This document shows positions 1 through 64,000 of a stretch of DNA of 64,000 nucleotides, one piece after another. The translations under genes were made by a program, and so were the position numbers. The notes beneath the pieces are model-generated. The model was not told where the DNA came from and searched no databases. It saw nothing but the letters and a program-made list of their open reading frames with translations. The stretch spans positions 806,001 to 870,000 of the forward strand of contig CBFFSA010000007.1 in assembly GCA_965644495.1 (NCBI GenBank), read 5' to 3'. This DNA comes from Perkinsela sp. CCAP 1560/9 (lineage: Eukaryota; Protista; Euglenozoa: Kinetoplastea). The stretch's first letter is position 1, and the number at the start of each line of letters is the position of its first letter.

Positions 1-880
1 CGTTAACCCATGGGAGAGTAAGATATTTTTCACTCTCCTTGTTCGTTTGACGTGACTTACATAGGGAGCCAGTTAAATCGAGCCACGGAGAAAATAGGAA
101 GGCGGCAACAGGTAATTCGCCTACCAATTCTTTTTGGATCGTGTCAAACGTTTGCATGGAAGAAGCTTCATCACTTGACCAATCGATTCTCTCAACTCCA
201 AACCGACGTTGCCCATACGCAATTGCAAGCATACTGGCCAACGCAAGATTTGCTCCCGCAGAATCCCCACCAAAAATGACGCGCCTGAAAGGAACTCCCG
301 CCTTTAAAACAGACGCATACGCTCTTAAACAACTTAGTAAGGCATGTGGAAAAGGACAATCTGGTGCTAGGGAATAGTGAGGCACTGCAACGCTACATTG
401 CGTGTATTCGGCCAGCGCGGTAGTTAAACAGCGGTAAGTGCGAGGGGAGTGCACAACGAATCCACCTCCATGAAAATACAATATGACATTGGAAGGCGGA
501 AATGAAGAAGCAACGAAATCTCCGACGAAAGAGTCCCTCAGACGTTGTGTAATATTTTTTCCATCACTTTTTCGTGTGTGAGAGATCGGAAGACGGTTTA
601 CATGACTGGTGAACTTGCCAAACGCAGTGCTTGAAAGTGGAGAATATCTTGAAATACAAGTTGTGCAACGTGACAAATGCAAAAGACGTGTTGTCCAAAC
701 GGGAAAAGAATTGATAGAAAAAACCTTAGCCTTAGGGTGTCGTGGAAGTAGATGGCTCAATATCAAAAGTGATGGCCGGGCTATCCATCTTATTACACTG
801 GGGGAAGGGGGTACTAGCATCGCAAGACGAAATATCCTTGAAAACACTCGAACAGATAAACGTGATAAGTACACCAACAT
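1..880 (-). CDS. HSL-family alpha/beta-hydrolase (Abhydrolase_3 esterase/lipase), 3' end runs off the window
   Basis: Not in the ORF track; translated by hand from ATG at 880. Open to position 1 with LYFHGGGF, YSLAPDCPFP, GGDSAGANLA and FSPWLDL motifs. Confidence 0.9.
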   Translation of the reverse strand, partial: MLVYLSRLSVRVFSRIFRLAMLVPPSPSVIRWIARPSLLILSHLLPRHPKAKVFSINSFPVWTTRLLHLSRCTTCISRYSPLSSTAFGKFTSHVNRLPISHTRKSDGKNITQRLRDSFVGDFVASSFPPSNVILYFHGGGFVVHSPRTYRCLTTALAEYTQCSVAVPHYSLAPDCPFPHALLSCLRAYASVLKAGVPFRRVIFGGDSAGANLALASMLAIAYGQRRFGVERIDWSSDEASSMQTFDTIQKELVGELPVAAFLFSPWLDLTGSLCKSRQTNKESEKYLTLPWVN

Positions 881-1319
881 TTCATTCAAGACACACAGCT
901 GTAAAATTCAGAATTCACCATGCACTAAACATTTTCGCCTCAAGCTCGGTCGCGAAACTGCTTCATTCGTCTTTCAACACGACAGAATTTGCATAAAAAA
1001 CTCTAGAAAACTCTAAAAAATTCTTCAATTTTGTTTCAAGTTACTCATTCTTCCTCCGTACACCAGTAATCTCCATCAGAGTTCAAATACCGTTACGTTC
1101 TTTATTAAAAGACCGAATACTCCATCATTGAGCAATCACATTGACAATGTGACTCTAGGGTACATGGAAATGTTACATTCTCGTTTCCTCATAGCGCCGT
1201 GAATCATCTCTTTTATGATTTCAGCTGATATCATCTCCCATTGTCACGTGTTCTCTGACTAGTTATGTAATAATAGTGTGTAACAGTGGGGACCTCTGCT
1301 GTAAAATTCTTACATGCTA

Positions 1320-3191
1320 TCATGATGCAGAAGAATTTTCCAGAACCTTGGGGATATTGTAAAGCTGTCGGATCTCGTCATCCGCCTCTCTACTTTCGAT
1401 CGCTGGTAGTATTAAGGAGCATGAATTCACGCTATTCATAAGACGGATATGCACCAAATCGGACGAAGCACCATCCAGTAGCGTCCCAAAATGAGAAAGG
1501 TTACGAACTTCCACATTATTCACGTGAGTTGCAATTCGAAAAGTCATAAGTTCTACCTGGTATCCTTTGTTCACATTGTGGGGAAGCATTTGTAGAAGAA
1601 CCACAACTCCGTCACGTGTTTGGGAAACCTTACCCCCACTAATGAGGTCGACCAGATGGCGAGGAGCAGTGTTGAACCATTCTTGCGCGCCCCACTCCGT
1701 TAGAAGGGGGAACGTTAGTTGTGTGAAGACGCACCCACCAAACAACCGATACACGGGCTTTTCTAAATCTACTCCGTTTAACAAATGATTCGACACCAAT
1801 GGGGTATTCACGGACAAGGGAACTTGCACATCGAGTACTTCCCCCTTTCGGAATATGCGAAGTGGAATAACATCTCCAGGCTTCCTCATTTGAATTAAAT
1901 GAGAGAAACGTACGCGTTCTTTCCCACGCCATGCGAGAGTGGCATCATTGCCTACCGTATGACCATCGACGTGCGTCACTACATCAAAGGCTTTTAAAAC
2001 TGAGCTGGCTGCGCTGAGCGGAAGCATATCCAACAAAAGTACGCCGGTCAAGGATGGACGAAGAGAAAAATTACGGCGAAGTGAAGTATTGTGCAGCTCC
2101 TGAATAAACGCACCCAAGGAGCAAAACCCGGGGTGATAGTGTCCAGCTGTATAGCGCTTCGTGTTAATTGATTTCGCGAGGTATTCGCGTAAGAAATGTG
2201 CAATGATAGGTATCGGTATGATATACCCAATGTTGTCCCCGTGAACCAATGCTTGAAATGCAATGCCTACGACGCGGTTGTGGGACAGCGCGGGACCTCC
2301 ACTGTTCCCAGGGTTGATGGCTGCATCGATCTGGATGGCCATAAGATGCACATCAATTCCTCCATATGGGGAAGAATCTATACGACTTACAACACCGCTG
2401 GTAATGCTAAGCTGGTCCCCTCCCCATGGATACCCAACAACTTTTACATTTTGCTGAAGCTCTGGAAGGCCACCGAGGTGGGATACGCGGGCGATACGAT
2501 CCACTGCGGTGTCTTTGGACGAGGCATCACGCGTCCCCTCGCACGCCGTGGCACCCTCGATGTCGAGCTCCGAAATACCATCCCAGAATTCACTGTCTTG
2601 AACGGAGAGCAGAGCAAGATCGCAATCTGCTGCTATGAACTTCAGCTCCGCAGTAAATTTACTACTGCCTCCATGTCGTCGTACTTCAATAAAAGCGGCG
2701 GATATGACTACATGAGCGTTCGTTATCACTAGCTTGCGCTCAGCGTCGAGTATAAAGCCACTTCCAGTAGAAGAAGCCTGTTGTTTCCTTTGCCACGGAA
2801 GCATAAAGTTCGGGTGAGACGTCGTACAATATATTTTTACCACTGACTGAAGAGTTCGAAGCGGAAGTACAGCAGAGTTTGCTGGCGAAGCACTATGTGA
2901 ATGCTTACTGGCGCTGTGTCTGTCATTTTCACCATTGATCTGCGATCCGAGCGCAGAACCCCGTGCTTCAACAAGGGCGGATTGCAATTCAGAAACTGCA
3001 CTTTCCATTCGATTCATTCGACTCTCCACACTCGTGTTCGGTTCATCGTTCCATTTTGGATCAAATAATGCGGAGCTTTTCTGCGCGCAGAAATTGACCT
3101 TGCTAGTTTTTCCAGAAAAGAACTCCGTAACTGTGCTGATCAAGAATGCACGATGTGCAGCCAGTGGTGTATTCTTTGCAATTCTCCACAT
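1320..3191 (-). CDS. Deg/HtrA trypsin-like serine protease with PDZ domains (Deg2/9/10-like), probable mitochondrial presequence
   Basis: GSGF, TNAHVV (His), CDLALL (Asp), IDAAINPGNSGGP (Ser), C-terminal PDZ-like regions. Confidence 0.92.
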   Translation of the reverse strand: MWRIAKNTPLAAHRAFLISTVTEFFSGKTSKVNFCAQKSSALFDPKWNDEPNTSVESRMNRMESAVSELQSALVEARGSALGSQINGENDRHSASKHSHSASPANSAVLPLRTLQSVVKIYCTTSHPNFMLPWQRKQQASSTGSGFILDAERKLVITNAHVVISAAFIEVRRHGGSSKFTAELKFIAADCDLALLSVQDSEFWDGISELDIEGATACEGTRDASSKDTAVDRIARVSHLGGLPELQQNVKVVGYPWGGDQLSITSGVVSRIDSSPYGGIDVHLMAIQIDAAINPGNSGGPALSHNRVVGIAFQALVHGDNIGYIIPIPIIAHFLREYLAKSINTKRYTAGHYHPGFCSLGAFIQELHNTSLRRNFSLRPSLTGVLLLDMLPLSAASSVLKAFDVVTHVDGHTVGNDATLAWRGKERVRFSHLIQMRKPGDVIPLRIFRKGEVLDVQVPLSVNTPLVSNHLLNGVDLEKPVYRLFGGCVFTQLTFPLLTEWGAQEWFNTAPRHLVDLISGGKVSQTRDGVVVLLQMLPHNVNKGYQVELMTFRIATHVNNVEVRNLSHFGTLLDGASSDLVHIRLMNSVNSCSLILPAIESREADDEIRQLYNIPKVLENSSAS

Positions 3192-3730
3192 TTTTCAGTA
3201 AGATTTAAATATTTACGATTCTTTTTTCTATATTTAAGATGTTTTAATAAGGGTTTTTCTATAATGATGCATAACTTTTGGAGACGTACTTGCAAGTAGA
3301 AAAAAGTTCGCGTATTATTATGGTGAACAACGCAAGAAAATCTGTTAATCCAGTTACCATGAATGCTAGGTACATGAATGCTTCTATTTCAGGACACTCG
3401 TAAGTATGATTTTAGCGCTGTATTGTACTTTTTCATTCTTCACCCCTTTTTGTTAAAGTGATGTAGCGTACAGCTTAGTAACGAGTCGAGTAAACGTGGA
3501 AAATAATTGAACAGACTACTTTTGACAAAAGTTTGAACACAACCGAAAATGTACAAATCAATATAACGCTTTTAGAATAAATAAAATTGACAACACTTCA
3601 AGCGATAGATGTGAGTGAAAAGACGACGTGTTTTCCGATACAAAGGGTTATCTAATAGGCTCAACCTGTTGTCCACACTCTAACACACGTTTTGCGTCCT
3701 CAGAACACACTTCTTCCAACACCACACATT

Positions 3731-4255
3731 TTAATACCGTCCTCTTCCCCTCCCTCTCCCCCGTCCTCTTCCCCTCCCCCTCCTCGGAAAATACCCCCGC
3801 CCCCCCTCCTCCCCCTCTCCCCCCTCCTCCCCCCTCCGTGCCCCCCCTCCTCGTCCCCTTCCTCTCCCCCCTCGTCCCCTCCCCCTTCCTCTGGAACGGT
3901 TCGGCGCAACGAAACCCTCTTGCCACAAGGGCCCCTCATGCCCCTCTCCCCCCTCTCTCCCCGCCTGCTCTTCGCCCCAAGGCTCCCCCTCTCTTCCCGC
4001 TGCTGTATTCCCTTGGTGTCCCCCAGAAGGGGGAGGAGGGGGAGGGGGAAGGCTAGCATCGAGCTGCTGTATCACATGGACAATGTCACTCATGTCGAGT
4101 GCACGTCGTACCAGTGACACGAGATGGGGGACCAGGGGGGAGGGCTCGGGGAGGGGAGAGGGGAGACCGTGAGGAGGGGGAGGGGGAGGAGGGGGAGGTC
4201 GTCGTACAAAGGGGGGTCGTCGTCCACGAGAGGGGGGGTGGGGGTAGGGGGACAT
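3731..4255 (-). CDS. Hypothetical Pro-rich / RG-repeat protein (~174 aa from MSPYPHPP)
   Basis: Open frame across skew island 1 with a short non-repetitive core (LVSLVRRALDMSDIVHVIQQLD) and RGRGRG tail; may be a compositional artefact. Confidence 0.4.
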   Translation of the reverse strand: MSPYPHPPSRGRRPPFVRRPPPPPPPPPHGLPSPLPEPSPLVPHLVSLVRRALDMSDIVHVIQQLDASLPPPPPPPSGGHQGNTAAGREGEPWGEEQAGREGGEGHEGPLWQEGFVAPNRSRGRGRGRGGRGRGRGGGARRGEEGGEGEEGGRGYFPRRGRGRGRGRGRGRGRY

Positions 4256-4300
4256 GGAGTACGGTAGTTGGGGTGGGGCGTAGCGGGTAGGAAAGGTGTG
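3740..4300. other. GC-rich skew-switch island 1
   Basis: + strand C-runs at 3740-4023, G-runs at 4028-4300. Confidence 0.85.
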
Positions 4301-4583
4301 AAAATGAGAGAAATAATGAAAAAAGGGGAAAATGTGGGAATGCTGAAAATTTGAGTTGTGTAAAGGTTGGGAAATGACATAGTTTCGTTTTTTTGTGAAT
4401 ATGGGGATGAAAAATAGGGGAGTGGGAGATCCAGTGGGAGGTATTCTTTGTGTTTGTGTGGGGAAGGTTTTCGGAAAATGGATGGCTAAAGGAAGCGTTG
4501 GATGAGAAGAGATACAAGATATACCTGAATAGGATCGTTTGTTCAATGTTTGTGGAAATAGGTATATAAGGGTGCTCATAGCC

Positions 4584-5522
4584 CTAAAAACGATAAGTGT
4601 TATTACAGAGTTCATGTGATGCGTTCCAGGCAAGAGATAAAAGAAGCTTATTCCATCCTTCATCGGATGTTAAACACGTCGCAGAAGGTGAGCCGCCAGC
4701 AGGATTCCGGCGCTGAAATCTCGACCCTGACCGACATGTCGGTCTTTTTTGTGAGGGCAGAGCATCGATCAATGGCGCTTTCTTATGCGCCAGATCGCGA
4801 CGTAGGCAATCGTAGCAGTACAACAAGTAAGCCACGTCTGTACATGCGTATTCAATCATTTCTTGGGGTAAAGGACGAAGAGTCCAATCCCAGCGAGCCA
4901 TATGCTTTTCCACTTGAAATGAACAATAATGTGAAAGAAGGTGAGCGAGACCTGTTTTGTTGTGATGAAGCAGACGAAGTGCGTTTGATGTGTCAAATAA
5001 ATTACATACAAAGATGTCAAAGTCTCGCTGAAGCCATTTCAAATCGTGGCGTGGGTCATGCGCCACTTTTACTATTCGTGGATTAAGAAAGGGTAAGCGA
5101 AGACGAGGAATCAGCGAGTCGGGTGAAAGAGCATCAAGTAGAAACACTTGGTTCCGTACAGCAATTTGTAAAAGACAACAGCGCTCGCCTGATTCATCGG
5201 TGTTATGCTCTACGTCAAAGGCGAATTCCTGGCAAGTGTCCAGCACATCAAGCAAATCGCCCATACCTTCGCGAGATGTGATAATTTCTGGAAAAGTTGT
5301 AAGGGGTAGTACCGTAGAAACTTCGATGGGAATCTCAGTGTGCACGGATATACGATTGAGCCTTTGGACGTAAAAGTTTCGAAGAATTTGACCTGCTCTC
5401 GAAACCAAATCAGGCGAAGCAGTAGTAGTGCAGCGTTTAGTATCCCATGGTTTAGTGTCCCATACTGAATGAAACTTCGTAGCATGTGGTCGCAAACGCG
5501 CTGAATTCAGCAAACGAATCAT
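4584..5522 (-). CDS. DEDDy 3'-5' exoribonuclease, RRP6/RNase D-like exonuclease domain without HRDC; mitochondrial-like N-terminus
   Basis: FAFDVEH, LLQIA, DLKWLQRDF, NLFDT, DWTLRPL, YACTDVAYL motifs. Confidence 0.85.
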   Translation of the reverse strand: MIRLLNSARLRPHATKFHSVWDTKPWDTKRCTTTASPDLVSRAGQILRNFYVQRLNRISVHTEIPIEVSTVLPLTTFPEIITSREGMGDLLDVLDTCQEFAFDVEHNTDESGERCCLLQIAVRNQVFLLDALSPDSLIPRLRLPFLNPRIVKVAHDPRHDLKWLQRDFDIFVCNLFDTSNALRLLHHNKTGLAHLLSHYCSFQVEKHMARWDWTLRPLPQEMIEYACTDVAYLLYCYDCLRRDLAHKKAPLIDALPSQKRPTCRSGSRFQRRNPAGGSPSATCLTSDEGWNKLLLSLAWNASHELCNNTYRF

Positions 5523-5816
5523 GTTATATCGTGAATTTTCTCGAGCACTATCTGTTAAGCGACATACGGCAATATTCTTCTGCCGCTTTTTTTGTTAGCA
5601 TTAATCAAGAAAAATAACTTCTGCCTAATTTGTTTACTTCCAGTACCATTACCAGCAATGATGTTTTATTTATAAATGTAAATCCAAGGTGTCTGCCAAT
5701 ACATGGGAGTTCAGTCTTTTATACACTCATTGATTCCTACAAATAGTACTCAGTAAATCTTCATCGAAGACGTTTATTCAAGTAGCTTTGGAATGTTCTT
5801 TAATTTCACGACGAAT

Positions 5817-6131
5817 TACCGTATACCCCCCAGTAACAGAATCGATTTCGGACCAAAATGGCCAAATCCTTGTTACTGGGGAGTGTGCTCTTTCGGTTGG
5901 CAGTGGCCTTTTTTGTTCATGAGTGCGTTGATTTTCCGTCCAGCCCAACCCCGCAACTACGCCATTCGCTCCCGCGCAACCACCCTCACCCAGCCCAGCT
6001 ACCCCTACCCGCCCAAACGCCCCCTCCCCCCTCTAACCACCCTCCCGAGCCAAATCCTTGCTACTGGGGATCAGCCCAAAAATGGTCAAATCTCTGTTAC
6101 TCGGGGATCTATTACTGGGGGGTATACGGTA
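5817..6131. mobile_element. MITE (Tc1/mariner-pogo/Tc2-like), TA-flanked
   Basis: Perfect 20-bp inverted repeat taccgtataccccccagtaa (5817-5836) / ttactggggggtatacggta (6112-6131). Internal copies of caaatc..g(t/c)tact(c)gggg near 5862, 6051 and 6086. No ORF. Confidence 0.8.
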
Positions 6132-6481
6132 GTTGGAAAATAAGCTGGAGAACACGCCTTGTAATAGGATACACACCATAAAACATGAAACTTCTCATTG
6201 GAAAGGCATGGACTTGTTCAATCCAGGAAATATGCTCAAATGCCTATGATTGTTGTTTTCATCGAAAAGAACAGGAAAAGAACATCGAAAAGAACATGGA
6301 AACTTCGGACAATCATTCGTCCATGGACTCTACTCTTTAACTCCGCAGCGCTAAGGCCATCATTTGTTACGCTGCTCTCCGAGTGTGACTGCCTGTTATC
6401 CTCAAGCCTGACAGTATGTTAAGAACTTGAAGAGTTGGAATGGCTTTCGCTATTCTTCTTCAGTGGTTCTACATCGAGCAA

Positions 6482-7018
6482 TTATGTTAACTCCTGCTCC
6501 ATGGTATGATCCGATGAATCAGATTTTCCTATAGCGTTGGATATTTGCGTTGTCCATTTAGATTGATGGTCAAATGTTTGATCTCCGTACATCGCTACTT
6601 TGCCTTCAGGCAGAAAAGAATTCGGAAGAGTCTCCTTAAAAGTTTCCACTCGAGCCACAAGTCGGTCCTTGTATAACTCATATAACTCTCCACGCAGAAA
6701 TTTAAGTCTTAATTTTTGATAATTTTCTTCGCTGTTCTCCCTGCGAAAGCATGCATTGAGTACATCACGTTGAGGCATGCATTCTGCTGCTTCATGAAAA
6801 AGCTTTTCTTCGGCACACTTCTCTAAATCCTGAACGGCACCCATGCAATTGCGGTGCGCGTTTTCCTTCATTCTTGTTATGATTCCATTGTGAATGCGAT
6901 TTTGAACTTTGCGCATAAGATGAGGTGGAAAACGCTCTGCCAAGTCGTCTAATTCTCTCGCAAGTTCCTCTGTTATTTCGTCATATCCATGAGATCCTGA
7001 TTTGTCAGAATATGTCAT
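6482..7018 (-). CDS. CMC1: Twin CX9C protein, Cmc1-like COX assembly factor
   Basis: C-X9-C-X11-C-X9-C (CMGAVQDLEKC...CMPQRDVLNAC) preceded by MKENAHRN; start taken at first ATG. Confidence 0.6.
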   Translation of the reverse strand: MTYSDKSGSHGYDEITEELARELDDLAERFPPHLMRKVQNRIHNGIITRMKENAHRNCMGAVQDLEKCAEEKLFHEAAECMPQRDVLNACFRRENSEENYQKLRLKFLRGELYELYKDRLVARVETFKETLPNSFLPEGKVAMYGDQTFDHQSKWTTQISNAIGKSDSSDHTMEQELT

Positions 7019-7294
7019 CCGATGCAGTTGTGCAATAAAAGAATTAGAACTGATTTTAGAGGACACGAAAAGATTAATGCTAGCAATGAGATAAACCTTG
7101 GTTTATCCAATGGACAATGGCCTACTTGTATGAATGTCTCATTTAAATTTTGAAGAACAGTCCCTGTTCTGTAAACTATCTAAATAATCCGAAAGTTCTA
7201 AACGTATAGCTAATGAATACATTCATTTTCTCGTACAAGTGGTTAGGAACGACATCAATCATCGACACAACTAAATATAAAGCGTGCAGAAAAA

Positions 7295-10200
7295 CTAGAC
7301 GTAGATACTTGTGAGTTTCTGTATGACCGATGAAGTCTCCTCAGTAATGATACCCTCAGTTGAAGCTAGATGACTTAAGTGCAAGACTTCTGAAGACAGG
7401 ACGGCATTTACAAAAAATTTAGCACACCTGGGATCACATGCTACTGATTCATTCAAATAAACCGTGCGGTAGTGATTGGCAAGTTGCTCAAAAAGTGAAG
7501 GATTAAAAGTTGATTCTTTGTTGCTAAGATGCTTTTGTCCAATCACGACGAAAGTGGAGAGAAACCCAGGAAGATCCAGCTTCAGGTAGTTAAAGGTTAA
7601 GTCACTCGGAAGCGTTCGATCTCGACGAAGGCTTATCATATACTGCAGCGCGGCGTCATACAACCCGGAAACCTCCTTGTAATGTAAAGAACTCTGATGT
7701 AGATGGAGGAATAAGTCAACAAGAGGCTCAAAGCCACCAGGACCGTGTGATTGTGAAGCACATAGTGCGGTGGCTCGTAACACAATCTCACTCAGTGGTA
7801 AACCGTAGAGTCCATACAATTCAGTAGATCTCACAAACTCTCCCCCGCGCAGTAATTTGACAGCAACTTGTTTTACCGTAGTGGAGGCTGTGTTCGACTC
7901 GTTCAACCACGGAAGCAGGTCATGTACTTTTGAAAAGTCGACGTCGGAGTGACAATCAGAATCCGTTTCCCCGTTGTTGGGGAAATCATCCATGAGACAA
8001 CGAACACATTCAATGAGAAAAAATTCGCGTTGGATTTCATGGCACGACTTGTGATCTAACGGGGTAAGGCGAAAAACAGATTCATGACTGCCCTCAGTAC
8101 GAGAAATAGCTTGTGCGGCTTTTTGCAGAGTATCATGTGCCGTGAGTAAGCAATCCATTGCCGAGTCAAAATCTCCAACTTCACAAAGTCGCCGGGCGGC
8201 ATCGCGTAGTACCCTACCTGCCAACCCCGCATGTGTGTGATGTACCAAAACATCGTGTAGAAGAGTGATGACCGGAAGATACTTCCCCGAGTGACTGGGA
8301 GTTAATTTTTTATAAAATGTGTACATAGCCTCTGAAGCAATGGAGTAGAAGTGAGCGATTGTGTTCTCAGAATTCTTATGTGTCAATTCTAATTTGTTCG
8401 GGCTAAAAAAATCATGAAAAATGAATCCACGCATGTCCTCTAGGGAAGCGCACTCCTCTAAAAACGTCTCTACGAAGATTCTAGCCAATTCCTTTCGAGA
8501 ATGAGCCGTGAGTGCACTCTTCTCTTCATACGTCAGTAGTTGACCTGCTGTTTCAATCCAAAAAAACACAGAGCTCGTTACTACGAGCGCATGGGCTCGT
8601 CGAAATTCATGTTCTTGAATTAGCCGAACACAATAAGATGAGAAAGCGGCGTGCACGAGCTCTGGAAACGGAACAAAGCTTTCTTTCTCGATCTTTGCCG
8701 TAAGCATTTCCATCATTACGTGTACGTCCGAAAGCGGCAACGTTGTTAAGCAGTTCCCATTAGCGTCACACTTAAAAATGAATTTGAGACAAAACTGTAG
8801 ATAGGTTGCGGTGGCAACATTAAAGGCCTTTGTTTCTTTTGGATTTCCCCCGATATGGGTACCAATACATGCCCCATCATCCAAACATCCACGCGCTCGG
8901 GCCATCGAGTCTGCGTCTAAATAAAGCGACAAACACTCCCATTGTTGTTCAGACCCCCTGATTTCTTCTAGGAGGAGTGCTATCTTCACGAAGTACGCCG
9001 CAGAGAGATGACTAATGCTAGCATTTCCAGACGACAAAACGCCTTGAAAATGCAGCAATTCGGGTCGATCATTCTTCCACACGTAAAGCCAGTGTTGAAG
9101 TATACTTGGAGAAGAGTACTCTAGCAGATCCTTGGCCATAACTTCTGGATAGGATCCAACATTAACGGCACCTTCAAACCAGCGCGCCAGCAGATTGTGT
9201 GTTATGGGTATGGGATAAGATGCATTGTGCTGCTGCTGAATAAGCTCTGGAGAGAGCAGAAGCACACTCTCGACACCGAGATGCCATTTCAGATAATGTA
9301 AAGAAAAGTCCAGATGGACATCGTGCAGATCTTGAAGGCTCGCATCAAGTAAAGGCAGAAACTGCAAAGCGAGAGCAAACAGAATTGCGTGGGCTTTGCA
9401 ATTCGAAATTCTGTCCAAAACAAGTGCTTGAGCATATTCATGACCTGGGGAGTTCTGAAGAGGAATTTTGGGGTCTTCTGAAGACGCGCATAAAAATGAG
9501 CGCCATTGACAGATCGCTTCCCTGAAATTTACGGAATCGAACATGAAAATGTGCTTCCTCACTTCATGCAAGGTGCAATACGCCAGTCTTGCAAGGACTT
9601 TGGAAAGTCCTTTGCCTGAAGCATGATAAAGAAAATTGGACAGGCCTTGCTCATGCATAATTGTATTGCTTAGAATATGTATCAGTGTATGCAGGCCGTA
9701 CTTCGTTAATTCCGGGAGCTCAAGTTCGTTATCAAATTTAGCAACGGGGACCGTCACTAAACAATGAGGTGTTCGTGCTACTTCGGCATCTAGACACAAT
9801 TCGGGGACAATGTCGGTGTGTAACAGACAGTTACTTCCTGGAGCAAATGCACGTGGGCACGTTCTTTGACGGTCATCACTTTCTAAGGGCAGTAAATGAA
9901 ATTCCACGCTTGGGATAACCAAGGAAAGAAATTCTAACGATGAGATTTCCCCTGTTTGTCTCCGCAGCAAGTGTAGATCGTTGGCCCTCGAAACCAACAT
10001 TACAGAAATTCTATTTGCCCAGAACCCAATTTGTAACGGAGACAGATCCCAAGAATTCGTCTGATCATGATCGGAATTCACCACTATGCCACACCGCCAC
10101 GTCTCATTGCCGCTTACTGTTTCCACAACAACATAACGTCTGATCTCGGTCTCCGCATATGAACTATCTGAAGACTCTAGTTCAAGTAAAGACGCTCTCC

Positions 10201-11476
10201 CATCGTACAATACCCGTTTCGGGGACAAAATATCTATCTCAGAAAAGCAATCTACCTGAAAAAGAAGCCCCATACGCGAATGATCTTCTTCCCAAAGTGC
10301 TCGAGCACCGACGAGTCTTGTACTAGCCACTGGTAGTATTATTACGCCAGAGAGCTCTACGCGAGTTACAAGTTTATTATTCTCTTCACGTTCAACAATT
10401 CTAAACAAGTGCAGTTTTTGTAAGTCACAAATACCGAATAGGTCCCTTCCGACATGGATACAAGTGACAGCGTTGAGTTCTGGCGCTTCCGTAAGAGGGA
10501 AGTTACAATGGACTTTAGCTTCCTCGTTTTCTGGAATATTCATAAGAATCAATTCCGGGCGGTCAGTAAGAGCCACAATATATGACTGTTTGAGAGATTC
10601 GTCAACGATGGGGCATATAGTTACCACTTTAGATCCTGATTTGGGTACTGAATGCTCAGATTCTGTATCGCTAGAACGCCACAAATTTAGCCATTTCTTC
10701 AGCTTTTTTGCGGCGTTTTCAGATCGTCCGACAAGTTTTTCATACGCAGCGCAGGCTTGAAGCGAAGCTTTACGCTTTGACAAAGACAAGATGAATTCAG
10801 AAAGCGGACTTCGGCTAGTCGCATCAGAGTCGTGCAATAAAAATAATAGGCTTAGTTCTTTGTTCCTCTGACTCTTTTCACGGAGGAACCGCATTGAAAT
10901 GTAGCCTCCATTGCGGGTAGCTTCACGTAACATGTCGTCCAATCGATATTCATTGTGAATCGAACACATAACTTCAGATGATATGTCGACGATGAGCGGA
11001 CAAGATTCTTTTTGCACTCGAACAAGAAGCGTTACACATCGGTAGGGCGACGAAATTAAAAGCACGATTCTTATTGTGTCAAAGCATCCCTCTTCCTGCG
11101 CGCCTTCAGCAGCCCCCGCAGCTTCTTGCAGTGAGACCCGAACACTACTACTCTTCTCTCTTGGGTATTCGAATTTTGGTTTCATTGCACCAATCCCGCA
11201 GATGTATGGGGCGTAAATGAGTAGATGAGACAGATTTTCGCAATTAGGCTTGTCTTCCGTAACAGTCAAATGAATCATAGAGTTTGCTATCCCATAATTG
11301 AGAGTGTAACCGTTGGCTGTGGAAATAGGAGTGTTAATGCAAGAAGCCGATTGCGAGGACATATTTCTAGACGCCACTTGCTCGTGAATAGAGTCCATAC
11401 CCGTGCGATTCAGCTGACCATGGCTGTCCAATGCGTAGCTTTGTGCCCCTCTTAAACTTGGTATCCAATGTAACAT
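7295..11476 (-). CDS. Large beta-propeller/alpha-solenoid protein, probable Nup160/Nup120-type nucleoporin
   Basis: 1393 aa; beta-rich N-half, helical C-half. C-terminal AGRVLRDAARRL..CLLTAHDTL, EIQREFFL, LLRGGEF...YGLPLSEIV and LPSDLTFNY resemble Nup160 segments (recalled). Confidence 0.55.
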   Translation of the reverse strand: MLHWIPSLRGAQSYALDSHGQLNRTGMDSIHEQVASRNMSSQSASCINTPISTANGYTLNYGIANSMIHLTVTEDKPNCENLSHLLIYAPYICGIGAMKPKFEYPREKSSSVRVSLQEAAGAAEGAQEEGCFDTIRIVLLISSPYRCVTLLVRVQKESCPLIVDISSEVMCSIHNEYRLDDMLREATRNGGYISMRFLREKSQRNKELSLLFLLHDSDATSRSPLSEFILSLSKRKASLQACAAYEKLVGRSENAAKKLKKWLNLWRSSDTESEHSVPKSGSKVVTICPIVDESLKQSYIVALTDRPELILMNIPENEEAKVHCNFPLTEAPELNAVTCIHVGRDLFGICDLQKLHLFRIVEREENNKLVTRVELSGVIILPVASTRLVGARALWEEDHSRMGLLFQVDCFSEIDILSPKRVLYDGRASLLELESSDSSYAETEIRRYVVVETVSGNETWRCGIVVNSDHDQTNSWDLSPLQIGFWANRISVMLVSRANDLHLLRRQTGEISSLEFLSLVIPSVEFHLLPLESDDRQRTCPRAFAPGSNCLLHTDIVPELCLDAEVARTPHCLVTVPVAKFDNELELPELTKYGLHTLIHILSNTIMHEQGLSNFLYHASGKGLSKVLARLAYCTLHEVRKHIFMFDSVNFREAICQWRSFLCASSEDPKIPLQNSPGHEYAQALVLDRISNCKAHAILFALALQFLPLLDASLQDLHDVHLDFSLHYLKWHLGVESVLLLSPELIQQQHNASYPIPITHNLLARWFEGAVNVGSYPEVMAKDLLEYSSPSILQHWLYVWKNDRPELLHFQGVLSSGNASISHLSAAYFVKIALLLEEIRGSEQQWECLSLYLDADSMARARGCLDDGACIGTHIGGNPKETKAFNVATATYLQFCLKFIFKCDANGNCLTTLPLSDVHVMMEMLTAKIEKESFVPFPELVHAAFSSYCVRLIQEHEFRRAHALVVTSSVFFWIETAGQLLTYEEKSALTAHSRKELARIFVETFLEECASLEDMRGFIFHDFFSPNKLELTHKNSENTIAHFYSIASEAMYTFYKKLTPSHSGKYLPVITLLHDVLVHHTHAGLAGRVLRDAARRLCEVGDFDSAMDCLLTAHDTLQKAAQAISRTEGSHESVFRLTPLDHKSCHEIQREFFLIECVRCLMDDFPNNGETDSDCHSDVDFSKVHDLLPWLNESNTASTTVKQVAVKLLRGGEFVRSTELYGLYGLPLSEIVLRATALCASQSHGPGGFEPLVDLFLHLHQSSLHYKEVSGLYDAALQYMISLRRDRTLPSDLTFNYLKLDLPGFLSTFVVIGQKHLSNKESTFNPSLFEQLANHYRTVYLNESVACDPRCAKFFVNAVLSSEVLHLSHLASTEGIITEETSSVIQKLTSIYV

Positions 11477-11639
11477 TTGAGTATCAGTTCGTTTGTGTAA
11501 GTAGGGAAATAAGAAAGAAAGCTTCTGTGTGTAGGATACAGATAAATGTAGATCGTACAGCTTGATTTAAAACGTACCGATACATGCTCAACGTAAAAAT
11601 TCTCTAGTTTTTTACTCTAATTAAGATACGTGGACGTCC

Positions 11640-13718
11640 CTATTTGCTGGAAACCATAGTATGCATGTGCAAGACAGGCTTGATTTGTAGTTTATTCTTC
11701 AGAACAGCTTCTCTGGCTAAATCTCTCGTCACAAAAACAATGCGCTTGTGAATGTTCTTGATAGCATTGAATAAAAGGAGAGAGGCTTTGATATCTGAAA
11801 AACTAAGTGGAATTTCATGGTGGGGTACACAGGCAGGAATACTTTTTTGAGACAGATTGCAATAAAAAGCTTCAAAAACACCTGATGGTGGTAAAATACG
11901 GAACCATTCGTGCTCGAGCGCTAAATTCAATACCTCACGTGCAGTGCTGTTTGCACTGCTGTTTTGAGTATCCGATTTCAGAGGACTTTTGTCGGATAGC
12001 AATTCACCAAGGCTTGTGAAGGGAATTAGGGCAACTCCCCCGTCCCGCTTGTGGTACTCAGACATAACACGGACGAAACCTTTCCGCAAGTGAGGATGTG
12101 TTAAAGAAAACACAGCCGTCGAATCGAGCAAAACAAGAGTGGCCTTGTTGTTTGAGGATAAACATAATCCTTGATAGAACTCAATTTCGCTTCTTACGGT
12201 AAATGCATGAATACGATTTATAACGTTCTGCGTACTAGTCAACAGAGGCTTAGATTCGCCAAAGCCGGCCTCGTAGAAAATGGTGAGGAATGTGGCAAAT
12301 AGTTGGGTAGATACCTCAGAAACTGAGCGTACGAAGTTAACATCTATTTCGGACACTTCCGGTACCATGAATTTACTTGTATGATAGTTGAAAAGATCTG
12401 CGTTTATTGCACAGTCGTCAACTGATAAGGCGCCAAATTGCAGAATGAGCTTCAGTAGAGCAAGTAGTTTATGTAAAGTGTGGTCAAACTCTGAGCACGT
12501 GTGTAATGCATTGGATAGAACAGCCTGAAATTTGTGATCTGCTAACTGTTGCCCATGCCGCGCAATCATTTCGGCAAATAGAGCAAGAAAAAGGTCAGGC
12601 TCGTGATCTGATAAGCAGGGTAAGACATTTTCTCTTATTTCTTTGCAAAGTTCAGGTTCAAACGTACAAGTTAGGTGCAAAATTTCTTCGTATGTGCGAG
12701 TGGTAGTTCGTTCCATAGCACGTGATGCCGTGAATATAGCAAATGAATATAGCAGAACTTTGACATTACCATTAGCATTAAGTCGAGCAAAATTCAAAAT
12801 AAGACACACTACTTCAGGACAAAATAGCTCAGATTTCTTACTATTCGCGGTAGATAACATAGAAACGCAATGGCGAAGTTTAGTTTGCGGGTCAAAACGT
12901 GGGTTCTCCAATATGCTCGAAACAAATGAAATGTATGAAGCGCACTCCACACCAACAACTGATCCATCCTTGAACACTGCAATAGCTTCTTCAATCATTC
13001 CATTCTTAAACAGGTATTCAACATATTTCATGTAGGTGATGCACAGCAAACTTTGTGAGGATTCACGGATTAATTGATAAAAGTCTCGTGGGTAACTTAC
13101 TGGAAAGGGTGGTTCGCACGAGCTGAGACACTCTTCAAACAATAGAATCGTTAGATCGCTATTTGGTATCCGTTTATGGTCAAGTACGTAGCACACTGCT
13201 TGAACGGTCATTTTACTCTCGTAAAGTAGAAGAAGAGAGGAGTCATAATCTTCCTTTGTCAAGGTAATATCAACCATTGACATTTCTTCGAAAAAGCGAA
13301 TTATTGCATTCGCGTTCTTCTCATGAATCGCCTTGTACAGAACGTTGCGATAACAAGCATATGATGGAATGACATTTAGTGAGCTTAAAGCGTCTAAAAT
13401 ATTCATTGAAGCAGAAAGCGATGGAATATTTTTTAGGCAAGTTAAAGCTTCGAAACGACGCTGCGCACATTCTTCGTAGCTATCGGGGATATTTGTGCCA
13501 CCAATACTGAGCGGGACAATACGATAGGGCTCTTCATTCACAGAGGTTATGTATCGCAGCTTTCGTGGGGCAAGGTCACGCTCGGGAAGCGTTCTACCCA
13601 TTTTTCTCGAGTCTGCTTCTGCGAAACACCTGTATCGTATGTGTGGGGATACCTCCTCACAAGGCAAAACAGGAATCGGCTTCGGCCGCTCCGGCACTGT
13701 ATTAGCCCAATTTTGCAT
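11640..13718 (-). CDS. PPR-like repeat protein with C-terminal PIN-like domain
   Basis: PSYACYRNVLYKAIHEKNANAIIRFFEEM is PPR-like; LVLLDSTAV...IPFTSLGEL...IVFVTRD is PIN-like. Confidence 0.5.
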   Translation of the reverse strand: MQNWANTVPERPKPIPVLPCEEVSPHIRYRCFAEADSRKMGRTLPERDLAPRKLRYITSVNEEPYRIVPLSIGGTNIPDSYEECAQRRFEALTCLKNIPSLSASMNILDALSSLNVIPSYACYRNVLYKAIHEKNANAIIRFFEEMSMVDITLTKEDYDSSLLLLYESKMTVQAVCYVLDHKRIPNSDLTILLFEECLSSCEPPFPVSYPRDFYQLIRESSQSLLCITYMKYVEYLFKNGMIEEAIAVFKDGSVVGVECASYISFVSSILENPRFDPQTKLRHCVSMLSTANSKKSELFCPEVVCLILNFARLNANGNVKVLLYSFAIFTASRAMERTTTRTYEEILHLTCTFEPELCKEIRENVLPCLSDHEPDLFLALFAEMIARHGQQLADHKFQAVLSNALHTCSEFDHTLHKLLALLKLILQFGALSVDDCAINADLFNYHTSKFMVPEVSEIDVNFVRSVSEVSTQLFATFLTIFYEAGFGESKPLLTSTQNVINRIHAFTVRSEIEFYQGLCLSSNNKATLVLLDSTAVFSLTHPHLRKGFVRVMSEYHKRDGGVALIPFTSLGELLSDKSPLKSDTQNSSANSTAREVLNLALEHEWFRILPPSGVFEAFYCNLSQKSIPACVPHHEIPLSFSDIKASLLLFNAIKNIHKRIVFVTRDLAREAVLKNKLQIKPVLHMHTMVSSK

Positions 13719-13908
13719 TCAACTGCGTCATAAGTGACAGTTTTAAATACAACTAAATTTAAAGCTAGAAATAGAAAAGTTTCTTAATTATGCCATCCAC
13801 TTTGTTTAAAAGAACACGCAGTGGTTGCTGCGAAAACAAAAACCAAAAAATGTAAAAAAAACCACAATCCATCATTCAGCGTCAGACACATGTTCTATGG
13901 AAAGAACT

Positions 13909-16134
13909 TCATTCAAACTCCTTTAGCCAAGAGTGTTGCAACAGTTCTGCCGCAGAGGGACGTCGCATCGGGTCTCGCTCGAAGCATAATGACAAGAAAT
14001 CCGTAACCTGGGGATCGAGATCCGACGGCATTTGGGATGGAAGACCGGCGGAGTTGGCAATGTGGTACACGGCACTCCACATGGAACTAAACTCCGGCCA
14101 CGGGGGTTTTCCAGTGAGCATCTCGACTAGGGTGCAGCCCACGCTCCAGATGTCAGCTTTTGCACCGTATCCTCCGGAGTCTTCTTTAATTACCTCCGGG
14201 GCCATCCAGTAGGGCGTTCCTACCATAGAGCGACATCCATGGGATTTGTTACAGAGCGTTTCAATGGAACGACTGCACCCAAAATCGGCCAATTTAATCA
14301 CCCCGTTGGTGCCCACCAGAATATTTTCTCCTTTGAGGTCGCGATGCACAATGTTGTTCTCGTGGAGGTATTGGACACCTTCGACAATCTGCCGAAGCCA
14401 GGCACGAATAACATCGAGAGACAGCTGTGTGAATTTTTTAATAAACGAACGTAAGTTTCCCCCCATGACGTGCTCCATGAAAATACAAATACGTCCCGCT
14501 TCCATGTCCTCTACATAGCCCTCCAGTCGGACAATATTTTTGTGTTGTAGGCGCTGCAAGAGACTGATTTCGTTGCGAAGGGTGCGTAGGTCAGACTCTG
14601 CGTCCTCAAGTGAGCCGACATCAATGATTTTCACTGCTGTAATGACTCCAGTCGGAAGTACGGCCTCGTACACACAACCATAAGACCCTTTCCCTATGAG
14701 ACGTCCGATACTCGCCCGTTTCGCCAAAGCTCGGAATTCCTCATTGGTTTTTTGCTGCTTCCCAGAGGTTTGTATCACTTCACTTTCGGAGTTGCGTTGG
14801 AGTGGAACACTCGTCGATTTATCACGGGATAGACTAAGCTCCGTTCGTACGTTGTTCTCGGATGTCTGCGTTTTCGAATCTATACTCTCCTCCCCTTTAA
14901 AACTAACGGAGAGCGAGGATCGCGCGCTGGAGATCTCACTTCTGTCATCGCCCTGGAAACTCAAATAACCCAACGACAGTTTCTCCCTCCACATCCGCTG
15001 ATACCGAAACGTGGCATCCAGAAAATCCCCCAGCGCGTTATCCCCCCGCGCCACCCTCCGCGGCGCCCCCCTCAACGCCCCCTGCTGCCAGCACCCCATC
15101 ACCCACCCCCCTTTCACCAAACTCTCACACCCCTCCCCGTGCCGCATCCCCTTCATAAAATACCCATGAAACACCTCCCCATCCGCCCACCGAAACGAGC
15201 CCCGCCCGTGGGGCTTGGACGCCCTAAACCCCCCCTCGTACACGTTCCCCTCCACCATCCGCCACACCCCATACCCCTCCCGGCGGTCGCCCTCCCAGGT
15301 GCCGTAGTACTCCGAGCCGTCCGCGTAGGTCACCCGGCCCACCCCCTCCCGGGCGTCCCCGACCCACTCCCCGTCGTAGCGGCACTCCGGGGTCTCCTCC
15401 CTCCCGCGGCCGTGGCGCTGGTTGTTGCGGTAGGCCCCGTGGTAGTACCCGGCGCCGTGGGGGGCGGTGGTCCGGCCGATCCCCTCTCGTTGGTTGTGGG
15501 CGAAGGCGCCGTGGTAGGTGGTGCCGTCGGCCCAGGTGTAGGTGCCGGTGCCGGTCTGGGTGTTGTGGGCCCAGTCGCCGGTGTAGGTGTCGTGGGTGTC
15601 GGCGAAGGTGAAGGTGCCGTGGCCGTGGGGGAGGCCGAGGGGGGAGAGCTGGCCGTGGTAGGTGCCGTCGGGGGTGTGGAGGGTGTGGAGGGGGGGAGAG
15701 GGGGTGGGGGTGTTGGGGGGATCGGGGTGGGAAGGGCGAAGGGGGTTGTTGCTCGTGTGGCTGTTGCTGTTACTGTGGGGATTGAAGAGGAGGGAGGAGG
15801 AGAGGGGGGTAGAGGGGGTGGGGGAGGTGGTGGGTTTGTTGTGGTTGTTATGTTGGGGATCGTTGTAGTTATTGCTATTGTTATTCTGGGTGGTGGTGGT
15901 AGTGGTATTTTGGGGATTGAGGAGAATTGAGGAGGAGAGGGGGAGGGAGGGCGTGGGGTTGTTCTGCCTGCAGTTGTGTTTGTTATCGTGGGTAATGTTG
16001 TTATTGTGCGTGTTGCTGCTGTTGGGATTGAAGAAGGGGGAGGAGGAGAGGGGGAGAGAGGGTGTGGGGGGAGAAGGAGAGGGGGAAGGTGTGATGGGAA
16101 GGGAGGGGGGAGGGGGAAGATGGGATGAGGCCAT
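13909..16134 (-). CDS. MORN-repeat STE11/MEKK-like protein kinase
   Basis: Multiple YxGxWxxxxxxGxG MORN repeats; GKGSYG, AVK, HRDLKGEN, DFG, GTPYWMAPE, DIWSVG. Confidence 0.93.
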   Translation of the reverse strand: MASSHLPPPPSLPITPSPSPSPPTPSLPLSSSPFFNPNSSNTHNNNITHDNKHNCRQNNPTPSLPLSSSILLNPQNTTTTTTQNNNSNNYNDPQHNNHNKPTTSPTPSTPLSSSLLFNPHSNSNSHTSNNPLRPSHPDPPNTPTPSPPLHTLHTPDGTYHGQLSPLGLPHGHGTFTFADTHDTYTGDWAHNTQTGTGTYTWADGTTYHGAFAHNQREGIGRTTAPHGAGYYHGAYRNNQRHGRGREETPECRYDGEWVGDAREGVGRVTYADGSEYYGTWEGDRREGYGVWRMVEGNVYEGGFRASKPHGRGSFRWADGEVFHGYFMKGMRHGEGCESLVKGGWVMGCWQQGALRGAPRRVARGDNALGDFLDATFRYQRMWREKLSLGYLSFQGDDRSEISSARSSLSVSFKGEESIDSKTQTSENNVRTELSLSRDKSTSVPLQRNSESEVIQTSGKQQKTNEEFRALAKRASIGRLIGKGSYGCVYEAVLPTGVITAVKIIDVGSLEDAESDLRTLRNEISLLQRLQHKNIVRLEGYVEDMEAGRICIFMEHVMGGNLRSFIKKFTQLSLDVIRAWLRQIVEGVQYLHENNIVHRDLKGENILVGTNGVIKLADFGCSRSIETLCNKSHGCRSMVGTPYWMAPEVIKEDSGGYGAKADIWSVGCTLVEMLTGKPPWPEFSSMWSAVYHIANSAGLPSQMPSDLDPQVTDFLSLCFERDPMRRPSAAELLQHSWLKEFE

Positions 16135-16200
16135 AGGTGATATCGATCGGTGTCTGTACTACAGACGGTAGAAAATACACCCGGCGGTCAGGGTGGGGGG
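15020..16200. other. GC-rich skew-switch island 2
   Basis: C/A-rich to ~15410, then G/T-rich. Confidence 0.85.
15778..16070 (-). repeat. Three ~50-bp coding repeats (PTPS[LT]PLSSSxxxNP) separated by AAC-rich spacers
   Basis: gggattga..gaggaggagagggg..agagggxgtgggg copies at ~15778, ~15912 and ~16024. Confidence 0.75.
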
Positions 16201-16506
16201 TTCATGTAAAGAGGAGGGTGGAAAATGGGATGTCAAATCTATTGTTTGGTTTCCTTTGTCAAATAAGAGGATATTACAACTCATAAACTGGTAGAAAGAA
16301 GGAAAGACTGGGAAAGAGTAGAGGAGTGATGATCTGAGTCATGCGCTCCCTACTTTAGCCCATCTTTCTTCCTTTCCAGCCGAGTCGAAATACACTGAAA
16401 TTTTAACATTGCTACAATTTTCAGCGAAAAGTGAAGCACAAGTAGAAAAATCTGATGGCTCAGTACTCTTCATGGGAATTTGGCACCCGCATCCTATCTG
16501 GTCATA

Positions 16507-17691
16507 TTAATTTTTCTTTGATCCCGCTCGCGGAGGGTTAAACTTAAAGTGCAGAATATCTCCATCCAAGACTTCATAAGTCTTCCCCTCCTGACGCAGT
16601 TTCCCCGCTTCCTTACACTGGCTCATGTCCTTGGTTTCCTCGAAATCCGCCCAGTGCACCGTATCGGCACAGATAAACCCTTTTTCCATGTCACTGTGAA
16701 TTCGTCCAGCCGCCTGCGGGGCTTTCATCCCTTTTTGTATCGTCCAGCACCGCACCTCGTCCTCCCCTGCGGTAAAAAAATGCAGCAAATGGATACTACG
16801 GTACCCCTCCGTAACGATACGAGACACAGAGGAGCGTGCCTCGGGGCTTTCCTCTGAGGCGGGCTTCTCACTTTCCGCTTTTTCTTGTAATTGAAGTTCA
16901 TGTTCTACAGAAAAAGGAATCATGGGCTCTCCAGTTCGTGCATCAATCCACGATTTAAGTTGGGGAAGCCACTTGTTACGCTTACGCAGAAAATCACGCT
17001 GGGTCATGTTGATCAAAAACACTCCAGGCTTCGCGGTGAGTAAGTGGAGCGTGTTGAGGAATTCGATCTCTTTGGCATTCCAACTACAGCAGCGAATTTG
17101 GTCCCCACGTTCCAGGACTTCCTTAATTTTTTTCAGATGCTCTAACTCCACCACTTTAGTTTTGTCAATCCCACGGTCGACGATCGGTTGAATCCGTTCC
17201 ATCACTTGAGTAACGTTTTCCAAGTCTTTTATCGCCAACTCATTGAATATTAGCTCCAGGTCCCGGATGGGGTTGACCTCTCCCTCCACATGGGTGATCA
17301 TCTCGTCCTCGAACACACGTACCATGTGGTAGATCCCGTCTACCGCCCCAATGTGGCTTAGAAATGCATTCCCAAGTCCCTGGCCCTCGGCGGCTCCTTT
17401 GACCAGTCCGGCAATGTCGGTCACATGTAACATTGTGGGAACTTCACTTCGAGGCTTGAACACGCGACAGAGCTCCTCGTAACGTGCGTCTGGGACCGGA
17501 ACTTTGGCCTGGTTAGGTTCGATGGTGCAAAATGGAAAATTTTCCGCCGCCACTGTTTGTTTAGTCAGGAGGTTGAAAAAGGAGGATTTGCCCACGTTCG
17601 GAAGTCCAACGATGCCCATTTTTAGAGAGGTACCAGGTCGTCCAAGAAGTACAGTTTTGGGTGCGGGTTCTTCTTTCTTTTTGGGTGGCAT
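16507..17691 (-). CDS. OLA1: Obg-like ATPase 1 (YchF family)
   Basis: MPPKKK start; GIVGLPNVGKS, ENFPFCTIEPN, DIAGLVKGA, TGS domain (FFTAGEDEVRCWTI). Confidence 0.96.
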   Translation of the reverse strand: MPPKKKEEPAPKTVLLGRPGTSLKMGIVGLPNVGKSSFFNLLTKQTVAAENFPFCTIEPNQAKVPVPDARYEELCRVFKPRSEVPTMLHVTDIAGLVKGAAEGQGLGNAFLSHIGAVDGIYHMVRVFEDEMITHVEGEVNPIRDLELIFNELAIKDLENVTQVMERIQPIVDRGIDKTKVVELEHLKKIKEVLERGDQIRCCSWNAKEIEFLNTLHLLTAKPGVFLINMTQRDFLRKRNKWLPQLKSWIDARTGEPMIPFSVEHELQLQEKAESEKPASEESPEARSSVSRIVTEGYRSIHLLHFFTAGEDEVRCWTIQKGMKAPQAAGRIHSDMEKGFICADTVHWADFEETKDMSQCKEAGKLRQEGKTYEVLDGDILHFKFNPPRAGSKKN

Positions 17692-18000
17692 TTTTAAAAA
17701 GAGTGATGGGGGGATATAAATGGATCGGATAGCTAAAGTTCCAAAAAAGAAATAAAATTCGTTCTGACACATGTTACTCAGAAATTGGATAAAGAATAAT
17801 GGGCTCCGTATTGGACGCAACTGGGTCCTTCTTTAGCATAAACATGCATTCTTTTTCAAATACGCTTTCAAAATTATAGATGTACTTACTGTAATTCGAA
17901 TACAGTAGTGTGTCTACTACAATACGCTGCAAGTCTTTGAAAAATCCAATATCTGACACAAGAATATTCCAAGTACACTTTATGAAACAAACTACAGATT

Positions 18001-18219
18001 TTACAGAATAGAATTATCCTGCGCCCTTTCATAGTTATGCCGCTGAATAACTGCAAAAGCAAGTAGGGTAGTAAACGCAGCAAAGGCCCCTCGGTATTTC
18101 TGACTCTTCATCAGCCGTTGAAATGTAATTTCACCGCGTTCGCGAGTGTGTGACATGGGCCTCGGCATCGGCTCTTGGATCATTTGGACTCCCAGTCTGG
18201 TGTATGAAGGGCGAATCAT
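18001..18219 (-). CDS. Small single-pass hypothetical protein, possibly mitochondrial
   Basis: 72 aa, Arg-rich N-terminus, one hydrophobic segment; fills a gene-sized gap on the coding strand. Confidence 0.45.
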   Translation of the reverse strand: MIRPSYTRLGVQMIQEPMPRPMSHTRERGEITFQRLMKSQKYRGAFAAFTTLLAFAVIQRHNYERAQDNSIL

Positions 18220-18569
18220 GTATGTAAATGTTTATGGAAACAGAAATTAGCTCAAGATTAACTCGGCTATAATTAAAAAGTAACTGCGAAAAACATGTTC
18301 CGCAATTAAGCATTATATTTAACGTCCTAAAGTGAACCGTAGAAAAAAGTAAAGGGCAAATTTCTTAAACATTGCGTTCCTTTTGTCATGCACTCTTAAG
18401 GAGTCATCGAATGCCTCTTGCCCACTCTTTGAGTTCATGAAACCATACTCACATTATCATCACTCCACACTACCAATTTAGGAACGCATACGAAACATGC
18501 AAAACGCATTTCTACATGTTTCTTTGAAGATGCTCTACGCTGGCGAATGCTATTCTGTACGAAACACTT

Positions 18570-19913
18570 TTACACCTTTAGAAACAATCGGCTTTGGCAC
18601 ACGAAAAATGACGTTTCAGGCACTGACACTCCCTTTTCCGGGATCACCACAACATCGTGCCGCGGAGAATTCTCCGTCGAAGGTGCAATCTTTTTCGTCC
18701 CTCGTTTGGGGCGAATCTCAACCAACACCACAGGAATAATTAGTCCAGAGGTATGACGCATCCATGCAGAGGTCCCTAGACAAGGTTCCGAGAGAGGCGC
18801 ATAACCCATAATGGATAAGTCAGTGTCATACCAATCAACCATATCCCATCCTTTCCATCCTGGTGCCACGGGTACCTTCTTCTTGGTCTTTACTTGTTGT
18901 TTCAGTTGCGTTTTAATGCTCATTTCTTCCTTCTTGGTCTTTGATATACTATTTTGTTGAGAAAATATCTCACGCCCCCTTTTGGCACTTTCGGTAATCA
19001 ACTTTACATTAACCTCAGTACCAGCCGTCTGACCTAAAACTTCCATTAGCGACTTGTCCTTTTTCTGCGCCTCTGAGACACGCTCCCGTACCGCACTCCA
19101 ATTAATCCTCAAATCCTTTCGTTGGGTCTTTCCCGAGCCCTTTACACACTCCGCGCATATACCGGGTGACCACAACTGTTCCATCTTCAGATTACACGCG
19201 TGAATCAGCGCCTTTTGTTTCTGGTAGAACTCCGTCATTCCTCCAGGCTTGGTTCCCATTGCGGGAGCACGGAACCCAACACAACGGTATCGAAACACAT
19301 GTCCCCCTTGTGCGATAATCTGCAAGCACATATCATAATCTTCACGAATGGGAAAACGATAACTCAGGTCTTCCCCCTGTGGACCGGACGGCAACAAGGC
19401 ACGGTTCATACAAACACAAATGTTTACGTAGCTGTCCACAATATACGGCTCCGAACGACGAAAGTCCAAGCGACCCATAAACTGGTGATACTCCAGCCCA
19501 ATCAGACAGGTCCCGGGTTGCACCTGTACCGCATCGTGCGGGTTCGCAAGGGAGAGCGCCGTGCGTGCATCCACAGGGACAACCTTAAAATCGCGCTGTT
19601 GTAACGCATAGAACGACTCAATGTCATCGTCAATAATCCAGAACCACCCAGAGTCAGGAGCGAGTCTCCGTAGGATGTAATTTCGCACATAAATCACCCC
19701 TTTGTTGTTCTCTGGGAGTTGCACTACAGAGGTGAGAGAGCTTGATGATGGGGAATCGCCTCTGAGTTGTTTTACATACCATTCGTATTCTTGAGGCTCC
19801 ACGACGATGGTGTGGGGAAGGTTGGATTCACGTAGAAGGTGCCAAGTGCATCGTTTCCCTTCGGCACGCCCTTTTGAGGGAATAAAAGTCGGGAGTGCGG
19901 ATTTGTCTTCCAT
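18570..19913 (-). CDS. JGT: TET/JBP-associated GT-A glycosyltransferase, base J glucosyltransferase-like
   Basis: FIPSKGRA, IVVEPQE, GVIYVRNYIL, WIIDDDI (DxD), REDYDMCLQ, GGM motifs. Confidence 0.7.
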   Translation of the reverse strand: MEDKSALPTFIPSKGRAEGKRCTWHLLRESNLPHTIVVEPQEYEWYVKQLRGDSPSSSSLTSVVQLPENNKGVIYVRNYILRRLAPDSGWFWIIDDDIESFYALQQRDFKVVPVDARTALSLANPHDAVQVQPGTCLIGLEYHQFMGRLDFRRSEPYIVDSYVNICVCMNRALLPSGPQGEDLSYRFPIREDYDMCLQIIAQGGHVFRYRCVGFRAPAMGTKPGGMTEFYQKQKALIHACNLKMEQLWSPGICAECVKGSGKTQRKDLRINWSAVRERVSEAQKKDKSLMEVLGQTAGTEVNVKLITESAKRGREIFSQQNSISKTKKEEMSIKTQLKQQVKTKKKVPVAPGWKGWDMVDWYDTDLSIMGYAPLSEPCLGTSAWMRHTSGLIIPVVLVEIRPKRGTKKIAPSTENSPRHDVVVIPEKGVSVPETSFFVCQSRLFLKV

Positions 19914-20439
19914 TTTTACTCTACACGAGTAGTTTGAAGTGTTAAGTAATTCGAAATCTGCTAATCTATTTTTTAGTGAAACACAATTGATACGCTAAAT
20001 GGAATTTACTTTTCGTTATCCTATCATTCTAGCTGTGAAGTCGACAAGCAATACAACAACTATAAGATCTTGGCAAATAATAGATCGAATGATATTTAAT
20101 TGTAGATAAACTGTAATAAAAGTAATAAATAACCGTAAATCTATAAAAACATGTAAGAAAACTTACCTATTTAATATACAAAAATATGATCAAAATAGAG
20201 GATTCATACGCTCAGTATTTAACTTATCACGTATTCAGTACAAGGGACGATATAAAATACATCAACACCGGCAGATGAGCTACCTAATACAATATATTAC
20301 CTATTTAACATAAAACGGAACTAATAAAATTATCCAATGAAAACTAGAATTATCCAAAGGACGACGAGAACGTTAGAACAGGGTCATAGTTCTTACTACA
20401 AAAAGCTTAGTTCTAAGCAATTGTTACCCAGTCATGTAC

Positions 20440-21498
20440 TCACCATGATTTCCGGTTTGTCCCGCCCGGAGAGGCGTTTATTGACTTTACAGGAGAGGCA
20501 AACGAAAGATCGTGAAAAGCCCTCTGGTTTTTCAGAAGGGTGGGAGCCATACCATAACTTATCTTTGAGTGGGTCATATTTACATGGCCGGCTACGGCAG
20601 AGGGGCCGCCAAATGTTTGTTGCAGTGTAGAGCCAGGCAAACTTCTGGCCCCAACTCTACAGTTTGTGGTAGTATGAAATCCTCCTGTGTTTGAAGAGCC
20701 GGAATTAGAAGTTGCAGAAGCCGCGGGATGACTAAGGAAACTGCTGGGCACCGTAAGATGTGGGGCAATGGGGGGTGAAGCTCCACTGTCGAAAGCAGCT
20801 ATGACGTTTGCCTTGAGGTTTTCATTCTGAATTTTAAATGTAACTGCCGGCTTGCGTGGCACAGATAAAGGCTTTTGAGGTGATTCCGTATGGAATAGAT
20901 CGGTCAGCTCTTTCTCACCTTTTGCAGAAGTTTGGGAGTTCACGAAAACCGATTGAGTAATGTTTTGCGACTGAGCTTTATGGTCTAAAGATTTTGAAGT
21001 TTCTACTTCTGTCTTGTGACCTTCGCTACGTTTCGCGCCTTCACGAGGCGTAATCTGCAGGGTCTTTCCCTCATGTGCGGCGGCAATATACTCTTTCCAG
21101 TTCGTACGAGCAAAGCGTTTACGTTCCCACTTGTCCCTCAACAGCTTTTCCATATCCTTGGCGTTCGCAGAAGGTTCAGGCTTGTGGTATCGTGCGGGTA
21201 AGTGAGCCTCAAAAATTAGGCGCGCCTTTTGGTTACCGACACATTCAATAAAATCAACTTCGCAAGGGTCCCATATGTCCATAGTGATGGAACGAACCTT
21301 AGATATATGGGTACCAAGAGCACGGTGCAGTCCAGCACATCGCATGCATAGAAAGATTCCAAGATTTACCGAAGCCCATCTTGGGGATTTGCATGTACAA
21401 TCGAAGCACTCCCGATTGTCTTCAGCACTTAATATGACTTCCAAGCGACGTACTTGTTCTTTCAGGAGCCGCTTGTTCGCGGCTGTCATAGAAGCCAT
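20440..21498 (-). CDS. ArfGAP (SMAP/AGE2-like)
   Basis: CFDC-X16-CMRC zinc finger, WASVNLG, HRALGTHISKVRS. Confidence 0.93.
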   Translation of the reverse strand: MASMTAANKRLLKEQVRRLEVILSAEDNRECFDCTCKSPRWASVNLGIFLCMRCAGLHRALGTHISKVRSITMDIWDPCEVDFIECVGNQKARLIFEAHLPARYHKPEPSANAKDMEKLLRDKWERKRFARTNWKEYIAAAHEGKTLQITPREGAKRSEGHKTEVETSKSLDHKAQSQNITQSVFVNSQTSAKGEKELTDLFHTESPQKPLSVPRKPAVTFKIQNENLKANVIAAFDSGASPPIAPHLTVPSSFLSHPAASATSNSGSSNTGGFHTTTNCRVGARSLPGSTLQQTFGGPSAVAGHVNMTHSKISYGMAPTLLKNQRAFHDLSFASPVKSINASPGGTNRKSW

Positions 21499-21758
21499 TT
21501 CCTTAACAAGAACGCATTTTGGTGGTGTAAAAGTTGTACAATAAATACCTATAGAATAAAAAATGATTTAAAAATTATCAACAAATTTCTTTGAGTTTAT
21601 TTTGAGTGTTCTCGATAATCAGGTCGATGTATTGATGGCAACGAGGTTCCGCTGCACGTCATTACGACCACTCCCAAGTCCAAGGAGAATTACAAAGAAG
21701 AAACCATAATCGTTTAACGAGTTTGCCATAAACGTTTCGTAATAAGAAAATTACTCTA

Positions 21759-22706
21759 CTACCTCTTTCGTTTTCGATGGGTAAAAATTGCTTTTCGGCG
21801 TTTCCTTTTCTTGTTCTTAGTCCGTACTTCTCGACTATTCGAAGTTCCATGTATGTGATTATCAGAAGGAAACAACGACATGGCTGGATCCATTTCTTCT
21901 CTACGTGCTCTGTTCCCCACACGTTCTGCAGTGAATACTTTGGGAAAACACACCAAACATGCGGAATTTAAACACATAAAACTGTGGGATCTTGCAGGAC
22001 TCCGGCTTGCGCTTTTTCTCAAGGTTCTAAGTTGATTTCGCAGAGACTCTCCCATCTTGTGCCGACGAGGGCTGGCTGCGGGAGAGCCCAGTCGGCAAGG
22101 AGAAAGATTCAGAAATTTGCCTTGCACAGAGTGATGATAGTTCGCAGGCGACGGTGTCCGCACAGAATTTCTTTCCGTACTACAGGGCGTTGTTAAAATT
22201 GGAAGTCGAAGTCGTAGAGCCTGAAAGAATGAGATGCGATCTGGAGTGTCGCTAAGAGCCTTAGAGCATGCCTTGTTGGCTGGCGTGCTGTCCTGTGGCC
22301 ATGGTGAAAGCGGAAGACGATGAGACGTCGGGAATGTTTTAAGTAGATTTTTATATTCGGTCCAGCAATTCTGCTCAAGACGAAGTCGGTCGTTTCTTTC
22401 TTGTGCGGCAACAACGTGGCAAGAAAGAGTATGCAATGAAGATAATTCAGGCTTTGTGTTGTCTCTCGAGCGTTTCGTGAGCGAGTTATCATGCTCATCA
22501 CCGCTTGCGTTGCTTTCAAGATGAATAGACTCCATGTCAAATTCTGCAAATAGTGACCTCTGAGCAGCCTCATACCTTTCTTGTTCGTCGTGTAGGAGTC
22601 CTACTCCCAACTCTTGGTCAACTTCGGTATATACACAAATTGACGCACACTCTCGATCGACTGACAACTTGAACGTCTGTAAGTCCTTGGTTTGACACTC
22701 TACCAT
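21759..22706 (-). CDS. Hypothetical protein with basic C-terminus
   Basis: ~315-aa ORF on the coding strand; no motif recognised. Confidence 0.5.
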   Translation of the reverse strand: MVECQTKDLQTFKLSVDRECASICVYTEVDQELGVGLLHDEQERYEAAQRSLFAEFDMESIHLESNASGDEHDNSLTKRSRDNTKPELSSLHTLSCHVVAAQERNDRLRLEQNCWTEYKNLLKTFPTSHRLPLSPWPQDSTPANKACSKALSDTPDRISFFQALRLRLPILTTPCSTERNSVRTPSPANYHHSVQGKFLNLSPCRLGSPAASPRRHKMGESLRNQLRTLRKSASRSPARSHSFMCLNSACLVCFPKVFTAERVGNRARREEMDPAMSLFPSDNHIHGTSNSREVRTKNKKRKRRKAIFTHRKRKR

Positions 22707-23321
22707 AGTCGTACTTCGAAAGTCCAATACCGTGAAGTTCGTTCATAAATCGTGTAAGGTGGCATTTCGTTTTTCCTGTAAACTAATATTTATGAAACGT
22801 GCTTGGGGGAAAAGGATTTCAGAAGCTGATGACAAATGGTCCTTCTCATGTACTAAACATTCATCCGCCTTTTAGGCAAGAACGAGTGGTCAACGGAAAA
22901 TTCAAATACGGACACTTATGAACAATAAGTTTATTATTGTTAAGTTTAAAAACGTGCGTTATTTTGATTCAGATTGTACAGCAATTTTTACGTTTTTCTA
23001 ATGCAAGACATGGAGCATGGCGAAGTGTTTATTTCATTACACAGTGTGCACTGGTTTCTTTACCCCGGTCATGCACCAAACCGGATACTGATTAGCAACT
23101 GCTATTACAGCTCTCCGATGCCTTCTGCAGTGATGTAAGCAACAAGATGTGAACTAGAGTGCAGAAGTTAAAGAAGGGAATACAGTCCCTCCGAAAATAA
23201 TAGTGTACCTTAAAAATACTGTTCGCGCCCGTGAAACCTTGTGGTAGAAAATCGTACCCATGAAAAGTCTGAGGTCTAGGCCTACCGCGCGAATAAATGC
23301 TACACGCAACACTCGCACTCC

Positions 23322-23720
23322 TTACTTTCTTAGTCCAGCAAAGTCGATGACGGTAGCTACTTTACCTATAATCTCCACATACGGGTTACCTTCGGAGTCG
23401 CGACGTTTGCGGCACACGCATCGTACTGTCTCTTCCCCGTTGGTTACTTTTACCTTTCCAGCAACACGCTGATGACTCCCTGACAAGACAAATTCTACCT
23501 GTGAATCGTGGGGAAACATCGAGGGAAGTTCGTTCGTGTGTGCCATGTTTTCAGGCACAGGTTGAATTCTCCCGATTGATTTTCCCGGTTGTGCATTTAT
23601 TAAATCCCCCTCGAGTTGAAGCATCACCCATTGAGGCAATGCGTCCACGCCGGAAGTAGGGGAGGAGAGTACCGCATCGTTCTGCGAAGATTCAGGAAAG
23701 ACGACAGGAATGTTCACCAT
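23322..23720 (-). CDS. CTF8: Chromosome transmission fidelity protein 8 (Ctf18-RFC subunit)
   Basis: MVNIPV...QWVMLQLEGDL...IGRI...HQRVAGKV...YVEIIGKVATVIDF matches the Ctf8 pattern; 132 aa. Confidence 0.65.
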   Translation of the reverse strand: MVNIPVVFPESSQNDAVLSSPTSGVDALPQWVMLQLEGDLINAQPGKSIGRIQPVPENMAHTNELPSMFPHDSQVEFVLSGSHQRVAGKVKVTNGEETVRCVCRKRRDSEGNPYVEIIGKVATVIDFAGLRK

Positions 23721-23934
23721 AACAAATGTGAGTTGAGGAAAGAGAAAGAAAAGACCATATTCAAAGATCATGACCCCATAATCATGATTCATACAGGTAC
23801 CGCAATCATTACAGGTACAGTAAGTCAATCGTGCTTTCCCTGCCGGCTACGCGAACGTCGGCCCAATCTTTAGACCCACTCAAAAGTTTGAAATGCTCAA
23901 ACAAAAAAAAAAGAATCTTTTCCACGGTTATTCC

Positions 23935-25030
23935 CCTACCCTTTCCAAAATCCACCCCCCTCACCCCCCCCCTCTCTCTCACCCAAACACCTCCCCCCTA
24001 TGATACCCACACACCCTCCCCTCCACCTCCCCCCTCTTCCCTATCCCCCGTATCCTCCTCAAATCACGCCGCATGGCATCCTCATACTCCTCCCCCCCCC
24101 TCCTCCTCCCCCCTCCCCCTTCCCCTCCTCCCCCTCCCCCCCTCTCCACGCCCCGCCGCTCCACCTCCCCCGCCGTCCACCGCTCCACCTCCCGCAGGCA
24201 CCTCTCACACCGCAGCCCCTCCGCTGCCCGCCCGACGTGGTGGGTGACGTACCACGTGGAGACCCGGAGCTGGGACCAGGCGTACTTCACCAGGGGGACG
24301 GTCCCCAGCGCGGTGGCCAGCCCCAGGGGTACCCGTGCCGCGGCCCACCGGGGGGAGGCCAGCCCGTGGGGGGAGTAGTGGGTGGCGGCGAGGCCGGTGG
24401 CGGCGGCGAGGGCGAGGGCGGTGTTGAGGTGGAGGGTGTCGTAGAGGCGACGACCGCCGTGGGCGTGGCGGGAGACCCCGGAGAGGAGGGCTTGGCGGTA
24501 GAGACCGAGGGGGGGAGGGGGAGGGGGGGGGTTGTGGATAGGATGCGTAGGGTTGTGGTTGTTGTTGTTGTTGTTGATCGTATTCGTAGTGTCGTTGTTG
24601 ATAGCCTTCGTAGCGTTGTTGTTGTTGTTATGGTTACCAAAGTTAGTTTCGTTGTTGTTATTGTGGTTAACATCATTTTGAAACTTTGGGTTGTCGTTGT
24701 TGTTGTTTGTGGTGGTGGGGGTATTCTTGTTGATACTATCGTTGTACTTGCCCTGGTTAAGGGTATTCTTGTTGATTTTTCTAATCTCGGCTTCATCGAT
24801 AAAGATATGGCTCCCATGGACCTCGACGGGGTTGCCTAGGACGGTGGAGAGATGGGGGACGTTGTGGAGGGTAAAGCGTCGGGAGGTGAGACGTTGGGCG
24901 TCTTCAGTGACGGCACGGGTGAGGGCGTCGGAGAGGGGGGAGGAGAGGGAGGAGATGTGCAGCACGGCGTTGTGGAAGGCACCAGGTTGACTGCTGAAGA
25001 GAGCTTCCATGGAAGGGGGGAAGAGAGGGA
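23935..25030. other. GC-rich skew-switch island 3
   Basis: C-rich to ~24235, then G/T-rich with (gtt)n. Confidence 0.85.
23979..25010 (-). CDS. Hypothetical membrane protein with Asn-rich insert
   Basis: 343-aa ORF across skew island 3; two hydrophobic segments; poly-N, poly-P and poly-G tracts. Confidence 0.55.
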   Translation of the reverse strand: MEALFSSQPGAFHNAVLHISSLSSPLSDALTRAVTEDAQRLTSRRFTLHNVPHLSTVLGNPVEVHGSHIFIDEAEIRKINKNTLNQGKYNDSINKNTPTTTNNNNDNPKFQNDVNHNNNNETNFGNHNNNNNATKAINNDTTNTINNNNNNHNPTHPIHNPPPPPPPLGLYRQALLSGVSRHAHGGRRLYDTLHLNTALALAAATGLAATHYSPHGLASPRWAAARVPLGLATALGTVPLVKYAWSQLRVSTWYVTHHVGRAAEGLRCERCLREVERWTAGEVERRGVERGGGGGGEGGGGRRRGGEEYEDAMRRDLRRIRGIGKRGEVEGRVCGYHRGEVFG

Positions 25031-25294
25031 GAGCGTAAAGAAAAATGGAAAGAAGAACGCCAGAAAAAATATAATGGGAATGAAAGAGGAGTGCACAGGT
25101 ACAGCGTGGTTAAAGCTGCGTGTTGTTGTGCAGAAAGGAACTAGCAAAGCGCGGGGTAATATAGAGAACGTAAGTATAATGGAAGAATATGCGGTGAAAT
25201 AAATTTTGTGAGTGATTTCTTGAAAACAGAGTGACTTCTTGGAAGCATGCAAATACATGGTGTGAAGGTCTCCTAATGACGCCTAACACCCTCA

Positions 25295-26866
25295 TCATTT
25301 TTGTGAAGATGCTTCTCGTTCCTTGAGTTGAGCTACCACATTTCGATGATCAAATTTGAATGCCTGAAATCCAGCAAGAATACTACTAATCGCCTTTCTC
25401 GGAATGTCCGTGTGTAATGCACAGATCACTTGACTTGCGATCGCATACAGCAGAGTCTCATTTTTTTCCTTTACTTTGGCAAAGGCCGCCAGCAGCTCCG
25501 CCAGGCACTCCGGATCTAACAAAATCTTTTGCTTCGTAATTTGTCCCACCTTTGTCGCTGTCATTGTGAAGAACTCGCCATCGTACAAATCAAACGCGGC
25601 AAGTGTTTTTAAGCACTTCCCTAGTTGAGAAATCTCAAAACGGTCTACCTGTTGACATGCACTCTCGGCTAGAACATTCAACAACCCCTCATTTAAAAAC
25701 GAGTGCGCCTCGCATACTTCAAAGAGCTGTGTGATCACCTCTGGACGTAACTGGTCGCGACATGCCATCACACGCTCCATAATCAGAGTCATCAGCGCTT
25801 CAAACAATGTGGCATCGGTGATATGCGGGGAGAGAGCAGCAATCATACCCGCTACATCCGCCACAACAGACGCGGAGATTAACTCCTGGGCTCTTTGACA
25901 CACTTTCCGTACGGCCTCGAGATGAATTTCCAGAGGTTTTGTTGTTGTGTCGGTCGGATACTTTTTTGCAAAAATCTCCCCAAAACGTGTAACCCCGGAG
26001 GGATTGAGGGAACTCACCCCTCCCTGCACACGTTCAGTGATCGTATCAAACAACTTTGAAAAAAAGTCCTCTTTGGTAAACTCATTTCCCGGTTTAGAGG
26101 TAAGAAAAATCCCAATACGACACAAATCATCCACCGAGAGCACAGGGAGAAGCTTCTCGGTTCGGCTTTTGATCGCACTGTGCATCTCGGGGTGGTGAAT
26201 ACCAAAACTTTGATACGTACGCGCACAGGTGACGACATCCGTCGCGCCCATTTGCGCAATTGTGTGGATCGCTGGCCACAGCACAGCGGCCAGAATCCCG
26301 ACCACCGTCACCGTTTGCAGCTTAGTACACAATTTTAACACAGCTGCAATATCACGAGCCGTCCATTTTGTAGTCTCCGATCGCCACAGCGTATTTTCCA
26401 AAAATCCATACAGCGGGATAAGATCACTGGATTTTGAATCCTGTGCAGCACGAGAGGCAGCCGCGACTTCATCCGAGCAGGGAACATTCAGGTGGGAGAG
26501 TGCCGTGAGCAGCAGCACAATCTCACTCGGGGCAAGCACAGGGTAAGTCCCCCAGCCTCGGGCTTTTGGCAGCATGTCTCGACAAAAGTTATGAAGCGCC
26601 CTGTGGGCACTGTTTTTGTCCAGCTCCGAGGGGTTGGACTTGGACATGTTTTTAAGCGCGTGGAGGATGGGTTTCATGTGGAAAGTGGGGGGGTGGGTGC
26701 CGATGGCGACCAGACTAGGGCTTTTCTCAGTGGGGGTTGAGACGCTGTCGGATACGGCAGAATTTTTATTGTACTTGTCTTCTGGATTTCTTTTCGACGA
26801 GATACAGACAGAGGGCTGACCTTGCGAAGCGGCGAACCGCTTAGGAGTGTGTAGGAGACGGAACAT
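25295..26866 (-). CDS. Mitochondrial helical-repeat RNA-binding protein (RESC/MRB1- or FAST/RAP-like)
   Basis: Presequence-like MFRLLHTPKRF; ~38-aa helical repeats such as FEISQLGKCLKTLAAFDLYDGEFF. Confidence 0.55.
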   Translation of the reverse strand: MFRLLHTPKRFAASQGQPSVCISSKRNPEDKYNKNSAVSDSVSTPTEKSPSLVAIGTHPPTFHMKPILHALKNMSKSNPSELDKNSAHRALHNFCRDMLPKARGWGTYPVLAPSEIVLLLTALSHLNVPCSDEVAAASRAAQDSKSSDLIPLYGFLENTLWRSETTKWTARDIAAVLKLCTKLQTVTVVGILAAVLWPAIHTIAQMGATDVVTCARTYQSFGIHHPEMHSAIKSRTEKLLPVLSVDDLCRIGIFLTSKPGNEFTKEDFFSKLFDTITERVQGGVSSLNPSGVTRFGEIFAKKYPTDTTTKPLEIHLEAVRKVCQRAQELISASVVADVAGMIAALSPHITDATLFEALMTLIMERVMACRDQLRPEVITQLFEVCEAHSFLNEGLLNVLAESACQQVDRFEISQLGKCLKTLAAFDLYDGEFFTMTATKVGQITKQKILLDPECLAELLAAFAKVKEKNETLLYAIASQVICALHTDIPRKAISSILAGFQAFKFDHRNVVAQLKEREASSQK

Positions 26867-27313
26867 GCGAAGATAAGTCGATGAGGGCTCTAAACTATAG
26901 TATGAACCCTTGTGGAGAGACCTACTGCTAAGAATACGAAACCATGAGCCCAAGATGATTGAATTCGGACTCATTGTTGTGTGTATTAGGTAGTGGGTAG
27001 AAAAACTTTAAAAGTGTAGCTATCATCTGAATGTCAAAAACTAGCTTGAAAATATTTGCATCAGAACGTGATGTTACTAAAACTGTGAATCTGGTGTAAG
27101 ATTAAAGCTGAAAATCTGTTTAGTCGCAAAACAAGTACATCGAAACAAAGAAAAATTATGAGTCTGAGTCGGTATGAATATTTCAAGAGGCTAGGAGAGA
27201 AACAAATTCTTTTTTTATATTCCCTTCTTATCAATGAAAAGCCCATCCTGCAATTTAAAACTAGCAATCTTAAGTCCAGCGCCTTTCATTCACAGATGCG
27301 CTTGTATTTTCTA

Positions 27314-27907
27314 TCAGGCCGTCTCAGTTTTTGTCTCAGTGGTCTGTTCAGCTTCCTTTTCTTCTGTATCTGTCTTCTCTTCCGCCTTTTCGTTATCTTC
27401 ATCCTCATCGTCCAGGTCCTCATTTTCATCTTCCTCACCCATGTCTGGATAATCTTCTTCATCCCCCATTCCTCCCATACCCCCCATACCTCCCATTCCT
27501 CCCATACCCCCGAATTGTGACATGTCAAAATTTCCCATTCCCGGGAACCCCTCAGGGGCCTCATCGGCGTCCTTCCACAAGGACCAGTCCACCCCGACGT
27601 AGTGTTTGTTCGTCTTGGAGGGCTCAACGGTAAGTCGCTCCCACTCTTTGTTCTCGTCGGAGGCACTCTCCGCTTTGAACGCGCAGCAAGCTACCTTGTT
27701 GCCGTGTACTTTGAACGTGCTCTGGCTGGGGTCAATGCCTTTCAAAAGATTCAGAGCGGTGCGGTATGGTGTGCCATGCGAGGTGCACTCGAAAATGATT
27801 TTGCTTTCCTGGAAATCAACTTTGACGTCCTCCGCGTCGGCAATGAGAAAGGTAAGGAAGACACGGTCGTCGCGTTGTGCCCACTGCACTGGTGCAATTT
27901 TGGACAT
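27314..27907 (-). CDS. Hsp90 co-chaperone p23 (CS domain)
   Basis: PVQWAQRDDRVFLT, WERLT, VDWSLWKDADE, (GGM)n repeat, acidic tail. Confidence 0.92.
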   Translation of the reverse strand: MSKIAPVQWAQRDDRVFLTFLIADAEDVKVDFQESKIIFECTSHGTPYRTALNLLKGIDPSQSTFKVHGNKVACCAFKAESASDENKEWERLTVEPSKTNKHYVGVDWSLWKDADEAPEGFPGMGNFDMSQFGGMGGMGGMGGMGGMGDEEDYPDMGEEDENEDLDDEDEDNEKAEEKTDTEEKEAEQTTETKTETA

Positions 27908-28223
27908 AGAGGTGGTAAATAGAAAGTATAAAAGAGAACAATCTAGTGAAAAAAATAGGGGACGAGATGTTATTAGAATTTGAAATAGTCTTCGATTCAC
28001 CTCCACACACGTTGTTCACACAGCAAGCACCTTACAAAATTCAGTCTTACTCACTCGAAATCCAGAAATTGAGAGAGAAAAAACTCAAAAAGACGGAGTA
28101 AAATCCCAGATTCACCACAAGGGTCTATCTCCTACAACATACAATGTACGCTCGCAAACGATTATGCAATGCTTTCAACACGCTTGTTGTAAACACACTT
28201 TTAGAGCACTGATCGGATGAAAT

Positions 28224-28451
28224 CTACTTCTTCCTTTTATTCCGCTCGCTCGATCCTTTATTAATGTGCTCCAGTGCAGACCTATTGAACACTGAAATGA
28301 AAGGTGAAATAAGTTTCAATAGAATATAGCCGAACGCGGCCCAACGCATCATATCTGTCCCTTCCTGTACGCACACGAGAACTAAAAAGGGTTTCCCTAA
28401 CCGTCTCACAGAAGGAGATTCAAAAAGTCGTCGCAGAGCAGTATCATTCAT
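28224..28451 (-). CDS. Small hypothetical protein
   Basis: 75-aa ORF with a hydrophobic segment, in a gene-sized gap. Confidence 0.3.
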   Translation of the reverse strand: MNDTALRRLFESPSVRRLGKPFLVLVCVQEGTDMMRWAAFGYILLKLISPFISVFNRSALEHINKGSSERNKRKK

Positions 28452-28610
28452 TTTATTCTAGGAAAACAAATTAAGAAATATCTTAACTGTTGCATCTGTC
28501 TAATCTGCTTTCCCTAAAGTTTATATTCTTCCCAGAATTTAAATTTTGAATAGGACCTTGGATATTCGAGCAATGTGTGATTTTCTGCGATTCTCCTTTC
28601 TATTTTCATT

Positions 28611-29807
28611 CTATTCCCCAGGAACTACATAAACTTGAGCACTCCGCACCGACACTACCTCTCGATCCGGAAGTAGTAAAGCAGAAAGTCTTCCACCATA
28701 CACACAGCCAGTATCTAAACCAAGCGCGCTGCAATGCTTTTGAAGTTTGCGTGCCGCATCGTGACCGAATACAACCAGAGAGGTGCTTTGATAACCAGAA
28801 GCCCATGAGTGTATTCCTGCTTTTTCTGAAAGAGCATTCGTTATGTCACGCTTCGTATTCACAGAACCGCTGTCTTTAATCAATTCTGTGGAATTTTCAT
28901 TTTGGCATTTCATGTCTGATGAATTACGATCGATCTTCTTAACAAGTTGTTCTCCCGGTGGCTTGATTTCTTGTAATACCTTCGAATCTTCTTGTTGTAA
29001 CGAATAGTTCATACCCAATGCATCTGTATTGTTTCCAGCATGATTGCCCGTGTTAAGTTCTGCTGTAGAACTCAACACCACGGAACGGGCATGCATTGCA
29101 TCATACGCATTTGTATGCTCCATTGGAGAATCAAGGGCCGCGTGAGTCACTACTACGTCATACTCGGGTAAATACAACACATGCGGCAAGTTTTGAAGAT
29201 AAACCAGCAAATCAGGAGGTAGTATTCGTGCCAGGGTTTGATGAGCTGGTCGAGAAGGGTGCTCACTGGCCTCTATGAAAGGACGTGCTCGTGAGGCCCA
29301 TCGGAGTACTTGCCAGTCATGGTTGCCTACTACCCCGTACGCAGAATGATCTTTCATAAACTTCACAACTTTCTCCGATTCAGGGCCTTTGACAACTAAA
29401 TCACCGACATGCACAAGCAAATCCCGGCTCGGATCATAGCCCGTTCTTTGAAGTAGGGATTCGAGTTCAGCAAAACAACCGTGTATATCACCAATAAGTA
29501 TAATTCGAGGTAAGGATGACGAAATATGTGATGTCGTATTGTTGCACACGGAAACATCAGAAGAATCACGATTGGCCGGCGTGGCCCCCAAATCCAAATC
29601 CTTCATTTTTAAGTCCACGTTCATATCTACACATATTTCTCCTTGTCTAACATAGGAAGTAGAAGGTAGGCGATCTGGAACGGAATGGGCTGACCAATCA
29701 TAGAGCCGGACAGTGGGATGTACGCGCAGTACTTTTACACGAAGTGCTCCAACCTGACTTCTTAGAAAATTGATTTCCTCTAGGGATTTACATCTTCGGG
29801 GCTTCAT
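28611..29807 (-). CDS. ApaH-like phosphatase (ALPH family metallophosphoesterase)
   Basis: IGDIHGC, VGDLVVKGP, GNHD, THA, VVFGHDA, GLDTGCVYGGRLSA. Confidence 0.88.
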   Translation of the reverse strand: MKPRRCKSLEEINFLRSQVGALRVKVLRVHPTVRLYDWSAHSVPDRLPSTSYVRQGEICVDMNVDLKMKDLDLGATPANRDSSDVSVCNNTTSHISSSLPRIILIGDIHGCFAELESLLQRTGYDPSRDLLVHVGDLVVKGPESEKVVKFMKDHSAYGVVGNHDWQVLRWASRARPFIEASEHPSRPAHQTLARILPPDLLVYLQNLPHVLYLPEYDVVVTHAALDSPMEHTNAYDAMHARSVVLSSTAELNTGNHAGNNTDALGMNYSLQQEDSKVLQEIKPPGEQLVKKIDRNSSDMKCQNENSTELIKDSGSVNTKRDITNALSEKAGIHSWASGYQSTSLVVFGHDAARKLQKHCSALGLDTGCVYGGRLSALLLPDREVVSVRSAQVYVVPGE

Positions 29808-29937
29808 GTGTCTAACAGAAAGTATTCCCTGCGGTGAAAAGCATAGAAACAAGAATTTGTGTACCAAGAACAGGCAAGAATTGAAGTTGAGTACTAGGAC
29901 CGTATTGCACATAGATCTCAATCACAGAGGCTTCTGA

Positions 29938-30032
29938 TACTGTGCCCCCCAACTTATAGTGCCGCGGGGTACCCCCCACTTATGGTGCCGTTTGGTCGAA
30001 AACCGCGGCACTATAAGTGGGGGGGCACAGTA
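29938..30032. mobile_element. 95-bp MITE/foldback element, TA-flanked
   Basis: 30-bp inverted repeat with 1 mismatch: tactgtgccccccaacttatagtgccgcgg (29938-29967) / ccgcggcactataagtgggggggcacagta (30003-30032). Third internal copy ccccccacttatggtgccg. Confidence 0.8.
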
Positions 30033-30116
30033 ATAGGAATATTAAGTCTTGACAAAATGCTGCCAGTTCGTCTAGAATGTAAAATGAAATATAGTACACC
30101 GTCAAAGCTACACCAA

Positions 30117-31313
30117 TTACAGAGTCACATCCAGTAGTAAGCTTTTCATTTCCACTTCCTTATCAAAGTACATGCGTAGTTCATCCCGAGTAACCCAGGC
30201 CCAGCGCGCAGGCCGGGGTTGTATAAAATCAATGACAGGATTCCCGTCAAGCAGAGAGGCATGAAAAATGTAAATATGCTCCGTTGTTTTTTCGGCGTTC
30301 GTCGGGTCCTTTTTACGAAGTACTCCAACAGGAGCATTGCTGTACACGTACGTTTCCATTAATTCGGAATGGTGAGTATGTAGAGCTCGGTCAAGACTCA
30401 TCCGAAGACTTTCGCCATCAACCCGATTGACGTAAGGCACGGACCATTGAATCTGTGTTTCGGAACGTTCACTGGGTAAATATTCATCAGTTTGATTGGT
30501 TTTCACCTCCTCATGTTTAACTTCATGACCAATAATAAAATACAAGTGTCGATCCAAACATCGATCGGTGCTATGAGCATAATCGTGCATTAGTTTAGCA
30601 TCCGAAGACTCGGGAGCGTCATAGGAAGCTATTTTTTCTGGTTCATTATTTTCCTTGTTTTCTTGACCGGTTTTCGTTATCAATTTCTCCGACGCATTTC
30701 TCCCTCCATTGTAAATATCAAGCAAGGAACAGAAATCCATTTCTGTTCTCCGCGAGGGCGGCTCCCATGTGTTAATCATCAAACGGTGTACCTCTTGATA
30801 CGTATCCATGTTGTAAAAATTATCCTTTAATGCCCGAAGCTTCGCTGCAGCACTTTCTTTCGAATCTGCGTTAGGATTCGGTTGAGCTTCAGAAGCTTTC
30901 GGTCCCTTTCGATACGCAGGCAAACCACTGGAGGCGATATCTCTCTGCCATGCATCCAACGACAACCCGCGATTCTTCCAAAAGTTCTGCGAAGCCTCGG
31001 CGGGGTTGTCCTTATTCGCAAAAGAGGAGGGAGGAGCACCCGACATAATACGTGAGTGGTGCCGGCTGTACAAGTTGTACTCATTCTCTAGTAAAGTGGA
31101 GTAGTTTTGTTCGAGAGGGTGCAGGTCGGGAAGAATGCGTGGAGGTCGACATAAGAGGTAGCCTACGGAGATGTTCTGGCTGCCGGAGTAGAACACCTGG
31201 CGTTGTCGTCTTCCAGGAATCTCATCGGCGAGAGTAAGACGGATAGGTGTCGGCTTAATCATCCCGTTGGGGCGAAAAGATGCGAATCCAAGAGTGATGA
31301 CATTTTTTCTCAT
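30117..31313 (-). CDS. mL46: Mitochondrial ribosomal protein mL46 (Nudix-like fold)
   Basis: ISVGYLLCRPPRILPDLHPLE, STDRCLDRHLYF, ESLRMSLDRAL, YVYSNAPVG, WAWVTRDEL. Confidence 0.75.
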   Translation of the reverse strand: MRKNVITLGFASFRPNGMIKPTPIRLTLADEIPGRRQRQVFYSGSQNISVGYLLCRPPRILPDLHPLEQNYSTLLENEYNLYSRHHSRIMSGAPPSSFANKDNPAEASQNFWKNRGLSLDAWQRDIASSGLPAYRKGPKASEAQPNPNADSKESAAAKLRALKDNFYNMDTYQEVHRLMINTWEPPSRRTEMDFCSLLDIYNGGRNASEKLITKTGQENKENNEPEKIASYDAPESSDAKLMHDYAHSTDRCLDRHLYFIIGHEVKHEEVKTNQTDEYLPSERSETQIQWSVPYVNRVDGESLRMSLDRALHTHHSELMETYVYSNAPVGVLRKKDPTNAEKTTEHIYIFHASLLDGNPVIDFIQPRPARWAWVTRDELRMYFDKEVEMKSLLLDVTL

Positions 31314-31505
31314 GTTTCCAAGTAAAATCAGTTCAAGTAGAACAATGTTTGTGATACAAATAAAAATTCGATACAAATAAAAATATGCTAATTTCACTAT
31401 AAAAATGCTGCAATGATTATGGAAATTATTGCCACAAATAAGAGGGTTCAAAGTGAAGGAAAAGTCAACTTGGCAAAAAACGTGGCTTAAAAACTTGTTT
31501 TTCAA

Positions 31506-31990
31506 TTTTTTTTTGCAATTAATAAGGGGGGAGAAGTATGAAACGCGGCATTGCCTCTATATTACCCAATACATGAACCATGAGGGTCCATAGGGGGGGT
31601 TGTCATGTTCCAACAGATTTTTTTTTTAATTGGGGGGAATAGTATTGAGTCTAACTTTTTATGTATTGAGTCCAACTTTTCCACAATTTCCACACTTTTT
31701 TTTGCAAATAATTGGGGGGAAGAGTACGAATTCTAACTTTTCATTTATACTGCTACGACTTTCCTACTTCATTTCTTAACATTCCCGTATCTTACCCACT
31801 TTTTCCCCTTAACGCGTTTCCACCTACCCGCTTTCCCGTTAACGACTTTCCACTTATTGACTTTCCCTTGCCCACTTTCCCTTTACCCACTTTCTCCTTT
31901 ACCCACTTTCCCTTTACCTTTTTTTTTGCAAATAATTGGGGGGAGTTGTATTGAGTCTAACTTTTTTAAATCGAATTCCAACTTTTCCAC
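31506..31990. repeat. Four degenerate direct repeats (T)n-gcaaataattggggggag..gta..tctaactttt plus a (cccactttccctt)-like array
   Basis: Copies at ~31506, 31618, 31696 and 31919; short-unit array at ~31790-31918. Confidence 0.75.
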
Positions 31991-32105
31991 TTACTAACCC
32001 TTCAGCCTTACTAACCCTTCACCTATACTTATTTTCCCTTCACCCATACATATTTTTTTTCACTTTATTACTTACTTGCCTACTTACTTTACTTCGCCCT
32101 TATCA

Positions 32106-32280
32106 ACTTCGCCCGCTTCTCTCCCTCAACCCCCCCCCCGAGCAACCATTCGCGACTTCCCGACTCCACCCGCTTCTTTCCCTCATTCCACCCCCCCCCG
32201 AGCATCCATCCGCGCCTTCCAAAACTTTGCCCGCTTTTTTCCCTCACTGCCCCCTAAAAATCAATCCGCGCGTGCTTCAC
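32106..32280. repeat. Three ~57-bp tandem repeats (cccgctt.t.tccctca..(C)n..atccgcg)
   Basis: Copies at ~32106, 32162 and 32222. Confidence 0.75.
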
Positions 32281-32542
32281 CCCTTCTTCTAATAGTGCGC
32301 GCCTCGGACCGGGTCTCTCGACCTCTCCACGGCCTGGCTAGGGAACCCTTCCCTTGTTATACGGGAGGGCGCAGGCGCGGGCATGTGTCGACAGCGGCAC
32401 GGTCACGAAGTTGGGTTTTGATCGCCAGATTCGGATGAATGTTCCGAATCCATACCTATCTCACATTGGGGTACCGTGCTCGTGAAAGCGAGGCGTGAGG
32501 ATAGGCACTGTCGGCTCGATCGGCCTCGGGCCGCTCTGGAGG

Positions 32543-35500
32543 CTACTCCTCCAGAGTTGCGATGGGGTCTTCGGAAGGTGAACGAGCAACCATCATGCGC
32601 GCTTGAAAGCGCATAAGGGTTATGTTTAGTTCAGCGAAGATTCGGCTCGTTGCCTCACCTTCCGAAAGTAGACCCCCCGAAGCGTGCGAACACCTCTCAC
32701 CGACTTTGCGGAGCACGGCTGAAGCGCTGGGGCTCCAGGCGCCATAACTTTCGACCACCATGGCCGTAAAGTCGCATCCTGCTTCTACGGCTTCTCGACG
32801 CTGCTTGCCCTTCTCCATTGAAGAATAATGCTCGGCAAATGACCCCCGCGGCAACCCAGCTAGCGTTTCGGACTTTGTCCGTATATTTAAATTGCTGAGC
32901 ATGGGTGACCGCGAAGTCAAGCACAATGGGATTTCCAAGAAAAAGGCTGGGCAAGTATATGTCGCCAGGTCTGGTGAGGGCCCCACCTGGGCCCCTGTTC
33001 CCGAGACTCTTTTCTCGTAGAGGGGCGAGGCGGGCTCGACTTCACACGTCCGCGAACTGATCCGTAACAGCGTTGTGCCTGGTCACAATGCCATGGCCAT
33101 GTTTGCAAGACAGTGCATGGTCCTCTTTGCTGTCAAGGGGGAGCGAACATTTTGGCATGGGGCACGTGCTATCTTCATGGTAAATGTCCACGCCCAACCA
33201 CCAACGGGCCAAAGTTCGGAATTGTGGGGGTGTAAAGGCGTGCCCAAGGTCTTTCGAAGAAGTCACAAAGGCCCAGCTGCTCGCTCCCGTGCCACACTGG
33301 GAGATCCACCTTGCACGGGTTCGTGCATCAGTTGCCTCATATTCCTGGGAAAAGGCATGGGCTGCAATACCATAACTGATTACCCGCTGGCGCGGGATCT
33401 TCCCTTTGGGCCACTGTGGGGGTAACATGTCCTGGCAATCTTCAGAACCGTAGAGGGGAGTCGAGAGTGGGTAGGCGTCCGTGGGTGTGTTGGCCGTGCG
33501 GGATGTCGTACGAAGGACATGTCCCGGAGGCTCGTCCGGGGGGGGATCATTCCCTGGCGGAGTGCGCCTTCTCTTCCGGTAGAAGTACGGCGCGCTCAGG
33601 GCCTTCTCGCATGGGGCGTTGGGAGTTGTGAGAACACGACCTCGGGGATCGAGGAGAGCAGTGCCGGCCTTCTGATTGATGTCGAGGATGGCCTCCGAGA
33701 AACCTTCAGCGTCTGTGGGATCCCAGGAATCTTTGGCAGAGGCAAAGGCGACCGATGCAACGTAAGCCGCGGAGGCGTGGAGAGCTGCGGATCTCAGACC
33801 TAATCCCCCATGGCGCTTCAGTCGCTATGCTTGAGATTGTGCTGACCTGTCCAGAGGACAGATGATTGCCTCTATAGCGGTCATGAGAACGTCGTCTAAA
33901 CGGGAGCAAAGGTGAATCAGGGACTGTGGGGGCGTACTTCTCATGGCATACACCATTTGACAGAACCCCGCACATTGACGAATAAGGGCAAGCGCAACCT
34001 GGGAGTCTTGAATGTTGGTGATGGCATCGAAGGTATCCTCGGCTGGTTCTAGGGCGTGAGAAAGAAGATAAGCAGAGCAGTGGTCGGCGGATCCTACAGG
34101 ACTCCCTAGTATGTCAAAGTTCCCCTGCGAATTGATCTTCTCGTCGGGTATGTCTGGGAAGTAAGAAGCCTGGTGGACCGAGCTGGGGGAAGTAATAATT
34201 TCGCATTTCGACGTATTGAGATGCAAGCCTCATTGAGGTCCTACTCGGGCGATCGTGTCTAGGGCGTCTCTAACTTCCTGCGCCTGGCCAACGAGGACGC
34301 CATCGTCGAGATGCCAGAGTTGGGCGGGAATATCAGTTTGAAGGCAAATGGCTTCTGAGAGCTCCAGGGCCACCAACGAGAAGAGCAATGGTCCTAGGGG
34401 ATCGCCCTGTTGTACTCCTTCCTCGGAGGAGATGAATCGGGCCCCGTAGGTAAGAGAGCTGGGGTCGGAATAGCACCAATTGATCCAAGGGAAGAGTTCC
34501 TGGAAATGTTCCTGTACTAGTGTAAGGAAAGCAGCCCTGCTTACGTTATTGAAAGCGTTACGTAGGTCCACTTTGCACATGACGAAATTCGGGTTTTCCA
34601 TATTGGACATGGCCAGGCGACACATGTGAATGACTCTTTCGGCCCCGGCTGGCGCTGCCACTCCGTACTGTTTGCCTTCAAAGAGCTCGCTCGCTTTGGG
34701 TCGGATTGCGTTGCATACGGCTTTGCTCGCTAATCAGGGTTTCACCGGCAGCGATCGGACGAACATCATTTTCGCCCTTTGATAGGGCGCACAAGCGCGC
34801 CTCTGCAAAGTGCGCCTGTACTTCAGAGGGTGCCTTCCCAGCTAGGAGGTGATTTGTTAGCTTTGTGAGGGATCGGAGAAAGTCATTTACATGTACGAGC
34901 AGTGCTGCCTGTAGGTGCTCTGGGCGTAAGCCAATAGTGCCGGCAGAGGAGCCCCTGTTGAAGCTCTTCAGCGTCTTCGCAACTTCGCGTTCGTCAAGTT
35001 CCAGTGGAGCGCAGTTCGGGGGCGGGCAGTTTTCGCACGAGTCAATTTGAAGACGACGGGGGTGTTTTTCTAGCAATTTTTCAAACGTCTCGTCATCGTC
35101 GGGCGCCATTGGGTCTGACGTTAGGGAGGCCAACCCTCTAGAGAACTCGCCGTGGCGGACGAGGGGTTCTGCTCGAATCGCTGCCTTCTCGTCTTTATCA
35201 GGGAATTCCGTTGGGGATTTTGGTTTTTTTCACAGGCTACAAGTGCTTCGCTCCATAGGTCCGAGTACTCTTGTTCCGCCCAACGCTGCATGCACTTATA
35301 CGCGTGTGAGGCATATGCCATGTGGCCTTTGCGGCCCCCGAGATGCGGAGCTGGTAAAACGCATTTGGAAAGCATGGCCAATAGCGTCCGTGCCTGTAAG
35401 GAGTTTTCAGACACCGCGTTCCGAATGGCGGTGAGGATTTCTTCCCAGATCTGGCGGCGCCGATGAGGCACGTCTTTGCACGTGCTCAGCTGAAGAGAGC

Positions 35501-35606
35501 AGACAGAAGGAAGAGGTGGGAGCTCAAAGTTGGTGTTCTCTGGTGTTGGTGCGGTGCTCACTTCGTTGGATGGAGTAGGAAGTTCGGGAGAGTGGAGCGT
35601 GACGGT
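32543..35606 (-). mobile_element. Degenerate CRE-clade non-LTR retrotransposon (RT, CCHC knuckle, restriction-like endonuclease)
   Basis: Fragments in order: GSSAG..GLRPEHL, RPIAAGETL, QYGVA, KVDLRNAFN, GVQQGDPLGPLLF, WHLDDG, GLHLNTSKCE, LGSPVG, GGLGL, C-X4-C-X9-H-X3-C, RHNAV, RPGD..LDFAV, VESYGAW. In-frame stops at 34230, 33825 and 33042; frameshifts near 35125, 34735 and 32850. Confidence 0.92.
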
Positions 35607-35754
35607 TTTCTTTTTTTTTTCAAAATCGTTTCGCCTATTGTATTTTGAAAGTTTGGTACCTATACTAGCTTTCTACGCCGTTGTTTTCACAAGATACCCC
35701 TTCTTGAAGCCGTGGCACGATTCCCGAAATGACACCCCAAAAAATAGGTGTCCT

Positions 35755-35792
35755 GGCAAAACCAGGCAAAACTCGGCAAAACCCGGCAAAAC
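35755..35792. repeat. 4 x 10-bp repeat (ggcaaaacNN)
   Basis: Copies at 35755, 35765, 35775 and 35785. Confidence 0.8.
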
Positions 35793-36289
35793 TTAACAGG
35801 TTTCAACCCTCTAAGACAACTGTCTTCTATGAAAAGGCTCACAAGGAGAAAAGTTTAAGTCCATTAGTAGAATTTTACTGAACGTATTTACTATGAAGAG
35901 ACACGGAGGCCAGAGAACTAGAGGTAGACGAACTCCCGTCAGCTGACATCCCTGCTGTTATCCATCCCGTACAGATAGTATGGGCTTCCTTTCGATAGCA
36001 TGGGCTTCCTTACTGTCCTTGGCTTGTCTTCACTACATGGTTGAAATTGGTAGCCCGCGGTTCCTCAGATTACTACAAGCTCAGGCGTAAACACCCTTTT
36101 CGGTCATTTTGCGTGGCAGTGAGGGCATTGGATGACACTGAGTGACTGCACAGGGTCCATTGTATGCGTTCCCTTACAATCCAATGCTTAATTTTATCAT
36201 AAACTCGCTCTTCTCCACCGAAATCTCTCTATTACCCCTCCCTCTCTATTGCGCTGACATTATTTAATATTCCATGTCTGAAGTCCTTT

Positions 36290-37222
36290 TTACAGGACGC
36301 CAGTTGCATCCCACGCATAATGTAAATCCTCGTTTAACCCATTCAGCGCCGACAAGCACTCGCTACTCAACGGAGGCATGTCCCGTACCCGACTATTTTC
36401 GAGAATATGCACAGGTTTCACTGCCTTTGGAATTACACTCATACCGGAGTCCAGTGCCCACAGTAAACACACCTGGGCTGGGGTCATGTCATGGCGCTTG
36501 GCGATTTCTTGCACTACTGGATCTTGCACAATTCGCTTGTGATCGGGCTCTCGGTTTCCATACACCAGCGCGGGAGGCTCAAGATTCCGTCCCATCGACG
36601 TATACGCCATCACATGTATCCCATTCGCTTCGCAGTACTTCCGTAACGGTTGTTGCGTAAGATAGGGGTGTACTTCAACCTGATTGACCGCAGGAATGTT
36701 TTCCGGAAAAGCTTCTCTCAAATCCTGCAGATGTTCTACAGTGAAATTGGACACCCCAATGGAACGCACGCGGCCGGACGCTTTCAACTCAATCAGTGCT
36801 CTCCACGCCTCATGACGTCGTTTGCGGTGCGTAGGACTGCGTGGGTTGGCCAGCTTTCCACCAGGCCAGTGCAACAACAACAAATCAATATAACGCGGGG
36901 TCGTCCCTCTGGGAATGAAATTCATGTCAAGCGCCTGGAGCGATTGTTCACAACTTTCCAAGGCCCCTTCGTAGGACATCGCCTCCCGTGGTACTTTGGT
37001 GATCAAGAATACTTTTTCTCGAGGTGTCGCGGTAGCGAATATTCCGAGCGCGACGTAGGTCTCATTTTTATACCCCCGGGCGGTGTCAATCATAGAATAG
37101 TGGCACACGTTGCACGCATATTGTACGGCATCACTGCATTTATTTTTTCGAGATCGAAAAGTGCCAAGACCAAAGGTAGGCATTCGATTGCCATCGTTGA
37201 GTTCGACGTATTCGGCTCGCAT
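36290..37222 (-). CDS. Aldo/keto reductase
   Basis: MPTFGLGT, IDTARGYKNE, FLITK, DLLLLHWP, IGVSNF, NQVEVHP, VIPK. Confidence 0.95.
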   Translation of the reverse strand: MRAEYVELNDGNRMPTFGLGTFRSRKNKCSDAVQYACNVCHYSMIDTARGYKNETYVALGIFATATPREKVFLITKVPREAMSYEGALESCEQSLQALDMNFIPRGTTPRYIDLLLLHWPGGKLANPRSPTHRKRRHEAWRALIELKASGRVRSIGVSNFTVEHLQDLREAFPENIPAVNQVEVHPYLTQQPLRKYCEANGIHVMAYTSMGRNLEPPALVYGNREPDHKRIVQDPVVQEIAKRHDMTPAQVCLLWALDSGMSVIPKAVKPVHILENSRVRDMPPLSSECLSALNGLNEDLHYAWDATGVL

Positions 37223-37598
37223 AGAGAAAACAACGTACTGGGAAATAGAGTCCTAAAAAGAGTGCACAGAGTTGTGTAATAAGGAGTCAGGCTTCACGTG
37301 TGCAGTAAAAAAGGGAAACCAAAAAAATACGCATTACTAGAGGTGGTAACTTATGACCGATACAGATCATTCGATCTCATAGAAAGAAGTTACGATTGCC
37401 ACAGCACATAGGAAAAGCTTTTCTTGTTCATATACTCAAAAAAGAAAGCTACTGTATGTTCTATAGTAGCGTTGAGCTCTTCCAAAATAGTTACAGAGAA
37501 TTCTCATGCGGTGTCACACGTGCACTCATTGAAGAATTGATTTTCATAGAAGCCACCGAATTGATATTACACGTCTAAAGGACCTCTTCTGTTATTCG

Positions 37599-38885
37599 CT
37601 ATCCGTGTTTGGGCAACCGCTTTGCTGAGCTACCCAAGTGGTTGAAAAAATCTTCCAAAGGAGGAAAATCGACTAAAAACTGTGAACTTTCACTTGAAAG
37701 GGGAACGACTAATGCTACGGCGATGTGCACCAACCTTGCCTCATCAGTTTGATTATTGTATGACTGGGTCTGGGCTACAGCCTTACCAATTAATTCTTTA
37801 CCTTTTGTCAAATACATTTCATCTGTGAGACTTAGGAGGACCTCACGAAGGCTCGCCGTCGCACACAGCTGACGGAGAAAATGTTTTTGAGTCGGTTTAT
37901 TTTCCAAAGCTTCCATAAGAAGAGAAAACGTGGATTTGTCTTGATTTTTTATACATGCGCCCGCGAGATTATCTTGCTCTTGGTTTTCAAAGAGTTTATT
38001 CTCGAAATCTCTACGCAAGTGATCTATAAAAATCATAACCTCTCTTGAGGAAACGAAAGACTGCAGTCGAGTGGGATCAATTTCGCCACAGGAGAGGTCT
38101 AGATATCCGTTGCTTCCAGTTTCTCTCTCCGACCTACGCTGCGCATTCGATCCGCTAATTTCAAAGGCATGTTTTGCAATTTTGTGTACACTCTTTATGA
38201 ACGATTCCGTCTCTAATTGCTTTTCAGTATTCCAGAGGTCCGGGAATGTGGATTCAGCAAAGCACATTCCAAGAAAATCGTTGTCCAAGCCTCGGCTGTC
38301 AAGCCCAGATGAAGTTGAGACAGATTCAACAAAAGCATCATAGGTTGCACGAGCAGAGAGAGTCAAAGTTATCATTGCGATAACATAGGGAAGAATAAGA
38401 AAACGCAGGAAACTATTTTCGACAACATTACGCCATAAAACAACACGAGTGGATCGACTTTCGGTCCTGCGTATTTTATCGATAAGCGAATCCACCGGAC
38501 ATAGAGATTCGAACACTGTCTGAATTTTAAGTGAAAATAAAGGATGTGAGCCATGAATTGCAGATCTTTCAGAAGCGGTAAGCCAAGTTCTGACATCATG
38601 CAAGTGCTTACGAAACTTTATATCAAAATTTTGTTGTGCAGATCTCTCCGTTACAAGGTGTGAGCCGATGTACTTGACTCCGTGCGCCAAAAGATCTTCT
38701 CTGGAAGGAAAATATCTCCGTGCGACAATGACTCCAAGGATTAATAAGTTCCAGTACGTCAGGTAGCGCCATCGTCGAGGCCATAAAGCAAAGCGATGGA
38801 GGCCAAGTCGTAGGAAACGCATAAGCCTTTGTATAATTCTGTTGGTAATCGACAATAAGCGACCAATCCTTTGGAAGGAAATCAT
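37599..38885 (-). CDS. PEX3: Probable peroxin Pex3
   Basis: Basic residues plus N-terminal hydrophobic segment; RVVLWRNVVENSFLRFLILPYVIAMITL resembles the Pex3 signature KLxLWxxLKIxSFTRxxxxxY. Confidence 0.55.
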   Translation of the reverse strand: MISFQRIGRLLSITNRIIQRLMRFLRLGLHRFALWPRRWRYLTYWNLLILGVIVARRYFPSREDLLAHGVKYIGSHLVTERSAQQNFDIKFRKHLHDVRTWLTASERSAIHGSHPLFSLKIQTVFESLCPVDSLIDKIRRTESRSTRVVLWRNVVENSFLRFLILPYVIAMITLTLSARATYDAFVESVSTSSGLDSRGLDNDFLGMCFAESTFPDLWNTEKQLETESFIKSVHKIAKHAFEISGSNAQRRSERETGSNGYLDLSCGEIDPTRLQSFVSSREVMIFIDHLRRDFENKLFENQEQDNLAGACIKNQDKSTFSLLMEALENKPTQKHFLRQLCATASLREVLLSLTDEMYLTKGKELIGKAVAQTQSYNNQTDEARLVHIAVALVVPLSSESSQFLVDFPPLEDFFNHLGSSAKRLPKHG

Positions 38886-39198
38886 GAATTTATCTTTTAG
38901 ATTAGAAATGAATTAATTCCTAAATAAAGGGATAGATCAACGGACTTCTCGTTAAAATCTTTGTATCTTTTCCACATCCAAGATTTCATTGTCGAAGGTC
39001 AACTTCATGAGCTCATCGAAGGTTCATGACCATCAAATTGGACTGATTGATTCAATCAAACTCAGTCCTTGTTGTCTACAACATCTAAGCGTCGTAATGA
39101 AAGTTGTACTCAGCATCACGAACAGAAATAAAAAGGCGAAAGAATTCTGTCGGCAAGGAGGCAAGTCAATTTGACTCAAGGACAAACTTTTGTTGCTA

Positions 39199-40110
39199 TT
39201 ATTCTACGAGTTGTTTCAGCTGATTTATTAACACATTTATTTTGTAATCAAGTTGCGTGTTCGCCTTAGGCGAATTAGCTGGTATCCATAATCGTTTTCT
39301 ATGTCTAACTAGGCTGGTCGTAGAGGGGTGATCTACTAGTGATTTGCGTTGAAGTGTATATCTATCTGAATCTAATTTGATATTTGGCCAGACTAGGTAA
39401 GTAGCACGCTGTTTTTTCTTGGAATCTGTGCTGATCGCTTGAATAGTCTTTTGCAAAAAGGATTGTAGTGAAACCCATGCATCTCGATGTTTGACAACTT
39501 CGCACAACCAGGGCATAATGCGAAGTAGGCAATCAGAAGCTTGGAAAAGCGGGATAGAATATGCAGCTCCATCCTTTAAGGCACCCACGTTGTTTTCAAG
39601 AACAAACGTTTTTTCGTCTCTAATCAATTGGCCTGATTGTTTCCTTTGTAGAAGTTCCTGTCTTTCTGCCTTGTATTTTTGTATCATCGCACAAAATTTG
39701 TGCTGGTATTGAAAATAGGTATGACGCATGTTATTATGTGCGCCAACGTATAAGTTCAATGTCTCTTCTAAATACGATTTTGAGGCTTCTTCTTCTTTCA
39801 CAATTTTTTGCCTTGTTGCACTTTCAACCGCCAACAGTGACATACGAAAACGTTTTGACAACTTGATTTTGGGTGTTCCTGATGATACATTAATCCAATC
39901 AGGCGTAGGTATGGCTAAAATTCTGCTTTCCCTCCTTTTAGAGCAACCTCCCGTCCGGAGGACTTTTGAATGCGGGGAACTTGATAATTGAGTATAATGA
40001 GACGCATCATTTCCTACCCGATGTTCGTCATGAAAAGATTCCATGCTGCAAGGGGCAAAATGAGACGAATCCGTTCGGTTTACAACAATGTGGTGCAAAG
40101 TACTTGACAT
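39199..40110 (-). CDS. Hypothetical protein
   Basis: 303-aa ORF on the coding strand; no motif recognised. Confidence 0.55.
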   Translation of the reverse strand: MSSTLHHIVVNRTDSSHFAPCSMESFHDEHRVGNDASHYTQLSSSPHSKVLRTGGCSKRRESRILAIPTPDWINVSSGTPKIKLSKRFRMSLLAVESATRQKIVKEEEASKSYLEETLNLYVGAHNNMRHTYFQYQHKFCAMIQKYKAERQELLQRKQSGQLIRDEKTFVLENNVGALKDGAAYSIPLFQASDCLLRIMPWLCEVVKHRDAWVSLQSFLQKTIQAISTDSKKKQRATYLVWPNIKLDSDRYTLQRKSLVDHPSTTSLVRHRKRLWIPANSPKANTQLDYKINVLINQLKQLVE

Positions 40111-40440
40111 TTAAATATTGGAATGTTATGCGACGTGATTTCCCGAGTCGTTTAGAACATGGAAAATATTTGATTAATGGGTTATTTGGTAACCTATGAG
40201 AATGATCTTACAGAGGTCATCCCTATCCTACACCATGTAGTTGATTAATATACCCCATGTTACATGACTTTTTGTACACACCTGCGTTTAAGCGCAACAC
40301 GGCAGACCCTGTTATTCATGCCCACTGACATGCAGTCAGAATGCTCGAATTTCTTCCCGACACGAAGCACGTGATCGCCCGTAAAAGCGGACGTTTTCTT
40401 TTAAAAAACGAGAGGCACTAAAAGTGGAAAGGACGGTAAT

Positions 40441-41775
40441 TTATCTGTGTTCACATGAACATGTTCCACTGCAACTACAGAGCATACAATCACCTTTGCC
40501 ACTCGAATCGGATTCGGATAATTCGGGTTCTCGTACTGCAATATGTGAAGTAGCATCTTTGCCTGACAATTGTTCAGTACTATTATTATGCGGTGATACT
40601 AGTTTTGCAACAAATTCTGTTCTGACAGCAATGCTTGCAGCTTTCTCCAGTAGTGCATCGGGTGTGTATTTGTTTAAAGCTTCCCTATGATCAAATACTG
40701 TAAAGCTGAGTCCTATACTTTTAATAAGAAGATCGGTTTGCGGATTGTTTGTTGAAAGGTATCTGGCGGACCTTCCTCCACTAGTCCATGATCCATAAGG
40801 AACACTACGCTGAAAAGATGGAATTTCGATATTTTCACATTTGGCACCTAACTCGGCTATCTCACGTGAAATCAACATTTCGGTGTCAATTAACGGATTC
40901 GGAAGTAGCTTTGTTTTTTCTGTCACACGTAGAATTGCGACCCATTCTCGATCCATTAGCAATGTTCTGCTAGAGTCCGCATTTTGAGCGTATAAAACTT
41001 GCAAGAAGTTTCTCCGTGGACCTGGCTTATCCAAAGCGAGAAAACGCGTCTTCCTATGCCCGTCGTGAGAAAGAATAGCTGCAAATTTAGTATGTAAATG
41101 TGCACTAAACCAATATGATGGCTTTAAAAGCCGAAGAAGTGACATTGCGTGAGGATTTCCGAGACGTTTTCTAGATATATCGTCTTCGAAGTGCGGCTTT
41201 TGCCGCAGCAACCTCTCAATGTTGCCGAAATCTGTTATGCCTAGTGGCCAGTCGTGGGAAACCATGATATCTATACTTGGGCTCAGCAAACTCAGTTTCT
41301 CCGCATCGGATCTTCGGATGTGATAAATACTTCTCTCAGTTCCGCGCGTAAAAGGTGGCGTTTCGGTAGTTGGGAGGTTTTCGTCCCTCCGGTTGTATAT
41401 GCCACTAATTCCAGCGATTCGCAGTCCAGCAAACTGCACACACCCAGTGCATCCTAGATAATAAATATTATCTGCCAACCATCCACCGTAGTACAGCTCC
41501 TTCAAGTAATTACTCGCCTCATGATTACCTCCTATGACGATCGTGAGAAGAGGAGCAAGCTTGGTGCCAGCGTAGTATTGGTAAAAGTCTCCCAAACGAC
41601 GGTACTTTTCTGGGACAGCTACGCATCCGAGATCCTCAGCATTTCGAGAGGCTTCAAGGTCACCACAGACAATGAGCAGTTCAATTTTTATTCCTTGATA
41701 TGACTCAATTCGACGAATACTATCATAAATAAGATCCAATTGACCGTGAGCACATCCTTCTACAGCGTAGTACAT
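40441..41775 (-). CDS. DBR1: Lariat debranching enzyme
   Basis: AVEGCAHGQLD, CGD, GGNHEAS, SHDWP, YWFSAHLH, TRFLALDK. Confidence 0.95.
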   Translation of the reverse strand: MYYAVEGCAHGQLDLIYDSIRRIESYQGIKIELLIVCGDLEASRNAEDLGCVAVPEKYRRLGDFYQYYAGTKLAPLLTIVIGGNHEASNYLKELYYGGWLADNIYYLGCTGCVQFAGLRIAGISGIYNRRDENLPTTETPPFTRGTERSIYHIRRSDAEKLSLLSPSIDIMVSHDWPLGITDFGNIERLLRQKPHFEDDISRKRLGNPHAMSLLRLLKPSYWFSAHLHTKFAAILSHDGHRKTRFLALDKPGPRRNFLQVLYAQNADSSRTLLMDREWVAILRVTEKTKLLPNPLIDTEMLISREIAELGAKCENIEIPSFQRSVPYGSWTSGGRSARYLSTNNPQTDLLIKSIGLSFTVFDHREALNKYTPDALLEKAASIAVRTEFVAKLVSPHNNSTEQLSGKDATSHIAVREPELSESDSSGKGDCMLCSCSGTCSCEHR

Positions 41776-42330
41776 GCAATATGGTAGATTAACCCGACAT
41801 TTTCTGTAATTACTATTTTTCAACAAAGTAACTAGGCTAAACGTTCTGATCAACGTAGTATACTCTACGAATACAACCTTAAAATCACATATTGGTCATG
41901 CGTAAAGATCAGTAAACGTTCGTGGAATCCCATGCGAAATTCTTTTCTAAGGTACAAAACACAGTTCTTCACCGTATACCCTTGAAAAGTACAGTGTGAG
42001 TTGCAGAGGGGGCTGTAGATTCATTCATGTACTTTCAATGAGCTTCGTGAGCCTTTTGAAGACAAGCACTTAGAAAAATGCTTCGAAAAAGTGTGTCCAG
42101 GCGCATTTTCTAGACGAAATATTCCTTTCGAGTCAAACGCCTTCGATCATATTGCAGAATCTGTGGTAGATGTAATTGGCACGATTACGGAGCACTATGT
42201 AAAACACAGTACGACGAGGGATGCAAAGCTGTATGAAATGTGGCCGAAGCCTCATATTCTTGATGTAATCTCTACATCCCTGTATTGATATACATCTGTT
42301 TGTGTCCGTTATTTATATTTCTTTCGGGTC

Positions 42331-44508
42331 TCAGGCGTCAGTTTCTTGTGGGCTTATAGTAGCAATCAAAGTACCTTTACTTAAGACGCTGTTTAAAGAG
42401 CAATGATACTTTACTGCACCACTCATTGAGCATTTTGCGCAATGCTCCATTTTCATGGCTTCGATTAGGGCGACTGTACTTCCCGACGTCACATGGGCTC
42501 CTTCGGGGAAACAAAACGCGATAATTTTTCCTTGTATTGTGCTATAAACGCTAGACGACTGCTGAATCGCTTTCTTTTTTCCACTCACAAAACTATTCAC
42601 GGTACTGTACTGAAGCGTTTCGTGCCCCGGAAGAAGGAGTTCCACTATGGGCTTCCCAGCTCCATCATGTGAATTTACGGCTCGAAACCGAATGACTTCT
42701 TTATTGTTTAGTGTTGTGACGTAATGATGTGGAGAGGCACTATTCTCTGCACTATGGTTTCTTTCATATGAGATGCTCATATGCATTCTCTGAGTGGGAT
42801 CTTCATTAAGGATATTTTGAGTTACAGTATTACATGTAGTCGACTTGTGTGATGAAAATCCATTTTGCCCTTCAGAGACTTCGAAATCCAAAATCAGAGT
42901 AAAATTTTCCACTTTGGGTTGCACAGTGTATTGGATAGAAAACGTTTCCTTGGTACGAGACGTCAAAATGAGTCTGGAGGTGTAATTTTGGTTTAAACGA
43001 AAAAAAGCGAATGGTGATGGATTACAATCGTTTCCCAACCACGAATCGTAAACTAAAACTGCCGCAGCCAACAAAGGAGCCACTTTTGGTGGCATGTCCC
43101 TGAGCAGTGCTTCGAGGTTCGCTTCTAAAAACCGTGTAGTTATACTGTTTTTCTGAACCGCGTCATGACGTAGAAGATTACCCAGCAAGTTAATATTCGT
43201 TGGAAATCCAGTAACGTGAAATTGTCGCATTGCATTTTGAAGAGCGTTCAGGGCGGAGCTCCTCTCTTTCCCTGAAGCAATCACTTTGGCAATTAAAGAG
43301 TCAAAATGCATCGATATTGTATCACCGCTTCTAAATCCGCAATCGATACGAACGTTTGTCCCCGGTTCTTCGACAATTTCGCTTGCTGGTGTCAAATAAC
43401 TGATAACACCATTGGAAGGCGCAAACTCTTGATCCGGTGCCTCAGCACACAATCGCGCTTCGATGGCATGACCGACCACTTCAACGTCGTCCTGAGAAAA
43501 CGGCAAGGGTTTACCCGCGGCAATCTCCAGCTGCAGCTCCACGAGATCTACACTTTCTCCACACGCCCGGATGATGGCCTCCGTGACCGGATGCTCCACT
43601 TGCAGTCTTGTGTTTACCTCCAAAAAGAAATACTGCCGAATGTCGGGGTCATACATAAACTCCACCGTTCCCGCACCCTCATATTCCGCGAGATGCACAA
43701 TTTGAACCGCCGTGCTTGTCATCGCCTCCCTTATCTCCCTCGGCACGCCTGCTGGAGCTTCTTCCACAATTTTCTGATATCTTCTTTGCAAGCTACAATC
43801 TCGGGTTCCCAAATGCACCGCCTTACCCTTACCATCCCGTACCACCTGTACCTCCACATGCCGAGCGTTCGTAAAGAAACGTTCGAGCAAAACTTTGTCA
43901 TCTCCAAAGCTGCGCATGGCGTCTCGACGAGAGGCTTGTAATTTTTCAGAAAAACTCTCGGGATTGGGGACAACAACCATCCCCCTCCCCCCTCCGCCCG
44001 CTACGGCCTTAATCAACAAAGGATAGCCCAGTTTTTTAGCCTGGCTCTTCAGCGTGCTCTCGGTCTGATCCTCTCCACTGTAGCCCTGAATCACCGGAAT
44101 GTTATTTTTCAACATTAGTTTTTTACTTTCACTTTTATTTCCGAGGAGTCGAATGACCGCACCAGAGGGACCGACAAAGGTGAGCGCATGTTTTGACAAG
44201 AGATCCGCGAAATCCGCATTCTCACTTAGAAACCCGTAGCCCGGGTGAATCGTATCGGCCCCGGATTGTTGAGCCACACTTAATATTTTTTGTGCATTTA
44301 AGAAAGTGTTGGCAGCAGGGGGAGGACCAAGGGAGTAAGCTTCGTGGGCCATAGAAACGTGAAGTGCAGAGGCCTCGGTTTCGTCAAAAACAGCAACCGT
44401 TCGTAGCCCGATGCGACGGGCCGTGCGGAGGATACGACAGGCAATTTCGCCGCGGTTCGACACCAGGAGTTTGGAGAGGTGAAGACAGCCGGTGCAAGGG
44501 GAAAACAT
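42331..44508 (-). CDS. MCCA: 3-methylcrotonyl-CoA carboxylase alpha subunit (biotin carboxylase plus biotin carrier)
   Basis: NRGEIACR, HPGYGFLSENADF, GGGGRGM, RDCSLQRRYQK, EVNTRLQVEHPVTE, EAMKME. Confidence 0.85.
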   Translation of the reverse strand: MFSPCTGCLHLSKLLVSNRGEIACRILRTARRIGLRTVAVFDETEASALHVSMAHEAYSLGPPPAANTFLNAQKILSVAQQSGADTIHPGYGFLSENADFADLLSKHALTFVGPSGAVIRLLGNKSESKKLMLKNNIPVIQGYSGEDQTESTLKSQAKKLGYPLLIKAVAGGGGRGMVVVPNPESFSEKLQASRRDAMRSFGDDKVLLERFFTNARHVEVQVVRDGKGKAVHLGTRDCSLQRRYQKIVEEAPAGVPREIREAMTSTAVQIVHLAEYEGAGTVEFMYDPDIRQYFFLEVNTRLQVEHPVTEAIIRACGESVDLVELQLEIAAGKPLPFSQDDVEVVGHAIEARLCAEAPDQEFAPSNGVISYLTPASEIVEEPGTNVRIDCGFRSGDTISMHFDSLIAKVIASGKERSSALNALQNAMRQFHVTGFPTNINLLGNLLRHDAVQKNSITTRFLEANLEALLRDMPPKVAPLLAAAVLVYDSWLGNDCNPSPFAFFRLNQNYTSRLILTSRTKETFSIQYTVQPKVENFTLILDFEVSEGQNGFSSHKSTTCNTVTQNILNEDPTQRMHMSISYERNHSAENSASPHHYVTTLNNKEVIRFRAVNSHDGAGKPIVELLLPGHETLQYSTVNSFVSGKKKAIQQSSSVYSTIQGKIIAFCFPEGAHVTSGSTVALIEAMKMEHCAKCSMSGAVKYHCSLNSVLSKGTLIATISPQETDA

Positions 44509-44857
44509 GAGGGTGATTAGTGTGGCATTATGATATTTTTCTCCAATTTAACAAGCACTTCGAGAGTAAGACTAGAGATTAGGGGAATGGAGGGCGCACG
44601 ATATTCCAATTATAAAATGAGTATAGATTTTAAATATTGATATCCCAAATTTCATTCTTGCTTACCATGCATGCATTCATTTTAAATATTAGAACAATTT
44701 ATTTTTCGTCTATCTGTTTAATATTCTCCAAATGCACTCCGATTCTTGTGTCTATTTCTGCATGTAGGATCCATCTTGCTGAGGGGGGGTCAAGAATGAT
44801 CAACTGTTATCAAAGATTGCTAATCATCAGCAAGCAGGAATTTGTGTGAGTAGCACC

Positions 44858-46387
44858 TCATTTCTTAGACAAGTACCTGCTTTGTAAATGATCTTGAAAA
44901 TGTTTCGGGTTTAGATCTTCTCCCGTGGATTCCACTAGTATTTGTGAAACACTCTTCAAAGACGCCTTTTTCCACACGTTCTCATCTAAAAATTCGAAAA
45001 TAAAATCGAACTCGCCATTTCCCACAAGCCGATCAAACGCCTTATGTTTACGACGAAGGGCAACCGCAAACTGTGCAGCATACATGGCGCCCAAGCTGTA
45101 GGTGGGAAAATAACCAAAAGCCCCCGTGGACCAGTGAATATCTTGCATGCACCCATCCTTGTAATTTCCTGTGGTGTCGACGCCCAAGTACGACATCATC
45201 TTTTCCTGCCAAAGGTCTGGGATGGCTTCGGGCTCAATTTCTCGGTTAATCAAAGCTCTCTCAATTTCGTAGCGCAGAATAATATGCATCGGGTATGTTA
45301 GCTCATCGGCATCCACGCGAATGAACCCAGGACGTACCTCTGTCGACAAACGTTGTAGGTTTTCGGGGGTAAAAACAAGATCATTCTTTTCCTTCAATGG
45401 ATTCACACCGAAGTATTTCGCGATCATGGGTTGTATGGCACGTAGGAAGGCCAGGGATCGGCCTAGCTGCATCTCCATAAAAAGCGACTGACTCTCGTGC
45501 ATCCCCATTGAACGTGCGCGTCCTGCAGGTTGAGTGCTCCACTCGTGAGGCAAATGCTGTTCGTACTTTGCGTGCCCGGTTTCGTGAATCACTCCCATAA
45601 GACTTTGAAATGCGAGCTCAGGATCCTCTCCGTATCGCGTGGTGATGCGCACATCGTCCGTGACACCGCCGCAAAAGGGGTGAGTGCTGACATCCAGTCG
45701 TCCAGCATCGCAATCAAATTTTAACACCTCCATTGCTTCTTTTCCCAACGCTTTCTGATTCTCGATCGGAATACGTCCCGCTACTCTGTGAATCGTAGCC
45801 TCCTTTTGCTGCGCCACAACTGTGCGAATGAGCTCTGGAAGCTATGACTTTAGGGAACCAAACGCTTCAGAAATTTTCTCCGAAGTCATCTCGGGCTCGT
45901 ACTTATCCAACAGCGCATCATAGGGTGTGGAAAACCCATACGAACGCTGCAGCAACTCTGCCTCCTGCCGTGCCAGAGAGACGACCTCAGAAAAATTTTC
46001 TAAAAAACCCTTCCAGTTATTTGCCCCCCGTTGGGTTCGCCATCCATGTTCACACTTATCATTGGCCATGGAGATACGCCGGACTAAATCCGCCGGGAGG
46101 GCATTGGCCGCACGCCACTGTCGTCTCATTTCACAGAGATTGGCTTTTTCGTTGGGCTCTAACGCACTCCCCGATGCTGCTGCGGTTTCTATCCACCCTT
46201 CAAGCTTTGTATCGGTGATAAGATCATGCGAATGGGATCGCAGCTCGGCAAGACACGCGGCTCGGCTCTCGACCCCTTTGTTGGAGACATTGACGCTAAA
46301 GTCCCAAGAGAGGATGGCGTCGGCATGGGCGTAGCGATGGAGTCGAGTGAAGACAGAGACGAGCTCCTTGTAGGCGGCGCGGGACAT
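44858..46387 (-). pseudogene. M32 metallocarboxypeptidase interrupted by one in-frame TAG (45842-45844); pseudogene, recoded gene or sequence error
   Basis: Both ORF halves share a frame (FGSLKS*LPELIRTVVAQQK, 509 codons). HPF, DVRITTRY, HETGH, HESQS, IRVDADE, QDIHW and GYFPTY are intact. Confidence 0.85.
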
Positions 46388-46731
46388 GGGGGAAAAGGAG
46401 GAGGTGCGAGGGGGGGAGGGGAAACAGTTTCTAAGGACAAGAAAGAAATAAAGGGTCGGGTGTAGCTAAAATAGGTAGGATAAAGGTAACCGCCATGACG
46501 TGTTCCACGTGCTTTTCTCCTTTTTTCTTCGCCTCTATCTACCGTAAAGGAGAATATAAAACATTTATAAACAGTGGACATTAGAATAAGGCTACATATT
46601 GTTAAAGAACTCAAGTATCAGATGATGTAATCCTGTTCGCATTGCAAAATACAATATGTAAGATTGTAAAAGGACTGTAGGCGCTGCAGGGACGTCTCAT
46701 GTGTACAAGGGTTATGTAAGAGCGATTCGAT

Positions 46732-47052
46732 TCACTCACCTTGCACAAGCTCCACGAGCTTACCGTTCTGTTTTAACTGCAGTAAAGCGTCGTATCCTCC
46801 AACATATTTCTGGTTAATGAAGATTTGAGGAACCGTGTTCGATCCCGTTCGACTATACGCGGATCGGAAGACTTCTCGCCCATTGGGAATAATATCGATT
46901 TCTAGTGAGACAAAGCGCTGGCCAACTTCAACAAGGACGGACTTGGCTTGAACACAGTAACTGCAATAAGTAGCGCTGATTACCACTACCTTGTTCTGTC
47001 GGAGCATTGTATTTAAAAATTCCGAGGCTTTGTCCGGATTAAGTTCGCTCAT
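46732..47052 (-). CDS. GRX2: Dithiol glutaredoxin, kinetoplastid Grx2-type
   Basis: SATYCSYC, RFVSLEIDIIPNGREVF, TVPQIF, GGYD; closely resembles trypanosome Grx2 (recalled). Confidence 0.88.
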   Translation of the reverse strand: MSELNPDKASEFLNTMLRQNKVVVISATYCSYCVQAKSVLVEVGQRFVSLEIDIIPNGREVFRSAYSRTGSNTVPQIFINQKYVGGYDALLQLKQNGKLVELVQGE

Positions 47053-47206
47053 GGGCTGACTCTGTGTTTCAGTGTGATGTTATTTGAATAGACGTAAAAA
47101 CAGAAGAAAATGTAACAGTACTTTAGTACCATAATAAAGGGTTATCATGCTTTGCCAAAACATTAATCTGAAAATCTATACTTCTGGAGACTTTACAAAG
47201 ATTGGT

Positions 47207-47818
47207 TTACTTCGAGTCTTCTTCTTTAGCTTTGGGGAGATACGCCATAAGATAAGGATAACGTTTAGAAAACTCATCAACCCCTCCTCGGTAGTGCCTA
47301 ACATTGTAATATCCAAGAAAACGGAGAATAGAGAACGCTGTGGTGGAACGCGCACCGAACTGACAGTAGCACACAATCTCCGTGTGCTTTTGAGGCCTCG
47401 TAAAGCCATACCTCTTCATAAAAGGAATTTCCAAAGTTTGTATTCCGTAATAAAGTTCATCAATCGGTAATAAATTGGATCCTACTATCAAGCCCGTCCG
47501 TTCGGCTTCAAAAATCGAGCGAACATCAAGCAGGAGAGGTGGATCTTTTTCTATTACCTCGGTATCGGTTAACGAAAATTGTTTCTTTTTTTCTGGGACC
47601 AATACGTCGGACATAATCCTGGTCGATCCGGACTCCTCACTTCTGACTGTATCACCGGAAGTTTCTTTGTACATGCTCAATATCTTGTCTCGAAGCTCGG
47701 ATGCACTTATTTCACTTCTTTGGTTTGTAGAACTGGACGTAAATGCTCTACGTGACGCACATTGAAAATATCTAGACTTTCTCTGAATATGGAGAACACT
47801 CCTAACTTGTAAAAGCAT
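47207..47818 (-). CDS. Mitochondrial single-domain rhodanese
   Basis: Presequence; LLDVR, VCYCQFGARS, NVRHYRGG. Confidence 0.88.
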   Translation of the reverse strand: MLLQVRSVLHIQRKSRYFQCASRRAFTSSSTNQRSEISASELRDKILSMYKETSGDTVRSEESGSTRIMSDVLVPEKKKQFSLTDTEVIEKDPPLLLDVRSIFEAERTGLIVGSNLLPIDELYYGIQTLEIPFMKRYGFTRPQKHTEIVCYCQFGARSTTAFSILRFLGYYNVRHYRGGVDEFSKRYPYLMAYLPKAKEEDSK

Positions 47819-48098
47819 TCTGTAGAAACGGAATGATGGTCAATGCGAACTTCCACGTTGAAGAAATCTAATAAACCGCATTTCCGGAGGCTTCCTTCAT
47901 GAAAAGTGTTTGAACGAAAACGTTAAATGAAACTTAATAAAAACTCTGGTGAGTCACAGAAGTCGAACAAAGCTGAAATGAAACAATCGAGAAACGAACC
48001 GAAGTAAAATAATAAAAGATTCATGAATCCGACACATCAAAGTAATCAATAGTCTCGTTCGCTCAAGCGTTACAGTACGTGCTTCGTAAGAAAGTAGC

Positions 48099-48386
48099 TT
48101 ATTTGTTCGACAATGCACCCGGAGGTAATCCCATATGGGCCTCTTGCTCCCGTCGCTCCCTGGATTCTCCAAGGAAGGTATACACTTCAAAGAAACGATC
48201 AACACATCGCTTCTGGCATTGAAGCTGAGATGGTGTGGGCTCCTGAAACTCACCCTGGGAGAGTATATTGCCATCCATCGAACTGTCGTAGCAAGTTCTC
48301 CAACACAGGCCAATGGAGTGTGATGCTAAGTCGACCATTACACCTTGGTCCATTCCCTGGTGAAGCGCGAATTGCTGAGCATTCAT
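48099..48386 (-). CDS. Small Tim chaperone (twin CX3C), kinetoplastid Tim11-like
   Basis: CWRTC...CQKRC; C-terminal RERREQE...GLPPG resembles a trypanosome small Tim (recalled). Confidence 0.75.
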   Translation of the reverse strand: MNAQQFALHQGMDQGVMVDLASHSIGLCWRTCYDSSMDGNILSQGEFQEPTPSQLQCQKRCVDRFFEVYTFLGESRERREQEAHMGLPPGALSNK

Positions 48387-48602
48387 GTTCGTGGAAAAAA
48401 TGATAAATAAAGTTGGCGATGCATATTGTTTTGTACGATATTTCTCATATTGAATGCCTTAAAGGTTGTAAAAAATGTTGTTAAAAATGTATAGGATTGC
48501 GTTAGCATTGTGCACTGCAGTGCATAAAACAAATCATTTGGCTCTTAGCCGTGTCATTAGCTTATAAACTTTAAGTAACAATCGAAATCGCATGAATGGC
48601 TC

Positions 48603-51242
48603 TTATGTTCCCCACCGCTTGGCGTTAAATACAGTAACACCCGTAAACTCTTCTTCCGGCGTCGAACATAAAATGGCCACACCTCGTACATTTCGTTTCT
48701 CATGTGACCCGTTCATTATTCTATTGCTGACTCTCGTGAAAGGAAAAGCTAGTCGAGCTTTTTGAATAGTATATATTTTTAATTCTGCTTCTTCAAAGTG
48801 AGTTTCTGCTGCAGCATCGCCACTGTCTTCTGTGGCAGAAGGGCATTCGTCCGTCTTAGTTTGAAACCCGTGCCAGTGCGCATCGACACATGCTGTGTAT
48901 TTCTGTCCAAGCGCAATTTTCGCAAAACCGTCCGGCCCGTATGCAAAAATGTTCGGCAATGAGCGGGAAAAAACCTCCGCAAAGAGTTCACCTTTTCCCG
49001 GCTTAAGAATACTAACTTCGGGAGAAAGTATTACGGCTCGTATTCCCGAACAAGCACTCCTCTTTCCATTTTCTTGACGCAAACGGGTAGAATACACCAA
49101 TTGACCCATCGACGGGGAGCACAGTGAAATAAAGTTTAATTGTTGGTCACGCGAAAGGGTAACAATACCGGCAAGTTTTGAAGCGCATGCTTCTTGATCT
49201 TTTAACGAATTCGAATCAGGGTCAGCAGGTTCAGAAAACGGAACTAAAACAACATCTACGATCGCACTACTCTCAAAACAATCCACGGAATCCCTATCCC
49301 CCATCCGAATCCTTCCCGGAATTGCGGAGTACACCACCGTCCTCGTCCCCGCATCCCACACAAAAACACAACTATTCCTATCTGTGATCGCGACCATGTT
49401 TTCAAAACAAACCACGCGCGACACACACTGGCTGCAGGTGAGAACGGCGAATACCTCCCCGTTGGACGGCTCCACTCCCCACACCTTACCATCCGCACAC
49501 CCGACGATCAGCACCCACTCTTGTGAGCCCACTGAGGCAAACCCCATTGTCGTGATCCCGCACACATTTCGGGAAATTCCTCTACTGGTGCCAAACCCCT
49601 CCGGAGCCGTAATCGATACGTTTGAGGCCGAGGCCTCATACACACGTATCACCCCCAGGGAGATATCCGTAGCATACGACCCCCAGGTTGCGTCACCCGA
49701 CAACGCTACACATCGCACATTTCCAGGAAGCGCTTTTGTCGAAAACTGGGCTAACGTACGCACTCGTGTCGAAGACGTAAGCTGCCACAGAAACAGTCCC
49801 GCTTTTCCAATCCCCAACACCAAAGGACGACAACCCTCAGAAGAACCATACCCAACCGCATACCCTTGACCGGGGTGAACCGCAATCTCATGTTTCACCA
49901 CATTCCCCCTCATCTCCAGCCAGCTACGCCCAAACATCTCACGAAACCCCTCCTCACGGTTCGTCACAAAAAGCTCTCCATCTAAACCGGCAGAAATCAC
50001 ACAAAAAGAACCAGAAGCGGAACCAGCAGAACCACCAGAACCCGCCCTACTCGTCACACAGGTCACATCATTCCAATGGACCCTTCGGGTGCGTCGTCCC
50101 ACCCGCCACCCCTTCCCCCCCTCCCCCTCAGCCTCCAGCGTCACCACATCCCGTGCCACCCCGACCCCCACCACGGTCGTGTCCCCCACGAAGGCGACAC
50201 TCAGCATTGCAGCCCTCGAGAGGTGAAAGCTGTGGGAGACGAACCCCCCGGCGGTGTCACACACAAAGAGGTCCCCGGTGTGGGTGCCGGCCACCGCGAC
50301 GGAGGGGTGGGAGGGGTGGGAGGCCAGGCAGAGGACAGAGGGGACCGTAGGGGGCGTAGTGTGGCCGGCTGCTGCTTTTTGTCCTGCCACACGGAGCAGG
50401 ATGCTTTTTGAGGGACGGATGACAAGGGAGGAAGCACGGCCGATTCGTGTGGTGTTGGTTGTTGTTGCTGTGTTGGTTGTTGTTGCTGTGTTGGTTAACG
50501 ACAACGATGCATCTTTTTTTGTGGTCTCGATAAACCGCAGGGTATCAAACACTTGTACACAGCCGTAGTTGTCCCCGAGGAGGAAGGTGGCCCCGTGGGG
50601 GGAGGGGGCGACACAGAGTGCGGCGGTGGCGCTGGGGTGCTTGGTGCCGACCCCGCGGAGGGTGAAGTGTTGGGAGGGGTCGAATACCCGAGTGGTGCCG
50701 TCCTCACAGGCGGTGAGGAGGTAATGGGGGAGGGAGGGGGGAGGGGAGGTTGTGGGGTTGTGGGGAGAAGCATGATTTTGTTGTGGGGGTTGAAAGGTAA
50801 GGGTTGTGGCATGAAAGAAGCCGCCTCCAGAAGGGGGGGTGAGGACTTCTTTTAAAACTAGAGAGCGTGCATCGTAGATGAGGAACTGGCCGGAGAGAGT
50901 GGCAGCGACCAGAGATTCCATTAGCATTGATGCAGAGGCGGTCTCATCTTCCACCATCTCCTGTACACTTTGCGTCGTGGGAGAGGAGACGCACCAGAGA
51001 AGGGACCGGATGGTAACGGATTTCAGACCGCTGGCTTGGACGGCAGGGCGGAAAGGGGTGTAGTTTTTGGCGGTTTTGTCGGATTCGTACTCGACAAGCC
51101 TAGATGTGTCCGCCGTTCGTGTCCATATTTCAATACCCCCGTCATCTCGAACCAGTGCAAGTCGTAGACCGGAGTGGTCGAGGGAAAGAGTGGTTATCCC
51201 AACGGGTGGACGGTGTACCGGTAACTGGCGAATAGATATCAT
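48603..51242 (-). CDS. UTP4: WD40 protein, U3 snoRNP-associated UTP4/cirhin-like
   Basis: ITTLSL..RLALVRDDGGIEIW, IRSLLW, HWNDV, ISAGLDG; WD40 repeats with low-complexity inserts. Confidence 0.7.
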   Translation of the reverse strand: MISIRQLPVHRPPVGITTLSLDHSGLRLALVRDDGGIEIWTRTADTSRLVEYESDKTAKNYTPFRPAVQASGLKSVTIRSLLWCVSSPTTQSVQEMVEDETASASMLMESLVAATLSGQFLIYDARSLVLKEVLTPPSGGGFFHATTLTFQPPQQNHASPHNPTTSPPPSLPHYLLTACEDGTTRVFDPSQHFTLRGVGTKHPSATAALCVAPSPHGATFLLGDNYGCVQVFDTLRFIETTKKDASLSLTNTATTTNTATTTNTTRIGRASSLVIRPSKSILLRVAGQKAAAGHTTPPTVPSVLCLASHPSHPSVAVAGTHTGDLFVCDTAGGFVSHSFHLSRAAMLSVAFVGDTTVVGVGVARDVVTLEAEGEGGKGWRVGRRTRRVHWNDVTCVTSRAGSGGSAGSASGSFCVISAGLDGELFVTNREEGFREMFGRSWLEMRGNVVKHEIAVHPGQGYAVGYGSSEGCRPLVLGIGKAGLFLWQLTSSTRVRTLAQFSTKALPGNVRCVALSGDATWGSYATDISLGVIRVYEASASNVSITAPEGFGTSRGISRNVCGITTMGFASVGSQEWVLIVGCADGKVWGVEPSNGEVFAVLTCSQCVSRVVCFENMVAITDRNSCVFVWDAGTRTVVYSAIPGRIRMGDRDSVDCFESSAIVDVVLVPFSEPADPDSNSLKDQEACASKLAGIVTLSRDQQLNFISLCSPSMGQLVYSTRLRQENGKRSACSGIRAVILSPEVSILKPGKGELFAEVFSRSLPNIFAYGPDGFAKIALGQKYTACVDAHWHGFQTKTDECPSATEDSGDAAAETHFEEAELKIYTIQKARLAFPFTRVSNRIMNGSHEKRNVRGVAILCSTPEEEFTGVTVFNAKRWGT
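49840..50845. other. GC-rich skew-switch island 4
   Basis: C/A-rich (tail extends to ~49250) to ~50220, then G/T-rich. Confidence 0.8.
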
Positions 51243-51724
51243 GAAGTCGAAAATTATTCAAAGAATTCTTTTGTCATTTCCTTTTAAAAAAGCATTACAT
51301 AAAAACATTTATGGTCCCTGAGAAATATTGTTCAAATTACATCGTACTATACAACACCAATAATTTGTAGTATAGTATATTATTCGAATCAACAAACTCA
51401 AGTTTGATGGCAAGTATGAAATAATAGCTCTGCTGACTCTGCTAATTCGGCATATTCCACAGCTGCGGATTTTTTCAACACCACTTATGACGTGCTGTGA
51501 CGAATTCGCAAGCAAAAAACGAAAGTGACAATTATCATGCAGTGTGTTTCTGAACACAAAAGCAGAGCTTTAGAGCAAAATACCAAGTCGCGCATTGCTC
51601 TAAATTGGAAGAAACTAAATAATAGAAACCAAACTCATAGGGAAAACCTTGGCTTTACAAATAGGTTCAAATAGGTGTTCTCTACTGCTCCACGTACATA
51701 CCAGAACCTACTTTGAGCGGGCTG

Positions 51725-52030
51725 TCAATGTAAAAAAGAAAACAACTCTTGCAAGTAGTAAATCATCTCAATTCGTTGTCTTTGATAATGTTCCTTAAGA
51801 TCAGCAACAACCTTAGCTCTCGCGTGCTGCACAGAAATTTCATTTTTCCGTAAGCTTTCTAGTAATTCCCTTTGCTGCAGAAGTGTAATAAAAGATGCTG
51901 GTTGCATCAGTTCCTCGGAAAATGATTGATATAATTGTTTCAAAGTGTTGAATTCATCCCATTCATTTGTGTGGACGAAATCACTAAATAACAAATCGGG
52001 TGTCTCAGTCTTAATCCTGCGACCGGTCAT
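51725..52030 (-). CDS. Small hypothetical helical protein
   Basis: 101-aa ORF on the coding strand. Confidence 0.45.
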   Translation of the reverse strand: MTGRRIKTETPDLLFSDFVHTNEWDEFNTLKQLYQSFSEELMQPASFITLLQQRELLESLRKNEISVQHARAKVVADLKEHYQRQRIEMIYYLQELFSFLH

Positions 52031-52479
52031 ATCGTATACTTCTGTATATTTAATACTCGTATATGAATGTAGTGTTAAATGTTATTCTACGTTCATTAAA
52101 TGTATCAGCATTCTGTAAATATATTTTTTTGCCGCTTCGTTAAACACTGGGTATTTTCAATTTAGAAGTCACTCATGTTGCTAGCTTCGCGTTCGGGCGG
52201 GCAAATGATTTCCTTTTCTAAAAAATTCGAACTAAAAATTCGAATTATCGAAATCTTTCCGGATTGCTCCGGACGGTCGCTGGTAAACCAGACCCTTCAC
52301 AGACAGATTTCGAAGTTCCGAGGCCTCCTTTACTAGTTTCTGTTTCTCCAAGGCGGCACCAATGTGCTGTTACCAGCACGCTGCGTCGACGAATTGTAAG
52401 TCAACACGGCTTACCCAAGAAGTTTAAAACAAATGTGGTTTCTCGTAGTGTCTCAAATCATCAAAAATACCAGGGGTCT

Positions 52480-53490
52480 CAAAATATATATTATAAACCC
52501 CCGTTCATATAAACCGTTCATATATAAACCCCCGCTATATAATTTATAAACCCCCGCTCACGAATAAGTCACCCCCCTCTTTTTTTTGAACAACGAGGCT
52601 TAGGGGGGTTGCGGCACCACTTTTTCGTTCAAAATTTTGAGATCTGCACGTTCCCGCTGTTTTTAGACCTCTTCACAGATAACAAATTAAAACTCATTTT
52701 TTAATGACGTTTTTACATAGTCATGCCAATATTACCCGAAAAATCTCATGTTCTTCGACCAGGGGGGGAGAAGGGGGTCAACATGAAAATGGTGTCACAG
52801 ATCTTCGCTAGGGGAACGAGATCTCTCGATTGCAACAAAAATGATGAAAAACAGATAACAAACATTCAATTTTTCACGTGGTGGAATATTTGTCTTCGAT
52901 TGGTTCTTTCTTGAAACGGTGATAAATCAACTTTTTTAAGCTGTCCCCTTTACTTTTTGCTTGAAGGGGCCTAAGGGGGTTAAGATATCATTTTCTCGTT
53001 CAAAATTCTGAGATCTATACGTTCCCACCACTTTTAGATCATTTTAGAAACTGAAAAAAAAAATATTTTTAGGTTCTATTTTTTTGTATTGTCATAACAC
53101 ACTAATTTAACAAAACAAACACTCCGCGGCCAGGGGGCACAATTGGGTCAATATTAAAAAATAGCGGCAAAGATCTTTGCTAGGAGAACGAGGTCTCTCG
53201 TTTGCAACAAAAATCAGCAAAAACGGACAAAAATAATTGAATTTCTCATGGGAGGAGAAGATTTATTTTGTTAAAGTGTGAGAAATTGGTCTCTTGAAAA
53301 ATGTGAAGAAAGTGATAATACATCTATCGGATGCACGCATTTGAGAGTCTTGGTTCCATGCTATGGCGCGCAAAGTCTTTGTGTTGGGAACAGTAAAATG
53401 CAACAAAAATGAGCTCAAACGGACGCTTGGCTGAAAAGTTAGAGGGGGGTGACTTTTCGCTGTGGGGGGATTATATATATATTTGTAGTA
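52480..53490. mobile_element. ~1-kb non-coding element with imperfect terminal inverted repeats and two internal ~371-bp direct repeats
   Basis: aagtcacccccctct (52566-52580) / agaggggggtgactt (53441-53455). Repeated tataaacc(ccc)g on the left and ggggggattata on the right. Direct-repeat anchors at 52626/52997 and 52799/53171. Confidence 0.65.
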
Positions 53491-53856
53491 TTTGAAAAAA
53501 AAAATAGTACTATATAGTACTATACTCCTCTTCTCATTAATTTCTATAAATGCCATTCCTAATTTTTCAGGTTGCGCGGTGGTAGTTTTCAACGGGAAGC
53601 GCGCAGCCTGAGTGACTTCTAAGTTGAAAACAACCACCGCGTTTAACGAAGAGCCTAATTTTTATAGCCCGAAAAGCATTTTTGTCGCAGAGATAGAGAA
53701 ATTGTGCTCCTCTAGTTTGTAGAATACAGATCTCCGGGAGGTCACCTCTCTAACAGCGTTTTCTTCCTTCTCTTCGCCGAAATTGAAAACAACGTACCAA
53801 ATTCGAGGTAGCATCTTGAATAATACAATTTTTATTTATTAGCATAAAGGATTTTT

Positions 53857-54123
53857 TTATTGCTCGGCCAATGAATCCCTTTGCAATCGCTCAGCGCGAA
53901 GCTTCTCCGTGTGCTCTACCATTGTGGGATGAGTCATTCCAACAAATTTTCCTTGTTCGTCGTACACGGGTACAATTTCAGGCTTTTTTAACCGTGGAAA
54001 CGATGTTCTCCGATTCCCTAACATATACATAAGACCACCGAATGTAACTATAACATATAGGGCCGGGAGATGATATCTCAACTTTCTCCAACCCCGCATA
54101 TTTTCGTATTCTTTCAATACCAT
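53857..54123 (-). CDS. Small single-pass membrane protein, hypothetical
   Basis: 88 aa from ATG 54123; TM segment LPALYVIVTFGGLMYML followed by a charged tail. Confidence 0.55.
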   Translation of the reverse strand: MVLKEYENMRGWRKLRYHLPALYVIVTFGGLMYMLGNRRTSFPRLKKPEIVPVYDEQGKFVGMTHPTMVEHTEKLRAERLQRDSLAEQ

Positions 54124-54368
54124 GGAAGTTTTGGTAGCAAAAGGTTTTATGGAGAAAGAAACGATATAATCCTCCACTAACCAGACTTATACATACACAA
54201 TTACACACACACACACAATTATACTTGTACGTTGCGATGATTGTATAACTACCGCTCTACCCTCGATTTTTCAAAAAAACGTGTAAAATAAAGAGCGAAA
54301 AAATAAAGAGAAACACAGTAATATCGTCACCCCCCTCACTTGTTATTTTACCTATAACAAGATTACAT

Positions 54369-55139
54369 TCATAATCTAGAAGAAAAAAGCTTTGCAATCG
54401 TTTCTTCTAGCTGCCTCTCGTCAAGTTTTTCGGAGATCTGCAGCACATGACTAACCGTAAGAATGGTTTCCGTGGTATCTGCATGCACCCAAACCCGGCC
54501 ATTCAACCCTATCGCCACTTCAAATCGTGCGGCGCGTGACAACGCCTCCAGTACCGCGCTTTTGTCACGCAGCAGGTGTCGGGCATAGTGTGGGGAGACC
54601 GCGACCACGTTCCCCCCTTTCAAGGCCCCAAACTCCCCCTCCCCCGTGACCCAATCCTTGTGAGCCACCCCCACAGAGGCACAGCAGGTAATCTCGGGTT
54701 CCATGTCCCGATACGCGGTAAGCACACGGGCGTAGATCGTGTCCCCGGGATAGAGCCTCGGTCGGTTCTGCCGCGTTGCTCCATCAAACCCCACGTGACT
54801 GAGCACCGCGTTGTGGGCAGTGTTGACATCCACCACGTAGGACCCGGAGACGTCTTTTTGGACGACTCCGACCACCAAGTCCCCCTCTGCTGGGAGGTAG
54901 ATACGCCCCCGCGTGCGCACGCTCACGGTGACGGCATACGTTCCCTGTGTGGGAGGCAGCGCAGAGGATTCCACAGAGAGAATCCCAGCCTTCGTGCAAA
55001 TTAAAGTAGGAAATTCAGCGCTTTCTGAAGATGCACGATGCATGACGCCATCTCCCAGAGTGACTTCGCCACTGGTAGAGAGCTCGGCGATGATGTCCCC
55101 CGGCAGCACAACGCTGCCGGAGGCAAGAGAGAGATTCAT
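54369..55139 (-). CDS. RRP40: Exosome subunit RRP40 (EXOSC3)
   Basis: VVLPGD, YLPAEGDLVVGVV, FDGATRQNRPRL, EPEITC, FEVAIGLNGRVWV. Confidence 0.93.
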   Translation of the reverse strand: MNLSLASGSVVLPGDIIAELSTSGEVTLGDGVMHRASSESAEFPTLICTKAGILSVESSALPPTQGTYAVTVSVRTRGRIYLPAEGDLVVGVVQKDVSGSYVVDVNTAHNAVLSHVGFDGATRQNRPRLYPGDTIYARVLTAYRDMEPEITCCASVGVAHKDWVTGEGEFGALKGGNVVAVSPHYARHLLRDKSAVLEALSRAARFEVAIGLNGRVWVHADTTETILTVSHVLQISEKLDERQLEETIAKLFSSRL

Positions 55140-55313
55140 TTTTTCAACTGATTTCTTACAAAAACGAATATAAATATGAAATGTTGTTCGAGCTACATGA
55201 AAAAAATATTCGAAAGTATTGGGCATTTGCGGTCTATTTTGCCTACTGCATATCGCTAAACTGTACAAAAATGCTTTTTGTAAGAATGATCGTATTGTTT
55301 TATCAATTTTAAA

Positions 55314-55413
55314 ATTTTCAGCGTCTTGTTAGGTAGCAAACTCGGTTGGGTCATCAGATGTATGCATTGTATGCACACATTTATGACAAATGCCTCGAGA
55401 AATCATCACGAAG
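55314..55413 (-). ncRNA. Box C/D snoRNA, copy 1
   Basis: C box GTGATGA (55409-55403), C' TGATGA (55356-55351), D box CTGA (55321-55318). 11-nt guide CGAGGCATTTG is complementary to conserved LSU rRNA CAAAUGCCUCG. Confidence 0.7.
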
Positions 55414-55534
55414 AATATGAAATAGAACACGCACTCCAATGAATTTTGATGTTCATGCACCCGTTGGCGCAGAGATACAGCCCTTGATGCGACGGCCGCA
55501 ATGGCGGATGTCGCACCAAGGGGTATTTGGCACG

Positions 55535-55686
55535 GACTCTGTCGGTAGAGGGGGTCCAGGCAACTCGCTCTCATTTTACGCAGCTGGAGGAGCGTGCTGC
55601 AACTGACTCGGTCTCAGTCGGTAGAGGTGGTCCAGGCAACTCACCACCTCTTTACACAGCCGGAGAGGCGCACTGCAACCGACCGC
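55535..55686 (-). ncRNA. Two tandem ~75-nt single-hairpin AGA-box (H/ACA-like) RNA candidates
   Basis: Units 55609-55686 and 55535-55608. Basal stem gtc(g/a)gt/accgac, upper stem tcc(a/g)g/ctgga, AGA after the basal stem. Located between two C/D snoRNA copies. Confidence 0.4.
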
Positions 55687-55777
55687 TGCCTCGGGATGAG
55701 ACGGAGAAGAGCCACGCCCAGTGGTCCTCCTTTTTGAAAGTAAGGTCGTAATACGACGTATTGTTTATGAATCCTAA

Positions 55778-55877
55778 AATTTCAGCGTATTGTTAGGTAG
55801 CAAACTCGGTTGGCTCATCAGATGTATGCATTGTATGCACACATTTATGACAAATGCCTCGAGAAATCATCACGAAG
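55778..55877 (-). ncRNA. Box C/D snoRNA, copy 2
   Basis: Near-identical to copy 1 at an offset of 464 bp; C box 55873-55867, D box 55785-55782. Confidence 0.7.
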
Positions 55878-56765
55878 AATATGAAATAGAGCACCCATTT
55901 CAATTAAAAACGTTCCTTTTGTTACGAAGTTCCAAAGTGACTCTGCCAAACTTGCCAACACTTGATTTTATACGCCATTTGCACCTTGTTGACCCTTTTT
56001 ATTAGCCATGTCGTTCCTTCTCCATGCGTCCGCTGATGCAGCCAGGCTCGACCGGAGAACCGTAGAAAGAGGGGGAAAGATACTTTCTCGCGAGTAGCAG
56101 CTAACGCTACAGTTAATAATATTACAGGCACCACACAACAAGAGTAGGATGCGATTGATCGCCTCAAAATCAAGTTGATAACGCTTCACGGACCCGACCT
56201 CCACTACATGGAAACACATGCATGGGACACATGAGAGACGTGCATGTACATGTAAACACGAGAGGAACACGAAAGGAATAATGCACAAAAAAACAAGACC
56301 CTGTTGCCTCGCCTGCACAGCTTAAAACTAACGCAAACTCTCACGCAACACGATCCATGATCTTATCAGCAGGAGACTGTCATCCATACAAGAAAATGTT
56401 GATTCATTAGTAAGGGAAAACTGGATGGCACACGCGGATGAAAAAGGCTATTTCTATCCTTTCTCGATTGTCTGCGAGGTCAGAGCCTTCGAATAATGTC
56501 GGATGGTGCGTCGGGTGATGGAACTTAGCGATCCCAGCCTTCCGAGTAAATTCTGTGTATGAATACCTAAAGTGACATTACTCGGAGTACTATACTAATT
56601 ACAGAATTGATGCTTTATTCTTTTAACATGTAACCTAGAGAGTCGAATTAAGAGCCAAAGGCAGAAAGACGGCAAATTTCGAAAATGCTTAGAGCGCTAT
56701 ACTGTAGTGATTTCTGCCAATGTAGTACATTGGACTTATAGTTTTACAAAACCATAATGTAAAGA

Positions 56766-57341
56766 TTATTGTCCTCTCCTTTGAAATCGAGTGCTTTGCT
56801 GTTCTGTACTTACGAAGTGAGACGCTGTATTTATCCCTTTACTTGTCAAAAAAGATTCATATTCCTCATCGGTGGGTATTTGCCTAATAGAATCTGCACT
56901 ATTTGACCCCCCTCTTTCATTTGCTGGTGGATATACTTCTTTCAAAATCGCAGTCGAACTTGCGTTATTACTATCATCACTGCAAACAGGAAATGGTCCA
57001 TCCTTACCGTAGCGCCAATATTTCGAAAAATATGCCCAGGCCAAAAGAATTCCGGACACCGATTTCGCGTCGGCCACTTCGATATCCGCGTCCGATAAAT
57101 TCTGTAGCTCTTTCCAGGCAAATAACAAAATCGCCTTTCTATCGGTTGTTTCGGCTTTTAAGTGTAATCTTTTCAGATGTCCCAATCTAACAGCAATGCC
57201 AGATGAAAACTTTTTTACACTATCGGTATTACTCGGTTCACTTGAAGTTTCTTTTGCGTTATGAATTAATGGTGAAGATTTTAGCGACCCTGAGTAAAAT
57301 TGATAGGAAGACCGTATTAGAAGTCTATCACTGCATTTCAT
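56766..57341 (-). CDS. Hypothetical protein, possibly mitochondrial
   Basis: 191 aa; aromatic core ILLAWAYFSKYWRYGKDGP flanked by disordered regions. Confidence 0.6.
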   Translation of the reverse strand: MKCSDRLLIRSSYQFYSGSLKSSPLIHNAKETSSEPSNTDSVKKFSSGIAVRLGHLKRLHLKAETTDRKAILLFAWKELQNLSDADIEVADAKSVSGILLAWAYFSKYWRYGKDGPFPVCSDDSNNASSTAILKEVYPPANERGGSNSADSIRQIPTDEEYESFLTSKGINTASHFVSTEQQSTRFQRRGQ

Positions 57342-57707
57342 CCGAAAGGCCGTACGGTACAGGTTCCTGTTACCAAATATACTCCTTACAATATACCTGC
57401 TTTACACAAGATAAACTACTAGAAATGCTCCGCCGTTCAATTACACATTGATGGTAATATGGTTGGTTAAGAGAAGACTAATTTTTTGACTTGGGTTTAA
57501 AAGGAAAGGAAATCAAGAAGGAAAAGTCACACATTGATAATAATCAAAGCCAATGGAAGGATTAAAGTCGCGGAAACGCAGAGCGTGTTGCACTCCGATA
57601 TGCAAGAAGCAGCTCTAGTAATACAACTCTAGCAACTTTATGCATTCTGCGGGCGAAACGTCCACGTAGAATCAAAAGGCAAACTGAGAACAATGTGATC
57701 AAATTAG

Positions 57708-57899
57708 CTAATCTGACCACTGACCCGTTTTTCGGGTTTCATTAGCGATCTCTGCATTTTTATTGGCGTCCTGATTGGCCAAACAGTAAGCTTGTGAAAC
57801 AGGATCCATACAGGGGATTGGAACTGCGCTATTCCGACGAAATTCCTCCAAATCATCCGGTACACCGATGTCAATTTTGGTAAGCGGTCGACGAATCAT
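57708..57899 (-). CDS. CDC26: APC/C subunit Cdc26-like
   Basis: N-terminus MIRRPLTKIDIGVPDDLEEF matches the Cdc26 MLRRxPTxLxLxxDDxxEF pattern; 63 aa. Confidence 0.6.
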   Translation of the reverse strand: MIRRPLTKIDIGVPDDLEEFRRNSAVPIPCMDPVSQAYCLANQDANKNAEIANETRKTGQWSD

Positions 57900-58207
57900 T
57901 CTGATTATTTACATAACAATTGTTGCTTATCAATTGAAGAATGCTAGTATGGTACAATTTACACTGGCGGAAAGGACGAGGGTGTAATAATAATCGAAAG
58001 GTACAAGCATCGCCTATTATCTGCCTACTTCGCACATACATCTTCACTTACTCTTACTTACACTTGTATACATCTTCAATTAGTGACACAAATCGTACGA
58101 CACAAATCATAGTGATACTATGACGAAAAATAAGTTGTTATAAATGCTTCCGTCAATTGAACCGATACTGTAACTAGAAACTATGTCTGAGTTTGCAGAT
58201 TAGAAAA

Positions 58208-59740
58208 TCACTTCGTAGAGATATCTTCTATGGAGGATTTCTGTTGAGCGCACGAAAGAATTTTCCGCGCAAGCGCACTAGTGGCGATAATGCTTATATC
58301 ACGGAGAGACATCCATTGGCCGCTTTCGTCACGGTCTGCTGCTTCACTCAAGTCAAGGACTTCATTGCCAAGGGTCTCAAAAACGGATTTCTCTTCCTGT
58401 TTGAGTGGATCAGTGGTTTCCATTTTTGCCTTCCGGGACTTGCATTTCGTCCTCGTAGGTTGAGGTTCGGGCTGTCTTGGTGAGATGCTTTCCTCTGAGC
58501 TATGTAGGCAAAACAGGCCAGAAAAGACTCGAACGGTCATGTGAATGTGAGAAAAAATGTGGACAATTTCACCGTTTGAAGAAATGGACCCGGCCTCAGC
58601 TCCCGAACATTGGGCAGCTTTATGAAGAGTTGTCTTGATCTTCGAAAGTGTTGCGCTCTTCGCGACGGTAATAGTAGGAAAATCCCATAAATTCGCCAGT
58701 AAGCCATTAGGTGGCCTCTTCGACATCCACACAGATTCCGCCTCCTTGTTAAAAATAACTAACGCAGCAACGGTCTCGCGCCTCACTTTGGATCGTTTCG
58801 CTTTCACGTCAAGATTATTCGATTCATCTGTCCTCCGAAGCTTTCCCTTTGATCTTTTTGAAACTCGTGCAGGTTTTTCTCTACTTACTTTACCTCCGTT
58901 CGACTCTGAGAGTTCCGGACTTATCTCACGTGTATTCCTCAGCGGGATAACCCCGGCAATCCCCCCTTCACCCAACTTCCCCTCCTTTTGCAGCGCCAGC
59001 GCCCTACAATGCGCACGAACCGGGCACCCCTCACACCGCACCACCTTCGGCATACACACCGTCGCCCCGAGCTCCATCACCGCTTGATTCCACTCCCCGG
59101 GGTTCTCCTGTCGCATCATCCGGGTCGCCAACGCCGTCACCCGTCGCTGATCCCCCGGCCTCTTCACATCCAACCCCCGCACCCCCCCGAGCCTCGCATA
59201 CACCCGCGTGACATTCCCATCCACCGCCGCGGCCCCCACCCCGAACGCCATCGAGGCAATCGCGGCTGCCGTGTAGGGTCCAATCCCGGGGATCTCCCGC
59301 AGCTCGGGGACGGAGCCCGGGAGCTCCCCGCCCCACCTCCCCACCACGAGCTGCGCCCCCGCGTGCAGCCCCCGGGCGCGTCGGTAGTACCCGAGCCCGG
59401 ACCACAGCCCGTGGACCTCCTCGAGGGAGGCCGCGGCGAGGGCGGCGGGGGTGGGGAAGCGGGCCATCCAGGCCGCCCAGTACGGGAGTACGGTGGCGAC
59501 GCGGGTCTGCTGGGACATGACCTCGGCGACCCAGATGGCGTAGGGGGAGGGGGTGTGGGGGGGGCGCCAGGGGAGGGGGCGGTGCGCGGTGGTGTACCAC
59601 GAGGAGAGGGCGCGGTGGAAGCCGGGGAGGTCCTCGAGGTCGGGGAGGGGAGCGGGGGAGGGGGAGGGGGGAGCGGGGGGGGTGGTGGTGGGAGGTGGGG
59701 AGGAGGGAAGGGGGGGTTTCGGAGGGATAGGGTGTCGCAT
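58208..59740 (-). CDS. MUTY: A/G-specific adenine DNA glycosylase
   Basis: RPLPWR, WVAEVMSQQT, WSGLGYYRRA, HhH IPGIGPYTA, VDGNV, Fe-S motif C-X6-C-X2-C-X5-C, GLLANLWDFP, HIFSH. Confidence 0.96.
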   Translation of the reverse strand: MRHPIPPKPPLPSSPPPTTTPPAPPSPSPAPLPDLEDLPGFHRALSSWYTTAHRPLPWRPPHTPSPYAIWVAEVMSQQTRVATVLPYWAAWMARFPTPAALAAASLEEVHGLWSGLGYYRRARGLHAGAQLVVGRWGGELPGSVPELREIPGIGPYTAAAIASMAFGVGAAAVDGNVTRVYARLGGVRGLDVKRPGDQRRVTALATRMMRQENPGEWNQAVMELGATVCMPKVVRCEGCPVRAHCRALALQKEGKLGEGGIAGVIPLRNTREISPELSESNGGKVSREKPARVSKRSKGKLRRTDESNNLDVKAKRSKVRRETVAALVIFNKEAESVWMSKRPPNGLLANLWDFPTITVAKSATLSKIKTTLHKAAQCSGAEAGSISSNGEIVHIFSHIHMTVRVFSGLFCLHSSEESISPRQPEPQPTRTKCKSRKAKMETTDPLKQEEKSVFETLGNEVLDLSEAADRDESGQWMSLRDISIIATSALARKILSCAQQKSSIEDISTK

Positions 59741-59765
59741 TTGGCGTGAAGGGTAGGGGGTAGGG
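58950..59765. other. GC-rich skew-switch island 5
   Basis: C-rich to ~59400, then G-rich. Confidence 0.85.
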
Positions 59766-60096
59766 AAAAGATAGAATGTGAATAGGAGTGTAATGCGGTG
59801 GTTGGATAGCTAGCGCTGTGTACGCTTGATTATGGCTAAAAGGTGAACAAAAACAAAGGAAAAACAGTACCGTGCTCGAGTACTTCGGAAGGAGGAACCT
59901 TTTTTTCTATTTTAGTCGGCTTGGTAAACCCCCAGATAGTTTTCAACGTAAAGCGCGCAGCAGTGCCTTCCACGTCGGAAACAACTACCGCGTTTAAGGA
60001 AGTGACAATAAGAAGACATTCTCTGAATGTCATCATTGGCATTCAGGCTGGAGCAAAATCAGATAATGTACAAAGTGTCCAAAGTGATAGTGGTCG

Positions 60097-61239
60097 TTAG
60101 TACACAGACTTTGGCATACGCGGACCATTCCTAGGGATGGGGGTCACATCCTCCATGTAACACACAACGAATTTGTCCCTTCGGTCCACGAGGGCCTTCA
60201 GCGCACCCTGTCTTCCATTGTAAAATCCCATGACGCGAACGACCAGTTGTATTTTACCAGATCTTCGACTCGAGGGAGCACCGGTGGCAGTGTTTTCTAG
60301 TGCCACAAGTTTAGGATACACAAGATCAAGGTACTTGGAAGCAACCATATGCCCTGTCTCCGAGGAACCCTCGGATCTCCATCCTTTCTCCCCGTGTTTT
60401 AATCCAAGCTTCCCCGCGGACATGGTGGTGTGAATGCATTTACCATCAATGTCAAAAATGACAGCATACGTGTTTCGACGACGAGAGATCAGGTACAGAA
60501 AATACATGTCACGGGTGTATCGCGGCATCTCAGCCCATAAATCTAAATTTTCGTGAAAGTTTACATCACCGGAAGGATACTGAGTCGTGTCTCTCCACTT
60601 TTTAAGAAGCGAGAACCCGTGCATCTCCTCAAACTCCTGGGCATTACGTATGGCTGGGGGCAAGGAAGAAGTCTCGGGTGGGCTGGAAAGTGTTGTTTTC
60701 GCTATGTCTATGGAATTTTCTTCGGAATCATCCAATGGGTTCACGTCTGAGTGTGTCGCTTCATCCTTAGGTCGAGCAAAGCGCGAGGCATTGCGAAGGT
60801 ACCACTCGGCGGCGTTGTAGTGTCGGTCCGTAATGTACTTGTCATTCGCTTGCATAGCCTTTATTTCATTGTGTAAGTTAGCCTCTGTGGCAAAACGTGA
60901 CTCGGGAGTAATATCATGTCCCGGTATTTGTACGTGTCGAAGGATTTCGTCATCTCGACCGATGCGGTCTGATGCCTCCTCGGGAGTCTGATGGATTTCT
61001 TCTCTCAAAGACGTTTTTGAGTCCGCGGTGACGTCTCGTGGTTCTGTAAAAGCTTGGAGAGCGGCATCAATGCCACGATGAGCCTCTTGATTCGCTCTTT
61101 CCAGAAGTAAACTCTCAAACATTTGTTGTCCTCCTTGCTGCGGTCGTAAAGTAGTGGGCTCTCGACGCCACTTATCACCATAGGCCGATGGTTTCGGCTT
61201 ACGCTTTCCGCGCCGTAGAAGATACAAGCAACGTCGCAT
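60097..61239 (-). CDS. uS11m: Mitochondrial ribosomal protein uS11m
   Basis: Presequence MRRCLYLLRR; C-terminal RRNTYA..SAGKLG..VRVMGFYNGRQGA..EDVTPIPRNGPR. Confidence 0.85.
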   Translation of the reverse strand: MRRCLYLLRRGKRKPKPSAYGDKWRREPTTLRPQQGGQQMFESLLLERANQEAHRGIDAALQAFTEPRDVTADSKTSLREEIHQTPEEASDRIGRDDEILRHVQIPGHDITPESRFATEANLHNEIKAMQANDKYITDRHYNAAEWYLRNASRFARPKDEATHSDVNPLDDSEENSIDIAKTTLSSPPETSSLPPAIRNAQEFEEMHGFSLLKKWRDTTQYPSGDVNFHENLDLWAEMPRYTRDMYFLYLISRRRNTYAVIFDIDGKCIHTTMSAGKLGLKHGEKGWRSEGSSETGHMVASKYLDLVYPKLVALENTATGAPSSRRSGKIQLVVRVMGFYNGRQGALKALVDRRDKFVVCYMEDVTPIPRNGPRMPKSVY

Positions 61240-61517
61240 AAAAAAGAGCTTTTGGTGGACAAAATACTGTAAAGCACTGAATAGTGTCAAAAATAAGAAA
61301 ATAATTTGTGAAGAGAAAAAAAGTACGATTGTAACACGACTGAAGAAATATTTGCACGTCATTCTGTAAGAGCAGCATTCTCATATTTAAGAAGAGAATT
61401 TAAGAATCTGAAAGGCCGGAAAGAATGGCAAAATGTTTTGGGCAGGAATGTATTTTATCGATTAAAAGTAGAACTTGTCAAGTACATCAGTACCACTTGC
61501 AAGCGACGACTATTGTG

Positions 61518-64000
61518 TTAAAATAGTTGGGGGATGGCATGCAGCCTCTGCAAAGTTGTGTATGTTCTTCGGGCTAGATGAGGCCCAAAATATTCAATAG
61601 AAGCCAATAGAGATGGAAGTTTCTCCGGGTAATTGAGAACCGCATCCTTGCACTCTAGAATTCGGCGGAGAACCTTTACAACCGCTTCTTCATCATCGAT
61701 ATCAAGGGCCTGTAAGGTCGATAGCAAATCGGTCAACGTGGCAAACGAGAATGTATCCAGAGCCTCTAAAGTACGGTGAGTCAAGTTAGGCACTACAGTG
61801 TCAAGCATTTGGTACGTTTCCGCGAAACTGGACTTCTGCAACTGCGTGACGGAACGTAGGGCCTCGAGGCAAAGAGAGGAAGGTACACGAAACATGATAG
61901 TTCTCCCACGAGTAAGAATTAGCTTTGTGATACGTAGAAGTTTCGGAAGGTCAGCTCCATCATACGCGCGAACAATCATTGTAGCGGACGTGGGAGTTAT
62001 AGCGTACCGGGTTTCCTGTTCCCCTTCTGGTGAAGAAGAACTCATGCTTTCATTTATCAACGTTTCCATGTGATGCAAAATTTCTTTGCGCGAGAGGGAC
62101 ATATGAGCTTCGTCATTGTCATCGAAGGTGCTGCAGGTTGCGTTGACGATACTTGCCAAAGTATTCATGTCTTGCCAAGGAAGGGTAGTACATTGAACGT
62201 CACGGAGTGGAAGGTACTGTGCCGCGCAAGGATGATACAACAGTACGGTGGCCATGTCCTCTCCTTGAAGCGCGGAACAAAGATAAGTAAGTTGATTCTT
62301 CATATTCCCTAAGTCGAGTCCGGGTAACTTGGAGGCCGCACACAACGACAAAACAATATCTTTGCGTGGGTGACTGCCTTTTGCAAAACTAAGTGCATAT
62401 TCTCCTATTAACATAACCGTATGAGGTTGAAGGAGCGCAGCCCATCGGTGGCAAAAGTCAATAATTTGTACCAAGAAAGATCCGTTAATCACGCACTTCT
62501 CCAGAAGGACTTTTATGATATTGTGTAGAGGCTGCTGTATCTTCTCCTGGTACCGTAACATTGTGTTCATCAGCGTAAGTAGGTGGTTTCCTTTCCACGA
62601 AGTCCCAGAAATAGTACGCAATCGATCCACAAGTGGTTGCCAAACTTCTGTACTTTCACATATCCCGCAGGCAGCAAGCGTTGAAAGAAGAGTCGTGACC
62701 TCATATCCATTCAAGCGTGGTGCAAGATCTCGCAAGATCCATAAAATTTGGGAAATACCCACCCGCCGGGGTGCTTTGCTAAGTGTTTGAAGAGACCAAT
62801 TACAGTCCATTGCAGTGCCTTCCTTAAGTAAGCGGTGAAAGCATTTCCGAAGGAGCAGCATTTCATCTGGGCTGTGATTCATGCATTCGTTTGCCATAAA
62901 CACGACAAGTTCCTGTAGTTTTAGAATCTGAACTCCAGGGAATACTTTTTGCTTAAGATCATGCAGTAAGTTGGCGTCGTGAAAATATGGTTGCCCAACT
63001 GCTGCACACATTCTGGTAGCTTGTGCTGAAGATAGTAACGGAAGTTTCTTCTCCATTGATCCACAGAGAAGCTCGCCCACTTCGTACGGTAAGTTCTCAT
63101 AGCGAAACATGGGTAGGCAAAACTGGGTGAATTCCATTGAATTCATTGAAGGTAAAAGACGGTGCATGTGGGGCAGGATTGCTTCGACAACTCTACAGGA
63201 CATTTCTTCCCCTTTCGTGTACGCCTTGAGAAGATATCCTAATTGCTGGCTGCTTAAATGAGAACCCGTCTTCAGAATTCTAACAGTTTTCTGGGTGGTA
63301 TTGCTTAGATCAGCCCCTATGCGGCTAAGACAGAGGACCACGCTCCCAATATTTTCCTCGTTGAGCGAAATTTGATGAAAACTTTTGATCAAGTGAATTT
63401 TCACTTCTTCTCTAGCATCGTAGCTGTGTCTAACAAGCTGAACTATTAGATTGGTAAGCGTTGAAGCCGAATATTCTTCAAATGAAGTGCAGCAAACCAA
63501 GGAAGAAGAAAACTCGGCGAAATCAAGATCCTTTTCAGAATTCAAGGACTCCCATGAATTGAGGATACGGGCAAGTTGTACTGGGTTAATTTCAATTTCT
63601 CGCAAACGTGAAATACAAGCATCTTGTAAATCGCGATCCAGAGTAATAGAAAACTGTTTTGCAATTGATGCAATCCAGCTGATACTTTCGGCAAACCCAT
63701 TCGTCAGTATTAAAGATGAAAGCTGTTTAATGCACTTAACGGATGGATATCCGAGTACTGTGTATGCGTAGGCAGTTTGAATCGTGCTATCCGACTTTAG
63801 TAGCCCCCGAGTAGAAAAGTAAGCGTTGTCAATCTCCTTTCGTATATTCTCACTTTTCCATTTCGCCTGAAGGAAAACGCCTCGAATAAGAAACGGAATT
63901 TCGCTGGCGTCTAAACTTTTGGACCTAATGCATTGAATTACAAAGGGCTCAATAACTTTCATAAGCGTGCCAAGTATTTCCACACCTGTCTCACTGCGTG
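61518..64000 (-). CDS. Large helical-repeat protein (FAST/RAP/RESC-like); 5' end beyond the window
   Basis: >821-aa frame open to the window edge; repeated Leu-rich helices (e.g. LNGYEVTTLLSTLAACG). Confidence 0.6.
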   Translation of the reverse strand, partial: RSETGVEILGTLMKVIEPFVIQCIRSKSLDASEIPFLIRGVFLQAKWKSENIRKEIDNAYFSTRGLLKSDSTIQTAYAYTVLGYPSVKCIKQLSSLILTNGFAESISWIASIAKQFSITLDRDLQDACISRLREIEINPVQLARILNSWESLNSEKDLDFAEFSSSLVCCTSFEEYSASTLTNLIVQLVRHSYDAREEVKIHLIKSFHQISLNEENIGSVVLCLSRIGADLSNTTQKTVRILKTGSHLSSQQLGYLLKAYTKGEEMSCRVVEAILPHMHRLLPSMNSMEFTQFCLPMFRYENLPYEVGELLCGSMEKKLPLLSSAQATRMCAAVGQPYFHDANLLHDLKQKVFPGVQILKLQELVVFMANECMNHSPDEMLLLRKCFHRLLKEGTAMDCNWSLQTLSKAPRRVGISQILWILRDLAPRLNGYEVTTLLSTLAACGICESTEVWQPLVDRLRTISGTSWKGNHLLTLMNTMLRYQEKIQQPLHNIIKVLLEKCVINGSFLVQIIDFCHRWAALLQPHTVMLIGEYALSFAKGSHPRKDIVLSLCAASKLPGLDLGNMKNQLTYLCSALQGEDMATVLLYHPCAAQYLPLRDVQCTTLPWQDMNTLASIVNATCSTFDDNDEAHMSLSRKEILHHMETLINESMSSSSPEGEQETRYAITPTSATMIVRAYDGADLPKLLRITKLILTRGRTIMFRVPSSLCLEALRSVTQLQKSSFAETYQMLDTVVPNLTHRTLEALDTFSFATLTDLLSTLQALDIDDEEAVVKVLRRILECKDAVLNYPEKLPSLLASIEYFGPHLARRTYTTLQRLHAIPQLF

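Follow-up and report, generated by a model that had tools for sequence, protein, structure and literature searches.

Mirror-symmetric C-to-G skew islands within Perkinsela genes as candidate footprints of fixed replication initiation sites

What turns the base composition of a gene from C-rich to G-rich in the middle of its coding sequence, repeatedly, in a region where all genes face one way? In the 64,000-nucleotide stretch of the Perkinsela sp. CCAP 1560/9 genome analysed here (the window), a first-pass annotation had noted five GC-rich islands with such a switch and proposed that they are long-lived replication origins written into genes. All five islands were found at the claimed positions (Table 1), with GC-skew jumps that exceed the maximum obtained in shuffled sequence (0.48 for a base shuffle and 0.75 for a 50-bp block shuffle), and all long host open reading frames (ORFs) of the window indeed lie on the minus strand. 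The islands are short (about 1.3-1.6 kb), GC-rich and coding, and their strength varies continuously. A further jump, at 32.3 kb, was rejected as an island, being one-sided and located at the end of a retroelement. The same island sequences are present in independent samples at about 99% identity, which excludes an assembly artefact.

Table 1. Skew-switch islands of the window, with the GC-skew jump (400-bp for islands 1-5) and the gene context
Feature	Extent	Switch point	Jump	Context
Island 1	3660-4570	about 4025	1.26	within short ORF 3731-4255 (minus)
Island 2	14930-16340	about 15420	1.02	spans MORN repeats of MORN-protein kinase (13909-16134, minus)
Island 3	23750-25270	about 24290 (24230-24350)	1.14	within gene 23979-25010 (minus)
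Island 4	49240-51080	about 50240 (50220-50280)	0.78	within WD40 gene (48603-51242, minus)
Island 5	58710-59900	about 59390 (59350-59420)	0.91	within HhH-GPD domain of MutY (58208-59740, minus)
Weak island	43700-44600		0.48	same polarity; in biotin carboxylase gene
Weak island	45800-46600		0.45	same polarity; 5' part of M32 carboxypeptidase gene
Possible weak island	27200-28000		0.62	acidic Gly/Met-rich protein tail explains part

The skew could have been expected to disappear at four-fold degenerate sites if the origin proposal were wrong; instead, it persists there, most strongly in conserved domains, and is present in every codon family. Against a four-fold background of 22-24% each for C and G, the sites located 150-450 bp from the centre of the island at 15.4 kb are C in 45 of 49 cases on the left and G in 53 of 58 cases on the right (48/61 and 41/52, respectively, for the island at 59.4 kb), and the strongest arms reach about 90% C on the left and as much G on the right. 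The four-fold profile over the islands (C 0.69-0.70 upstream, G 0.65-0.70 downstream) is symmetric and blind to gene direction (upstream vs downstream arm scores, p=0.10), with the odds for G shifted 7-29-fold in the arms. At two-fold sites, T is preferred over C on the G-rich strand (keto bias); the T excess is confined to these sites, A/T skew being near zero at the four-fold sites of the G arm. Of the C/A-rich left and G/T-rich right arms originally described, the C-to-G component stands, whereas the A/T skew is inconsistent between islands. At the island centre, the bias is purely towards GC: both two-fold classes shift, and GC at four-fold sites (GC4) is 0.86. CpG shows no enrichment (o/e 0.5-1.0). 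In sum, a mirror-symmetric bias that does not depend on transcription operates around a single point, over a radius of about 0.8 kb. On either strand, it begins ~150 bp ahead of the centre and peaks at 200-400 bp; G gains at the expense of every other base, T is preferred to C at two-fold sites, and the bias prevails over weak protein selection.

The shared polarity emphasized by the first-pass annotation is partly a matter of course, since C-then-G reads alike on either strand. What stands is the missing inverse class: in the 264 kb surveyed, a span of this genome without a divergent strand switch, all 17 GC-rich switches run from C to G and none from G to C, so that islands of opposite polarity are not equally common, as a refutation of the origin proposal would demand. 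On contig C1, 15 motif pairs are in the C-to-G arrangement and one is in the inverse arrangement. G4 motifs of the islands are partitioned completely, with 27 top-strand motifs on the right arm, 19 bottom-strand motifs on the left arm and none on the wrong arm. The switch points were correctly described as lacking a shared motif: beyond composition the centres have nothing in common, no centre motif exceeds local-composition shuffles, and A/T tracts around the centres show no poly(dA)/poly(dT)-type arrangement. True inverted repeats and inserted elements were rejected, the arms having no such structure. Genes on both strands, unrelated in function, host islands, and the centres fall within ORFs in 14 of 14 cases (p=0.002-0.018). 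An enrichment close to start codons, hinted at by the window, was discarded, as the distances to the ATG match those of random coding positions. The spacing of ~9-11 kb originally noted applies locally in the window and does not extend over the 264 kb, where gaps of 3-33 kb (mean 19.6 kb) are incompatible with a regular 10-kb period; the intervals are nevertheless more regular than chance would give (CV 0.55, p=0.014). The genome-wide total is roughly estimated at 500-600 islands.

The orthologous genes of four related Perkinsela-like lineages contain no islands, and none was found in 86 kb from these lineages (4.6 expected, P=0.01); the islands are therefore derived and not ancient. Real divergent strand switches in two of the relatives also are devoid of islands. 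Polarised amino-acid changes follow the arms and invert between them, with directional change in conserved domains of MutY, MCM5 and a chaperonin, yet protein divergence is not accelerated. Together, the four-fold sites and the amino-acid changes bear out the proposal that coding DNA is rewritten by a fixed, strand-symmetric process. Low-complexity coding tracts and local duplications occur in the arms, with frames intact. In island 1, the putative reading frame is Pro-rich, then Arg/Gly-rich, and the right arm extends into the upstream spacer; the C-rich coding arm of island 2 carries a lineage-specific Pro/Thr/Asn/His N-terminal extension (~140 aa) of the kinase; the gene hosting island 3 has low-complexity tracts of Asn/Pro, then Gly/Glu/Arg; the WD40 gene of island 4, which we take to be UTP4-like, carries a Thr/Asn insertion that orthologues lack; and MutY has a lineage-specific, Pro-rich N-terminal extension.

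SNP density is 10.9/kb in islands vs 8.9/kb outside in a 21-kb comparison, a weak test given a single haplotype pair with blocky ancestry; at this near-background density, hypermutability of the islands is not upheld. One island carries 9 of 18 SNPs, but on the haplotype with a broken MutY, and island 4 sits in a zero-SNP tract. All eight coding indels lie inside islands (p=4e-6), a pattern that low complexity alone could produce; six of them are in-frame. The pN/pS ratio is 0.66. The haplotypes are a patchwork in which identical blocks alternate with diverged ones. Of the five block edges in the one haplotype pair (~28.6, 48.1, 49.1, 52.1 and 60.4 kb), none coincides with an island centre and three fall within 2 kb of a centre.

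Most likely, the islands mark fixed replication start places. We favour this reading tentatively, with confidence somewhat short of even: replication would initiate at fixed, gene-internal sites devoid of a motif and leave the islands as its local footprint. From the origin onward, we infer by analogy that each island may be the long-term mutational trace of sharply positioned initiation within a gene. The G-gaining strand would be the single-stranded lagging template, or would be copied by an error-prone start-up polymerase, as the two forks leave the origin. Base loss on this strand could be filled by Rev1, which places C opposite abasic sites, so that any base would become G and G would stay unchanged; the G-run, G4-prone arms may hold the site open, thereby fixing its location. 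Rev1 and uracil glycosylases are encoded in the genome, which speaks to feasibility only. The local C-to-G flip with a matching G4 arrangement, independent of gene direction, and the raised long-indel rate are those of L. major- or human-type origins. The mechanism initially put forward, ordinary leading/lagging-strand skew, is ruled out by the absence of skew beyond 1 kb: G/C and T/A are alike 1-8 kb upstream and downstream (G/C p=0.09-0.56), and the jumps amount to 78-126%, whereas ordinary skew is small and long-range (in yeast, a 9% jump that decays over about 20 kb; PMC3459929). The islands thus have neither the slow decay nor the small amplitude (about 9%) of classical origins. Against the origin reading, a 7-29-fold shift of odds through raised mutation should lift SNP density further; related lineages must have origins too, yet lack islands; in L. 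major, replication initiates in AT-rich zones (PMC12890776); and the large, local skew flips of Candida centromeres have been argued to be non-replicative (PMC3459929).

Among the alternatives, protein composition, codon selection, inserted elements, repeat slippage and assembly error might seem to account for the low-complexity tracts and local duplications of the arms, but their chance is next to negligible: the four-fold test and the comparison with orthologues refute them, the signal being strongest at four-fold sites of conserved domains, in every codon family, and missing from orthologues, with frames intact, arms that are not true inverted repeats and agreement between independent assemblies. 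Hotspots of double-strand breaks or recombination (Spo11 or mitotic) with strand-biased heteroduplex repair are unlikely but carry real weight. The new strand flips at a break, and repair that keeps G on it would make the centre GC-rich and produce a C-to-G flip as long as the conversion tract, altering fixation with the mutation rate unchanged. This account fits the size (1.3-1.6 kb), the pure GC bias at the centre, GC bias over 1-2 kb without raised mutation (GC4 0.86; SNP density near background), biased direction without faster protein divergence where weak selection is overridden (pN/pS 0.66), and the enrichment of indels and duplications in islands. A Spo11-type domain is present in the genome and Perkinsela has meiotic genes (PMC5601477), although sex in this organism is only putative; the haplotypes are mosaic, but block edges are not at island centres. 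Furthermore, damage to resected 3'-overhangs (C>G, A>G; PMC7615360) would, by the geometry that we infer, enrich the left arm in G, the reverse of the polarity seen, and the preference for T relative to C on the G strand conflicts with plain GC-biased conversion, the strand-symmetric weak-to-strong bias of which is not observed throughout.

Internal bidirectional Pol II start regions or R-loops, with a G-rich non-template strand on both sides, appear distinctly doubtful. Here, the G arms would form R-loops, be under selection as G/T-rich promoter elements or accumulate mutations to G, and transcription would re-start within long polycistrons, perhaps as strand-switch regions are transposon-filled. 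Trypanosome start regions number on the order of 100-200 per genome, and islands, at one per 20 kb, are far denser. The per-strand polarity resembles that of GT-rich T. brucei promoters (PMC5579346) and of GC skew in CpG-island promoters (PMC3787257, PMC4617957), and the keto bias at two-fold sites and the transposon-rich genome also agree; however, the antisense-facing and sense arms are equally strong, without the 4:1 sense bias of T. brucei, all centres are in coding sequence (p=0.002-0.018), islands are missing from the real divergent strand switches read in two relatives, and site-by-site selection is hard to square with the pN/pS of 0.66. Dispersed, holocentric kinetochore sites every ~20 kb, of the Leishmania AcH3/base J/KKT1 or the Candida-centromere type, with or without origin activity, seem quite improbable, even though both of the best parallels to a large, local flip without a motif are centromeric (PMC7511235; PMC3459929, a 74% jump that returns to baseline within ~3 kb), KKT2-like proteins occur in Perkinsela (PMC8178753), the spacing is even and the trait is lineage-specific. 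Those centromeric loci occur once per chromosome and lie outside genes, unlike the short, GC-rich, coding islands of continuously varying strength, and hundreds of sites are inconsistent with a monocentric centromere. A slim outside chance is that the islands represent the Leishmania-type origin-plus-kinetochore locus in several hundred gene-internal copies, the endosymbiont lineage being holocentric or having an equivalent self-reinforcing, motif-free chromatin site; site positions would then be legible in DNA, and the sites would rewrite host proteins.

A literature search for such islands in Perkinsela or in coding sequence returned nothing; with one base close to fixation at synonymous sites and new low-complexity extensions, they are the strongest local strand-asymmetric footprint that we found described. 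Codon, GC and protein-composition signals in island genes should be taken to reflect position, not function. If the islands are origins, about 500-600 origins would be callable from sequence alone in a eukaryote without origin motifs, and origin choice and initiation-linked mutagenesis would become directly testable, with island-free sister lineages serving as controls; should the islands be break hotspots or start sites, this would be the first such map in the group.

Among known systems, the GT-rich start regions of T. brucei and CpG-island GC skew share with the islands a G-rich strand that points outward and R-loop/G4 potential (PMC5579346, PMC3787257), but the T. brucei regions are sense-biased, several kb wide and located at transcription-unit starts (PMC5579346), whereas the islands are symmetric and mid-gene, without CpG enrichment. 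The origins of T. brucei mapped by stranded SNS-seq have mirror-symmetric G4 within a few hundred bases of the centre, but with the opposite polarity, in 85-92% intergenic positions and with poly(dA)/poly(dT) flanks (PMC13179062); their intergenic location, poly(dA)-then-poly(dT) order and upstream plus-strand G4 are not those of the islands. The centromere jumps of Candida albicans are likewise very large (74%), local (~3 kb), motif-free and of disputed replicative cause on the same grounds, but wider, gene-free and one per chromosome (PMC3459929). Human constitutive origins, compared with respect to the inverting strand bias and irrespective of skew direction, have a ~1-kb footprint with bias that inverts at the centre, changes towards G/C (T>G, C>G and T>C are in excess), more long indels, a local GC rise, skew and G4; their variant excess is modest, C>T is depleted, and no wholesale codon or amino-acid rewriting is reported (PMC9645720). 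The early, AcH3/base J/KKT1-marked main origins of L. major, in a fellow kinetoplastid, also combine a local, motif-free negative-to-positive G skew with reverse-strand G4 upstream and forward-strand G4 downstream, independence from transcription direction and no broad replication skew (PMC7511235). These origins, however, are centromeric, one per chromosome, located in strand-switch or head-to-tail regions and accompanied by matching T skew (PMC7511235), whereas the islands number in the hundreds, are centred in coding sequence, have no consistent T skew and approach fixation at synonymous sites.

The five C-to-G switches described in the first-pass annotation are present at the positions it gave. 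Their skew jumps, 0.78-1.26, all exceed the largest value from block shuffles (0.75), and the skew, far from vanishing at four-fold degenerate sites, is strongest there. In the MORN kinase gene (island 2), C occupies 45/49 such sites in the first arm and G 53/58 in the second; in the MutY gene (island 5) the counts are 48/61 C and 41/52 G. The signal extends across all codon families and neighbour contexts. Island counts cover 264 kb of the contig, which contain 14 strong islands and bear out the single polarity proposed earlier, with 17 GC-rich C-to-G switches and 0 of the G-to-C type. Motif positions on another contig, C1, form 15 C-then-G pairs vs 1 of the reverse order, and scaling from motif counts gives a rough figure of 570 strong islands genome-wide. 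The host genes lie on both strands and are functionally unrelated (chaperonin, MCM5, an exosome subunit, LRR and others), and the same islands are found, at about 99% identity, in a second assembly and in contigs from other samples. The suggested spacing of ~9-11 kb did not hold: gaps in the 264 kb range from 3 to 33 kb (mean 19.6 kb), an arrangement evener than random (p=0.014). The feature is real, genome-wide and lineage-specific.

The composite island is mirror-symmetric, with a four-fold-site GC content of 0.86 across the central 300 bp, a skew maximum 200-400 bp from the centre and a return to background by 1 kb, beyond which the two sides show no skew difference. On the G-rich strand, mean G rises to 0.69, leaving about 0.1 for each of A, T and C, and at two-fold sites G exceeds A and T exceeds C, a pattern that amounts neither to plain GC bias nor to a consistent G+T bias. 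As noted in the first-pass annotation, no motif is shared at the centres; the arms are not inverted repeats. All 14 centres fall within ORFs (p=0.002-0.018, a soft value given that GC-rich DNA favours long ORFs), no closer to the start codon than expected by chance.

The sequence is taken to come from a divergent Perkinsela-like kinetoplastid: the best match of MutY is from Perkinsela sp. CCAP 1560/4 (37% identity), gene order is common to the window and related contigs, and the window genes lack introns and share one orientation. Genome-wide, 138 RNase H matches indicate retroelement expansion. The coordinates of individual features are collected in the table.

Features of the window (C7:806001-870000 of assembly G000; 21 Mb, 110 contigs), of other contig regions and of a related lineage
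Feature	Position	Remark
TAGT-family glycosyltransferase, candidate base J glucosyltransferase	window 18570-19913	base J pathway type
Zero-SNP tract	window 28584-48120	19.5 kb
Pyrimidine-rich tandem repeats	window 31800-32250	adjoin the non-LTR retroelement
Degenerate non-LTR retroelement	window 32300-35600	reverse transcriptase remnants; not an island
In-frame TAG, M32 carboxypeptidase gene	window 45842-45844	splits the ORF; second assembly agrees; single ORF of 513 aa in relative L025
Zero-SNP tract	window 49052-52123	3.1 kb
MutY deletion, second haplotype	window 58202-59037	836 bp; 3' half gone
MutY insertion, second haplotype	window 59556	1 base, near 5' end
Convergent strand switch	C7, about 627-645 kb	filled with transposons
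970-aa gene, three copies	C7:656115-683222 (L006-L008)	Arg/Asp-repeat N-terminus; other DNA between copies
Rev1 orthologue	L017:1423-3387 (C7:767423-769387)	best match human REV1, E 2e-56; adjoins a transposon cluster
RNase H-containing units, tandem array	G000 C45:30765-46416	period ~748 bp
Several genes by a strand switch, related lineage	L030:9000-14200	GC-rich at four-fold sites, without skew flip

The islands are derived, because the MutY, WD40 and MORN kinase orthologues of four other lineages have flat codon profiles and 86 kb from these lineages, divergent strand switches included, contain no island (P=0.01). When changes at first and second positions are polarised with two outgroups, the base gained matches that of the arm, C or G (p=5e-7), in agreement with the earlier proposal that the islands rewrite coding DNA. 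The host genes do not diverge faster overall; their proteins have gained extensions or insertions rich in Pro/Thr/Asn. In the single haplotype pair on which the polymorphism figures rest, SNP density is 10.9/kb inside islands vs 8.9 outside, and all eight coding indels lie inside islands. Outside islands pN/pS is 0.66 (window 3912-25229), and selection on proteins is therefore weak. The haplotypes alternate between blocks that are identical and blocks that have diverged, and the block edges miss the island centres; they differ by about 0.9% outside the two zero-SNP tracts, which can be read as recent recombination or loss of heterozygosity. The second haplotype (sequencing runs X1 and X2, ENA assembly L024) carries both MutY lesions, with one deletion breakpoint within the left arm of island 5. 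Both runs contain intact and deleted forms, and loss of this 8-oxoG repair gene is possibly in progress.

A bias that is direction-blind, symmetric and 1.4 kb long indicates some process acting on the DNA around a fixed point. That this process is replication initiation itself, with the islands as its footprint, is a tentative but quite plausible reading. The exposed strand would acquire abasic sites, and their bypass by Rev1, for which an orthologue is encoded, could by this putative chemical route turn any base into G. The even spacing of ~20 kb also suits origins; the normal SNP density in islands and the relatives that lack them count against initiation. Strand-biased conversion at break hotspots would account for the island size, the GC-rich centre and the normal SNP density, and a Spo11-type gene is present; however, damage at resected ends (PMC7615360) should, from the geometry, yield the opposite polarity, and the haplotype block edges lend no support. 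Conversion appears unlikely, though not remote.

Bidirectional Pol II starts, which we regard as distinctly unlikely, should favour the sense arm and are far sparser than the islands, although their per-strand polarity matches (PMC5579346). Dispersed kinetochores are suggested by the two strong precedents for such skew flips, both of them centromeric, but seem very improbable; some cause other than those listed is improbable too. The origin, break hotspot, Pol II start and kinetochore readings can hold together: Leishmania has its origin, start site and kinetochore at the same place. Local skew flips are already known at origins, centromeres and promoters. For hundreds of them with centres inside coding sequence, and with enough force to alter proteins, no precedent was found in the literature, as incompletely covered here.

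An initiation footprint would describe how the islands work better than the ordinary leading/lagging skew invoked by the first-pass annotation, which fails on size and range (PMC3459929; no skew difference beyond 1 kb). The islands belong neither to the classical skew-jump class of origins nor to the T. brucei type; T. brucei origins differ in being intergenic and in their opposite G4 polarity (PMC13179062), a further point against the initiation reading. Two parallels favour the footprint reading. Human constitutive origins show a strand-inverting excess of changes to G/C over ~1 kb, and long indels are commoner there (PMC9645720). The main origins of L. major combine a highly local flip with a G4 layout, whatever the direction of transcription, and in polarity and G4 layout the islands are identical to them (PMC7511235).
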